Assembly: GCA_001661245.1 (NCBI GenBank)
Contig: KV454014.1
Span: 822,954-886,953, forward strand
DNA: 64,000 nucleotides
Reading direction: 5' to 3'
Source of the DNA: Pachysolen tannophilus NRRL Y-2460
Lineage: Eukaryota
Part shown: positions 1 through 64,000 of the stretch, in pieces
Layout of the letters: each line of letters opens with the position of its first letter
How positions within the stretch are numbered: position 1 is the stretch's first letter
Program-made: the position numbers and the translations under genes
Notes under the pieces: model-generated
Databases searched by the model: none
Told to the model about the DNA's origin: nothing
The model's input: only the letters and a program-made list of their open reading frames with translations

Positions 1-2031
1 AGGAGCGAGAAGACAAAAAGGTCGGACTCGAATGCAAGTAGTAGTGACTCGCCACTTTTGAAACCGTTAATTTCAAGAACCAATTCACAGACATATTTTG
101 CACTCCCCGATGATTATTCCCTGTCAGCAAATATTCAAGAAAATTCTCTACTTCTGCTGAATAACCCATTGGCATTATTTGATCCGCAAAATTCAACCCA
201 GACTAGAAAGTTTGTTGGTACTCCAGATTATTTAGCTCCAGAAACTGTTGAAGGTGTTGGTCAAGATGAACTTTCTGACTGGTGGTCAATTGGATGTATA
301 TTATTTGAGTTTTTATTTGGTTATCCACCTTTCCATGCAACCACAGCTAACAAGGTATTTGCAAATATTGTTAACGGCCGAATTGATTGGCCTGATTTGC
401 CTCAAGAAGAATTTGATAAAATTTGTTCTCCTGAGGCAAAAGATTTAATTACAAAATTATTAGTTAAAGATCCTAGTAAAAGGTTAGGAGTAAATGGTTC
501 GGAGGAAATAATGAATCATCCCTATTTTAAAGGGGTTAACTGGGAAAGATTGTGGGATGAAGAAGCGTCATTTGTGCCACTATCTGATGATCCAACATCA
601 ACAGATTATTTTGATTCTAGAGGTGCTGAATTTTCCAATTTCCCAATTGTTGATGATGAAGATGATGATGAAGACGAAGAAGAAGCCGAGAAAGAGGCAG
701 ATAGTCTTGATTTTTCTAGTGCCACTAAGATATCAACACCGAATGCTTTAAACATATCAAGATCAAGTTCATTTAGTTCTCCTGCTAATAAGTTTTTACA
801 ACTTCCATTAAAGAATAGAGAAAGAAGAAGCAGCAAATTGAATGAAAACAATTCTAACGAATTTGGATCTTTTCAATTCAGGAATTTGGCAGCTTTGGAG
901 AAGGCCAATAAGGATGTTATTAATAAATTAAAAAGCGAAAATTTGGAACGCAGAAGCAGTATCTCAGCTTCTTCATCATCTCCAGAATCATTGTCTTCAC
1001 TTGTTCAGCCGTCAAGATCTGGAGGATATTCTTCGCATGTTAATCCTAATAGGAGACCTACATCTCCATCGTCTTTGCATGCATCTGGTGGTAGTAACAC
1101 TCCTACAAGATCAAGTTTTTCTACAGTCCATCCAGGTTCCCCAAAATTAAGATTTAACGTTGCTTACAGTTCATCGGGAGATGAAAACAGTTCGACACCT
1201 CTTAATAATGAACCTTTCTCTGATAGAGGTTCTCCGATTCAGCAACCTCAACAACAGCAAAAACAACAATTACAGCAGCAGCAGCAGCAGCAGCAACAAC
1301 AACAACAACAACAGCAGCAGCAAAAAACTCAACCACATCAAGCCCAGAGTAGATCCACTGATACTGGCTCTCCTGTGCCCAAACTTGCAAAGCAATTTGG
1401 GAAATCTCAGCCACTTTATCCAACACAGCAGTATTCACCACAAAATGCACTTTTCACGCGTGCATTAAACCGTACTCTTAGTGATTTTTCACCATCGAGT
1501 TCAGACAATGAGGACTCACGTAACTCTGCAATAATGAGAGTAAGATCTAGGAGAAGTTCGAGAAGACTTGGATCTGCGTCATCTAATAGTACCAACGAAG
1601 CTATTAGACCATCATTGATAACCTACGATGTTTTATTATGCGAACCAATTCCAATTTTAAGGGAAACAGTACAAAAAATGTTACTGAAATTGGGATGTAT
1701 AGTTGTTGCTATAAAAGATGGAGATGCCCTAGTAAGAAGAGCAACTGGTGAAGTTAAATTTGATTTTATTTTCACTGCTTTAAGGACACCAAAAGTCAAT
1801 TCAATTGATGTTGTTAAATTAATCAAACATACTTCAAGTGTTAATTCAGATACACCAATAATTGCATTAACTGCATATTACAGAGAAGCTAAAAATTCCA
1901 ACGTTTTCAATTATGTTATTGAAAAACCAGTTACAATTGAGATGTTGAGTGAATGCATACAAAAATTTTCAGAACAAAGAAGAAGAAATGCACAAGAAGC
2001 AATTAGTGATACCGAAGCAAGTTTTAATTAA
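1..2031 (+). CDS. RIM15: Rim15/Greatwall-type Ser/Thr kinase, C-terminal part (5' truncated by window)
   Basis: Frame is open from base 1. Kinase C-lobe (FVGTPDYLAPE, DWWSIG), AGC C-tail (DPTSTDYFD, FGSFQFRNL) and C-terminal response-regulator-like domain (DVLLCEPIP...IIALTAY). Confidence 0.93.
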   Translation, partial: RSEKTKRSDSNASSSDSPLLKPLISRTNSQTYFALPDDYSLSANIQENSLLLLNNPLALFDPQNSTQTRKFVGTPDYLAPETVEGVGQDELSDWWSIGCILFEFLFGYPPFHATTANKVFANIVNGRIDWPDLPQEEFDKICSPEAKDLITKLLVKDPSKRLGVNGSEEIMNHPYFKGVNWERLWDEEASFVPLSDDPTSTDYFDSRGAEFSNFPIVDDEDDDEDEEEAEKEADSLDFSSATKISTPNALNISRSSSFSSPANKFLQLPLKNRERRSSKLNENNSNEFGSFQFRNLAALEKANKDVINKLKSENLERRSSISASSSSPESLSSLVQPSRSGGYSSHVNPNRRPTSPSSLHASGGSNTPTRSSFSTVHPGSPKLRFNVAYSSSGDENSSTPLNNEPFSDRGSPIQQPQQQQKQQLQQQQQQQQQQQQQQQQQKTQPHQAQSRSTDTGSPVPKLAKQFGKSQPLYPTQQYSPQNALFTRALNRTLSDFSPSSSDNEDSRNSAIMRVRSRRSSRRLGSASSNSTNEAIRPSLITYDVLLCEPIPILRETVQKMLLKLGCIVVAIKDGDALVRRATGEVKFDFIFTALRTPKVNSIDVVKLIKHTSSVNSDTPIIALTAYYREAKNSNVFNYVIEKPVTIEMLSECIQKFSEQRRRNAQEAISDTEASFN
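1240..1323 (+). repeat. CAA/CAG poly-Gln tract within RIM15
   Basis: Run of CAG and CAA codons in frame. Confidence 0.9.
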
Positions 2032-2599
2032 GTTTCTTTCTTTTTCTTTCTTTTATCGATTTCCCCACTTTTCTATTAATCAGACCGTGTGTATTAAAGA
2101 ATTAAAGAATTAAAGAAATGAAAAATATTACTTTTAATTTTAGTAGTGTGTTTTTTTTGTTACATTGCAAGAACAGGTAATGAATCCGTATATGACTGAT
2201 CTAGTGTAATTATAGTTAAATTTAGTTTTACTTTCCCGAATCTGATCACTAATATCGGACAGTACCGAAAAATTCAAATCAAAGTACATCCATCCTGCGG
2301 CGGCACTCCATGTATTTTAACTAGCGAAAACTCGGAATTCCTCACACATTAAAAAAAGAAAAAAAAATTCTATTTTTTATTATTTTTTTCGAGAAAAAGA
2401 TAAAATCAAGTAAGGACCTTCTTCTGATTAGCCTACTGATAAGTCCGTTCAAGGGCCCGCCAAATGAACCGCCTAACGAGGCGAAGAAGAACCCGTTCAA
2501 TACCATTTTTTTTTTTCCTGTTTCTGTTTCTTTCGTTTTTTTTTAGAATCACAATCATCTATTAATGGGATTCAGTTGTCCTTTAACTCATCTTCTAGA

Positions 2600-2663
2600 G
2601 AATTATCGAATCATTGAGTTATCGAGTTATCGAGTTATCGAGTTATTAAATTATTGAATTATC
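2600..2663. repeat. Degenerate 8-bp tandem repeat (GAGTTATC-like, about 8 units)
   Basis: GAATTATC GAATCATT GAGTTATC x3 GAGTTATT AAATTATT GAATTATC, upstream of ARD1. Confidence 0.8.
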
Positions 2664-3331
2664 ATGAGACACCTACTTGTAATAAATATATGTCCGATCT
2701 AAATTAATAAAGCTCTAATAATATAAAAATCGGATTTTAAACTAGTAAATCTTACAGAGAAATAAAAAGAAATTATAAGGTAATTTTTCTATTAAACGGG
2801 ATTCAGAGATAATAAGTCAGGATTAGAAAAAAAATTATTTCTTTCTTTTTTTATTTCTTAAACTTAAAAGAAGGTCACGGAGTTGAGCTATACTAAAATC
2901 ATGCAAATAGACCGTTTCAGGTTATTGTCGCGGTGTGAAAGAGGGCCTTCCTCTAGCTAAATTAAGAAATCACGATGACCTTTTTTAAAAAACAAGTGCG
3001 AACGACCCCAGATTAATAACCAAAAAGAAAAAAAAGAAAAGAAAAATTTATTAAAATGTTCTTTCCTGTTATAATTTCTATAAATAATGCTGTATTTTTG
3101 CTAATTTTTTTTTTTTTTTTTTTTTTTTGTCTATTCTTTTTCTTTTTCTTTTCTTTGTACAACTACAATAATAAAAAAACAAAAGCCCAAAAAAGAAAAC
3201 TTAATAGAAATACAAAAAGTTTATTAAAAGGTTTTAAAAGGAAAGAAAGAAAGGAAAAAAAAAAAGAGAGGTTATTAATCAAATAGATAAATAAATCTTG
3301 GCTAATTAGAATAGAGGAAAAGAACAGAAAA

Positions 3332-4171
3332 ATGAGTAGTACAGATCAATTTATTGCAAATGTCTTGCCAAATTTCAGATTGGATGGTAAGGTCACCGTT
3401 ATTACTGGTGGATCTGGTGGTTTGGCTACGGTTATTGCTCAGGCCTTATTGTTAGAAGGTTCTGAAATTGCACTTGTTGATATGAGTGAACAAAGAACTA
3501 AGGATGCAGCTAGTCTGTTGATTAAATGGGGAGAAATTCATATCAAAGGTTCTGAAGTACCAAAAGTAACTGCATGGACTTGTGATGTTTCCAAGTTTAC
3601 ATCTGTTGAAGAAACTTTTACTCTGGTTAATGAAGCTCATGGGAAATTGGCTGATAGATTAGTACATACTGCAGGTTATTGTGAAAATTTCCCTGCACAT
3701 GAATATCCAGCTGCAAATGCTGAGAGAATGACTCAAGTTAACTTGTTGGGTTCATTATATGTTTGTCAAGCTATTTCAAAACCTTTAATTGCCAATGGTA
3801 TTAAAGGTTGTTCTATAGTTTTAATTGGTTCAATGTCTGGTTCAATTGTTAACAATCCTCAACCACAAGTTGTTTATAACATGACCAAAGCAGGTGTTAT
3901 TCATTTAGCTAGATCATTAGCTACTGAATGGGCAGAATATGGTATAAGAGTCAATACCTTATCTCCAGGTTATATATTGACTCCATTGACTAAAAACGTT
4001 ATTAGTGGTTCTGCTACAATGAAACATGAATGGGAATCTAGAGTTCCAATGAAGAGATTAGCCGAACCAAATGAATTTGTTGGTTCAGTATTATATTTAC
4101 TTTCTAATACTGCAAGTTCATACACTACAGGTCACAATTTAGTTGCAGATGGTGGTTACGAATGTTGGTAA
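3332..4171 (+). CDS. ARD1: D-arabinitol 2-dehydrogenase (short-chain dehydrogenase)
   Basis: TGGSGGL Rossmann motif, YNMTK catalytic YxxxK, IGSMSG, GYCENFPA and C-terminal DGGYECW typical of yeast ARD1. Confidence 0.9.
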   Translation: MSSTDQFIANVLPNFRLDGKVTVITGGSGGLATVIAQALLLEGSEIALVDMSEQRTKDAASLLIKWGEIHIKGSEVPKVTAWTCDVSKFTSVEETFTLVNEAHGKLADRLVHTAGYCENFPAHEYPAANAERMTQVNLLGSLYVCQAISKPLIANGIKGCSIVLIGSMSGSIVNNPQPQVVYNMTKAGVIHLARSLATEWAEYGIRVNTLSPGYILTPLTKNVISGSATMKHEWESRVPMKRLAEPNEFVGSVLYLLSNTASSYTTGHNLVADGGYECW

Positions 4172-4260
4172 TTCTTTTTTTTTTTTATTTATTTTGTTTT
4201 TATGATCTGATTTATATAAAGTATATGTGATGTTTAATAGGATTTGAGTTTGCTTATATC

Positions 4261-4264
4261 AATA

Positions 4265-4303
<39 letters not shown>

Positions 4304-4320
4304 GTAATAATAGTAATGGT
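4261..4320. repeat. (AAT)n/(AGT) trinucleotide microsatellite
   Basis: aataatagtaataataataat... run. Confidence 0.85.
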
Positions 4321-4390
4321 CAAGGTAAAACTTAAGTGTAGAGAAAAGACAAGTCAGACGAAACCTAAAAATAAAGTATTTGGTTTACTT

Positions 4391-4463
4391 TGGACGAGTC
4401 AGGAATTGAACCCGAGACCTTTCACATGCTAAGCGAACGCGCTACCAACTACGCCACACGCCC
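4391..4463 (-). tRNA. tRNA-Ala(AGC), intronless
   Basis: Minus strand GGGCGTGTGGCGTAGTTGGTAGCGCGTTCGCTTAGCATGTGAAAGGTCTCGGGTTCAATTCCTGACTCGTCCA. 73 nt, G3:U70 Ala identity pair, anticodon loop TT-AGC-AT, GGTTCAA T-loop, T-run downstream. Confidence 0.97.
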
Positions 4464-5137
4464 CTTCCCAATTCGATCATTTTGATCAATATATACACGC
4501 CCGACTAAAGTTAAAAGTAAAACTTCTTCTTCTTATTCACTACTTATCTGATATCTAATATCTGTATGGCACATATATATATATATATATCTATAATAAG
4601 TACGATCAACGGAAATCCATTTTAGGTAAAGTTATCAAAAACATAGTCCGATGGGTATACCTCAAACTATATAATAAAAGAATTTTCAAATTATTATTGA
4701 TGACTGAAGAAGAGACCAAAAAAGGTTAAAAAACTAAAAAAAAAAAAATAACTTTTAACAGAATTTACTCATTTCTTCCCATCTATTCCTGAATGTAAAA
4801 AAAATAACAATGCCACGTTCTTCCGTTATATAGAATTGTACATTATAAAAGAAGCCTACAATTAAGATGCAGATAAAGACAATAATAATACTTCTATAAC
4901 GTACTATCGAGCTTCCTTGTTAAAAAAAAAAATAATTTTTCTCTTTTGGGTTCATATAATTCTTATTATTAATATTACTACTATTTTATAATTAAATTAA
5001 TGATCTATCTAATTTATAATCTTTAATCTTAGTCTTTAGCTATTAAACTACTATTTGTAAGTGAAAAAGAAAAAACGCCAAAAAAAAAAAAAAAAAAAAA
5101 TTTTTTAATTTTTTTTTTTTTTTTTTTTTTTTTAAAA

Positions 5138-5636
5138 NNNNNNNNNNNNNNNNNNNNNNNNNNNNNNNNNNNNNNNNNNNNNNNNNNNNNNNNNNNNNNN
5201 NNNNNNNNNNNNNNNNNNNNNNNNNNNNNNNNNNNNNNNNNNNNNNNNNNNNNNNNNNNNNNNNNNNNNNNNNNNNNNNNNNNNNNNNNNNNNNNNNNNN
5301 NNNNNNNNNNNNNNNNNNNNNNNNNNNNNNNNNNNNNNNNNNNNNNNNNNNNNNNNNNNNNNNNNNNNNNNNNNNNNNNNNNNNNNNNNNNNNNNNNNNN
5401 NNNNNNNNNNNNNNNNNNNNNNNNNNNNNNNNNNNNNNNNNNNNNNNNNNNNNNNNNNNNNNNNNNNNNNNNNNNNNNNNNNNNNNNNNNNNNNNNNNNN
5501 NNNNNNNNNNNNNNNNNNNNNNNNNNNNNNNNNNNNNNNNNNNNNNNNNNNNNNNNNNNNNNNNNNNNNNNNNNNNNNNNNNNNNNNNNNNNNNNNNNNN
5601 NNNNNNNNNNNNNNNNNNNNNNNNNNNNNNNNNNTN
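5138..5636. other. Assembly gap (N run)
   Basis: Ns flanked by homopolymers. Confidence 1.
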
Positions 5637-5896
5637 TTTTTTTTTTTTTAAACAGCTTTTTTGGATCAGTATTATATATATTGTATATTACGTTTTACGT
5701 TTTTTTTAAAATTTTTTTTTATTTTAATCGAATCAAGTGGCGAAATTATATAATATATCTATTCTGTATTCATATTAATTGATCCATCAACGGACTGAAT
5801 TATTTGTTTATAAGAGTCTTATTTTTTTTTCTTTCTTTAATTTAATTTAAATTTTTTCAAAGAAATAGGTGGTAGATAGAATAAATTATTATTATA

Positions 5897-7284
5897 ATGT
5901 CAGAACCAATTAAGAAGAAATTAGGTGAAATAGCTGCTGCTCCAACACCTCAAAATACACCTGCTTCTTTAAGTGGATCTTATATGAGCAAGTTGACGAA
6001 ACCGACTATTCCAAATACTATTAGTGAGGATAAAGAAGAATTACAGAAAAAATTATTATTAAATAATCCTGCTTTATTATCAATGATTGAAGGTAAATTA
6101 AATACTTTAGTTGGGGAAGATTCAGGTTATGTTGAAAAATTACCAAAAAAATTAAAAATAGGGTTTATAGTTTAAAATCTATTCAAAAAAGACAATTTGA
6201 TATTGAAGCTGAATTTCAACAAGAATTATTAGAATTAGAAAGAAAATATCATGGTAAATATAAACCATTATATATTAAAAGACATAATATTATTATTGGT
6301 AAAGAAGAACCTTCTGCTGAAGAAATCGAGGAAGGAGAACAATTAATAAGAGAAGAACGTGAAGAAGATGAAGATGAAGATGGACATGATGGGAAGGATG
6401 GTAAAATTGTTGAAGTCAATGAAGAAGATGAAGATTCTGAAGTTCAAAAACATGGTAAATCATTAGATGAAGATGATGAAGATGATGAAGAAGAAGAAGA
6501 AGTGGCCAAAGGTATTCCAGGATTCTGGTTAACTGCATTGGAAAACTTGGGTATTGTTGCTGAAACAATAACAGAAAAAGATGCTGAAGTTTTATCCAAA
6601 TTAACAGATATAAGGATGGAATATTTAGATGTTCCAGGTTTTAAATTAATTTTTGAATTTGATGAAAATAATTTTTTCACAAATAAAACTTTAACTAAAA
6701 CATATTATTATCAAAAAGAATTGGGATATTCTGGTGATTTCATTTATGATCATGCAGAAGGTTCACAAATTAATTGGACTTCAAATGATAATAATGTAAC
6801 TTTGATTGTAGAGAGAAGAAAACAAAGAAATAAGCATACAAAACAAGTTAGAACAATTGAAAAATTATCTCCAGTAGAATCTTTTTTCAATTTCTTTGAT
6901 CCACCAAAAGTTCCAAAATCATCAAAGGATAAAGAAAGAGATGAAGAAGATGAAGAAAATACACCAGATGTTGAAGGTGCAAATAAAGAAGAAGATGAAG
7001 ATGATGAACTCGATGAAGAATTAGAACAAAGATTAGAACTAGATTATCAAATTGGTGAAATCATTAAGGATAAATTAATTCCAAGGGCAATCGATTGGTT
7101 TACTGGTGAAGCTATTAAATACGAAATTCAAGAAGGAGACTACGACGATGAAGATGATGACTTTGGTGACGACAATGATGAAGACGATGAAGATGATGAA
7201 GACGATGACGGTGCAAGTGATGAATCTGGGGACGAAGAACTAAATAAAAGTAAAGCCCAACCCCCAGAATGTAAACAATCGTGA
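5897..7284 (+). CDS. NAP1: Nucleosome assembly protein Nap1, with an apparent -1 frameshift at A-run 6145-6151
   Basis: AAAPTPQNTPAS N-terminus. Adding one A restores LPKKIKNRVYSLKSIQKRQFDIE..., continuing into GIPGFWLTALEN, KLIPRAIDWFTG and the PPECKQS CaaX-like end. Confidence 0.92.
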
Positions 7285-8306
7285 TCATTGAAAAAAAATT
7301 ATTAAGTAATAGTAGTAGTCTTGTTGTGTTTTTTGGTTTTTTTTTTTCTTTTTTTTTCTTTTTCTCTTTTTCTTTCCTTTGCCTTTCTTATATTTTTATT
7401 TTTTGGTTTTGTCGATAGTAGTTAAATAGTTTGAAATCTACTAGTATATATAACGGCATCTATAATTTTGCTTTGAAAAAATTTTTATTTTTATTTTTTT
7501 TTTTATTCATTCACTTTTTAAAAATGATGTTAAAATTAAGTACCCTTCGTAATAACTGGTAATAACTTACCTTACGTTGCCTTACCTTGTCTAGTAATTG
7601 ATAATTGGTAATTATGGGCTTGTCGTATCTAATAATAAAATAAGTCAATCGTGCACAGTATATCAACACCCATTTTTATAAAGAAAAAAAGAAAGTTGCG
7701 CTTTAAATGCGGATCACACTTTGGTTTTGGTTTTCAATTGCGCTATTAATGCGGTTGCTCTCTATAAAGTGTGGTATTAATGCTAATGCCCTAAATTCTG
7801 TCAATTCTGTCAATCGAGATTTTACCTTTAATTCTGCCGTGTACACATTACCGTTTTAAGCGACTTGCTGCATTAAAGACTCGCGGAAAACGTTTCTCTT
7901 CTCACCTTTTGTTCTCTTGTATAATATTGGCTCAACTATAATAATATATAATACTGAACTAATAAAATTTTATTATTATTATTATTATTATTAAACAATT
8001 ATATTATTTCTTCTTTTCTTTCTAGTTTTCAATATTAAACTATTTGTTATAATTTTAAAAGAAAATTTACATTTCTTTTGTGATTTTAAATTTATATTTT
8101 GTCTTTTTTTTTTTTTTGAAATTTCTGTTTTATTTTCAAAAATTTACAATATCGGTAAGTATATTTTCTATTTTACTTTTAGTATTAATATCATTTATAA
8201 TTGATGATACAAAAAAAAAGAAATTTTTTTTTCTTTCTAAAGAATTTCATATTTGCAGTTAAACTAACGCGAAATTTTTATATTTGTTTAATTCAATAGT
8301 CACTGT

Positions 8307-10451
8307 ATGTCAAGGCCGTCTGGTTTAAATTCACAATATAGTAAAAATGTTAGGTTAAATACATTAAATGCTTCATGGAGCAAACTTTTGTTATTATTTT
8401 CATTATTACCAAAACTTGTTAGTTCTGTGCCGATTGCAGTTTTGCATTCGCTTCAAGATGATCAGCCAGTATCAATAGAGGATATGACTCCGATGAGGTT
8501 CTATACCTATCTTATTGCTTCAGCTTGTTTGGTTTGTATGGGTGGTATATTTGCAGGTTTAACTTTAGCGCTTATGGGTCAAGATGAAATTTATTTAAAA
8601 GTTATTGCAAATTCCGGCACAGTGAGAGAACGGTATTTTGCTAGAAAAGTATTAAATTTGGTTGGTAAAGGTAAACATTGGGTTTTGGTAACATTATTAT
8701 TATCAAATGTTATTACAAATGAAACATTACCTGTTGTATTAGATAGATGTCTTGGTGGTGGTCTTATTGCCGTTTTTTCATCAACAATTTCTATTGTCAT
8801 ATTTGGTGAAATTATTCCTCAGTCTGTCTGTGTTAGATATGGATTACAAATTGGTGCTTATTTTGCACCTTTTGTATTATTTTTAATGTATATGTTATAT
8901 CCAATTGCATATCCAATTGCATTATTATTAGATTATACGTTGGGTGAAAATCATGGAACTATGTATAAGAGAAGTGGATTGAAAACTTTGGTTACTTTAC
9001 ATAGAACTATGGGTGTTGAAAGATTAAATCAAGATGAAGTTACAATAATTAGTGCTGTTTTAGATTTAAAAGAAAAATCTGTGGGTTCTATTATGACTCC
9101 AATAGATAAAGTTTTCACAATGAGTGCTGATACAATATTAAATGAAACAACAGTTGATGAGATTTTTAATTCTGGATTCTCTAGAATTCCTATTCATTTA
9201 CCAAATGAACCAAAAAATTTTATTGGTATGTTATTAGTGCGAGTCTTGATCAGTTATGACCCTGAAGATGCTTTACCTGTAGCTTCTTTCCCATTAGCAA
9301 CATTACCTGAAACTTCAGAAGATACTTCATGTTTAAATATTTTGAACTATTTTCAAGAGGGAAAATCTCATATGGTTATTGTTAGTGAAACTCCTGGTAT
9401 GGCTACCGGTGCAAAAGGTGTCTTAACTTTAGAAGATGTTATTGAAGAATTAATTGGTGAAGAAATTGTTGATGAATCAGACGTATACATCGATTTAAAT
9501 AAAAGTATTAAGAGAAATGATCCAGGTCCATTGGCAAAAAGAAATTTTTCTGGTTATTTACATACTTTATATGGAAGTGCACATGCACATTCTCTGAAAC
9601 CAGCTTCTCATAGTTTCCCTGTTAACGTGGCGCCTATCTCCAGGATAAATCCATCTTTATCTGTACCTTCAAATGGCCAATGGAATGGCAATGGAGCTGC
9701 TGGTACTGGAAGTAGTAAGAACAATAATGTGGCGTACTATCATAAAACTGCTGTACCATCGAATCTTGCTGCAAAACCACTAGATACAAACAGAAGTTAT
9801 GTAACCATTAAAAAACAAAATGAAGATACAATGAGTAAGTTGAAACTGAATTCAAAGCTTTGGTCACCTGAAATTGAGATTGAAGGTGATGGTCATAAGG
9901 ATGATCATAAGGATGACCATAGGGATGGTGATAAGGATGAACATAAGGAAGCTAGCGATGATAATAAAAACAGTAAAGATGACAATAATCATCCTGTGGA
10001 TAGAAGTTTGAGCAAATCTCCTGGTTATGGCTCAACTACGAATGATAAAAAGTTTTTATTACCGAATGAAAGGGAACACGAAAGAGATATCACCACAATT
10101 AGCGTTGATGGTGAAGATGGTGAAGATGTTTACGACTTCCACCGTTTTGATAATAAGGACCAAAATCTGTACTTGATGAGTGACAGATCTAAACTTGTAG
10201 TGGATACACCCACTATAGGTCCAAGTTCATATAAATTGATAAATCATAACCACAAGACAATTATTTGCGCAATAGATGATGAAGATGAAACTGCCCATAA
10301 TGCACATGCAAAGGGCAACACAGTGAGGGACCGTTATGGAGATACAAGTGATGAAGATGGCTCAATTGAAGACCCTTTTGCAAATAACCTAACCTCAAAT
10401 TCTTCAAGATCAAGAAAAGATTCATTCATTGATTACATTAAAGGAAAATAG
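8307..10451 (+). CDS. MAM3: Mam3/CNNM-family membrane protein (DUF21 plus CBS pair)
   Basis: GGIFAGLTLALMGQD, HWVLVTLLLSNV, FGEIIPQSVC, GFSRIPI, TLEDVIEELIGEEIVDESD. Confidence 0.92.
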   Translation: MSRPSGLNSQYSKNVRLNTLNASWSKLLLLFSLLPKLVSSVPIAVLHSLQDDQPVSIEDMTPMRFYTYLIASACLVCMGGIFAGLTLALMGQDEIYLKVIANSGTVRERYFARKVLNLVGKGKHWVLVTLLLSNVITNETLPVVLDRCLGGGLIAVFSSTISIVIFGEIIPQSVCVRYGLQIGAYFAPFVLFLMYMLYPIAYPIALLLDYTLGENHGTMYKRSGLKTLVTLHRTMGVERLNQDEVTIISAVLDLKEKSVGSIMTPIDKVFTMSADTILNETTVDEIFNSGFSRIPIHLPNEPKNFIGMLLVRVLISYDPEDALPVASFPLATLPETSEDTSCLNILNYFQEGKSHMVIVSETPGMATGAKGVLTLEDVIEELIGEEIVDESDVYIDLNKSIKRNDPGPLAKRNFSGYLHTLYGSAHAHSLKPASHSFPVNVAPISRINPSLSVPSNGQWNGNGAAGTGSSKNNNVAYYHKTAVPSNLAAKPLDTNRSYVTIKKQNEDTMSKLKLNSKLWSPEIEIEGDGHKDDHKDDHRDGDKDEHKEASDDNKNSKDDNNHPVDRSLSKSPGYGSTTNDKKFLLPNEREHERDITTISVDGEDGEDVYDFHRFDNKDQNLYLMSDRSKLVVDTPTIGPSSYKLINHNHKTIICAIDDEDETAHNAHAKGNTVRDRYGDTSDEDGSIEDPFANNLTSNSSRSRKDSFIDYIKGK

Positions 10452-10613
10452 TTGACGATTTTATTCTATTTTAATTTATTTTAGTTTTTTTTTTCTTTTT
10501 TTTTTTTTACTCCGTAAATAATTACAAGAGTAATTACAACTATTACAACTTTTGTCCATATATTTATTAAAGAGATGACTTCTTCAGTTTATAATTACCA
10601 CCATCAGTTTATT

Positions 10614-10648
<35 letters not shown>

Positions 10649-10846
10649 AATTTGTACCTATCTGATATGATCAAATCCTACCGTCTCGTGCCGCCGCCTT
10701 TTTTCAACCGTCAAGTGCTGGCATTCCGCGCAAATCCACCCGCCTTTTTTTTCTTACATCCGGCCGGATTTAAAATTGTTTTTCCAGCAAAACTTTATAA
10801 CTTTGCAGTAACACAAGCTCATTGCTCATCATCATATATATTTTTG

Positions 10847-10880
<34 letters not shown>

Positions 10881-11176
10881 AGCTTAGTATTAATTAGCAA
10901 TTACAATCAATTGTACACGTAGTATTAAATTTATCTCAAATGGGAATAATTGAAATATAAATATTGTGATTGTTTAATAAACCGATATATTTAATGGTTA
11001 AGGACTATTGTTTCCCCTTTTTTTTTAATTTTATTTTATTTCAGGTGTTTTATTATTAATTATTAATTATTAATTAATTATTGCATTTAGAAAGTTGACG
11101 AAGCAATAAAACGGAAAATTGAATTTTTTCTTTTTTAATATTTTTTTTTTCTTTTTGCTGATTGATATATTTCATA

Positions 11177-13168
11177 ATGCTGCAATCACATCATCAAGCG
11201 CCAGTAGTATTTCTGCTGGCAAAGCAAGATTTGAATAATAATAATAGTAATAATGCTGTTCCAACTAATATCATAGTGACAGACCAGGATAATAAGGAAA
11301 TAAGCGCCGATAGAGAAAGTAGGAGCAACGTTAGTTCTGATCGTAAGCTGTTTTCAAGAAGTCCAAGCTCTTCTTCTTTAACTATATTGTCATCTAATGA
11401 GAATGATCATGGTAGTACTGTGGGTAAAATGCTTTTAGCAGGAAGGAAGTTAAATGGATCTTCTTCAAAATTGGAGACTTCGTTTCGTGCATCTATATTA
11501 TCTCCGAAATTATCTGCAACAAGTACAGCTAGTTCTCAAAAATCAGATTCAAGTCAATTATCAAAATTGAATTTTTTCAGAAAGGATAGCCATGGGAAAC
11601 ATAAAGAAAACAATCAGAGTAAAAATTCTGATAATTCAAATAATGTTAATGGTGAAAAACTTAAGTCAAATTCTTCTTCTAAATTGGAATTGAGAAGATT
11701 TTTCAAAAATTTTGTTAATCCACCTTCCAAATTATTAGAAGCTCAAGGAAATATAAATAAAAGTATTAAAAATAATATTAAAGATATTCTGGATCATCAG
11801 CATGATCATTATTTACATCGTTATAACATTCTTCACAACCATAATAAGGATAAACAGCTGAAGACCTCAAATTTGCATCAACAAAATGCTCAACAGAAAG
11901 AACTGCAGCAACACGAACTGCAACACGAACTGCAACTGAAAGTGCTGCAAGAGCATAATAAGATGTTTTTCGGAGCAGAAACTCCACAGGAATTAATCTC
12001 AAAATATGGAGTTCCTGGAAAGATTTTAGGTGAAGGTGCTGGAGGTTCGGTTGCAATTGTTGAAAGTTCTTCAGATGGAAAAATATATGCAGTTAAACAA
12101 TTTAGACCAAAATCAAGTAAAGAAACAGATTACGATTACACAAAAAAAGTCCAAAGTGAGTTTTGTGTTGGTTCAACTTTACATCATGAAAATATTATTG
12201 AAACTTATGATATGATAAAGGAAGGAGCAAACGTTTTAATTGTGATGGAATATTGCCCTTATGATTTTTTCACATTAGTGATGTCCGGTTTATTACACAA
12301 GCATGAAATTGCATGTTATATAAAACAGATAATAAATGGAGTAAACTACTTGCATTCAGTGGGGTTGGCCCACAGAGATTTAAAATTAGATAACTGCGTT
12401 GTTAATCCTGATGGAATTTTGAAATTAATAGATTTTGGATCTTCGGTTGTTTTCAAATATCCATACGAAGATACTATCATATATGCTAAAGGTGTTGTAG
12501 GTTCCGATCCATATTTGGCACCAGAAGTGTTTCAATCTGGTCACTATGATCCAAGACCAGCAGATATTTGGTCAATTGCTATAATTTTTTGTTGTATGAC
12601 GTTAAGGAGGTTCCCATGGAAGGTTCCTAAACTATCTGATGGATCTTTCAAGGCATTTTCAGTGCTACCTGATAACCTTAAGTTACAATCACTAAAAATT
12701 TCAGAAAAACTGCATAATCTGCCAATAGATAGCCAAGAAACGTTAAGTAGTGATGATCTTTTACATAATAGATCTTCTCCAACACCTCCACTTCCAGATC
12801 ATAAGTTAACATTAGAAGAGCAACATCAATTACAACTGAAGACAAATTATATTTCAAACTCAACAACAACAGCATTTGCTCCTAGGTCAAAAACCAGAGG
12901 CCCTTATAGGCTATTACGTTTATTACCTCATCTGTCAAGACCTTTGATAGGTGCTATGTTAGATTTAAATCCAAATAAAAGAATAACAATGGAAGGGATA
13001 TTGAATGATGAATGGTTTTCAAGTATCGACGTCTGTCATTATGATGCATCAAATCAACTAGTTAAGGGAAAATCGCATGAACATCATTTGGTAACTGAAC
13101 TGGAATTGGCAAAGATACAAGAGGAAAAAGAAAAACTGAAGAAAATAGAGGAGCAAATTGTTGGATAA
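11177..13168 (+). CDS. RTK1: Npr1/Hal5-family Ser/Thr kinase, Rtk1/Hrk1-like
   Basis: GEGAGGSV, EFCVGSTLHHENII, HRDLKLDNCVV, GSDPYLAPE, GPYRLLRLLPH. First ATG is at 11177 (track begins at TTG). Confidence 0.75.
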   Translation: MLQSHHQAPVVFLLAKQDLNNNNSNNAVPTNIIVTDQDNKEISADRESRSNVSSDRKLFSRSPSSSSLTILSSNENDHGSTVGKMLLAGRKLNGSSSKLETSFRASILSPKLSATSTASSQKSDSSQLSKLNFFRKDSHGKHKENNQSKNSDNSNNVNGEKLKSNSSSKLELRRFFKNFVNPPSKLLEAQGNINKSIKNNIKDILDHQHDHYLHRYNILHNHNKDKQLKTSNLHQQNAQQKELQQHELQHELQLKVLQEHNKMFFGAETPQELISKYGVPGKILGEGAGGSVAIVESSSDGKIYAVKQFRPKSSKETDYDYTKKVQSEFCVGSTLHHENIIETYDMIKEGANVLIVMEYCPYDFFTLVMSGLLHKHEIACYIKQIINGVNYLHSVGLAHRDLKLDNCVVNPDGILKLIDFGSSVVFKYPYEDTIIYAKGVVGSDPYLAPEVFQSGHYDPRPADIWSIAIIFCCMTLRRFPWKVPKLSDGSFKAFSVLPDNLKLQSLKISEKLHNLPIDSQETLSSDDLLHNRSSPTPPLPDHKLTLEEQHQLQLKTNYISNSTTTAFAPRSKTRGPYRLLRLLPHLSRPLIGAMLDLNPNKRITMEGILNDEWFSSIDVCHYDASNQLVKGKSHEHHLVTELELAKIQEEKEKLKKIEEQIVG

Positions 13169-13638
13169 AAAGAATAATTATGTTACAGTTTGAATTTAGA
13201 TCGTTGTTGTTGGCAATTAAACTACTTTGTTTAAGTGTTTTCTATTATATTTTTTTGTTTTAGACTATTGAATTCTTCTTTGTATTGACCATCTTAATCT
13301 TGTTCTTAAAATGGTTCTTGAGCTTCCCTGTTATTTTCATTATTCATTAAATTCTTTATGTCCCTTACCGACTTGATTATTATTATATTTTACATTAAAT
13401 TAGTGCTAATAAAGACACTCTAAATCTTATTTATTTATTAAATTAATTTACAAATGATAAGCTTGAGCTAGTGCTTTCTGTAAGAACAAGTTAATATTAT
13501 ACTGAATCGAGCCTTAAATACGGTAAACTAGTCCATAAAAAAAAATAAAAATATAGACACAAATAATCATGCTCAATTAAAGCTAAAGATTCTATTCATG
13601 AAAAACAAAAAATCACATAACAAGTTTCACCTTCATCA

Positions 13639-15048
13639 TTACCATCCATGATCAAACAACATAGAAACTGATTCACCATTATGTATTCTTCTAATAGCTT
13701 CACCAAATAATCTAGAAACATCCAATACTTCAAGCATATCACCTAACTCTTTAACATGTTCTTCTTGAGGGACAGTATTTGTAGAAATCAATTTATCAAT
13801 ATTTGACTGTTTTATTCTTCTAATTGCATCTCCTGAAAAAATACCATGTGTAACTATAGCGTAGACATATGAAGCGCCTTGATCTTTTAATAATTTCGAA
13901 GCTCTTGTTATTGTATAAGAAGTATCAACTAAATCATCAATTAAGATGCAAACTTTATCCGTTACATCTCCAACTAACATTGTAGTGGCAATAAGTTTCT
14001 GTGATTTTGCTACAAGTTTATCTTCTTGTTCTAAACTGTTTATAGCTTGCAGTGTTAAAGATGGTGTATCAACTTTATGACGTCTTTCCTTATGTATCAA
14101 GGCAAATGACATTCCCAAATTATCAGCAATTGCAGTAGCACGTTTAGCACCACCTGAATCTGGACTGACAACCACTGCATCTTTATAATTGGGAATATAC
14201 TGCTGAATATAATGTTGTAATAATGGTTTGGAATACAAGTTATCGAAAGGAATATCAAAAAACCCTTGATATTGTGGATCATGTAAATCCATTGTTATGA
14301 TTTGATCAGCACCAGCACATGTTAATAAATTTGCAATCAAAGTTCCAGATTGAGCATTCCAACTTTTATAACCCGTTATAGATAAAAATCCTTTAGATCC
14401 CACAGATGAAGCATTAGTAGCTATTTGTTTTGGTTGATAAGTAGATTTCACCAAAGATGGCTTTGCAGAACGTGTAAAAGATGGATTTACAATCAGTGGA
14501 GGATTGAAAACCAGTCTAGCGTTAGTATCTATTTCCATAGGTTGTGACAGATTAGCATCTATTGACCTAGGAGTAGGACTTTCATGAGAAACATTAGTAT
14601 TATTATTAATTATATTGTTTTGAGCAGCAGTAGATCCAGATGTGGTAAAATCAGATCTAGACATTGGTCTTGGAGTACTTGGAATGCTATCAAAAGTATA
14701 TTCAGATTTCTTGGTGGATGTTAAAGGAGAACCTTTATGATTATATGGGGCATCCGATTGTCTGGAATATGGGAAAAACGGTAATACTGCTGTAACTCTT
14801 TTAGCAGAAGATGTCTTGCAAGCAGAAATCATTACCAATAACTGGATGAAATTATCGTTGACATGACCACAACCAGATTGAACAATGAAAACATCTTTCT
14901 CTCTTACAGAATCTTTAATTGTAACTGCTGTTTCCCCATTACTAAACTTCTTCAACTCAACCTTACCTCTTTCAAGAGATAAATCTCTACAAATCCTTTC
15001 AGTCAAGTTGGGATGCGAAACACCTGAAAACACAACTATGTCTTTCAT
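13639..15048 (-). CDS. PRS5: Ribose-phosphate pyrophosphokinase, Prs5 type with two insertions
   Basis: FSNGET, PYSRQ, VSPDSGG, ILIDDLVDT, SMLFDHGW end, two non-homologous insertions. ATG at 15048. Confidence 0.9.
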   Translation of the reverse strand: MKDIVVFSGVSHPNLTERICRDLSLERGKVELKKFSNGETAVTIKDSVREKDVFIVQSGCGHVNDNFIQLLVMISACKTSSAKRVTAVLPFFPYSRQSDAPYNHKGSPLTSTKKSEYTFDSIPSTPRPMSRSDFTTSGSTAAQNNIINNNTNVSHESPTPRSIDANLSQPMEIDTNARLVFNPPLIVNPSFTRSAKPSLVKSTYQPKQIATNASSVGSKGFLSITGYKSWNAQSGTLIANLLTCAGADQIITMDLHDPQYQGFFDIPFDNLYSKPLLQHYIQQYIPNYKDAVVVSPDSGGAKRATAIADNLGMSFALIHKERRHKVDTPSLTLQAINSLEQEDKLVAKSQKLIATTMLVGDVTDKVCILIDDLVDTSYTITRASKLLKDQGASYVYAIVTHGIFSGDAIRRIKQSNIDKLISTNTVPQEEHVKELGDMLEVLDVSRLFGEAIRRIHNGESVSMLFDHGW

Positions 15049-15294
15049 ATTGGATGGACGGTTTTCTTCACCAATCAATTCTTATTATCTAAAAGACTAA
15101 ATTCAGGGCGTAAATATATTTGAGAATTCATTATTATATTCAAAAAAAAAAAAAAAAAAAAAATTAAAAAAAAATATTATTAAAAACCAAACAACGGAAC
15201 TGCCTAATTAGGAAGTCCTATTTTATCTAGTTTATCATCTATTTACAACGACATTTTACAATAACATTTTACAACGACGACGGAAGCTTATGGA

Positions 15295-16788
15295 TTAGTA
15301 TCTTATCTCGTATGAGCCAGCTTTACTGAGATATTTTACCCACTTGATGGTTTTATACTTGTTATTTGCGGTATCTGTGACTTTCAAGAATCTTACAACT
15401 AAGCCGGAACATGAGAACATGTTTAATCCGAAACTCAACGATATTGGGGGTTTCGACCATGTTAACAAATTGCTTCCAGCATCGGCAATTGGGCTATTCC
15501 GAAGTGCAATATTGGATCCATTACCGTTTGTGTTAGCTGAGTTTTGTAAAGCTTGCGAGAGTTCAATTTCTGCTGAAAAACTATGTTCTGCATTTCCAAC
15601 AAATTTATTAAATTTCCATTGAATACTACTTTCTTCTGGTAAAAACTTTGATTTTCCTGAAGAAGTTTGAATGCTTGTCTTCATAGTTCCTGGAGGTACA
15701 GGTATTCTTAAAGAAACATCTGTGGCAAATAATTTATTTGGGAACAATGATCTTATAACAATTTGGTATTCAACTTTAAATTTACCTAAAGATGTAACTG
15801 TTGGAGATATCTTAAATGGTAAGTTAATGTTTTCCACAGCTCTATAACTCATCAATTCAAAATCACCATCTGGAGGAATGAACTTGATAACTCTTTCACT
15901 ATCATAATTTTGTAAATCAACACATTGATGAAATTTGCAATTTTCTAAAGAAACAGCTCCTGCTGCAGCTTTTGGAATAGATTTACTATTTAATTTTTCA
16001 TTAAAAGCACCTCCATTACTATTACTATCCAACATTAAACTATCATTCAAACCAAATTTACATTCAGGCATACCTGTTAAATGAGTTTTCATCTGAATAT
16101 GACCTTCAACATATGATCTTAATATCGAGCCATCTGCAGACATTAATAAATTGACATCTTCATAAACATCCAAATAAACTTCATTTTTCCTGTATTTAAT
16201 ACCTCTTCCTCTCCAAGGTATATCACTTGTTGCTTGTTTTGTCGCGTCTGATGTTAAATCTGGAACTGATGAATTTTTTCTTTTCAAAATACTAGCTTTA
16301 CGTGTTAACGCTGCTGTTGGATTAAGAACATTTGATGATAACAATGTTGGTTGAGGAGCTTTTATTGGCTGTGATGCAATATAATTTTGAGCGCTACTTA
16401 AATCCATACTTTGAGGATATCCAAAATCAAAAGCTTCATCAAGTAACTCATAAATCAATGTAAAATTAAGTTTAACATCAATTTCTTGAATTGATTTATT
16501 TAATGGTATATTCAAATAATTTTTAAGAAAATTTAAAAATTTGTATAAAGATTCAAAAACCAATGAAGCATCAACATTTGATCTCGTTACCGCTACTATC
16601 CATAATTGTCCTGATCTTATATGTAAAAAAGAAGTTGAGCCCAAAGTTAAAACAGGAGACCGAACATCCACATTTGAAATAACTTGGATTCTAAATACAT
16701 CCGAAATACTTCTTTTAATTCCTTCCCGAAATACTCGAGATACAAGAACGTCACCTTTTTGACTAAATATGAAAAACCCTGTAATCAT
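15295..16788 (-). CDS. APM4: AP-2 adaptor mu subunit
   Basis: MITGFFIFSQKGDVLVSR, VRSPVLTLGSTSF, IPWR..GIKYRKNEVYLD, PPDGDFELMSY, KWVKYLSKAGSYEIRY. Confidence 0.92.
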   Translation of the reverse strand: MITGFFIFSQKGDVLVSRVFREGIKRSISDVFRIQVISNVDVRSPVLTLGSTSFLHIRSGQLWIVAVTRSNVDASLVFESLYKFLNFLKNYLNIPLNKSIQEIDVKLNFTLIYELLDEAFDFGYPQSMDLSSAQNYIASQPIKAPQPTLLSSNVLNPTAALTRKASILKRKNSSVPDLTSDATKQATSDIPWRGRGIKYRKNEVYLDVYEDVNLLMSADGSILRSYVEGHIQMKTHLTGMPECKFGLNDSLMLDSNSNGGAFNEKLNSKSIPKAAAGAVSLENCKFHQCVDLQNYDSERVIKFIPPDGDFELMSYRAVENINLPFKISPTVTSLGKFKVEYQIVIRSLFPNKLFATDVSLRIPVPPGTMKTSIQTSSGKSKFLPEESSIQWKFNKFVGNAEHSFSAEIELSQALQNSANTNGNGSNIALRNSPIADAGSNLLTWSKPPISLSFGLNMFSCSGLVVRFLKVTDTANNKYKTIKWVKYLSKAGSYEIRY

Positions 16789-17086
16789 TTCCCAGTTTTT
16801 CAAAAAAATAAAATTTTTTTTAATATAACCAAACCTTTCAATTTCTCAATTTCATTAGACAAGCTTCACTCAATACTAATCCATTCTAAATAAAATCAAT
16901 TGCAAAAAAAAAAAAAAGTGAAAGACAACTTTTATTATATTTATTATATTTATACAAAAAAGAAATAGAAATAAAAAAATATTCAATATTTTTAGCGTTA
17001 AATTCCGATTTCATGACATTAGAATGACCTGCACTACTAACTACTAATAAAAGGGCCTCATTATCAAGAGCTATATAAAAGTTAAT

Positions 17087-18166
17087 CTACCATTCTATAC
17101 CATTCATATTGCCAAAAGGTTTATTTTCTATCAACTCATTTATGAGTCCATCAATGTTTTTGATATAAGGTTTCAAGATTTCAGCTTTTTGTATTGTTGT
17201 TTTTCGAGGGAAATTAGTTTGAATATCATTTATAATTTTTTTAAGAAAATTTTCATTATTATCTTGTTCTTGAATAGAATCTGCTGATGTGACACTTGAT
17301 GAGAGTGAATTTGATCTTGAGAAAGAAGAAGAGTCTTGTGAAATACATGAAGCTTCTGAGTAATTTTCTGAGCTATTTGATCTTGTCTTAAAATTTTCCA
17401 ATTGGGATTTAGAATCATTTTGAGTTTCTGGGATTAAATAAAAAAATAAAAATTCTAAACTTTTAAATCTTAATTTTTTAGAAGCTGAATGTTCAATAAA
17501 TATTTTACAAATTAATTTAGGACCATCTAATTTTTCGAAAAATCTTAAAGTTGGAACATTTCTTACCAAGATGCATACCAAAGATTGAATTACCATTATA
17601 ATTAATTCTTCAGGATAATTGTTATAATTATTCAAATAATCTAATAATAATTTCAAGTTATTACCTCTTTTAAACAATTTTCTAGAATTTGGATGAAGAA
17701 GTAATACACCTTGTAAAATTTTATTTGTTAAAATCATATCTTCAATATTGAATTCTTCTCTGTTTAATGAAACTCTAAGCATAAGAGCAATCAATGAGCT
17801 TGTAATATTATACTGAAATTCATCTTGAGATAAGAGAAATTCCCCAAATACAGCATCTTTAACAGTTGGTACTTTCCATTTCTTAATAAACGGTTTATTG
17901 CTCGAAGTATAAGAAATGTTTCTATGTGTTCTTGTCGAAGTCGAAGTCGAAGTTGTTGTAATAGAAGAAGCCGTCATCATCTTATCCTTCCCATTCCCTG
18001 TTAAAAGCAGCTCATCATAATCTTTCAATTTGGCCCTGTTTTCCAACACACATAACTGAGTGATGAGAGCATCAATTTTTTTCAACCCATTATGAACAGA
18101 GCCTCGTGACTCGAAATGACTTATTCCATCTAAAGCATCATCCAAATACACTTTTATACTTGACAT
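17087..18166 (-). CDS. SIN-component Cdc14-like protein (S. pombe cdc14 family, not the phosphatase)
   Basis: LQGVLLLHPNSRKLF, LVCILVRNVPTLRFFEKLDG and KSLEFLFFYLIPET resemble the fungal SIN Cdc14 domain. Confidence 0.72.
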   Translation of the reverse strand: MSSIKVYLDDALDGISHFESRGSVHNGLKKIDALITQLCVLENRAKLKDYDELLLTGNGKDKMMTASSITTTSTSTSTRTHRNISYTSSNKPFIKKWKVPTVKDAVFGEFLLSQDEFQYNITSSLIALMLRVSLNREEFNIEDMILTNKILQGVLLLHPNSRKLFKRGNNLKLLLDYLNNYNNYPEELIIMVIQSLVCILVRNVPTLRFFEKLDGPKLICKIFIEHSASKKLRFKSLEFLFFYLIPETQNDSKSQLENFKTRSNSSENYSEASCISQDSSSFSRSNSLSSSVTSADSIQEQDNNENFLKKIINDIQTNFPRKTTIQKAEILKPYIKNIDGLINELIENKPFGNMNGIEW

Positions 18167-19400
18167 TTTGAAACCACTAAATTACCCCAGTAATTATCAC
18201 AGTAAACTCAAGTTTTTAAAGAAAACGAGGAAAAAAAAGAAGAAAAGAAAAATTAAATAATATCCATCATTTAACTTGATCTAAAAAAAAAAGAAAAAAA
18301 GACACAAAAAAAAAAAGCTAGCTAGCTTTAACTATAGTTCTACTTACTTCTTTATTTCGTTAGCTTAAACTCTTCCTGCAAGATGTATGAATTTTGGAAA
18401 AAGGTAAACAAAACAATATTTCCTATTTTGGAAGTTTTATACTTGGAGTGCACTACCACATTATTGAATTATCTCGTTTTTTTTTTGTTTTGTTACGCGC
18501 GTACACTACCAATTGTGTTTTTTTTTTTTTTTTTTTTGCTTTTTTCTTTGGGCTTACTACTACGATGGTTTTTATATCAACAACCGAGCTAGATCCTATA
18601 GTAGATGACAAGTTTTAATAAAGTGGCCAAAAGTATATATATATATTTAGTCTCTTTGGTATTGCTATAGCTTTATAAATGAAAACGCAATTAAACAAAA
18701 AAGAATAAAAGAAATAAAAGAAACATGAAATAAAGGGACAAAACCCAATTAGTGAGTGGAAGTGTGCGCGGCTACCAATTCATCCGCATTAGGCAATTTT
18801 GTTTTGTTCTACGTGGAGCAGAGCATCTTAGCGCTGTAGGAACTAGGATATGTTTTAGATACTTTTATTCTTTATAGAAACAGTTTATTTTTAAAAAAAG
18901 AAAGAGCGGGTCTTTTTGAAATTCAGTTTTTAATATTAGTTTATTGGAATTGTGGATTGTTGATTATTGCTGAGCTATATTGACTGTAATTAAGTTTATT
19001 GTTTAATTGTGAAAGAAAGAAATAAAGAGTCTGTGTGTGTGTTGGAGTATTTTTCCTTCTTTTTTTTTCTGTTTTGTTTTATTGTTGTTGTTGGGTTTGG
19101 TTTAGATTTTGTCTTTGGATTTGATCTGGTTTTGAATAAGGATTGCTTTTTTGTTTATTTGATAAAGTAGGTGAAGACGAGTATTCGGTTTTCTGTTTAT
19201 CAAGAATTTACTTTTTTTTTTTTTTTTTTTGCTTTTTGCTTTTTACTTTTTGGTTTTTGGTTTTCATCATTCTTTTTCGAAATTAAATATAAACGCTTAT
19301 TAAGAAGAGTGGTGATTGGGAAAGTATTATAAACAATCATTATTTTTTAAGGCAATTGGCAAGAAGAAAAAAAAAGAGAAAAAAAAAAACAGATTTAATA

Positions 19401-21737
19401 ATGATAATTAAAGATTCATCTATGGTAGCTTTTGGTAATAATGATAAAACAATAATTCTGGGTGTCTTGACAGCAATAGTGTCGTCTGCGTGTCAGTCAG
19501 TTGGTTTGATTTTACAAAGAAAATCACATTTGAAATATGAAAATGTGGAAACTGGTTATAAAGCACCTTATGAAAGATCTCTTTGGAGAATAGGTTTTTT
19601 GTTATTCATAATTGCAAATATTTTTGGATCTAGTATTCAAATCACAACGCTACCTTTAATTCTTCTTTCTCCATTACAATCAATTGGGTTGGTATTTAAT
19701 ACAGCCTTTAGTTGCATGATTTTAAATGAAGTATTTAATAGATTTGCATTGATAGGAACAATATTAATAAGTGTTGGTGCATTTTTAATAGCTCTCTTTG
19801 GAGCTTTACCAGAACCAGATTATGATTTAACAAAATTTCTAATTTTTTTAAAAAGAAAACAATTTATAACATGGTGTTTAATAGATTTAACCTACGTCTT
19901 ATTATTATTAGCTTGGATAATATTGAGTAAACAAGTACTGGAAAATGGAAATAATAAAAATAAATATCATAAATTGGCCCGTGATGAAGAAGATGCAGAA
20001 CAGCTTGATGATGAAGAAGATGATGATGTTGAAGACGATGAAAGCAGTATATTGAATGGTAATATCGAAGTGGTGAGTATTTCTACAAACGAAGATCAAT
20101 ATGAAAGATTCTTATTGAATAATAATATCAATCAACCAAATTATCATGATAATGAAAATTATTTTCTTTTACAAAAGAAACATTTTATAAATTTTATTAA
20201 ACATAAGAAAAAACTGATTATAAATAAATTAAGGAAAACTTGTTTAAACATTTCTCCAGAAAATTCAAAACTAGTACGTGGAATTTTTTGTGGAATTATT
20301 AGTGGAACTTTATCAGCTCATTCATTGCTTTTGGCAAAATCAACAATAGAAGTATTATTAAATGCATTTTTATCATCTTCCAAGAAATTTAAAAATATGA
20401 ATCAACCAATGGTTTGGATAATAATAATCACATTTTTAACGTTGTGCTTGTTACAATTATGGTTTTTAAATCGAGGACTTAAAATAATTAGTACATCTGT
20501 ATTATATCCATTGGTTTTCTGTGTTTACAATATCACAAATATAATTAATGGATTGATTTTCTTTAACCAATGGGAGGTTATAACTTACTGGGAATTGTTC
20601 AATATTTGTCTTGGAAGTATATTAGTTTTCATAGGAGTATTTGCATTAAGTTGGAGATTTAATGATAAATGTGAGGTAAATGGTATTGTCGGTTATACTT
20701 CTGAAAATTCCATTGAGATTCCTTCCGATATGTTACATGATCAAAACCTTCATTCTAATTATTCTCATCATTACCGTAATAGTTCAGAATATAAGTCACA
20801 TACAAATGAACTTTCAAATAAAGCTGAAAGATCAAGTTTAATATCTTCCACTTTTACTTCACCAAAATTTAGAAATTATTTCACTTTCACTCCTATAAGA
20901 GATACCAAAAATAGTTTGAGAATAACTCAACTGGACGATGATGAAACACATTATAATAATGATAATGGAGCAAGTGGAGCAGGTGGTGAACAAAGTTATG
21001 ATGTGTCGACTCCTTTGGAAGCTGGAAATAATACCGAATATATTTCTTTTGGATCACCTAAAAGTTCTCCAATTATAAGGCACGTTGTTTCAGGGACTCG
21101 CCTTGCATCAACACCTCCCTTGACAGCAAATCCCGTATCACCTTCATCTAAAATTTTCAACCACAATAATATTAACAATAACAATAATACATCAACCCCA
21201 GTTTCCAGTACAAGAGGTGATAAGAGTGAAATTGATTTTGTTAACGAACTGCCTACTCCATCGAGGTTAACATTTGATTATAGTTCTAATACACCTACAA
21301 AATTAAGAGATGAGATTATTAGTACTCCAATAAGTGGTGGTTCACATAATTTTAATGAGAATTTAAATTTCTTGAATGGATTTCATGCTACTGAACTGGA
21401 CCATCTGTTACCAATTTCTGTTAATGGAGGTGATTTATCAATTAATAATGTCCATAACAATAATACTATTAACAATGCTGATGGTAATGAAAATAATGTT
21501 AAAGGATATAATTCCGAAAATAGGACAAAAAGAAACCGATATGGTTCTATAGGAGATATTTTCAGTAATATAACAAATAGTAATAAAATCAGTGGAGGTA
21601 ATAGAAGTTTTACTGCTAATGCCACTGTCGGAGACAGTAATGGTTCAAACAAGGATGATTTTACAAGAAGACACTCAAAGAGAATGTTATCATTTGAACA
21701 AAATGAGTTATTATCACAGTTGACAAAAATGGGATAA
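19401..21737 (+). CDS. NIPA/DUF803 Mg2+ transporter-family membrane protein
   Basis: SSACQSVGLILQRKSH, LPLILLSPLQSIGLVFN, GTLSAHSLLLAKS, STSVLYPLVFCVYN. Multiple TM segments and a long disordered tail. Confidence 0.8.
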   Translation: MIIKDSSMVAFGNNDKTIILGVLTAIVSSACQSVGLILQRKSHLKYENVETGYKAPYERSLWRIGFLLFIIANIFGSSIQITTLPLILLSPLQSIGLVFNTAFSCMILNEVFNRFALIGTILISVGAFLIALFGALPEPDYDLTKFLIFLKRKQFITWCLIDLTYVLLLLAWIILSKQVLENGNNKNKYHKLARDEEDAEQLDDEEDDDVEDDESSILNGNIEVVSISTNEDQYERFLLNNNINQPNYHDNENYFLLQKKHFINFIKHKKKLIINKLRKTCLNISPENSKLVRGIFCGIISGTLSAHSLLLAKSTIEVLLNAFLSSSKKFKNMNQPMVWIIIITFLTLCLLQLWFLNRGLKIISTSVLYPLVFCVYNITNIINGLIFFNQWEVITYWELFNICLGSILVFIGVFALSWRFNDKCEVNGIVGYTSENSIEIPSDMLHDQNLHSNYSHHYRNSSEYKSHTNELSNKAERSSLISSTFTSPKFRNYFTFTPIRDTKNSLRITQLDDDETHYNNDNGASGAGGEQSYDVSTPLEAGNNTEYISFGSPKSSPIIRHVVSGTRLASTPPLTANPVSPSSKIFNHNNINNNNNTSTPVSSTRGDKSEIDFVNELPTPSRLTFDYSSNTPTKLRDEIISTPISGGSHNFNENLNFLNGFHATELDHLLPISVNGGDLSINNVHNNNTINNADGNENNVKGYNSENRTKRNRYGSIGDIFSNITNSNKISGGNRSFTANATVGDSNGSNKDDFTRRHSKRMLSFEQNELLSQLTKMG

Positions 21738-21905
21738 AAAATTTAATGGTTGATATAATACAATTTAGTTTTTTTTTTTTTTAATTTTTAGACTTTTAAA
21801 AAAAAATAAAAGATTAAAAAAAGAGTAATGTTTATTTTTGTATAAATGAAAAAAGGAAAACGAGTAAACCAAAAATTTTTTTTTCTTTCTTTTTTGATTA
21901 CATTT

Positions 21906-22698
21906 CTATAAATCGCCACCTTCTTCTTCTATTGGAACAACGAATGCACCTGGCAAGAACAAAGCCTGTTCATTGATGTTACGATGTTGGTAACTTAATA
22001 CACCTACACCACCAGCATCTAACATGAATTGTGGATTTTTATTCAAAGGTAATCCAATCCATCTTGCAGCAAGACATCTTAAGATATGACCATGAGCTAC
22101 GATAAGGATATCACAAATTTCTTCATTTTCCAATGCTTTTTTTTGAATTTTAACAATTTCTTTAATAAATTCATCTAATCTTTGAGTAACTTTTGAATAA
22201 TCTTCACCACCTTCACAACCATATTCCCAAATAGACCAATTATCACTATTTAAACCTCTTGAAGCTCTAGATTGTTTGATTTGCAGGGTTGTTAATCCTT
22301 CATAATTACCATAATCCCATTCTCTAATTCTTTCATCTATTGAAAATTTAATTTCATTTTTCACTTGTTCAGAAATTCCCAGAGTAAGTAATTGAGCTGT
22401 AGTTTTCGCTCTAAGTCTAGGCGAAGTGAAAATATATTTTATAGAAGAAGGTTTAATTAAATTCACATTAGAATCACCAATTAAAACTTCACCAGTCAGT
22501 GACATTTGTTTAACACCAAATGGAGTAAGAGGTAAATCTGTTACTGAAGTATATTGACCAGATTTCGACCATTCTGTTTGACTAAAAATTAAATATTAGT
22601 TTTCAAATCAATCAATTTCTTTCTATTATTCAATATATACAATTTCAAACTTACCCATGACGAACAAATATAACTCTTGGAACAGGTGCCTTTGTCAT
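21906..22698 (-). CDS. SHB17: Sedoheptulose-1,7-bisphosphatase (histidine phosphatase). Exons 22698-22655 and 22581-21906
   Basis: Splicing gives MTKAPVPRVIFVRHG|QTEWSKSGQYTSVTDLPLT. Also SPRLRA, EWDYGNYEG, VAHGHILRC, LDAGGVGVLSYQH. Confidence 0.9.
22582..22654 (-). other. Spliceosomal intron of SHB17 (73 nt)
   Basis: GTAAGT...AACTAAT...TTTTAG. Removal restores the catalytic RHG motif. Confidence 0.93.
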
Positions 22699-24085
22699 TT
22701 TCTCTTCTTTTATATAAAAATATATATTTATATTCTATATTTTATACTCTATATATTTATTAATATATATACAATTTGAAGCTTTAATAAATTTATGTCT
22801 AGTCTTCGTTCATTCTTTTAAAAACCTTAAACGTTGCTCTTTAGGTTCGTTCATAAAGGAAAAAAGAAAAGTTTCGCGACTACAAAAGACTTTGAAACTT
22901 GAAATACAAGAAAAATGCCAGTGGTTCCGAAAACCATAAAGAATACAGTTAATCCAACAGATTTATAAGTAGAAGCCAGTTTCCGAAAAATCTTGCTAAT
23001 GGACAGTATTTTCAAAAAGTAGCAAACAGGGGAGGGAAAAGAAAAGGGAGACCAAAAAAAAATAACCTTATATATATATATATATATTTATATATTTACC
23101 TATTGATTTATTTATATGACTATTCATTCTTTGAATCATTGAATTATGGAGTGAAAAACTTGATATATATATGTTTAAACTTGATTATCTGGAGTGAAAA
23201 ATGTATTTCCAAATAATATGTGGATATGCGAAAATCTGCAAAAATATGCATGCGAGGCATATAACGTCAACATTACGTGTGATGCTAAGAGCATAAATGT
23301 CAGAGGTAGTGCAGCAAGAAAAACTCCAAATCAGGAAAAAATTGATGACTAGATTAATCTCGGGCTTGTAGATGGATAAAGAGAAAAAACTAATTGAAAA
23401 ATTACACCCATCTTCTCCCGAGTCAAGATGAAAAATGTTAATACAATTGTTTATGATTTCTCGGACTTTTTAAAATTTTTTTTTTTAGCTCGCTTTTTCG
23501 TTATTTCCTCTTTAGGAAACTTCTATTTTTCTTTCTTTTTAACTATTATTTTCACTGGTTTGAAGGATAAGATAGAATAAAAGAGATATAATTAACGATA
23601 ATGACAGCTAATTGTAAATTGTAAATTGTAATCTCATTAGTATATGATACATGGTCTGTATAGCCTTAAGTAATTTTTTCTTTTTTTCTTTTTTCTTTTT
23701 TGCTTTTTTCCCTTAGTAAAGAATTTTATTACTATCCTATTGGGCGAGCATTTTTATTTTATATTCTTTGCTTGACTTGTCCTTTCGTTCGTCATCTTCT
23801 GTACATAAATAATATTATTTAACTAGAATAGCGTACAGAAAAATATAAACTCACACAGACACACAGACTTTTCTTTGATGAGTCAGATTTAAAGAAAGAT
23901 AGATAAATAAATAAAAAAAATTTTTATTCTTTTTTTTATTTTTATTTTCTTTTTTTTAGCTTCCGTTAACCGATAATATACTTTCTCTTTATAAGAATGA
24001 ATATAAATAATTGGTAAATAAATGATTTACAATTTGAGTTAATGTTATTAATGTTTGAACATTTTTAACATCTCCAAGCCAGAAG

Positions 24086-24745
24086 ATGACTTCAACACAA
24101 CACCCAAAATATACTTTATCGAAACAATCAAGTCTTGACGAATTTTTAAATGAAAATAAAAAATTTGCAGATGATTTAAAAGAACAGCATCCAGATATTG
24201 TTGCTGCTACTGCAAAAAAGCAAACTCCACATACTTTATGGGTTGGTTGCTCTGATTCTAGATATTCTGAAAAATGTTTAAATGTATTACCTGGTGAAGT
24301 TTTCACTTTAAGAAATATTGCTAATGTTATTGCTTCACATGATATTTCTTCAGCAGGAGCTATTCAATTTGCAATTGAAGCTCTTAATGTTAAAAAAATT
24401 GTTGTTTGTGGTCATACAGATTGTGGTGGTATTTGGGCTTCTTTAGGTAAAAATAAAATTGGGGGTGTATTAGATCAATGGTTATATCCAGTTAGACAAC
24501 TTAGAGCTCAAAATTTAGAAGAATTAGAAAAAATTGAAGATCCTGATTTAAAATGTCGTAAATTATCTGAATTAAACGTTATTAATTCTGTCCATATGTT
24601 AAAAAGACATCCAAGTGCTGTTAATGCATTGAAAAAGGGTGAAATAGAAGTTTACGGATTAATGTATGATGTTAGTAGTGGACTCTTGGAAGAAATTAAA
24701 ATTCCTGAAGATACATACCATAGCGTTTTCAATGTTGAAGGCTGA
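24086..24745 (+). CDS. NCE103: Beta-class carbonic anhydrase
   Basis: GCSDSR, PGEVFTLRNIAN and VCGHTDCGG Zn-ligand motifs. Confidence 0.95.
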   Translation: MTSTQHPKYTLSKQSSLDEFLNENKKFADDLKEQHPDIVAATAKKQTPHTLWVGCSDSRYSEKCLNVLPGEVFTLRNIANVIASHDISSAGAIQFAIEALNVKKIVVCGHTDCGGIWASLGKNKIGGVLDQWLYPVRQLRAQNLEELEKIEDPDLKCRKLSELNVINSVHMLKRHPSAVNALKKGEIEVYGLMYDVSSGLLEEIKIPEDTYHSVFNVEG

Positions 24746-24993
24746 AAAGAAAAAAAGAAAAAGAAAAAAAAAAAAAACTATTATTATATAGAGACCTGGC
24801 ATTTCTTTGATAGAGAGCGTGTAGTGGTAGTACATATACACACATTCATTCATTTATTCATTCATACATACAATATTTATTCATATAGCTATTAATTATA
24901 AAATATATTTAAGACAAAAGAGAGAAACGTAACTTTACCAAAAAAAAAAACTAAAAAAAACTACTAATTTATTATATATTATTCTTATCCTTG

Positions 24994-25995
24994 TTATTTT
25001 CTTGATCTAAGGTTCTTGTTCTTTGACTTGGATTCAGTTTTAACTTCTTCAGTCTCAGCTTCAACTTTTGGTTCAACATTTAAAGTGATTCCCCAGATTT
25101 GTTTTTTAACACCGAAAAAATATCCAGCAACTCTACCATCTTCTAAATCGTTGCTTTCAATTAATTTCCAACCTAAATTTTTTAACATTTTTTGTAAAGT
25201 TGTTTCAAATGAAAATATTTCAAAATAAATCTTTAAAGATTTTCCATTTATAACACCATGATTATGATGATTTAAATATAATTCTCTAGCCCTAGAGTAA
25301 GCCCAATTAATCAAATCTTCTTGTAAACCAGCATCTGCATAAACTCTACGAATACTTAAACCTTTAATACTAACCACATATTGTTCATCATTTGAATGTT
25401 CTAAATCTGGTTGTAATGCAATAACACCTATAGGTTTTTCTCTATAAACAATTAATTGTGTATTTTTACCTTCTTCTAAATTTTGAAGATATTCTTCTAA
25501 TTCTTGCTTTTTCAATTGTTTTTTGGTTTTTTTAAATTCTTCAACATTATCAGCAAGTGCAGCAAATTTCATTAAATCAACACCAAAAAATTCTTTAGAA
25601 TTTGTTAAAACATCATCAGCATGTTTTTTCAAAAAATAAGAAAACATACTACCAGCTGTAAAACAAAAAACAGTAGCTGATATAAAGAAAAACCCCACAT
25701 AAACAAGTTCATATATAAATGAACTATTATGGATTAATGCTCCAAAAGATTGATATTGAATATAGTCATTTAATTGAATATACGAATAGATCGAAACAGT
25801 AGATAAAATAATTGTCCACATCTTTAAAGACCAAAAAATTGATTTATTTAAATCTGATTGTAAAGTTCTTCTATAATCAATCAATAAGTTTAAAGCCGCT
25901 TGTGATAAAGATGGAGTTAATTTGGAAGCATAAATCCTTGGAGTCACAGTATGATCAATCGGATCAACTAACGACTCATCTTTTTGGATTGCCAT
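24994..25995 (-). CDS. PHO86: ER packaging chaperone for the phosphate transporter
   Basis: N-terminal DPID..PRIY...LTP...QAALNL, two TM helices, TQLIVYREKPIGVI, IRRVYADAGLQEDLINWA. Confidence 0.8.
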   Translation of the reverse strand: MAIQKDESLVDPIDHTVTPRIYASKLTPSLSQAALNLLIDYRRTLQSDLNKSIFWSLKMWTIILSTVSIYSYIQLNDYIQYQSFGALIHNSSFIYELVYVGFFFISATVFCFTAGSMFSYFLKKHADDVLTNSKEFFGVDLMKFAALADNVEEFKKTKKQLKKQELEEYLQNLEEGKNTQLIVYREKPIGVIALQPDLEHSNDEQYVVSIKGLSIRRVYADAGLQEDLINWAYSRARELYLNHHNHGVINGKSLKIYFEIFSFETTLQKMLKNLGWKLIESNDLEDGRVAGYFFGVKKQIWGITLNVEPKVEAETEEVKTESKSKNKNLRSRK

Positions 25996-26410
25996 GTTGA
26001 CTCAACAAGATTATATATATATATATATATATTTATCTATATAAATATATATTAAAATAAAATTTATTGGAAATAAAATTATAGATTTGTTAATAGAAAT
26101 TTTAAATCTTTTTTATATATACTTTAACTAGATTATATAATAATGTCCTGAAAAATTTAGAAATTTTTTTTTTTTCTTTTTTTTCTTTTTTTTTGCAAAA
26201 AAAACGTGGGTTAAAACTTAAGCGAATTTGAACGGTATTAAAGAAAAAAATTTTTTTTTTTATCTTAAATCGGTTTCTTTCTATACAATTGTTGCCAAAG
26301 AAAGAAAAAAAAAATTAAAAAACACAAAAAAAAAAAAAAACGATAGCATATGATTTTTGCAATATGTGCAATTTTTCAATTTTTCATTTTTTTTATATTT
26401 CATTATTTGC

Positions 26411-27828
26411 TTATATCACTAATGCTCCACCACCTCTTTTGTAATAATTTTTGTTTCTTAGCCTTCTTTTTTCTAATTGTGCTCTAACTATAATACTTAT
26501 GATATATAATACAATTAGGCATAAAATTATTAAAAAGAAAGTTTTAATCAAATGCCAAACCCATCCAAAGAAATTACCGTGTCTACCATATTTTTTTTCA
26601 TTTTCTAGAGCTATTTTTTTTTTCAATCTTTGTTCCAGTTTTTTCAATCTTATTAAACTTCTTCTTTTTTATTTTTATTTCTATTTCTACGACGACGGCT
26701 ACGTCTATTACGACTTATAGTGGATTGATCATCTTCTTCTTGTTCTTCTGTATCATCCTCATCCTCTATATTATTATCATCACTATCAGTTTTTCCTTGA
26801 ATTTGACCATTTGTTTCTTCTTCTTTCCCATATAATTTTTCTAAATTACTACCAATTTGCTCTAAAGATTTAATAGTATTCATATTTTCATCAAATAAAC
26901 CATATGTTGCAATATTGAAAATATCAACATTATGTGAAAGTTCTCCAGTTTGAGCACTTAAACCAATATAAGGATTTTCAGGTAATATTATTGAATCATG
27001 AATGGTAAAACAATTTTTCCAACTACCAGTATTTCTAATATCAAAATCAACAGATAAATATCCAGTTTCTCTAATATATATTAATCTTAATTTGGATAAT
27101 CCACCTCTAGCATTATAAAGACCATCAACAGAACATCCAGCCAACTCTGTATCTGCCCCATCATTATCTCTATTATAAAAAATTTTACCATCATTTACTT
27201 GTAATGAAACATATGGGAAAGCTCTTGATCTTGTACTCTTATCATTACTATTACGGTAAGAATCAATGAAAAGCCCCAATCCTTTGAAAAAATTAGAGGC
27301 TCCGAAAACTTCACCATCTAAATTTAATGGATTCTCAGTTAACCATAAAGCTAAACCATCTCCGTAAAGTCCATTTCTAACAGCTTTACCATTCATTGAA
27401 AATTCTAATTCCAATTCAAAAGATGAAGTTTGTGATTTTGAAATTGGATTTTTACTGAAAATAGAACCTATTTGATTAGGTTTATCAGAAACCAAGCGAA
27501 TTTTATCTTGATTTATTAATACTTGACCCTTATTTACAAAATTAATTAATTCTAAAGTATTTGGATGCATAAATGGTTTTACTAAATTGATATTAGATAA
27601 TTCCACTCTTTTAATCTCAAACTCATTTTGATCTGAATAAGTATCCCCTTTCAAAATCTCATTTAATTCTTCATTAGAATATGAATCTTTTAAAGATGAT
27701 GATGATGAAGAAGATAATAATGAATCAGATGATGACCTAAAAAACAAAAAATATACAACAAAAACCCCAAATACCCCTAAAGCAACCTGTAACCTTCTAG
27801 ATTTTTGAACCGTCTTTTCAGAAAACAT
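26411..27828 (-). CDS. L-type (legume-like) lectin membrane protein, Uip5/VIP36/Emp47 family, with an apparent -1 frameshift at 26665-26670
   Basis: LYGDGLALWLT, GLGLFIDSYRN, PYIGLSAQTGELSHNVDI. The C-terminal TM helix lies in the downstream frame (26411-26647). ATG at 27828. Confidence 0.82.
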
Positions 27829-28453
27829 CTTGATGATCCTAACCGGTTCCTCCAAAAATCATCAAAAATATCATTTAAAACTTTCCCACCATGAATAATT
27901 TAAAAAAAAATTAATAAAAAAAAAAAAATGCTTTGCAATTTTTCGAAACAGAAAATTCGCGAACAATTTTTGAAGTCGGAAAAAAAGAAAAAAAAGAAAA
28001 AAAAGAAAAAGAAAAATCTGCCATTTAAAATTAATAATGTGTCGGGTCAATAATCTGTGTTTAGATAAGGGAAATCTATTAAAGATATGTAAATGTAGTA
28101 GTAGTAGTAGTAGTTTTACTATTACCTATTACTGTTACTATTACAAATATATAACTAATAAAAGTTCTCTTTTATGAGATGAATCAATAAATTATTAATA
28201 GATTAATTAGTTGCAAATACAGCGGTAGTTTAATAAAAGAAGCTGGTTCTTTTTTTATTTTTTTTTTATTTTTTATTTTTTTATTTTTATTTTTTGTTTG
28301 TTTGTTTGTTTGATGTGTATTTTTCCTTTTTAGTGTTAATTTCCCTTATATACATGCATGTACTGATAGCAGATATTATTTCATATAAATTCATTTGAGT
28401 TTTCTTTCCATTATATATTTGGGTGCTAAATAAATTAGTTTTGGGATAGAGAG

Positions 28454-30051
28454 ATGAAGGTGATAAGTTTATGTGATGGTTTATGTAAGCTTATTGTGAT
28501 AGCGTGGTTGTTGGTACTTGTCGATTGTCAATTACCAATACCGATACAATTAACTACTGTTAAAGATTTTGTATTATTTGGAAAGGATGATGATGATAAT
28601 TTTTTTTTAAAAATATTGAAAAATGGGGTTTCAAAAAAAAATTATAAATTTTTGGAAGATGATGATGCATTTGAAGAATGGATTGAAAAAGAAAAAAATT
28701 ATTGTTTTCAAGGTATATTAAATAATATTGGTGGTATGGGTAAATTTAATCTGAGTAATGGTGTCTTGGAAGGAGTTGTTATTGCTTCTCCTTCTCGTTC
28801 GGATCCTGATTATTTTTATCAATGGGTTAGAGATGCTGCTTTAGCAGTGAATTCTTTGGTTGAATATTTGGATGATAATGGAATTGATAATGATGATTAT
28901 AAATTATCTAGTATAATTGAATCATATGTTGAAAATTCATATAATTTACAAAGAATAACAAATCCTTCTGGTGGATTTGAAGATTTAAGTGGATTAGGTG
29001 AACCAAAATTTTTAACAAATAATACTCCATTTTCAGAAAATTGGGGGAGACCTCAAAATGATGGTCCTGCTTTAAGAATTTTAACAATTTCAAATTTTTT
29101 AAAAATATTAAATAAATATAATTCGAAATTAACTCGATTTCCAAATGAAAAATATATTTATGAAAATATTTTGAAAAATGATTTAAAATTTATTTTATTA
29201 AATTGGAATGAAGATAGTTTTGATTTATGGGAAGAAATTTATTCAAAACATTTATTTACAAGTTTAACACAATTAAAAGCACTTCAAATTGGTTTAAAAT
29301 TAGCTAATTTTTTCAATGATCAAGATTTTTATAATGAATTATCAATAGGTTTCACCCAATTAAAAGCTTTTCTTCAAGCTGGTGGATTTGAATCATCAGC
29401 AGCTCCATATTTAATTGAAACTCCTTCTTTATTTTTCAAAAATGCTAGAAAAGGATTGGATATTGCAACCATATTAGCATCATTAAGATCTCATGATATC
29501 ACCTCCATAGAAGATGTATCAGATATACCATACGATATAAGTGATCCATATCTTTTAAATACTTTTACTGCATTGGTCAATGACATGAAGTATAGATATC
29601 CAATAAATCATCAACGAATAAAATTTGGAACAATTGGTTTTGGATTAGGTAGATACCCTGAAGATGTCTATAATGGAGTCGGTTATGGTGAGGGAAATCC
29701 ATGGTTCTTAGCAACTGCAACTGCAGCAGAATTCTTATATAAATTGATTTTCCAACTACATTATGAAAAAAAAATTTAATCATCTCAAACAATAATTTTA
29801 TAATACCTTTTAATTCACCACAATTTAGAGATTTTTCATCATCAGTAGTGAAATATGCAGATTCATTTCTAGACGTTGTCAGAGAACATGTTGACGGCCA
29901 AGGTAGTATGAGTGAACAATTCAACAAATATACAGGATATATGGAAGGTGCAGATGATCTAACTTGGAGTTATGGTGCAACTTGGGGTTCAATTAGATGG
30001 AGAAATAAAGTATTAGACATAATGAACACAACAGGGGCGATGGCAACCTAA
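28454..30051 (+). CDS. SGA1: GH15 glucoamylase (Sga1-like), with an apparent -1 frameshift at A-run 29766-29774
   Basis: Signal peptide, IASPSRSDPDYFYQWVRDAA, GLGEPKF, WGRPQNDGPALR, FDLWEE, GRYPEDVY, GNPWFLAT. Downstream frame carries SEQFNKYTG and LTWSY. Confidence 0.85.
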
Positions 30052-30339
30052 CATTTTTGGGGTTTTTTGGGGTTTTTTTGTTTTTTTTTGGGGCGTTTTT
30101 AAATTTTTTGGTTCTTCCGTTTAGCGAAGAGACTTTAAAAAAAAATGAAAAAAATAAAAAAAAAAAAAAAAAAAAAAAAAAAGTGAAAAAAAGTGAAAAA
30201 TTCGGTTCCGAAAAAGTGTTTAAAAACTATGGAAAAAATCAACTTTTCTCACATATAATATATATATATATAAAATTGTATACCCATTAATACTTTGCTA
30301 CATTAAAGTTATAACACTTCAATTAGTATTAGTATAGAG

Positions 30340-30370
<31 letters not shown>

Positions 30371-30405
30371 TCTTAAGTAATTAATTGTACAATTAGCAAT
30401 TAAAG

Positions 30406-30453
30406 ATGTTCTCAAGTATTGCCAAGAGAGTAAGTTAAACGGGGAAGAAATTG

Positions 30454-30487
<34 letters not shown>

Positions 30488-31640
30488 GTTTAATCAGAGC
30501 AATAATTTTTAGATAATTTTTTACTAACTAAATTTTTTTTTTTTGGAAAATTTATAGAATTTAACTCAGTCTTTGAAAACAAGATCCTTTGCATCAGTTG
30601 CTTCAACTGATCTGGGTTTACCAAAGAAGTATGGGGGTAAGTACACTGTTACTTTAATTCCAGGTGATGGTGTTGGTAAAGAAATTACAAGTTCTGTTCA
30701 AGAAATTTTCAAAAATGTTGGTGTACCAGTTGAATTTGAAAAAATTGATGTTAGTGGTTTACCATCAGATGGTAAGAAAGCTGATCAAATTACTGAAGCT
30801 GTTGAATCGTTAAAGAGAAACAAAATTGGTTTAAAAGGTATACTTTATACTCCAAATGATGCAATTAACAAATCTTTAAATGTTGCTTTAAGAAAAGAAT
30901 TGGATATTTTTGCTTCATTAGTTTTGATTAAAAATATTCCAGGTGTTGACACCAAATTGAAAGATATTGATTTTGTACTTGTTAGAGAAAACACTGAGGG
31001 TGAATATTCTGGTTTAGAACATCAATCTGTTCCAGGTGTTGTTGAATCTTTAAAGATTGTTACAAAATACAAGACTGAAAGAATTGCAAGATTTGCATTT
31101 GATTTTGCTTTAAAAAATGATAGAAAATTAGTTACAGCAATCCACAAGGCCAACATTATGAAACTTGCTGATGGTCTTTTTAGACAAACAGTTAAAGACA
31201 TAGGTGCTTCTGAGTACCCACAAATTGAAGTTAAAGATATGATTGTTGATAACTCATCTATGCAAGCTGTTTCATGGCCACAACAATTTGATATCATGGT
31301 TACTCCAAACTTGTACGGTTCCATCTTATCAAACATTGGTGCTGCTTTAGTTGGTGGTCCAGGTTTAGTTCCAGGTGCAAACTTTGGTAGAGAACATGCT
31401 GTTTTCGAACCAGGTTGTAGACACGTTGGTTTAGATATCAAGGACAAAAACGTTGCTAACCCAACTGCAATGATCTTATCTTCAACCATGATGTTGAGAC
31501 ATTTAGGCTTAAACAGCTACGCAGATGTTATTTCTCAAGCAACTTATGATGTATTAAAAGAAGGTAAGATCAGAACCCCAGATATCGGTGGTAACTCAAC
31601 TACAACAGAGTTCACCAAAGCTATCTTAAGTAAATTATAA
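30406..31640 (+). CDS. IDH1: Mitochondrial NAD-dependent isocitrate dehydrogenase subunit 1. Exons 30406-30429 and 30558-31640
   Basis: Spliced presequence MFSSIAKR|NLTQSLKTRSF. LPKKYGGKYTVTLIPGDGVG, FEPGCRHVGLDI. Confidence 0.95.
30430..30557 (+). other. Spliceosomal intron of IDH1 (128 nt)
   Basis: GTAAGT...TACTAAC (30522-30528)...TATAG, with an in-frame join. Confidence 0.93.
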
Positions 31641-31677
31641 GTGTGTTGATGTATTTTTTTTTTTTTTTTAATTTTTT

Positions 31678-31961
31678 NNNNNNNNNNNNNNNNNNNNNNN
31701 NNNNNNNNNNNNNNNNNNNNNNNNNNNNNNNNNNNNNNNNNNNNNNNNNNNNNNNNNNNNNNNNNNNNNNNNNNNNNNNNNNNNNNNNNNNNNNNNNNNN
31801 NNNNNNNNNNNNNNNNNNNNNNNNNNNNNNNNNNNNNNNNNNNNNNNNNNNNNNNNNNNNNNNNNNNNNNNNNNNNNNNNNNNNNNNNNNNNNNNNNNNN
31901 NNNNNNNNNNNNNNNNNNNNNNNNNNNNNNNNNNNNNNNNNNNNNNNNNNNNNNNNNNNNN
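31678..31961. other. Assembly gap (N run)
   Basis: Ns flanked by homopolymers. Confidence 1.
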
Positions 31962-32557
31962 AAAAAAAAAAAAAAAAAGTTTTAAAAAGAAAAAGATGAA
32001 AAATAGAAAACCCATTATTTAAATAAAATGAAAAAAAAAAGAAACCAAATTAAATATTATATTCCTTAACTCTTTACTTTATTTTTATTTTTATTTTTAT
32101 TTTTTATTTTATTTTTTTTTATTTTTTCTTCTTCTTCTTTCTATTATTATTATCATTAGATTATACAGTTAATTTATAACCTTTATCATTATTATTTTTA
32201 ATGTCTTTTTTTTTAAACTGACTGATTCAATAAATTATTATAATTTGTAACTTGTCTTTAATACCCATTATCCGTAATGATAAGACAAGAAGAAGGTGAT
32301 GATAATGATGATACATTTTAAAGATGGAAGAAAAAAGGGTAGTGCAGCGCTAGCCCAATCGATCCAAATTTGGTCTTCACGTATTTAATTGAAATCCTAC
32401 CTGAGAGAGAGAGAAAGAGATAATTTTCCCTTCTTCCCATAATAATAATAATAATAATAATTATATGACTATTACTAAATTACTAAATTACTAAATTGTA
32501 GATTAATTTGATGAATTAATTGTGGTGATTATTATATTATTATATAAAGATTTCAAA

Positions 32558-34936
32558 ATGAGTCTGATGAATCTGAGGAATAATAATAAGTATTTTCATT
32601 CTTTGGATATTCATTTATTATTATTGAAATCATCTTTTAAGATTCCTTTAGAAGTTATAAAACAAAATTTTAGGTCTTTAACAAAATTAATTGAGAAACA
32701 AAATCAAACTTTATTACTTAATATTAATAAATTAGTATTGGTAGATTCTAAATCAGAGAAATTAAATTCTTTACATAAGATTGTTAAAAATTATGAATTA
32801 TTTTTAACAAATTTGAAAAAAAAAATTGATGAACATAATGAATTTGTATCAAGAATTGAAACAAGGTTTAAAAAATTACAAGAATTAGAAGAATTAGAAT
32901 CAAATTTTTCTAAAAATAAAGATGATATTAATCCAATGTCACCAGAATTACTCAATTGGCATAGAGATCAAATTAATTTATTGATAAATAATTATTTATT
33001 AAGATCAAATGATTTTAAAGAAGATGAACCAAATAGTGGGTTACAATTAATTTATGATTTAAATTTTAATAAATTGATTGATTATGATGTTATAATAAAT
33101 GGATTAAAAATATATCAAAGAATTAAAAATAATAAAGATTTAAGTGTTTTGATTGAATGGTGTAATGAAAATAAAAAAAATTTGAAAACTATGTCAAATA
33201 ATAGTTATAATTTAGAATTTGAAACTTATTATCAAAAATTTATTGAATTAATTAAAAATAATGAAATTTTTAAAGGTTTAGAAATTGCAAAGAAAATCTT
33301 AATTAATGATGATAGTTTGATTTATAGAAATGGGAAATCGTCTATAGGTACAACAACAGGTATTAATTCAAATGGAATTCGTGATGGCAAAAATTTTACT
33401 AAAAAGGCTAGTAACATTATTGGAAACAATTTAGAAAGGTTAACTGAAATATCAGGATTGATCTTGTACAGCGCGGTTGATACACATCAGATGTTAGAGC
33501 AGGAACAAGATGATGATGACGATGATGACAACGACGCTGTTGATGGTGTTGACGATGATGATGATGATGTATCAACAAATTTAATGGATGTCGATGACCC
33601 GTTATCATATTATGATCAATCATTAAATCCTTCAATTAAGTTTAACAGAAATTTTAACCAAAATTATGAAAAATTGTTATCAAAGGATAAATGGAATAAA
33701 TTACTGAATTTTTTCCTATATTCATATAATTCTATTTATGGTATTGAACAAAATTTAGAATTTTTAATAATGTTAAGTATTGGTATTTCATCTTTGAAAA
33801 CTAAAAGTTGTTATCATGATATTTATAGCAAAAGTGGTACTAGCGGTAATGGAAACAATGATATTGAAAATAAGGAAGACGCTAACGAAAAGGACGTTGA
33901 TGATAGAATAGATTTTAAACAGTTTATCCCTGCACCTAGAGCTGGTAATGCTTATAGTACCGGTGGTTTGTTAAAACATAAGAAAGCTGGAAATTGTGGC
34001 AAAAATAGTACCTATAACGGTAATAACAGTAGTAATACTAATAACGATTTGTTGGTAAACTATACGAATAATTGTCCCATATGTTCTTTAGAGTTAACAA
34101 ATATTTCCAAATCTTTACCTTATTCTCATCAGATAATGTCGAATATTTTTGATAATCCAATCTTATTACCAAATGGAAATATTTATCAATTAGACAAGTT
34201 ATTGAAATTGAATGAAAGTTTATTGGGAAATTCAAATAACGTTTCATTAAATAATGTTTCTCTGACTAATAGTAATAATAAGAAGAAAAAAACTAAGAGC
34301 AGTGTTAGTATTGGTTATAATGATAAATATAAGAAAAATAGGATAAAGATTTATGGTAATAATAATAATCTTTTCTTTCAAGATTTAAAACAAATTTATT
34401 CAGAAGATGAATTGACGGATCTTGAAGAAGAAACTAATCAAAGACCACAACAACTGCTGCAAAATGATATAGATAGCGATGATGTTGATGAAGATTTTAG
34501 AGAATATGAAGCATCATCAGCTGGAGATTCATCTAATACGTCCACTTCTGAAGAAGATGATGATGATGATGAAGAAGAGGAAGAAGCTGAAGATGAAGAT
34601 AATGAAGATGAAGATGATGGTGGCGATGATGATGACGATCTGGATTATGGTGGCGAGTTTGATGAAGAGAATGAACAATACTGGAATGGAAGAAGAATAA
34701 ATAGATCTGTTGGTGAGAGACCCAGCAGATTATCTACGAACAGAAATGACATTACAAGGAATGGTATTAATCGTAGAAGTGTAAGTGGTAGTGGGAATGG
34801 GAAATTGGGTGGTGGCCTGGAGGGCACTGGCGATATATTTGACGAATTGAAATTATTGGGTAAGTTTAAATTAAAGGATCCTCTAAGTGGTGAGATATTT
34901 AATAGTAATGAGTTGGTTAGAGTTTTCCCAACTTGA
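32558..34936 (+). CDS. FYV10: GID/CTLH E3 ligase subunit Gid9/Fyv10 with long low-complexity insertions
   Basis: SFKIPLEVIKQNFRSLTKLIEKQ, LIEWCNENK, GISSLKTKSC, CPICS...LPYSH...PILLPNGNIY, DPLSGEIF...RVFPT. Confidence 0.85.
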   Translation: MSLMNLRNNNKYFHSLDIHLLLLKSSFKIPLEVIKQNFRSLTKLIEKQNQTLLLNINKLVLVDSKSEKLNSLHKIVKNYELFLTNLKKKIDEHNEFVSRIETRFKKLQELEELESNFSKNKDDINPMSPELLNWHRDQINLLINNYLLRSNDFKEDEPNSGLQLIYDLNFNKLIDYDVIINGLKIYQRIKNNKDLSVLIEWCNENKKNLKTMSNNSYNLEFETYYQKFIELIKNNEIFKGLEIAKKILINDDSLIYRNGKSSIGTTTGINSNGIRDGKNFTKKASNIIGNNLERLTEISGLILYSAVDTHQMLEQEQDDDDDDDNDAVDGVDDDDDDVSTNLMDVDDPLSYYDQSLNPSIKFNRNFNQNYEKLLSKDKWNKLLNFFLYSYNSIYGIEQNLEFLIMLSIGISSLKTKSCYHDIYSKSGTSGNGNNDIENKEDANEKDVDDRIDFKQFIPAPRAGNAYSTGGLLKHKKAGNCGKNSTYNGNNSSNTNNDLLVNYTNNCPICSLELTNISKSLPYSHQIMSNIFDNPILLPNGNIYQLDKLLKLNESLLGNSNNVSLNNVSLTNSNNKKKKTKSSVSIGYNDKYKKNRIKIYGNNNNLFFQDLKQIYSEDELTDLEEETNQRPQQLLQNDIDSDDVDEDFREYEASSAGDSSNTSTSEEDDDDDEEEEEAEDEDNEDEDDGGDDDDDLDYGGEFDEENEQYWNGRRINRSVGERPSRLSTNRNDITRNGINRRSVSGSGNGKLGGGLEGTGDIFDELKLLGKFKLKDPLSGEIFNSNELVRVFPT

Positions 34937-35106
34937 AGGATTGCATTTTTTTTTTTTTAATTTAATTATTATTATTAATATTACTATTTGGTATATAGAA
35001 TATGGCTTGAGTTTTTTTTTTTTTATTTTTTTTGGATATTTCTTTGTGTGGAGCTTTTCAAATTTATTTAATAGTATATATTTACAATGCTGGATGTTTA
35101 GTCTAT

Positions 35107-36126
35107 TTAATCACTATCATTATCAATGTCATCAGATTTTTGTTTTTTAACATTTTTTACATTATTTTCATCAATTTGATGAAATACATACATTCTTGCA
35201 TTTCTTTTATCTGCAGGTTTTGTAGTATCTTTTGTAGTTCCATTTGTTCTTCTATGATGATAACCTGGGAATAATTCCCATTTAAAAACTCCTGATCTTG
35301 TGACTTTATAGTTAAAATTCTTGGCAATTTTTTTGATTTGCCATGAATCATAAGGTTCACCTTCGAAAAGTGTTATTATTATACCATTGTTGTTGTTGTT
35401 GTCAATGTTGTTGTCAATGTTGTTATTAGTGGTTCTTAGTATCAGTCTATTTTCCAGTAATAAATCGAAAAACTGTTTACAAGATTGGAAAAACCCAGAG
35501 ATTAACAATTGGTGTTGTCTAATATTCCTATCAATATCTTTAATTCTTTCACCCAAGTGTGGGAAATTAAACATTATATAATCAATTTGCAAATTTTTAT
35601 TATCATTCAAGATCATTGTATTTTTAAATTTATTTTTTAATAAATGTTTAGATTTGATTAATTTCAAAGATCCAACTAAATCTGTAGCATCAATCTTATA
35701 CATCACTTTAACTTTTCTTTCTTTTAAAAATTCTAAATTTTCATTTATAGAATCATCATATTTTATTTCTAAATCTTCAATAGTATCAAGACATGTAGAA
35801 ATTAAATTCTCTGGATCAACACGTCCAGCTTCTACAATACTCTTACTAAACGAAAAATCTCCTTCTCCAACTAAAATCATCTTATCCTGAGAAGAAAAAG
35901 GTATAAAAAATTGATTAAATTGTACCGGTTTAACCAGTTTAGTACCGCTTAAAGAAAAATTTCCTTCCTTTACCTTTCCCTTACTCTTTCCCTTATTTTT
36001 CAACTGTTCTTGTCTCAGTAGCTGAAGCAGCAGCAGCAGCTGCTGCTGCTGCTTCAGCTGATGGCTTAAAAGCGACCCTTTCAACCCTCCAACCTTCTTA
36101 CCAGTCCGTCCACTCTTCTTGCCCAT
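35107..36126 (-). CDS. BMT5: 25S rRNA m3U2634 methyltransferase (DUF2431)
   Basis: ILVGEGDFSFSKS, IDATDL, FNFPHLG, ITLFEGEPYDSW, PGYHHRRT. ATG at 36126. Confidence 0.9.
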   Translation of the reverse strand: MGKKSGRTGKKVGGLKGSLLSHQLKQQQQLLLLLQLLRQEQLKNKGKSKGKVKEGNFSLSGTKLVKPVQFNQFFIPFSSQDKMILVGEGDFSFSKSIVEAGRVDPENLISTCLDTIEDLEIKYDDSINENLEFLKERKVKVMYKIDATDLVGSLKLIKSKHLLKNKFKNTMILNDNKNLQIDYIMFNFPHLGERIKDIDRNIRQHQLLISGFFQSCKQFFDLLLENRLILRTTNNNIDNNIDNNNNNGIIITLFEGEPYDSWQIKKIAKNFNYKVTRSGVFKWELFPGYHHRRTNGTTKDTTKPADKRNARMYVFHQIDENNVKNVKKQKSDDIDNDSD

Positions 36127-36190
36127 ACTATCTATTTCGATAATTTTAAACTCATTCAATTCAATTCAATAGTACCGCAAAACTCTACAT

Positions 36191-36201
36191 AAAATTTTTC
36201 A
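36191..36201 (-). promoter_or_regulatory. RRPE motif upstream of BMT5
   Basis: TGAAAAATTTT about 65 bp upstream of the ATG of a ribosome-biogenesis gene. Confidence 0.6.
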
Positions 36202-36805
36202 CTTTTATTTTTTCCCCTTATTATTATTATAATAATAAAAATTTCACAGTTCTTCCAAAAACAGTAATAGCGTGCGGCTTATCATTTTTTTTATCATTTT
36301 ATATCAAAGTCGTCGTGTGACAAATTACAAAATTTCATCTTTCAATTTTTTTTTTCATCTTTTTTTGAGAGTTTCAGCACGACCACAGTTTCAGAGCGAA
36401 CGAAAAAAAAAAAAAACAAAAAAAAAAAAAATTTTTTTTTCAAACACTAAAAAAGATAGAACAGATTGGTGCAATAGAGATTGATCGATAATAGATATAA
36501 TATATAATATATAATATATATAATTATAATTATAATTATAATATTCATTTATTTCAATAATAATAAATTTATTATTATTATTATTATATCTATTATCATC
36601 TTTATTTATTATTCTTATAATAAATCTAGAATAATTTTTTAAAACTTTTTTTTTTTTTTCTTTTTTCTTTTTTTTATCTGATAATTTTTTTTTTTCTAGT
36701 TAGATTTTTTCCCTTCTTTTTTTTTCTTTCTTTTTTTGTTGGTTTTTTTTTTTGAGTTTTCTTTCAACGTTAATTCATCATCAAAACTATAGTTAAAACT
36801 AGATT

Positions 36806-37260
36806 NNNNNNNNNNNNNNNNNNNNNNNNNNNNNNNNNNNNNNNNNNNNNNNNNNNNNNNNNNNNNNNNNNNNNNNNNNNNNNNNNNNNNNNNNNNNNNN
36901 NNNNNNNNNNNNNNNNNNNNNNNNNNNNNNNNNNNNNNNNNNNNNNNNNNNNNNNNNNNNNNNNNNNNNNNNNNNNNNNNNNNNNNNNNNNNNNNNNNNN
37001 NNNNNNNNNNNNNNNNNNNNNNNNNNNNNNNNNNNNNNNNNNNNNNNNNNNNNNNNNNNNNNNNNNNNNNNNNNNNNNNNNNNNNNNNNNNNNNNNNNNN
37101 NNNNNNNNNNNNNNNNNNNNNNNNNNNNNNNNNNNNNNNNNNNNNNNNNNNNNNNNNNNNNNNNNNNNNNNNNNNNNNNNNNNNNNNNNNNNNNNNNNNN
37201 NNNNNNNNNNNNNNNNNNNNNNNNNNNNNNNNNNNNNNNNNNNNNNNNNNNNNNNNNNNN
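36806..37260. other. Assembly gap (N run)
   Basis: Both flanks carry aaaactagat next to the gap, so it may be smaller than shown. Confidence 1.
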
Positions 37261-37266
37261 AAAACT

Positions 37267-37306
<40 letters not shown>

Positions 37307-37371
37307 TTCTTAATTTGAGAAATTCATTGGAATCAATTTGATTTAATTTAATTTACTAGACAGGAAAAGAT

Positions 37372-38790
37372 ATGGGACAAATACTTTCTAAACCAAAGGT
37401 GGATAAATCGCCTGAAAAAGGTGGTGATTCCTTTGTTAGTTATGGTTTAACATGTATGCAAGGTTGGAGAATTAGTATGGAAGATTCTCATGCAACGATT
37501 TTATCATTGGAAAAATTTGGTCAAAATTTTCAAAAAGAGGATGATGAGGATAATAAGAATAAGAATAAGAATAATAATAATAATAATAATATAGGAAAAG
37601 ATGAGGGTGATATTAAAAATCAAGTTTCATTTTTTGGTGTTTATGATGGACATGGTGGTGAAAAAGTTGCTTTATTTACTGGTGAGAATTTACATAAAAT
37701 TATTCAAAATACAGATGCATTTAAACAATGTGATTATCCTAAAGCTTTAAAAGATGGGTTTTTAAATTGTGATGTTGCAATTTTAGAAGATGAAAATATG
37801 AAACATGATGAAAGTGGTTGTGCACTGACAACATGTATAATTACTAAAGAAAAAATTTATTGTGCCAATGCAGGTGATTCAAGAACAATAATGTCAGTAG
37901 ATGGTTCTCTGAAAGCATTATCATATGATCATAAACCTTCAAATGAAGGTGAAAAGGCAAGAATATGTGCTGCTGGTGGATTTGTTGATATTGGAAGAGT
38001 AAATGGTAATTTAGCACTTTCTAGAGGAATTGGTGATTTTGAATTTAAAAAATCAGTTAATTTACCACCAGAAGAACAAATTGTTACTGCTGATCCAGAT
38101 ATTATTGAACATATTAGTAATCCATTAACTGATGAATTCATTGTATTAGCATGTGATGGTATTTGGGATTGTTTAAGTTCTCAACAAGTAATTGATGTTG
38201 TTAGAAGAGGTATTACCGATAGGAAACCTTTAGAAGAAATTGGAAATATAATAATGGACATTTGTTTGGCTCCATCATCTGCAGGATCAGGTATTGGTTG
38301 TGATAATATGTCTGTCTGTATAGTTGCTCTATTACATGGTAAAACTTTACAAGAATGGTACGATTATGTAATCAACAAGATTGAAAATGAAAAAATTGGA
38401 AAAATTTCAATAGATTATGATGATTTATCAAAAGAATTATATGGTTTAACAATAGAAGAAAAATTAGCAAATGCTTTTTCAAATTCTAATGGTAATGATC
38501 TTGGTGATAGTTTATTACAAAATAGTCTTCACACTGAAGAAAATAATTCCCCATCTTCTGGAATAACCCCTGCATTGTCATTAGAACAATTATTACAAAG
38601 TGCTAATGGTGGTATTAAAGCTGAAAACGGTGTCATATACTTGGATACAGCCTCTGCAAGTGGTCTCTTGGCTTCATTGGGTGTTCATCATGGTTATTCA
38701 GATGATGACGATGATGATGTTGAAGGTGGAGATTCTCACCATGAAGACGTTCTTGAAGATGATTCAAAAATTGAAGAAGTTTCTGATTAA
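37372..38790 (+). CDS. PTC2: PP2C protein phosphatase Ptc2/Ptc3
   Basis: MGQILSKP, MQGWRISMEDSH, GVYDGHGG, NAGDSR, RVNGNLALSR, LACDGIWD, GCDNMS. Confidence 0.93.
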   Translation: MGQILSKPKVDKSPEKGGDSFVSYGLTCMQGWRISMEDSHATILSLEKFGQNFQKEDDEDNKNKNKNNNNNNNIGKDEGDIKNQVSFFGVYDGHGGEKVALFTGENLHKIIQNTDAFKQCDYPKALKDGFLNCDVAILEDENMKHDESGCALTTCIITKEKIYCANAGDSRTIMSVDGSLKALSYDHKPSNEGEKARICAAGGFVDIGRVNGNLALSRGIGDFEFKKSVNLPPEEQIVTADPDIIEHISNPLTDEFIVLACDGIWDCLSSQQVIDVVRRGITDRKPLEEIGNIIMDICLAPSSAGSGIGCDNMSVCIVALLHGKTLQEWYDYVINKIENEKIGKISIDYDDLSKELYGLTIEEKLANAFSNSNGNDLGDSLLQNSLHTEENNSPSSGITPALSLEQLLQSANGGIKAENGVIYLDTASASGLLASLGVHHGYSDDDDDDVEGGDSHHEDVLEDDSKIEEVSD

Positions 38791-39492
38791 CTATAGAAAA
38801 ACTTTCTTCTCTACAACATCAACAACAACATACTAAAGAAAAAAAAAAAGAAAAAAAAGAAGGAAAAAAAAACTTATAAAAATTACATTTAAAAATCTTT
38901 TTTTTTTTTAATTTTTTTAATTTTTTTAATTTTTACCGTCATAAATAATGGGATTAGATTCGACTTTAAAAAAAAAAAGAAAAAAATGAAAAAAGAGTTA
39001 TGGGAATTTTTAATAAAAAATTTTATATTTTTTAATTTTTAAACTAAGCTATTCTATTAGCTTTTTGTCTTCAAATGATTTGTTTTGTTTGTCGTTGTGT
39101 TGTTTTGTTTTGTTTGTTAATTTGTGTTTTTTTTTTTTTCTATTTTATTTTTATTCTTATTTTTTTTTATATTTTAGTCTTACGAAAATGATTTCTTTTC
39201 TTTTGGAAAACACCCATTTAAAAACACTTTTATTTTCACTTAACTAATGTGTTGATTCCTTTTAGTATTTATTCTATTTGTCATGTGTCAAATGAAAAGA
39301 GTTTTATTTTTATTTTTTTTTTTTTGAATTGTGTTCTTTTTATATATAATTACTATTCCATTATATATATATTAATTTTTTTTGAACTTGTATTTTTATA
39401 CAGAGAGATACATACATATATATAAAATGAAATTTTTTTAAAAAAAAACGAAGAAAATGAAAAAGAAATTGGCGTGAATGATAAACTCAGTT

Positions 39493-40792
39493 TTATTTAT
39501 TTTCAATCACTTGGTCCTGTTCCAGCTTCTGTTCTAGCATCTGTTCCAGTTCAATTTCAGTTTCAATCTCAAACAATTCACAACTATTTTTCCAACAAAT
39601 TTCTGCTATTTCTTCTGGATTTTTTTCTAATAGTTTACTAACAACCTCTGCAACAAATCCAATTAAACATGGTTCGTTTCTTGACTTGATCATTGGTTTT
39701 GAACGAATATCAATAAGTTCATTTCCATTTTCATGTGCTTCTTGCATCAAGTTCAGTATAAATTTATCATACTTGTCTCGTTTTATTACTGGGATTTTTA
39801 AAAAAGGACATCCCGGAATTTTTTCTATTTTCTTTAAACCTATATCCAGAGGATAAAATTTATTTGGATACTCTGTAATTAAACCATAACATGCATGTGA
39901 TTTTCTAATTTCGCACCATGGTGCATCTGTTTCTATCAATAATCTATTCAATGGAATCTTGGGTATATTTGCCAAGTTTTCCTCTGTTTTCAAAGAACAA
40001 CCATTTATACCAATATAAAAATCCAATTCCAAAAGTTTGGTCAATTCTTCAACTGTACCTGTAAATGAATGTACAACACCTTTCTTGGTTAATTTTTTAC
40101 CATCCAGTCTTGTTCCATGGTAAAAAGGTGTTATTATCTCTAAAAAATCATCACATGCATTTCTCATATGTAAAAAAAGTGGTAATTCTAATTCACTTGC
40201 AACAATTAATTGTTTCTCAAAAAATTCTTTTTGTAATGATTTTGGAGCATAATTTAATCTATCATAATCTAAACCAATTTCTCCAAAAGCTTTAACAATA
40301 TTTTTCAATTTCCCCTCTTGAGCCAATTTTTTTAAACGATTGAGTACCATTTCAGAACTTCCTCCCAGTGTTTCAAATTCTGTTACTGAACATGGATGAA
40401 CCCCTACAGTAGAATAAAGAAATCTATGATAATTTGGATCACTTGCAATATTTAGTGCCAGTCTAGACTCAGAAAGTGACGAACCAGTAATTAAAATCTT
40501 ACTAACATTGACTAGCCTTGCACGTTCCAAAACATCTTCCAAATCACTTGAATGATAATTCTTATCATTATATTCACCATGAAACATTCGATCCGTCAAA
40601 TTGACAGCTTAAAAAAAAATTCAAAAACGAACAAATTAGATGTTAGTCAACATGATTAACAAAAAACCAAAAAATAATACAAAAATAATTGATTTTTTGA
40701 AAAGAAAACTTACCAATATCGAAATACTTTGGTTGTTTTGAAACTTTCACTTGCGCCATCTTAGATGTTGACAAACTGAAGACCTTCTTCAT
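39493..40792 (-). CDS. TatD-family nuclease (YBL055C-like). Exons 40792 (or 40759)-40714 and 40607-39493
   Basis: Splicing gives YFDIAVNLTDRMFHG. STVGVHP, FGEIGLDYDR, LFLHMR, GVVHSFTG, IETDAPWC, RNEP. Confidence 0.9.
40608..40713 (-). other. Spliceosomal intron of TatD (106 nt), AAG acceptor
   Basis: GTAAGT...GACTAAC (40648-40642)...poly-T AAG. This is the first AG after the branch point and the join is in frame. Confidence 0.88.
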
Positions 40793-41218
40793 TTAACTAA
40801 CCTCAAACCTCGTAGAAGTATTAATTAAACTAACTATCTTTTAAACCATCATCATCATCAACATCATTATGTCTGAAAAATAGCCCCAATAAACAGTACA
40901 TGAAAGAGGTCGTGAGATTCTGTTTTCATAAGAAGCTCAAGACAATTGCAAAAGACGATGAAGAAGATGGTGTTGGTTACAACCAGTGGTGTGTATCATT
41001 ATTGACTGTGAATGGATAAGCTGAGTAAGACTTGTTGTTCTCTGTTTTTCTCTTTTTTGGCTTTTTTTCATTACGGTTAAGAGGTTTAAGGTTATAAATG
41101 TGTGAGACATTACAGTTTGTAGAATAATAGTAACATAACATTACAGTATTAAAATTAAAAAGTAAATTTGTAAAAATCAGTAAATTTCTGGGAGCTGGTT
41201 TCCTGTGAAATTAAAAGA

Positions 41219-42547
41219 TTAGTTTAAGGATAAGCCTAAAGCTTCACGCTGTGACTTTGAATTTGGATCAAATATTGGTAACTCAGCCAAAGACGTGACT
41301 CTGGTACCATGTCTTGGTTCATCATTTTCATAATCCCAAACAGCACAGTGTTGAGAGACTCTGTTGTCCCAAAGAGCAGAAGTTCCTAATCCAGATTTTG
41401 ATTTCCAATTGAATCTAACTTGGATATCCAAATTTTTCTCATATACGTCAAATAAATATTCCAAGATCAATTTTGATTCTGCTGGTTCTAAACCAACAAT
41501 CGATTTGGTCATTTGACGGTTTACATATAAAGATTTCCAACCTGTAACAGGATGAGTTCTAACAAGTGGGTGAACTCTTTCAATTGATTTTTTACCACCA
41601 AAAGGATCATCACGATCCAAATATTGATGAATTGAAACATAAACTGCTTCTTTGCCATCAAGGAATTGTTGTAATGCAGAAGATAATTTATCATATGCAG
41701 CATAACCAGATGACCATAATGTATCTCCTCCAACTTCTGGGATAGTATCATTGTGTAAATGAGTTATACCAGCTGGTTGAAATTCGTGAGATAGATCCGA
41801 GTGCCAAACACCTGTAGCTGTTCTTGATTGTTTAAATCTATACTTGACACCATTTTGAATCATATAATCTGGCCAAATAACAGTAGTACCAGCTAAACCA
41901 GGAACTCTAGGTTGTTGAGCATGAACTTCAACATTACCAAAATAATGACCCAATTCAACTTGTCTTTGAGGTGATAAATCTTGATCTCTAAAGAAAACAA
42001 CAATTCTTTCAGCAATTAATAATGCTAACTCATCCAATTGCTTTTCATTTAAAGACAGTAATTGAACACCAACCAATTCAGTTCCAAGATGTTTGCTTAA
42101 ATGTTTGACTTCTTTGACAGCACTAAATAATGCCTTCTTCTCAGGGTCGGCAAATTTACCTCTATCAACAAATGGAACTTCTGAATCTCTAATCTTGGTA
42201 GCATCTTGAACATAAATTGGAATATCAGAATCATTTGGAATTTCTGGATAACCTCTTGATATATCTATACCATATTTTTCCATTCTCTTCTTGGCCAGAG
42301 CGGGAAGTGGTACACGGTTATCCTTAAGTTTTTGCACCTTCAAAGAATGAAGTTGATTTACTACATCATCAATAGAAGGTTCTGGAGCAACCAACTTAAC
42401 AGGTTGATTTTTAGTCTTAGTTTCAATCGAGTGAATTGTAACCATAATCCATATTTCTTGAATCAATGAAAAATTCCTGGAATGAAAAAAATTCCTAGAC
42501 AAAAACTGAAAAGAAGAGAGAAAACTCTCAGCTATTAATACCACCAT
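41219..42547 (-). CDS. JLP1: Fe(II)/2-oxoglutarate-dependent sulfonate dioxygenase (TauD/Jlp1 family). Start is 42547 or 42445
   Basis: ERIVVFFRDQ, WHSDLSHE (HxD), GGDTLWSSGY, HPLVRTHPVTGWK, WDNRVSQH. Confidence 0.85.
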   Translation of the reverse strand: MVVLIAESFLSSFQFLSRNFFHSRNFSLIQEIWIMVTIHSIETKTKNQPVKLVAPEPSIDDVVNQLHSLKVQKLKDNRVPLPALAKKRMEKYGIDISRGYPEIPNDSDIPIYVQDATKIRDSEVPFVDRGKFADPEKKALFSAVKEVKHLSKHLGTELVGVQLLSLNEKQLDELALLIAERIVVFFRDQDLSPQRQVELGHYFGNVEVHAQQPRVPGLAGTTVIWPDYMIQNGVKYRFKQSRTATGVWHSDLSHEFQPAGITHLHNDTIPEVGGDTLWSSGYAAYDKLSSALQQFLDGKEAVYVSIHQYLDRDDPFGGKKSIERVHPLVRTHPVTGWKSLYVNRQMTKSIVGLEPAESKLILEYLFDVYEKNLDIQVRFNWKSKSGLGTSALWDNRVSQHCAVWDYENDEPRHGTRVTSLAELPIFDPNSKSQREALGLSLN

Positions 42548-42621
42548 CCATCGGCAAAAGCTAATGTCGTTTTTTTAATGAATTAAGGTAGAATTGAACT
42601 TAATTAAAGATAATAAAAAAA

Positions 42622-42904
42622 GCCACACTTTTTAAAGAGTTTTGAAAAAAAAGGCCATTCAAAAGTACTAAGAAATGAATATTTTATAATGATTTATAAA
42701 ACACCTAGTTGTCGTCGTTGTCTTTGTTGTCCATCACCTCAAAAACTTATTTCAAGTGTACCCTTATATCTCTGATCTCTGAAATCATCTAACTATCTTA
42801 ATATAGTATTCAATATACTCCAGTGATTGCATTCATTCTGATTGTAGTTTTCTCTTTTTTTTTTTATTTTTTGAAGTTTAGTATAATTGTAAGATCCACA
42901 GTTT
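42622..42904 (-). promoter_or_regulatory. Met31/Met32-type sites upstream of JLP1
   Basis: AAACTGTGG at 42896-42904 and AAAGTGTGGC at 42622-42631, both on the minus strand. Confidence 0.6.
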
Positions 42905-43024
42905 TTTTTTTTTCAACCCACCTTAAAAGAGGTGTTTTTGGGTCGATAGTTTCTTAGGTGAGATGAGCTTCAAGATCAGATCAATTTACCGAGACTACAA
43001 AGCAAATGTGGAAACTCTTTTATT

Positions 43025-44314
43025 TCAAAATTCTAAACTATTGAACTCACTAGCAATCTCATTCACGATATTTTTCTTAACTCCAAGAGGATTACTTTTA
43101 TCGTTGTCAGTATTGTTCAATTTCTTTTTCAAGAAATTGGCCATGTTTGAGATAATCATCTGTGATATTCCATCGTTTTGCCACCACTTTAATAGTGAAT
43201 CATAAATATTGAATCTAAAATTGGTTAGAATAGAGGAAATAATTAGGATAACCAATACAAGTATTATCAAGAGTTTTGAATAATTTTCAAAAATGGATTG
43301 AATACTTATAAACATGTCCTTTGCCATTCTTTGTAACTTTGTCTTGATTCTATAATGATCTATTGGTGTTATCTCTTTCAGACTTGAATTTAGATCAAAC
43401 CTATCTATTTTCTGATCCAATGAATTAAGTTTTTTCTTGTATGATTTTTTCAATAATTCAATTTCTTTCAGATTGTAAATTTTCAAGTCTGAAATATGAT
43501 TATTCAACTCCACCAACACTTTTTCTAAATCTTTAATTCTTTTATCCTTTTCTATTAATTCCTGTTTTAAATGAGTAATTTGTTCTTCATCTTGTTCCGT
43601 TGAATTTTTATTAAAATTTTTTTTCAATGCTGACTTTAATACTTTACCGTTTGGAGTCTTAACAACTCCATTAGTAGTTGCAGAACTATCTAAAGGAGGT
43701 TTAAAAATATTTTTAGTAATTGTACAATCCTCTTCTTCTTCAGTGGTTGAATTATTAGAAACGGGGGTTTTAATTTTTGAAGTTAAATTTGTAAAATCTA
43801 ATTTTCCAGCAACATCACTATTATCAAGCTTGTTATCGTTATAAATAGGTATCACTTTAGGAGTTTTTTTATGAGGCGAATATATAATTTGACAATTATC
43901 ATCTGTTTCTTCAACGTTTCCCAGTTCATTCATTGTAGTATTAGTAGTAGTAGTAGTAGTAGTAGTAGTAATAGCTGGGGTTGTAGGTGTCGTCGGTATA
44001 TTGTTCTCATTTTCCTTATTTTTCAATTCATCTTTCCTTATCTCAAATTCACTAACAAGGTCAACAATATGTTTATGAATCAACTTAAAATGGAAATAAT
44101 CCACATCTTTCTTGTAAATTTTAAAATTTGGCTTCAACTTGGTAAATTGTTTAAAAGCATCTAATTTTTTATCATCCTCATCATCTAATAAACTGTACAA
44201 TTTTTGATAAAATTCATAAATTTGAACTCCCTTTATAAAACCTTCATCTCCATTTTTATCCAAGCTGTCCCAAGCTTTCCCAATCAACTCAATAGAGATA
44301 TCACTAGCTGACAT
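43025..44314 (-). CDS. Coiled-coil protein with C-terminal TM helix, probably an Mps2-like spindle-pole-body/nuclear-envelope protein
   Basis: N-terminal AWDSLD..GFIKG recalls the Mps2 N-terminus. Central TP/SP-rich linker, coiled coil, TM LLIILVLVILIISSIL. Confidence 0.5.
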   Translation of the reverse strand: MSASDISIELIGKAWDSLDKNGDEGFIKGVQIYEFYQKLYSLLDDEDDKKLDAFKQFTKLKPNFKIYKKDVDYFHFKLIHKHIVDLVSEFEIRKDELKNKENENNIPTTPTTPAITTTTTTTTTNTTMNELGNVEETDDNCQIIYSPHKKTPKVIPIYNDNKLDNSDVAGKLDFTNLTSKIKTPVSNNSTTEEEEDCTITKNIFKPPLDSSATTNGVVKTPNGKVLKSALKKNFNKNSTEQDEEQITHLKQELIEKDKRIKDLEKVLVELNNHISDLKIYNLKEIELLKKSYKKKLNSLDQKIDRFDLNSSLKEITPIDHYRIKTKLQRMAKDMFISIQSIFENYSKLLIILVLVILIISSILTNFRFNIYDSLLKWWQNDGISQMIISNMANFLKKKLNNTDNDKSNPLGVKKNIVNEIASEFNSLEF

Positions 44315-44491
44315 TATTCAATTTATTATTCAAATTAAATATTTAATAGCATTTTATTAACCAAGTAGTGTGTGCATTTCAATTTGTATATTCAATATCT
44401 ATAATATATAAATTATATGATGATGAGCAAACTTGATTGATCTTCCTTTATCTAGTGAAATTGGATTGATGTGCTATAATTGAAGTGGATA

Positions 44492-44857
44492 ATGGGCTGG
44501 TTTGGTAATAGCGAGGCCGGTGATGGTTCATTAAGTATAAAAACTGATAATGACAATGTCAATAATAATGGCAATAATTCATCATCAGCTACAAATGTAT
44601 CCAACAAAGGTGATATAAATGAAGTTTCAGAATTTATTAATCAAGAGCCTAGAGCTGTTTATATAATTGATGGAGACAGAGATGCTCCTCATAGTATCAT
44701 TTGCAGAGATAAAGCTTCTGGAGGAGGCCAAACATGTATCAAATTACAATACAATTGTATTGAATTATTTAAAGCAATGCAAAAATTCAATTATTTCTGT
44801 GCATTACCGTCTAATAAAGTCGATGCTACTTATTTTGAGTGTAGAAAGATCTCATAG
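44492..44857 (+). CDS. Small uncharacterised Cys-containing protein (121 aa)
   Basis: ATG at 44492 in aATGg context. Low-complexity N-terminal half, globular-looking C-terminal half with 5 Cys. Confidence 0.7.
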   Translation: MGWFGNSEAGDGSLSIKTDNDNVNNNGNNSSSATNVSNKGDINEVSEFINQEPRAVYIIDGDRDAPHSIICRDKASGGGQTCIKLQYNCIELFKAMQKFNYFCALPSNKVDATYFECRKIS

Positions 44858-45205
44858 ACAAAGAAATTAAGTGTGATGGGCTTCTTAATTAGTTTAAAAG
44901 TCTTTTCAATTATACCAACCAATTTTTTTTTTTTTTTACTTTTATTTTATTTAATTGCTAAAAAACAATATATATATTTTATAGGCTACAAAAAAAATTC
45001 AATTAGGGGATTCTAATGAGCATAGTAGGAATGAAATATAGAAACTAGTTTATTCTCAAGTATTTTCACTTGTGCTTGAAATCAATTGGTTTTTATTTAA
45101 AGAAAAAAATAGATAAAACTTTTCAATATGCAAAGGAAATTTTCTTTAATTTCCCAATTTTTCTAATTTACTTTTTAAATTTTGAACACTTTATGGGTAT
45201 AATAA

Positions 45206-45943
45206 ATGGTTCAAGAGGTGATCATATTCATATTGACATTACCGATATTGTATTTGATAATGTCCCGGTTATTAAGCAGTATAATTTCTTCAAGAAGTAA
45301 TGGTCTTTCAAGTAAGATAATAACTCAAAATGATAAACAACCTTTTTTATTAATATGTTCTATAGGAAATCCTGAACAACATTATAAAGGAACAAGACAT
45401 TCAGTAGGACATTTAATTTTAAAAGAAATTATTAATAGACAAAATTTTAATCAAATATTGAAAATTGGAAATAAAAATTATTATAGTAATGAAAATAGGC
45501 CAAATTTATTATTTTATGAATCAACAAGTTTAATGAACATTAGTGGGAAAAATGTTAAAGATGCATTTTATAATATCTTAAATAATTCAAAATTTATTAA
45601 TTATAATCCAATCTTGATTGTTTTACATGATGAGTTAGATTTAAAATTAGGTAAAATCAAAGTAAAGAAACAAATGTCTTCTCATAGAGGTCATAATGGG
45701 TTAAAATCTATTAATAATAATATTGGAGGTGGATTTAATTCTATATCAATTGGTATAGATCGACCACAATCAAGAAATAGTAATGAAGTTGCAAATTATG
45801 TATTATCCAAGATTCCAAATAACGAATTAAAAATTTTAACCGATGAAGTTGTTCCAAAAGTTGAAACCATAATTGAAGAAATGTTGAATGGGAAATATAT
45901 TTATGAAGTAAATGAAACTAATACAAGGAAACATAAAAATTAG
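45206..45943 (+). CDS. PTH1: Mitochondrial peptidyl-tRNA hydrolase. Start is 45206 or 45260
   Basis: SIGNPE..YKGTRHSVG, MNISG, VLHDELDL, SHRGHNGLKSI, IGIDRP. Confidence 0.88.
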   Translation: MVQEVIIFILTLPILYLIMSRLLSSIISSRSNGLSSKIITQNDKQPFLLICSIGNPEQHYKGTRHSVGHLILKEIINRQNFNQILKIGNKNYYSNENRPNLLFYESTSLMNISGKNVKDAFYNILNNSKFINYNPILIVLHDELDLKLGKIKVKKQMSSHRGHNGLKSINNNIGGGFNSISIGIDRPQSRNSNEVANYVLSKIPNNELKILTDEVVPKVETIIEEMLNGKYIYEVNETNTRKHKN

Positions 45944-46498
45944 ATTATATATATATATATATATTTATGACCCATAAAGTCATTATAATTAGTACCCTTA
46001 TTTCTAAAAGTAGTTACTACGATTTATAACTCAGTTTCAATAGAACCGAACCTATTTTACTCTCTTCAAGACAATTTTTTACTCCATCCAAGAATACTTG
46101 AACAGACCCTTACTTACTTACTTACTTAATTACTTACTTATTTTCCTTTTAAACCGTTTACCATCTTACCATCTCCTTACATTTCCTCCGCCTTCTCCTT
46201 CCATTTCTCTACCACTTTTACCTGGAGATCATCTTGCGGCTCTTTCTTTTACACAATCCCGCCGAAAGCCACACAAAAATGCAGGAAGAAAAGAAAAAAA
46301 AAAGAAAGAAAAAAAAAACAGGCGACGACATCCAGTTCACCAGCAGATCCACTTTAATACCGGTAATAGTTAATCAATAATACCTGAAAAATAATATATA
46401 AAAGTTTTGGTATTAAAGAAGAAGATATTTCCAAGATTGATGTTATAGTTTTGGTTTTTTTTTCAAAGAACAAGGAACTGAAATAGAAAGAGTGAAGG

Positions 46499-48007
46499 AT
46501 GTCGACTTTTAAAAAAGTGCAGCCTGTGGCTAAGAATATCTTAGAATTGATTGGTAATACACCAATGGTTAGGTTGAATAAGATTCCAAAACAGTTTAAT
46601 TTGAAGCCAAAGATTTTTGCTAAAGTGGAATTATTTAATGCTGGAGGTTCTATAAAAGATCGTATTGCATTAAGAATGGTAGAAGAAGCAGAAAGAAAGA
46701 AATTAATTTTTCCTGGTAAATCCACTTTAATTGAGCCAACTTCTGGTAATACAGGTATAGGATTAGCTTTAGTTGGTGCTGTGAAAAATTATAGAACTAT
46801 TATAACTTTACCAGAAAAAATGTCCAATGAAAAAGTTGCAGTATTAAAAGCATTAGGTGCTGAAATTATAAGAACTCCAACTGAAGCTGCTTGGGATTCA
46901 CCAGAATCTCATATTGGTGTTGCCAAAAAATTAGAAAAAGAAATTCCAAATTCTATTATTTTAGATCAATATGGTAATGTTGATAATCCTTTAGCTCATT
47001 ATTATGGTACAGGTGCAGAGATTTGGGAACAAACAGAAGGTAAAGTTAAAGTTGTTGTTGCTGGTGCAGGTACAGGTGGTACGATAACAGGTATTTCTAA
47101 ATTTTTAAAAGAGAAAAATCCTAATATTAAAATTATAGGTGCAGATCCTATTGGTTCTATCTTGGCTCAACCTGAATCATTAAATAAAACTGATATAACT
47201 CAATATAAAGTTGAAGGTATTGGTTATGATTTTATTCCTGATGTTTTAGATAGAAAATATGTTGATAAATGGTACAAGACAGATGATAAAGATAGTTTTC
47301 AGCTTGCAAGGAAATTGATTAGAGATGAAGGTATTTTAGTTGGAGGATCTTCTGGAAGTGCTTTAAGTGCAACAATAAAAGCAATTAAAGAAATGGAAAA
47401 TTTAACAGAAGATGATATTGTTGTATTTATTTGTCCAGATGCAATTAGATCATATTTAACAAAATTTGCAGATGATGATTGGATGAAATTAAATAATTTC
47501 TTACCAATTGTAAAAGATTCAAAAGATAAAAAATTGAATTTTAATGAACTTTTAAAAGATTATTCAATTAAAGATTTAAAATTAAAACCTGTTATATCTG
47601 TTGATCAAAATTCATCTATTGCTTCTACTATTAAAATACTTCAAGATAATGGATTTGATCAATTACCAGTCTTGGAAGAATCATCCAAAAAATTATTAGG
47701 TATTGTAACTTTATCTCATATTTTAAAATCTTTACTGGAAAATCAACATGTTAAAACTGTTAAAGAAGTTTTCTTTGATTTTAAAAATTTAGAAGATTTT
47801 GAAAAATCAAAAGATATTAACGTTGAATCAAAAAATAAGACAAGACCAATACAAGTTATCAATGAATCAACAAGTTTAGATAAGTTGAACAAATATTTTG
47901 AAAATAATTCATGTGCAATTGTAACAGATACAAATAATAAACCTTTACATATAGTTACTAAAGTTGATTTGGTTGCATTTTTGGCCTCAAAAGGTGAATT
48001 TAACTAA
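46499..48007 (+). CDS. CYS4: Cystathionine beta-synthase
   Basis: IGNTPMVRL, NAGGSIKDR (PLP Lys), EPTSGNTGIG, GAGTGGT, C-terminal CBS pair (NGFDQLPV, IVTKVDL). Confidence 0.96.
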   Translation: MSTFKKVQPVAKNILELIGNTPMVRLNKIPKQFNLKPKIFAKVELFNAGGSIKDRIALRMVEEAERKKLIFPGKSTLIEPTSGNTGIGLALVGAVKNYRTIITLPEKMSNEKVAVLKALGAEIIRTPTEAAWDSPESHIGVAKKLEKEIPNSIILDQYGNVDNPLAHYYGTGAEIWEQTEGKVKVVVAGAGTGGTITGISKFLKEKNPNIKIIGADPIGSILAQPESLNKTDITQYKVEGIGYDFIPDVLDRKYVDKWYKTDDKDSFQLARKLIRDEGILVGGSSGSALSATIKAIKEMENLTEDDIVVFICPDAIRSYLTKFADDDWMKLNNFLPIVKDSKDKKLNFNELLKDYSIKDLKLKPVISVDQNSSIASTIKILQDNGFDQLPVLEESSKKLLGIVTLSHILKSLLENQHVKTVKEVFFDFKNLEDFEKSKDINVESKNKTRPIQVINESTSLDKLNKYFENNSCAIVTDTNNKPLHIVTKVDLVAFLASKGEFN

Positions 48008-48307
48008 TCTATAAGATTATCAAAATTTTTGAAATTATTTTTCTTTAATTGCTTTTTAGCTAAAACTCATCAAGCTCACTCGAGTCTTTGAGTCTTTCAG
48101 TAATATTATATAAACTCTTTTGATAAAAGGGGGAACTCGTCAATTAGTTCAAACCCGTCTTGTAGTTAATTAAAAGCCTTATCTATTTTGCCCGCGAAAA
48201 GAATGAGTCAATTTAAAAGTGAATTATTCGATTCATGATAAGATATAAGATATAAGATAAAAGAGAGTAAGTAGTTAAAAGCAAAGAAAAAAAAGAATTG
48301 GATTAAC

Positions 48308-48922
48308 ATGACAAAGGAGAGTGTTGAAAAGGCAATTGTCACCAAATCAGAAACTTTCCATTTGGACAATGAAGAGAAAACTTTAGTTACAATGTATCTG
48401 GTAAACAATGTCACTGAAGTTCCTGAAGAATTGGTGGAAACAATGGTTAGAATTTTTAATAATGAAATTGAAAAAGGTGATACTTATCCTCATGATAAGA
48501 TAATGACTATACAAGAATTTAAAGATTATTGGTTTCAATATTTTACCGGAATCATGCTAGTAGGTAAAGAAACTTTACTTCTTTCCAACAATAGAAATTT
48601 TGATAAAGAATTTTTGGGTACTTTCTATATTAAACCAAATTACATTGGAAGATGCTCTCATAACTGTAATGCTGGATTCATTGTCAACCCTGAAGCAAGA
48701 GGCAAAAAAATCGGTACTGCTATGGGTAAACAATATCTTAAATGGGCTCCTCAACTAGGTTATACCTATTCAGTATTTAACTTAGTTTTTGAAACTAACA
48801 TTGCAAGCTGGAAAATTTGGGATTCTTTAGGTTTTCAAAGAATCGGAAGAGTGAAAAATGCTGCTGTCTTGAAAGGCCACGAAAAGAAGGTCGACGCCAT
48901 CGTCTTTGGCAAAGACTTGTAA
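48308..48922 (+). CDS. MPR1: Mpr1-like GNAT N-acetyltransferase (L-azetidine-2-carboxylate acetyltransferase family)
   Basis: GDTYPH, GTFYIKPNY.GRCSHNCNAGF, YSVFNLVFETN.ASWKIWD, VDAIVFGKDL end. Stand-alone domain. Confidence 0.72.
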   Translation: MTKESVEKAIVTKSETFHLDNEEKTLVTMYLVNNVTEVPEELVETMVRIFNNEIEKGDTYPHDKIMTIQEFKDYWFQYFTGIMLVGKETLLLSNNRNFDKEFLGTFYIKPNYIGRCSHNCNAGFIVNPEARGKKIGTAMGKQYLKWAPQLGYTYSVFNLVFETNIASWKIWDSLGFQRIGRVKNAAVLKGHEKKVDAIVFGKDL

Positions 48923-49263
48923 CCCAAAACCTCTTCTTCTTCGTCGTTATTCTCGTCGTTGTCGTCGTTGCCGTTGTCTTCGACCCCTTTTGTTTAGTAC
49001 CGCATTTCCTAATTCGGTATTTGTCGTGTAGTTGATGAAGTAGAAAAATACAAACAATAAAAAAAATTAAAAGTAATTATAATCTCTATATATAAACAAG
49101 GTTGTAAGATATTTATATATATATATATATATATATTGATAGATATATATGGATCTGGATATATCTGTATTGATATATCATTGTTGTGGCAAGATTGTGT
49201 TTGTCCTTTTTTTTTTTTAAAAACAAAAAAAAAATTTATTGATATAGTTTGGCTGGGAATATA

Positions 49264-51105
49264 ATGCCGGACTTTGATGATGTTACGCAACCTCCTCAGT
49301 TTAGGCAGCAGCTTGAATATCCAATATCTATAATTGAAAGGTATACAGTTTTATTAAAGGATGGAGAAACTACGGCCACGATTTATCCTATACATTCAGC
49401 TGAAGAGCTTCCACCAGGGTTGTTGGCATTTTTGTGTGATGAGTTTAATATGGAGGTAGAAAGGGGAGATACTTTTCCCTTTTTCGATACTCTTCATATA
49501 GAGACTTTCCAAAATTATTGGTTTGGTTCATTTGCAGCTGTAATGGTTTTAGGAGATTCTCAAACTTTGGATAGGCCAAAGCAATGGGAAAAAGAATGTT
49601 TGGGGACTTTTTATATTAAACCAAATTATCCAGGACGTTGTTCTCATATATGTACTGCTGGTTTCTTGGTTAATGCAGGTATTAGAGGTAAAGGTATTGG
49701 TAGAACTTTAGCAGAATGTTATCTTGAATGGGCTCCAAGATTAGGTTATACATATTCTGTTTTTAATTTAGTATTTGAAACAAATGACGCGTCTAGGAGA
49801 ATTTGGGAGTCTTTAAATTTCAAAAAAATTGGTAAAATTAAAGCAGCAGGTATTTTAAAAGGTCATGACAATGCTGTTGATGCAATAATATATGGAAGAG
49901 AATTAGTTCAAAATCCAAATTCAACTACTGGATCATATAGATTTGATAAAATTAAATTTTATCTTGAATCTGGTAAATATCCAGCAATGGCTGATAGACA
50001 AGAAAAATCAAGATTAAGATCTTCTGCATCTCATTATAGATTAGAAAATGGTAAATTGATGTTAAAAGGTAGAGAAGTTATTTCAGACCCACTGAGACAA
50101 ATGCAAATTTGTACAGATGTTCATATGACAAACCATGGAGGTATCAATAAGACTACATCTTTAATCACTGAAAAATATCATTGGACACGTATAAAAGATA
50201 CAGTTGCCGCCGTGATACGTAATTGTCCAGAATGTAGAGATCCAAGAGGATTGTTATTGAAAAGAAGTTCGTTGCCTGCAATTAAAAAGGCACAGCTGCA
50301 ACTGCAGCACCAGATACAACTGTTGCAACAGCATCAGCAACAACTTCTGGCAAAGCAACTGCAGCATGCCCAGCAGAAACATCTCCAGCACCATTATCAC
50401 TCTTCATCAGCATTGTCTCCAGAAAACTCATCTGGTGCAATATTAGTCGGTGGAAATAATTCTGCATCTACTTCAAATAAATATTCAGATCATAATTCGT
50501 CGGCAAATAGCATTCACAACAGACATTTGCAACAGCTGCACAATAATGAACACCACAATCATGACACTTCTTCCAAAGGAGATACAAATTCTCCCACTGA
50601 TGTTGTTACATTAGTTGGATCAGATCAATTACAACAAATTCCCTCTCATACTTCAAATCATATGGATTCAGGATTGCTCACTGGGGATTTCGATCCGGAT
50701 GATCCATCCGGCATCATCGCTGCCGTAGAAGCGGCTCAAAGGTCTCTGCAACAGCTGCAGAGTCACCAGCAACACCGGCACCACGATCATCATCAGCAGC
50801 TGCAACATCATCAGCAACACGTAGTACTGCAATCGCAACTGCAAAACCTTCATCATCAACGCGATAATAATGGGAACTCTCATCTTTCCAGCGACAATAG
50901 ACATAGTAATCATAATCATGATCAATATTCGCATGACTACAATGAGGCTCATGACCAACACGAAGATTTTCACTACCAACATACAGATAGTGAAAACGAG
51001 GAAGACGTTGATGAGGATGATGATGATGATCAAATCGATCCTGAGGTTATTTCAAGAGCTTTAATACAAGCAAATGAAGGAGATGGTGGTAATTCTATGT
51101 TGTGA
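49264..51105 (+). CDS. SPT10: Spt10 histone acetyltransferase / histone-gene activator (GNAT plus H2C2 zinc domain plus Q/H-rich tail)
   Basis: GNAT core followed by YLESGKYP and H-x3-H...C-x2-C (HMTNHGGINKT...CPEC, 50122-50235). ATG at 49264. Confidence 0.88.
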   Translation: MPDFDDVTQPPQFRQQLEYPISIIERYTVLLKDGETTATIYPIHSAEELPPGLLAFLCDEFNMEVERGDTFPFFDTLHIETFQNYWFGSFAAVMVLGDSQTLDRPKQWEKECLGTFYIKPNYPGRCSHICTAGFLVNAGIRGKGIGRTLAECYLEWAPRLGYTYSVFNLVFETNDASRRIWESLNFKKIGKIKAAGILKGHDNAVDAIIYGRELVQNPNSTTGSYRFDKIKFYLESGKYPAMADRQEKSRLRSSASHYRLENGKLMLKGREVISDPLRQMQICTDVHMTNHGGINKTTSLITEKYHWTRIKDTVAAVIRNCPECRDPRGLLLKRSSLPAIKKAQLQLQHQIQLLQQHQQQLLAKQLQHAQQKHLQHHYHSSSALSPENSSGAILVGGNNSASTSNKYSDHNSSANSIHNRHLQQLHNNEHHNHDTSSKGDTNSPTDVVTLVGSDQLQQIPSHTSNHMDSGLLTGDFDPDDPSGIIAAVEAAQRSLQQLQSHQQHRHHDHHQQLQHHQQHVVLQSQLQNLHHQRDNNGNSHLSSDNRHSNHNHDQYSHDYNEAHDQHEDFHYQHTDSENEEDVDEDDDDDQIDPEVISRALIQANEGDGGNSML

Positions 51106-51671
51106 AACTTATAAAGCATCAGAGGTCAAAAAAGAGAATTGTTTTAGTAGGAATATGTAATTTTATTTTAAAGAAAAATATATTTAAAATATATTTTAGG
51201 CTTGTACGTTTAGATTCGGTTAAAGGTTAATGCTACACTATAAATACATACAAGCATGACTTGGATTTCATTCCCAGTATACGTAAACTTATAATACAAA
51301 TAACCTTTCGGTTCATCGTCTTTTAAATTTCATAAAATACAAAATAAACTATTGAACAATTTATAAAGAAAAATAACATATCAAATTATTAATAAAAATA
51401 AAATAAAAACATAGAAAAAAAATTTTTAAGAGGCATGATATCTCGATCTATACAGCAGCAGTATGAAAAGTTCGTTCTCCAGGCAGACTTTCTAACACCG
51501 TTTTGTATACTATTAAATGTTTTTCAACCTCTTCAAAATGAAATTTCCTTTTTTTTTTTTGTTGTTTTTCAACTTTTTTTTTTCTCTTTTCCTAAAAAAA
51601 CCCAAATTAAATAACTTCTCAACTCTTTTTACAACTGAGATTAAGAGTACCAGAAAATACTACATATTCCT

Positions 51672-54600
51672 TCAGCTCATGACCATCGCAAGAAGGGCCA
51701 TTCTGACAAACAAACCGTAACGCATTTGTCTGAAATACCCAGCACGCTGATCAAAATCTACCTCTTCTGCAATCTCATTAACTCTTGGCAAAGGATGCAT
51801 GACAACCATATGCTGTTTAGCGTCCCTTAATACTTTGTTGTTGATGACATATGAATCCTTTAATCTTTCAAATTGAGCCTTATCTTTAAATCTTTCTTCT
51901 TGGATTCTGGTACAGTACAAGACATCTGATTTAGCAATGATATCGCTTGATAACTTTTCGTATTCACCAGCGAGAAGTCCTGCCTTTTCTAATTCTTCCT
52001 TTAAGTTTCTAGGTAACTGTAATTCCTTTGGCGCAACTAATTGAACACGAACATTGTAATGTTGCAATAGTTTACATAATGAATGTACTGGACGACCATA
52101 TTTAAGATCACCCATAAATGTGACCGTTATACCATTCACAGTACCCAATTCTTCTCTAATAGTGAACAAATCTAAGAAAGCTTGAGTTGGATGTTCCCTA
52201 GAACCATTACCACCATTGATGATTGGTACAGGGGAGTACTTAGCAGCAATTTCAGCACTTTCCTCAGATGGATGACGTAAAACAATAGCGTCTGAATAGC
52301 AAGCTAATGTTCTGATGGTATCTTGTAATGTCTCTCCCTTTTTAACTGATGAAGTTGATTCTGTGACAGCAACAACTCTACCACCCAACCTTTGCATAGC
52401 AGCATTGAATGATGATGAAGTTCTGGTTGAAGGTTCAAAGAACATGGTTGTCAATACCTTACCTTTCAAAACATCCAAAACACCTTGTCTTTCAACAGCT
52501 AATCTCATTTCTTGGGCAACGGCAAACAAGACATGGAAATCTGAACGATTGAACTGATTAACAGACAAAACCGACTTGCGCGAAAATGGATTATTGTATC
52601 TCATATAATGAGAAATAGTATTTGGTGGTGAGATTGAACGAGGTGGCTTAGAAACTAATTCTGCTCCAGTTTCCTCTTCATCAGCAACAGCGCTTTCTTT
52701 AGTCATGAAACCAGTGAAAGACCCACGATGTCCTGAAAACGAGAAACGACCCATTCTTCTGCTTCTCTCTTCATCCTCTCCTTCAACAAAAGGCTTTGTC
52801 AGAATATGAGAAAGTCTAGACTTTCTCAAAGCAGGAGAAGCAGTCAATTCAACAGGAGTTGAAATAACTGATTGATTCCTATGTATACCTGATGTAACTT
52901 CCTTACCTAAAGCATCTTGAACGATAATTTCGCCCTCGAGACAAACTGTCTGTAAGCCAATATGAACACGTTCAATGACCCCCTTCAAAGATTCAAACGG
53001 AGACCAAGCAGGAACTGACAGCTTTGAAGAAGCAACAGGACGATCCAAATCAATCTCGACTGTTGCATCTTGTTCAGGAATATCAAAGATTTTAGCAGGA
53101 TTGATATTAAGACGTTCGATGATATATTCCATGGTCATTTTACCTTCATTAACTGCAGAAAAAAGTAAAGGAAGAGCATCTGCAATTCCTAATCCCGCGG
53201 TAACAGGTTTGTTCAAGGCTTTGGCTAATAATGTTGGCAAATTACCAATAGATAAACAATCAATTTCAGCTAAATTATCCCACAAGGCATCTTGGTCCAG
53301 CTTTGTAGGCAAGAACGAAATCCCTGGATAATCTTCTTGGGAAAGGAATAATGAATAAATTGAAACATCACAAGTAACTCTTAAATCTTTCGATTTAGCC
53401 ATTATAATTAATGCTAAATCGTCTTTTCCAGTGACACCAGTAACATGAATCCTACGATTATGCAAAGAGGTCAACAATAAAACCGAAGCTAAATCAGTTG
53501 TCTTCGCATCCGTGATGATCGGTTTCGATTCAGGCCATGCAGCAAAATGAGCTGAAAGAGCACCAACTTGGTTATGTGAGAATTCGTTAAAAGGCAAATA
53601 AAGAGAAACAGTGGCACCTGATACAACCTGAATCTGAGCAGCATTTGAGTCTGTAGCAGCAACTGAAAAACCATAATCGGTATAAGCAGAGTTTGATACT
53701 AATTCGCTGACAGTAGTCAATGATCTTGCATCAGTAATTACAGCACCATCGAGAGTCGAAGGTAAGAAGCTGTTGAAACTAAAGCCTGCAGCTAAAGAAG
53801 AACGTGTAACAGCCTCAAAATCAACTGGACCTTTTTCGGATGACAAAGTTGGAATAAAAGAAGCAAAATTTATTAATCCTGGTAATATGACGGTTTTGTG
53901 TGAAGTTTGGGCATCGTTGCTGCTAACATCAAGTTTAATATTTCTTGAAATTGCTTCGATTAATAACTTAGCACACTTAACATTCGTTACTAATGGAACA
54001 GCATAATCGACAGCCATACGACGAGTTCTATACCCTCTGGACATATAAGAGGCAGGACGACGGAATCTATTCGCAGACGGCAAATTAATGTACAAATCAA
54101 TCAAGTTATTAGCTAAATGCTGTGTTAATGAGTACTCTGATTTCTGATCCTGTTCCTTACTCAATACTTCTAAATACTGAACTGGAATACCGTGCTCTTG
54201 AATAAAATCTGCAGTTCCCGCAGTAGCAAACAATTTATAACCCAACTCGTTTAAACGAGCAATTGAAGGCAATAACTCTTGCTTCTCTTTATATGATCCG
54301 ATAGAAAATAAGATGTTCTTCTTAGGTAATTGGAACCCTGTAGAAATCAAAGATTTCAAGTATGCCTCATATTTATTGTGACCAAATGTAGCTACCTCAC
54401 CAGTGGAAGCCATTTCAACACCTAATACGGGATCAGCACCTGACAAACGAGAAAACGAAAATTGTGGGACTTTGACAGCACAATAATCGTCTGGGAGCTT
54501 TTCACCTGGGTAAGGAGTGACTGGAAAGTCCATAATTGCTTTGGTTGCCATTTCAATTAAGTTAGTGCCGACAACTTTTGAGATAAATGGGAAAGATCTT

Positions 54601-57600
54601 GAAGCACGAACATTACATTCAATAACCTTGATATCATTGTTTTTAGCAATAAATTGGATATTATAAGGACCTGTAACATCCAAAGCCTTACCAATTTTGG
54701 CAGTCGCTTCAACAATTCTATTGACAGTTTCTGGATCTAAATCCTGCGGTGGAACAATTAAAGTTGCATCACCAGAGTGAACACCTGCATTCTCAACATG
54801 TTCTGAGACAACGTGCATGATTAATTTTCCATTCTTGGCAACAGCATCCATTTCAATCTCCTTCGCATTTTCAATATATTTAGTAATAACAACAGGATAA
54901 TCAGGTGAAACTTCAACTGCTTGCGATAAGTAAGAGGCTAAATCATCTCTTGAATAAACAGTATTCATGGCTGCACCTGACAAAACATATGATGGACGAA
55001 CTAATACCGGGTATCCGACATTGTTTGCAAAGTCTTCAGCTTCTTCGAAGGAGGTTAATTCTTTCCAGGCAGGTTGGTCAACTCCAATCTTATCTAACAT
55101 ACGAGAGAATTTATATCTGTTCTCTGCGGAATCGATCATTTCCGGTGAAGTACCCATTATTTTAACATTTTGACGATGTAATGATAAAGCAATGTTATTT
55201 GAAGTTTGACCTCCCATAGAAATAATAACACCAGCAGATTTTTCAAGCTCATAGATATCCAATACTCTTTCCAAATTAATGGTCTCAAAATAAAGACGAT
55301 CTGCTTCATCATAATCAGTAGAAACTGTTTCAGGGTTGTAGTTTATCATAATTGTCTTAGTACCTAAAGCTCTTAAAGTTCTAACTGCTGTAACAGCACA
55401 CCAATCAAACTCAACTGAGGATCCAATACGGTAAACACCTGAACCCAAAATAATAACACCATGATCGTTGAACTCTACATCATGCGAGTCAGCATTGTAT
55501 GTTAAGTAAAGATAGTTGGTATATGCAGGAAATTCAGCGGCAACCGTATCAATTTGTTTTACAAATGGAAGGATACCAGCATCCTGTCTTAATCTTCTGA
55601 TAGCAACTTCATTAGAATTTAAGAATTTGGCAATTTGTCTGTCTTCAAAACCTAATTGTTTTGCTTGTCTCAAAATCGAAACAGGAAGTTTCTCTTTACT
55701 ACCAAACTCAGCAATTTTGAAACCAAATTTAATTAAACCATCTAATTTGTTTAAGAACCATCTATCAATATTTGTCATCTTGTGGATTTTTTCAACAGAA
55801 TAACCAGAAGATAAAGCATTTGCAATGGCGAAAAGACGTTGATCAGATGGTGTTTGTAATTCCGAATCAATATCAATTGACATTAAAGCTTCAGTCTTGT
55901 TAAAACCAATATTTTGATAATCGGTTGACCTTATAGCCTTTTGGATAGCCTCTTCAAAAGTACGACCAATACTCATGACTTCACCAACAGATTTCATTGA
56001 AGAAGATAATAAGTTTGAAACTCTTGTGAATTTTTTCAAATCCCATCTTGGAATTTTAACAACAACATAATCCAAAGATGGTTCAAAACAAGCACAAGTA
56101 ACTTTTGTAACTGAGTTTCTAATTTCGTTTAACGGAATATTCAAACCTAACTTAGCAGCAGTATATGCCAATGGGTAACCTGTTGCCTTTGAGGCCAATG
56201 CTGAAGAACGTGACAAACGTGCATTAACTTCAATAATACAATATTCCTTAGAATGCGGGTTCAATGCATATTGAATGTTACATTCACCAACGACACCCAA
56301 ATGACGAATAACGTTAACAGCAGTTGTACGTAACATATTATAGTCTTCATCGGACAAAGTTTGAGATGGAGCAACAACTATAGAGTCACCTGTATGGATA
56401 CCTAATGGATCAAAGTTTTCCATATTACAGACGGTAATACAGTTATCGAAAGCATCACGAACAACTTCATATTCAATTTCCTTCCATCCTTTCATTGATC
56501 TTTCAACTAAAACTTGAGGAGAAGTTGCAAATGCTATATTACATAAATTAGTTAATTCAGTTTCATTTTCAGCGAAACCGGATCCCAAACCACCTAATGC
56601 ATAAGCAGCACGAACAATGACTGGGAATCCAATGTCCTTCACAGCGTCTAATGCTTCTTGTAAAGAAGAAGCAGCTTTGGATTTAGCACATTTCTCCCCA
56701 ATTTCTTCCATTGATCTAGCAAATAACTCTCTATCTTCAGTGGTAATAATAGTATCAATTGGAGTACCCAAAACCTTAACTCCTAAAGATTCAAATTCAT
56801 CTTTTAATTTGATACCAACGCCTAAAGCGGTTTGACCACCAAAAGTAACATAAATTGCATCTGGTTTTTCATGTCTAATAACTTTTCTTACGAAATCAGC
56901 ATTAACTGGTAAGAAATAAACCTTATCAGCCAAACCTTTTGAAGTTTGTATGGTTGCAATATTTGGATTAATTAATATTGTATAAATTCCTTCTTCTTTC
57001 AAAGCTTTAATTGCTTGAGATCCTGAATAGTCGAATTCACCAGCTTGACCAATTGATAAACCACCTGAACCTAAGACTAAAACTTTTTTAACTTTTTCTC
57101 TTGGATGTTTAGCCAAATTTTCTTTGATGTCACCTCCTGGGAAAGAGACAGCTTTTAAAGCACGGCTTGATTTAAATTCTAAGACAGAATTAATGAAAAC
57201 ATCAAATAAAAATTCGGTATCTCTTGGACCTGGAGTTGATTCTGGATGGAATTGAACTGAGAAAAAAGGTTTTCCAGTGTGGTAAATACCTTCATTCGAA
57301 CCATCATTTGAATTAACAAAAAGTTCTTTCCAACCAGGTTGTAAAGTGGTGGTATCAACAGCATAACCATGATTTTGAGAAGTGATATAACATCTACCAG
57401 AAATACTGGATGTACATGGAATATTGTGACCTCTATTTCCGAATTTCAATTTAATTGTTGATGCACCAGAAGCTCTAGCTAATAATTGATGACCTAAACA
57501 AATACCAAAAACTGGTGTTTTTTCTTCTTCCAAGACTTTCTTCAATCTCTCTATAGTTGAAGTCATTACTGATGGATCACCTGGACCATTGGAAACAAAT

Positions 57601-58388
57601 AACCCATCATATTCTTCCGTGGTAAAATCATAATCCCAAGGAACAACTTTTAATTCAACACCACGTCTAACAAAACATCTAATTTGATTAAATTTCATAC
57701 CAACATCAATTGCAATAATTCTAATAATTTTACCATCTGGTCCTTTTTTCAAATTAGCAATTGGTTTATAAAGAACTGGTGATTTTGTTGAAACTTTTGC
57801 AACCAAATTTTTAACATTTGGATCATCAAATTCTGGTATTTCAAAATTTTCTTTCCAAGTATTAGGATTTAAAGCATCTTCTAATTTTGAATCTTTTTTT
57901 TGTAAAGCCAATCTACCTAAAGTTGAACCTTTTTCTCTTAATCTTTTTGTTAAATTTCTTGTATCAACACCATAAATTGCAGGAACACCTTGTTCTTGTA
58001 ACCATTGACCTAATGAAGATTTAGCTAAATAATGAGAATATTCTTCTGTATAATGAGCAACAACTAAACCAGCAATATGAATTTTAGAAGATTCAAAATA
58101 TTTTGGTAACTCCGGTACATCTTCATCTCTCAATTCACGATCAGGAACACCATAATTTCCAACCAATGGATATGTGATGACCAAGATTTGACCTTCATAA
58201 GAAGGATCTGTAATTGCTTCTGGATAACCAACCATACCTGTTTGGAAAACTAACTCACCAGCAGTTGAAACATTGGCACCAAAGGAATAACCTTGCAATG
58301 CAAGACCATCCTGAGTTTCCAAAGTCATCAACCTTTGGCCAGTAGATTCATTTGGTGGTGTAATTGGAGCCGACAAACTTGAAGCCAT
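51672..58388 (-). CDS. URA2: Multifunctional CPSase/ATCase (GATase, CPS, inactive DHO-like domain, ATC)
   Basis: [56 protein letters not shown]. Confidence 0.98.
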
Positions 58389-58491
58389 TATAATTTTTTA
58401 TATGTTAAAAATGCAAAGAATAAATGAGAAACCAAAAAAAAAAAAAAATTAAATTAAATTAAAAAAAAAACAAAAAGTATTAAGAATAGCG

Positions 58492-58774
58492 CTAAATCAA
58501 TGAAAAAAATACATTAGAATCATTAGTTAGTTTATTGTTAATTATCAATTGAAAATTTAAGGTCATTGGCATGATTACAATATAACAAGGCAAGAAATCC
58601 GCATCATCTTTTCAAAATTAGAATAAAAGCAAGAATATTTCATTTTTTTTTTTTTACTCAAAAATTAAAACTTTATCAATTCTATCTCTCTTCTATCTTT
58701 CAAAATGAGCATCAAAACTAGCCTTCAATCGTTAACCGCCGTTCAAAAAAACCTTTTCTTTTTTGTAAACTTAC
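58492..58774 (-). other. Putative 5'UTR intron of URA2 (283 nt)
   Basis: AAAG|GTAAGT at 58774, AACTAAC at 58532-58526, first AG (TTTAG) ending 58492, about 100 nt before the ATG. Confidence 0.72.
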
Positions 58775-59951
58775 CTTTAACAAATATTTAAATAGCAAGA
58801 ACGAAAACTAAAACAGAGGAAAAAAAAAAAAAATTTTTTTGTATGTGTCTTTTCTATCTATCAACAAAACTCAAAAATAATCTTTAATTCAATTTATAAA
58901 ACAATTCCTGGAGAAATAATCGTTATACAAATTGGATTTAAATCAAGTTAGCAGTCAAGAATAAAAAATATATATATATAAAAAAAAAAATTTTTTTTTC
59001 TTTTGTATGTATTATTTTAATTTAATTTAGTGTTTTTTTTTTGTTTTTTCTTGTTATTAAAACTTTTTTCTTGTACCTTTAAACAAATGAAAAATTAATA
59101 TGAACAGGCCCACTTCAGTTTAAAAGCAGCTTGGATCAAAGACAAAGACAAACCAGAGTCCGATTACTTTTTGAAAGAAGAAGAGAGAGAAGAAGAGAGA
59201 GAGAGAGAGAGAAAGAAAGAAGAAATAAAATAAAAATAAAAAAAAAAAAAATGAAAAAACGTTAAAATCTTGTTAAAGGTTTGAACTCAAAGTATTTATA
59301 TGAAAAAAAATTTTTTTTTGATGTAATGCAACCCAAATGACAACATAGATCGATGTGGCTGGTGTATGGTATTAAACAAGTCGATGTGCATATGATTAGC
59401 CTTATATTACTTGATTCGGATCTCATCTCATCTTTTTTCCAAGAGTTTAAATGGTTATGGAAAAAAAAAATTTTTTTTTTCATTAATACAAAAGACAATT
59501 AGTAAAAAAAAAGTTAGTTTATGCGCGGTAGCTGTAGCGGTAACTGTAGGGTCTCTCTTTTTTTTTTGAACAGATGCAGTTATAAAACTCTGTTTTTTTA
59601 CACACTCAACGTCTACATATAGAAAAATTCTACTTGTTAAGTATGTCTTTGTATTTATTTGTATATGTGTATGTGGCGTAGTAAAACCTAGTAAAACCCA
59701 CCTTATTTAAATAAAGTGTAGTGTAAGTAGTGTATATATTAAGTATAGTGTGTTAAATATCAAATTGTCCCGATTCGGGTTTACTATGGAAAGAGAGTTT
59801 TTTTCCTTTAGTAGTAAAGTGTATGTCAATGTAATGTGTAATTGGTAAATTAATTGTATTATAATATTGAAAAGATTAATATTATTATTATTATAATAAT
59901 AATTATAATAACTTGTTAATTAATTGAAAGTAAAAATATTATAATAAAATC

Positions 59952-60520
59952 ATGGTAGAGACTTTAAGTTTGAACAAGTTTCTTGGAAGAAGAGATCCAT
60001 CTGAGTTAAGTGATGAGGTGAAAAAATATAATGAGAGAAGATTCAAGCAAATGGCTTTATTTTATGGGTGTACAGTTGCAACTTTTTTATGTTCAAAAAT
60101 TTCACATAGAGGAGTTATTAGTAGAAGATGTAAGTTTATTTTTTTTTGCATTTATTTATCTTCAAAATTTTTAATACTAATTCTAATTTATTGATTATAA
60201 ATTTTAATATTTATTTAGATGTACCAAATTATTACCAACATAATCATGTACCGCCGCCATTTTCATTTTATAGAGATGCTTTAACTGCAGTTACTCTTTC
60301 AACTTTGTTGGCAATAAGCACAACTTCGATGTTTGTTACTGGTTCATTCTGGTACCTTGATATTTCAAATTTTAAAGAATTTAGTTTTAGATTGAAAAAA
60401 TATCTTGGTGGAGAAGAAAAAGAAACTGAATTAATGAAATTACCTTTAGATAAAGATTCAGAATCTATTCAAAATTCTATAAATGATTTCATAAATGATT
60501 ATGCCAAAAATGGGAAATAA
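59952..60520 (+). CDS. AIM11: Mitochondrial inner-membrane protein Aim11. Exons 59952-60129 and 60219-60520
   Basis: YNERRFKQMALFYG, spliced RGVISRR|YVPNYYQHNH.PP, and a second TM ending WYLDISNFKEF. Confidence 0.85.
60130..60218 (+). other. Spliceosomal intron of AIM11 (89 nt)
   Basis: GTAAGT...TACTAAT (60175-60181)...TTTAG, with an in-frame join. Confidence 0.92.
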
Positions 60521-60764
60521 TTCTAGTAAATCAATTACTTCAATAACTTCAATAAATTTCCAATTAAGTATTTTAAATACTTAATTGAAATATATATCTT
60601 TGTATATATCTTTTATATAGGCATTTTTTTGTATATTTTTTATTTTTCACTACAAATTAATTTTCATGATATACACCAAAAATTCTTGAAACTTTTTTTT
60701 TAAATTTTATCAATTATATATATATTTAAACCTTTTTAAATGAATAAATGAAATCATAAGAATA

Positions 60765-61613
60765 ATGTCGGAATCAGTTGTGAAAAGAGATTATAATAAA
60801 ATTTATGAAATACAACTTAGTAGATTTAATGCCAAATTTACTAATTATAATAAATTATATGCAGAAGAACAGCAATCCAGAAAATTGATAAATTTCTTAT
60901 ATTTAAGAAATAATGCTATATTATCCTTAATTGATAAAATATCAGATCTCTTGGGTGATTATCCAAATTATGATCATTTAAAAAATGATGGAGAATTACA
61001 GAAAATAAATAAAATTATTAATAATAATCCCAATTTAACACAAAAATTACTGCCCTTGATTAATTTAATACAAATTGAAAAAGATCAACTAAAAACAGGT
61101 GAAGAAAATATTATAAATGAAAAATATGAATCTTATTTAAAACTTCTTTCTACTTCATCTCCAAGTTTCCCACTTTCTTGGAAGTTTGATGAACCGGTAT
61201 ATAGAAGTCCCAGTGAAGTTGGAGATGTAATTAATTCAAAACTGAGAAGGTCTTCACTTGATAATGCTTCCTCTTTAACAGGCGCTAACAGAAATGGAAC
61301 TAACTTGGTGGTTACAAATGGTTCCAATGATAGCATTGTACTTAAACAAACAGATTTTTTAAAAGAAACTGATCCATGTTCAAAATTATCATGGTTGAAA
61401 AGAAATCATCCAAAGATTTTTAGCGAAGAATCATTATCATTTTCAGATATAATCGATAATAATACTACAATTGCTGATAGTGACGATAATAATTTTCCTT
61501 CTAATTCTTCTTTTACAAATAATATTAATTCAAGTGGGAAAAGAAGGCGCGGTAATTCAATTGTAGATGATAATGATGGGAAATCAATTACTAAAAGAAA
61601 AAAATCTACTTGA
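60765..61613 (+). CDS. Putative INO80 complex subunit, Iec3/Ies5-like
   Basis: N-terminal helix ending RNNAILSLI, DPCSKLSWLKRNHPKIF motif, basic NLS-like tail. Convergent with TSC11, like IES5 in S. cerevisiae. Confidence 0.55.
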   Translation: MSESVVKRDYNKIYEIQLSRFNAKFTNYNKLYAEEQQSRKLINFLYLRNNAILSLIDKISDLLGDYPNYDHLKNDGELQKINKIINNNPNLTQKLLPLINLIQIEKDQLKTGEENIINEKYESYLKLLSTSSPSFPLSWKFDEPVYRSPSEVGDVINSKLRRSSLDNASSLTGANRNGTNLVVTNGSNDSIVLKQTDFLKETDPCSKLSWLKRNHPKIFSEESLSFSDIIDNNTTIADSDDNNFPSNSSFTNNINSSGKRRRGNSIVDDNDGKSITKRKKST

Positions 61614-61907
61614 TTAATTTTTTTTTAAACCTTTTGTGTATTATTATATAATATGCTTTACTTGTTTCTATTATTTATATACATATATATGATTGAAAAT
61701 AATTAAAGATTTGATTTGTTTACTTCATCACTTTTTTTTTTTCTTTTTTTCTTTTTTCTTTTTTGAAAAATGCTCTAATATCTCTTAATTCTCTTTCATA
61801 CAAAATAAATAATAATACCCTCTCTAATACAAAAAAAATAAAAAAAAAAACAAAAAAAAACAATTATAACGATTTTTTTACCCTTACTTAAAAACTTTAC
61901 TCTTAAC

Positions 61908-64000
61908 TCAATGATTGGCATTTTCAGCATCTTGTTGCTGCTGTTCTAACTTCAGTTTTTTCCTGTCACTCCTAATAATTATCTCCAATAATTTATTTGA
62001 ATCAATAAAATCATTTAGTAAATACCGTCTAGTACTTAACTTGTATTTAAAATTTTCAAATAATTTTAAAATAATTTTAAACAAAAATACTTTGTTTTTG
62101 TCACTTTTGAAGAAATTCACAAAATTAGCCTTCTCATTTTTCCTACTTCCACTATATTTTAATCTATTCAAATTCGAAATAGATTTCGTAACCATTAAAT
62201 GTGTCATTATATTTATCAAATTTTCATAAATTTCCTTAAAAATTATTAAATCCCGAGTATTGGTTTTGGTTAAAAGGGAAAGTTCATTATCCATAAATGA
62301 AGTTAAATTAGTGTAACTCTTGAATTTTTCCAAAGCAATAGAGTCAGTAACTGCATCATTTTTCGAACTACCATTTATTGCATTAAAATAAGTATTACTT
62401 GCTCCATATTCAAAATTGACATTTCCAAATGAATCAGACTGACCATCTTTTTCGACATCCTTCCCATCATCGTCAACCTCATTATGATTTATATTATCAT
62501 CAAGTTTCTTAATATTATTTGCATCATTATCGAAAAAGCCTTCAAGCTCATTGGGTAAACAATATCCAATTGGATTCCCAGTAAAAGACAAAGTGGAACT
62601 CCAATTTAATTCGTCTAATATTTCCATACCTTGCTCTGTATTAGATATAAATCCTAATACGTAAAAACAAGTACCTCTTAATGAGAAACATTCAGAATTA
62701 TTCATAATTGTCATGACATCTTCAACAAAATTAACAGATTCTAAAAGCTGGATACCATAAGTACTGGCACCTATATTTCCCAAACTCCATAAATAACCTT
62801 TTAAATGTAAAACATTCCAATATTCAGGATCTTCATTGCTATCATTTATAGAAGACTCAAACTTCTCGGAAATATAATCTTTTATAAATTTTGAAAATTT
62901 GACAAATAATCCTGAATTTACCAAGAGATTGACACCTTCTTCTGTTTTAACTAATTCCCCGAAAAAATGATCTGGCATCCGCCCCTTCTCTCCTTTTTCA
63001 ATTTTCGGAATAATAACAAATTTATATTTATCAGGATCAAATAATTCGTTGAATAACAAATTTTCAACATCTATTACATACTGGAAAATTTTACCATTAA
63101 TCCAATTTTCCATTTCTGTTTCAACAAAATTATTATCCATCAAGTATTTAAATCCAACAGGGATTGACAAAAATTTTATTAACAACGATTGTCCAATTTT
63201 TTGTAAATTTTCAAAACAAGGTTTTAATTTGATAACGTTTAAAATGTTTTCCTTTGAATGATCACAATATGTATCTAAAATTTGAGCTGCAGTAGTACAA
63301 ACGGTCTTATCCGGATCATATAACTGATCTATTAATAACGTTATTACAAATTCCTCAAAGGATGGATCATCATTGGTATTCAATAGCTTTTCTAAATGCT
63401 TTGTTGTAAAAATTCTCATATTTTTATCTGATGTGGTTAAAATCTTAGATAGTATAATTCTTAAATGACTTGGATATTTAAAATCCATTTCTTTTATTAT
63501 AAGCTTAACAATATCATCTCTTCCACTTTTCCTTTCACTTATGTGATAGAACATACTGAAAATTCTCCATTGCTCTAACATTTTTAGCCCACTAAGGTCT
63601 TTTGATAAGACACCCAACATAGTGAAATAACCAGAGTTCAGAGTAGCTTCCAACTTTTGTTTTGAAAATAAAGAATCCGTAGCTGTTATTCCACTATATG
63701 GATCAACCTGTGCAATACATTCAGCAATTTGAGGTAACAATTTATTTTCACTTAAAAACTTCACACCTTCTTCACTTGCCAATAACATTTTGAAAAGTTC
63801 ACACCCAACTCTAATATATTTAGCACTCAACCTTGATTTTTTAGAAACTTTTGAAAATCTAAATTTGAAAGGTCTATAAAAAGACATTAATCTTTTTACT
63901 ATCTTTGTTGTTTTCACTGTATCTTCTAATCTCTTTCCATCTGTTAGAGGCCCTTGACATAATTCTATTATCAAATCCCAATTCCATGATTCATATTGCT
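61908..64000 (-). CDS. TSC11: TORC2 subunit Avo3/Tsc11 (Rictor), C-terminal part (5' truncated by window)
   Basis: Frame is open to the window end (WNWDLIIEL). RLMSFYRPFKFRFS, HLRIILSKIL, HFFGELVKT, LKGYLWSLGNIG, SLRGTCFYVLG. Confidence 0.92.
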   Translation of the reverse strand, partial: QYESWNWDLIIELCQGPLTDGKRLEDTVKTTKIVKRLMSFYRPFKFRFSKVSKKSRLSAKYIRVGCELFKMLLASEEGVKFLSENKLLPQIAECIAQVDPYSGITATDSLFSKQKLEATLNSGYFTMLGVLSKDLSGLKMLEQWRIFSMFYHISERKSGRDDIVKLIIKEMDFKYPSHLRIILSKILTTSDKNMRIFTTKHLEKLLNTNDDPSFEEFVITLLIDQLYDPDKTVCTTAAQILDTYCDHSKENILNVIKLKPCFENLQKIGQSLLIKFLSIPVGFKYLMDNNFVETEMENWINGKIFQYVIDVENLLFNELFDPDKYKFVIIPKIEKGEKGRMPDHFFGELVKTEEGVNLLVNSGLFVKFSKFIKDYISEKFESSINDSNEDPEYWNVLHLKGYLWSLGNIGASTYGIQLLESVNFVEDVMTIMNNSECFSLRGTCFYVLGFISNTEQGMEILDELNWSSTLSFTGNPIGYCLPNELEGFFDNDANNIKKLDDNINHNEVDDDGKDVEKDGQSDSFGNVNFEYGASNTYFNAINGSSKNDAVTDSIALEKFKSYTNLTSFMDNELSLLTKTNTRDLIIFKEIYENLINIMTHLMVTKSISNLNRLKYSGSRKNEKANFVNFFKSDKNKVFLFKIILKLFENFKYKLSTRRYLLNDFIDSNKLLEIIIRSDRKKLKLEQQQQDAENANH

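Follow-up and report, generated by a model that had tools for sequence, protein, structure and literature searches.

Results and Discussion

ORFs and CTG codons of the window

The window, i.e. the whole stretch of 64,000 nucleotides that was analysed, was examined through its 28 ORFs of 150 aa or more. Between positions 1 and 63998 these ORFs contain 14,046 codons, among which 94 in-frame CTG, carried by 21 of the 28 ORFs. The ORFs and the individual CTG codons discussed below are collected in Table 1. The original prediction, that CUG is read as alanine in this DNA, had been drawn from six CTG codons in five ORFs; all six are indeed in frame, at the right positions and between the right neighbouring residues (the CTG at aa62 of the SDR is an additional one).

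Table 1. ORFs, CTG codons and tRNA gene of the window (aa: position of the codon in the ORF)
Feature	Position	Strand	Description
SDR ORF ("ARD1" of the original prediction)	3332..4171	+	Pfam adh_short_C2; homologs named D-arabinitol 2-dehydrogenase
SDR CTG	3515-3517	+	aa62
SDR CTG	3623-3625	+	aa98, TFT[CTG]VNE
tRNA-Ala(AGC)	4391-4463		G3:U70 and A73
Protein kinase ORF	11177..13168	+	17 CTG codons; Pfam Pkinase
Kinase CTG	12932-12934	+	aa586, LLPH[CTG]SRP
FYV10/GID9-like ORF	32558..34936	+	8 CTG codons; PDB matches "Protein FYV10" and MAEA
FYV10 CTG	33704-33706	+	aa383, WNKL[CTG]NFF
PP2C phosphatase ORF, PTC2-like	37372..38790	+	Pfam PP2C
PP2C CTG	37825-37827	+	aa152, ESGCA[CTG]TT
PP2C CTG	37909-37911	+	aa180, DGS[CTG]KALSYDHKP
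TatD-like nuclease ORF	39493..40587	-	7 CTG codons, at aa 43, 74, 161, 247, 278, 347 and 355
GNAT and H2C2 zinc-finger ORF ("SPT10" of the original prediction)	49264..51105	+	12 CTG codons; Pfam Acetyltransf_1, zf-H2C2
SPT10-like CTG	50092-50094	+	aa277, SDP[CTG]RQ

Residues opposite CTG in homologs

The clearest positions are the two of the PP2C phosphatase. At aa152, alanine is found in 118 of 119 homologs, serine in the remaining one and leucine in none, and the PP2Cs of the PDB also have alanine; at aa180, the same 119 homologs display Ala 87 times, followed by V (19), C (10), S (2) and F (1), again without any leucine. For the SDR, alanine at aa98 is only the plurality residue (57 of 119 homologs, with Q 13, S 13, E 13, K 12 and L 2), the paralogs of the PDB showing Gln and Ser in pairwise alignment, and aa62 is mostly acidic (Glu 65, Asp 41 and Ala 4 of 119). 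The claim that CTG codons lie in conserved motifs where homologs carry alanine thus stands for PP2C and, as a plurality, for SDR aa98. It does not stand for aa586 of the kinase, where Glu (74 of 149 homologs) is well ahead of Ala (28), followed by D (12) and S (9), with Leu outside the eight commonest residues listed; nor for aa383 of FYV10, which in pairwise comparison with the PDB corresponds to Asn in S. cerevisiae Fyv10 and to Ile in human MAEA.

More generally, the conserved location of these codons had been overstated: the majority of them occupy variable positions. In the deep alignment of the TatD-like nuclease none of the seven CTG columns is conserved, all being either variable (mostly E/D/K) or gapped. 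Likewise, eight further CTG sites compared pairwise with PDB structures gave alanine at none and no conserved column, e.g. Glu and Gln for aa1697 and a gap and Phe for aa1790 of URA2, Lys and Leu for aa42 and Arg and Pro for aa74 of a histidine phosphatase, a gap for aa100 of GH15, and Glu, Thr, Ser and Thr for aa164 of TauD. Judged from these alignments, such sites count against leucine and are silent on alanine. We also observe that, taken together, CTG columns are less conserved than the columns of ordinary Ala codons.

Scoring of the CTG columns

The proposed tabulation of the residues opposite CTG was carried out as a Codetta-like log-odds over the 14 alignable CTG columns with an occupancy of at least 50%. 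Alanine comes first (+7.4), followed by Glu (+2.6), Ser (-4.0) and Leu (-14.0), a ranking that depends on PP2C, see below. As a control of the method, 55 of 57 other codons were decoded according to the standard code, the two misses being codons with a single column each. In 5000 random draws of 14 columns the observed Ala score was never reached: the alanine signal at CTG columns exceeds chance. The score is one that genuine Ala columns can also give, yet it lies below 99.4% of the draws made from the columns of ordinary Ala codons.

These scores bear on the two simplest alternatives. The first is that the code is standard (table 1), CUG being leucine and the alanine-like sites being lineage-specific substitutions to leucine. 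Leucine is the default meaning of the codon and does occur in some columns, such as aa243 (22/98) and aa654 (26/119) of the kinase. Nevertheless leucine is the plurality residue in none of the 14 CTG columns, to be compared with 93 of 136 columns of other Leu codons, and in 3000 draws the columns of genuine Leu codons never gave a Leu score as low as that of CTG; with its score of -14.0 and its absence from both PP2C sites, CTG was not found on conserved leucine or hydrophobic columns. Leucine can hardly be given any credence here.

The second alternative is serine, as in Candida and Debaryomyces (table 12) or in the Ascoidea and Saccharomycopsis clades. Yeasts that read CUG as serine do exist (PMC5951914); Ser is the plurality residue in two of the 14 columns (aa2 and aa228 of the kinase), and the majority of the CTG sites, hydrophilic and variable, would suit serine too. 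Against it, the Ser score of -4.0 compares with +7.4 for Ala, the columns of genuine Ser codons never scored as low for Ser in 3000 draws, and at the two PP2C sites serine occurs in one and two of the 119 homologs only, so that CTG was not found on conserved serine columns. For these reasons, and for those given below by the public proteins and by proteomics, we hold the serine reading to be extremely improbable.

Alanine is therefore the residue found opposite CTG at the conserved columns, rather than Leu or Ser, and this on few columns. Over the 14 columns the plurality residue is Glu six times, Ala three times and Ser twice. When PP2C is removed the best score becomes that of Glu (+6.5), ahead of Ala (+2.6), Ser (-1.4) and Leu (-10.1). 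In PP2C itself, 24 of 450 columns have an Ala majority, and both CTG codons fall on such columns. The conservation signal for alanine depends on few columns, most CTG columns being variable.

Comparison with public proteins

The TatD-like ORF was compared with PACTADRAFT_34032, an NCBI protein from strain NRRL Y-2460 of Pachysolen tannophilus: 357 of 364 residues are identical, and the seven mismatches are precisely the seven CTG codons, at each of which the public protein has alanine. All 357 non-CTG residues are thus the same in both, and the public protein extends 22 residues further at the N-terminus. Alanine is also present at both CTG codons in the public copies of PP2C (P0121) and of the SDR (P0241), i.e. 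at every CTG codon compared.

Exact look-ups in the public protein collection extend this comparison to whole ORFs. Fourteen ORFs were looked up as table-26 translations, and six, totalling 18 CTG codons, are present letter for letter; retranslated with table 1 or with table 12, none of the six is found, which argues against leucine and serine alike. This is for instance the case of FYV10, exactly present under table 26 and absent in its two other versions. The eight ORFs lacking an exact match under table 26 are the kinase, SPT10, BMT5, PRS, NIPA, GH15, TauD and URA2, a likely reason being that starts or introns differ in the public gene models, as seen at the N-terminus of TatD. The kinase and SPT10 sequences are absent under tables 26, 1 and 12 alike; the six others were looked up under table 26 only. 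It should be kept in mind that public translations are the annotators' reading of the DNA, not the cell's.

Altogether, at the level of sequence comparison, the CTG codons of the window act like Ala codons, and the public gene products have alanine there. The original prediction had also placed this genome in the clade of P. tannophilus, and the compared proteins of the window agree with those of strain NRRL Y-2460 at every non-CTG residue. With the exact matches of six ORFs under table 26 alone, and homolog columns that rank Ala above Ser and Ser above Leu, both deductions are borne out: the window is almost certainly nuclear DNA of P. tannophilus, the same as strain NRRL Y-2460 at the protein level, in which CUG is translated as alanine (NCBI translation table 26).

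tRNA, proteomics and related codes

The tRNA search, which covered the 64-kb window, found no tRNA(CAG). The sole tRNA gene is an ordinary tRNA-Ala(AGC) that carries G3:U70 and A73. PMC4937558, published in 2016, reports a tRNA-Ala(CAG) of P. tannophilus with the same two features. From the literature, the reassignment would have proceeded through the loss of the ancestral tRNA-Leu(CAG) and the gain of the anticodon CAG by a tRNA-Ala; the alanyl-tRNA synthetase would recognize G3:U70 and A73 and not the anticodon, so that the CAG tRNA would be charged with alanine and alanine inserted at CUG.

Proteomics of the same strain (PMC4937558) yielded 907 CUG positions with full LC-MS/MS support, and 97.2% of them were alanine, which also speaks against serine. 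The same paper counts 16,824 CUG positions for the roughly 5,300 genes of the genome. The proteomics bears further on a third alternative, namely that CUG is ambiguous, several tRNAs competing for it as has been described in Ascoidea asiatica, with alanine as the major reading. A minor second reading would be compatible with sequence comparison, and the fact that CTG sits on conserved positions less often than an ordinary Ala codon might suit an unreliable codon. On the other hand, two CTG codons of PP2C lie on strongly conserved Ala columns, and non-Ala readings at CUG were, in the published LC-MS/MS of this strain, no commoner than at AUG. We give ambiguous decoding almost no weight as compared with alanine alone.

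The closest known system is the nuclear code of P. tannophilus itself, table 26, described by Muhlhausen et al. (2016; PMC4937558), with which the window shares the organism, at the protein level, and the reassignment; we found no difference, and the window is an instance of this published case. The alanine clade comprises Pachysolen, Nakazawaea and Peterozyma (PMC5951914). The CUG-Ser1 yeasts (Candida, Debaryomyces; table 12) resemble it: they too are budding yeasts that have reassigned this codon by means of a tRNA bearing the anticodon CAG. They differ by the amino acid, which is serine, the table-12 translations of the window not being the public ones. The CUG-Ser2 yeasts (Ascoidea, Saccharomycopsis) represent another independent reassignment of CUG, A. 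asiatica being reported to decode it stochastically as Ser or Leu; both clade and amino acid are different, and the CTG columns of the window have no Leu or Ser signal.

As CUG=Ala in P. tannophilus was already published in 2016, the deduction is correct and brings nothing novel on the genetic code. The consequence is one of annotation only: a standard or bacterial table writes leucine, where the protein has alanine, at all 94 in-frame CTG codons of the 21 ORFs (out of 28) that carry them, and table 26 is therefore required for this window. Besides, a known code change could be recovered from motif context alone, by a reader without tools.

CTG codons and glutamine-rich tracts

In the SPT10-like ORF, 11 of the 12 CTG codons, all but aa277, lie within Gln/His-rich tracts. 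Over the whole window, Gln stands next to 25 of the 94 CTG codons, compared with 41 of 673 GCN codons, and these CTG codons are clustered in few Gln-rich tracts. It might be imagined, also from their less conserved columns, that CUG-Ala codons are evolutionarily young, new ones arising largely from CAG-to-CUG changes in tolerant low-complexity tracts, a scenario that we consider rather unlikely. Adjacency to Gln was also considered as a general rule for CTG and rejected: three genes drive it, and without them the counts are 5/56 for CTG and 34/607 for GCN (p = 0.36). The enrichment in Gln near CTG may simply reflect the Gln-rich tracts of these three genes.

Alanine opposite CTG in public proteins

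All six CTG codons on which the original prediction was built are in frame and in the contexts quoted, and the observation is confirmed as real. Among the ORFs of at least 150 aa in the window, CTG makes up 94 of 14,046 codons and occurs in 21/28 ORFs (75%), in agreement with the 80% of genes reported as affected in P. tannophilus NRRL Y-2460, for 16,824 CUG positions (Muhlhausen et al. 2016, PMC4937558). The proposed gene labels are reasonable: "ARD1" is a short-chain dehydrogenase (SDR) with homologs that bear the name D-arabinitol 2-dehydrogenase, and FYV10 matches PDB chains called "Protein FYV10". For SPT10 the sole basis in sequence is the domain pair GNAT plus zf-H2C2, and the name is putative.

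The reading of CUG as alanine (NCBI table 26) is supported by the public copies of the proteins, by homolog columns and by the literature. The best NCBI match of the TatD-like ORF is PACTADRAFT_34032 [Pachysolen tannophilus NRRL Y-2460]: their pairwise alignment is identical at 357/364 positions, without gaps, and the 7 mismatches are precisely the 7 CTG codons of the ORF, all of them Ala in the public protein. The public copy of the PP2C phosphatase differs from the table-11 translation at two CTG codons only, both Ala, and that of the SDR shows the same pattern. Besides, we looked up 14 whole ORFs by exact sequence as table-26 translations; six, with 18 CTG codons together, are present letter for letter (FYV10, CNNM, CDC14-SIN, a CBS enzyme and two proteins without Pfam family), and none of these six was retrieved by exact look-up as a table-1 or table-12 translation (CUG read as Leu or Ser). 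No exact match was found for the kinase and SPT10 under tables 26, 1 and 12, nor for BMT5, PRS, NIPA, GH15, TauD and URA2 under table 26, the only code asked for these. Most likely the public gene models of these eight differ in start or introns, as exemplified by the public TatD protein, which has 22 N-terminal residues more than the longest ATG-started ORF. The comparisons identify the window, at the level of protein sequence, as P. tannophilus, and show that CUG=Ala is already used in the public annotation. Taken alone, public translations reflect the annotators' reading of CUG and not that of the cell.

Homolog columns and the decoding of CUG

Four deep alignments, containing 28 CTG codons together, were used to tabulate the residues opposite CTG: TatD (query and 119 homologs, public self-copy P0001 excluded), PP2C (119 homologs, self-copy P0121 excluded), SDR (119 homologs counted, self-copy P0241 aligned and kept out of the counts) and kinase (150 representatives listed and 149 aligned, P0511 being omitted). 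The 14 columns with at least 50% occupancy were scored by a Codetta-like column sum, a procedure by which 55 of 57 other codons decode as standard, the two misses having one column each. The log-odds for CTG are +7.4 for Ala, +2.6 for Glu, -4.0 for Ser and -14.0 for Leu. This Ala score is within the range of genuine Ala-codon columns and is not attained by any of 5000 sets of 14 columns drawn at random; scores as low as those of CTG for Leu and Ser were never obtained (0/3000 sets each) from genuine Leu-codon and Ser-codon columns, respectively. Leu is the plurality residue in 0/14 CTG columns, against 93/136 columns of other Leu codons.

The signal for Ala nevertheless comes from few of these columns. 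Ala is found in 118/119 homologs at aa152 of PP2C, in 87/119 at aa180 (V 19, C 10, S 2, F 1) and in 57/119 at aa98 of the SDR; at aa62 of the SDR we count Glu 65, Asp 41 and Ala 4 (119 homologs), at aa586 of the kinase Glu 74, Ala 28, Asp 12 and Ser 9 (149 homologs), and the columns of the 7 TatD sites are variable or gapped. Ala is the plurality residue in only 3 of the 14 columns, Glu in 6. The tabulation sustains the original prediction in that Ala beats Ser and Leu, but Glu becomes the best residue once PP2C is removed (Glu +6.5, Ala +2.6, Ser -1.4, Leu -10.1). Ala is opposite none of eight further CTG sites in PDB pairwise alignments, where we find gaps or Asn, Ile, Glu, Gln, Phe, Lys, Leu, Arg, Pro, Thr and Ser.

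In 99.4% of draws, ordinary Ala columns have a higher Ala score than the CTG columns, which indicates that CUG codons are at unusually variable positions; the mean Ala log-odds per column in the four alignments is about 0.5 for CTG, against about 1.4-1.5 for GCA, GCT and GCC. Such low conservation agrees with the published proposal of a loss of CUG codons and their later reappearance. Databases may contain mistranslated homologs from yeasts in which CUG is reassigned; this could add spurious Leu and cannot create Ala. Sequence comparison alone would exclude Leu as the reading of CUG and make Ala probable; for certainty it takes the identity of the organism and the literature together.

The phenomenon is indeed already known and codified as table 26. 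Ala was reported at 97.2% of 907 CUG positions with full fragment-ion support, and the tRNA(CAG) of this strain groups with alanine tRNAs, with an A73 discriminator, a G3:U70 pair and no long variable arm (PMC4937558); the "Ala clade" comprises Pachysolen, Nakazawaea and Peterozyma (Krassowski et al. 2018, PMC5951914). In practice, the ORFs of the window are to be translated with table 26.

ARAGORN found no tRNA(CAG) in the 64,000 nt and one tRNA, tRNA-Ala(AGC). This gene is ordinary, with a 5' end G1-G2-G3-C4, with A73 and with a G3:U70 pair. Its product does not decode CUG, but has the alanine identity elements that would also be expected in a tRNA(CAG) of this genome.

Glutamine neighbours and gene content

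A Gln codon adjoins CTG in 25/94 cases, against 41/673 for GCN (Fisher p about 1.5e-8). Three genes with Gln-rich tracts (kinase, SPT10, BMT5) hold 20 of these 25 codons, and without them there is no enrichment (CTG 5/56, GCN 34/607, p = 0.36). The single occurrence of "glutamine" in PMC4937558 is in its list of references, and "low complexity" is absent from the paper; a full-text literature search for Pachysolen with polyglutamine gave no mention of Pachysolen among the matches listed.

Features of the window
Feature	Position	Strand	Observation
tRNA-Ala(AGC)	4391-4463	-	
N runs	5138-5634 (plus 5636), 31678-31961, 36806-37260		total 1237 bases, all between ORFs
NAP-like ORF	6616-7284	+	Pfam profile positions 125-266 of 266 only
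Kinase	11177-13168	+	Gln-flanked CTG 8/17
Isocitrate/isopropylmalate dehydrogenase ORF	31158-31640	+	Pfam profile positions 191-348 of 348 only
BMT5-like	35107-36126		Gln-flanked CTG 2/9
TatD-like ORF	39493-40587	-	
SPT10-like	49264-51105	+	Gln-flanked CTG 10/12

The window is AT-rich (G+C 23-37% in 4-kb steps), and its ORFs, tightly spaced and with few introns, match ordinary fungal protein families: PP2C phosphatase, protein kinases, short-chain dehydrogenase, CTLH/FYV10 protein, GNAT plus H2C2 zinc-finger protein, URA2-type CPSase/ATCase fusion and RICTOR homolog. The N runs are either assembly gaps or sequence that was withheld. The partial profile coverage of the NAP-like and isocitrate/isopropylmalate dehydrogenase ORFs places their N-terminal parts in upstream exons or other frames, introns being the likely cause. 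Similarly, the additional N-terminal residues of the public TatD protein imply an upstream exon, and thus an intron in the TatD-like gene.
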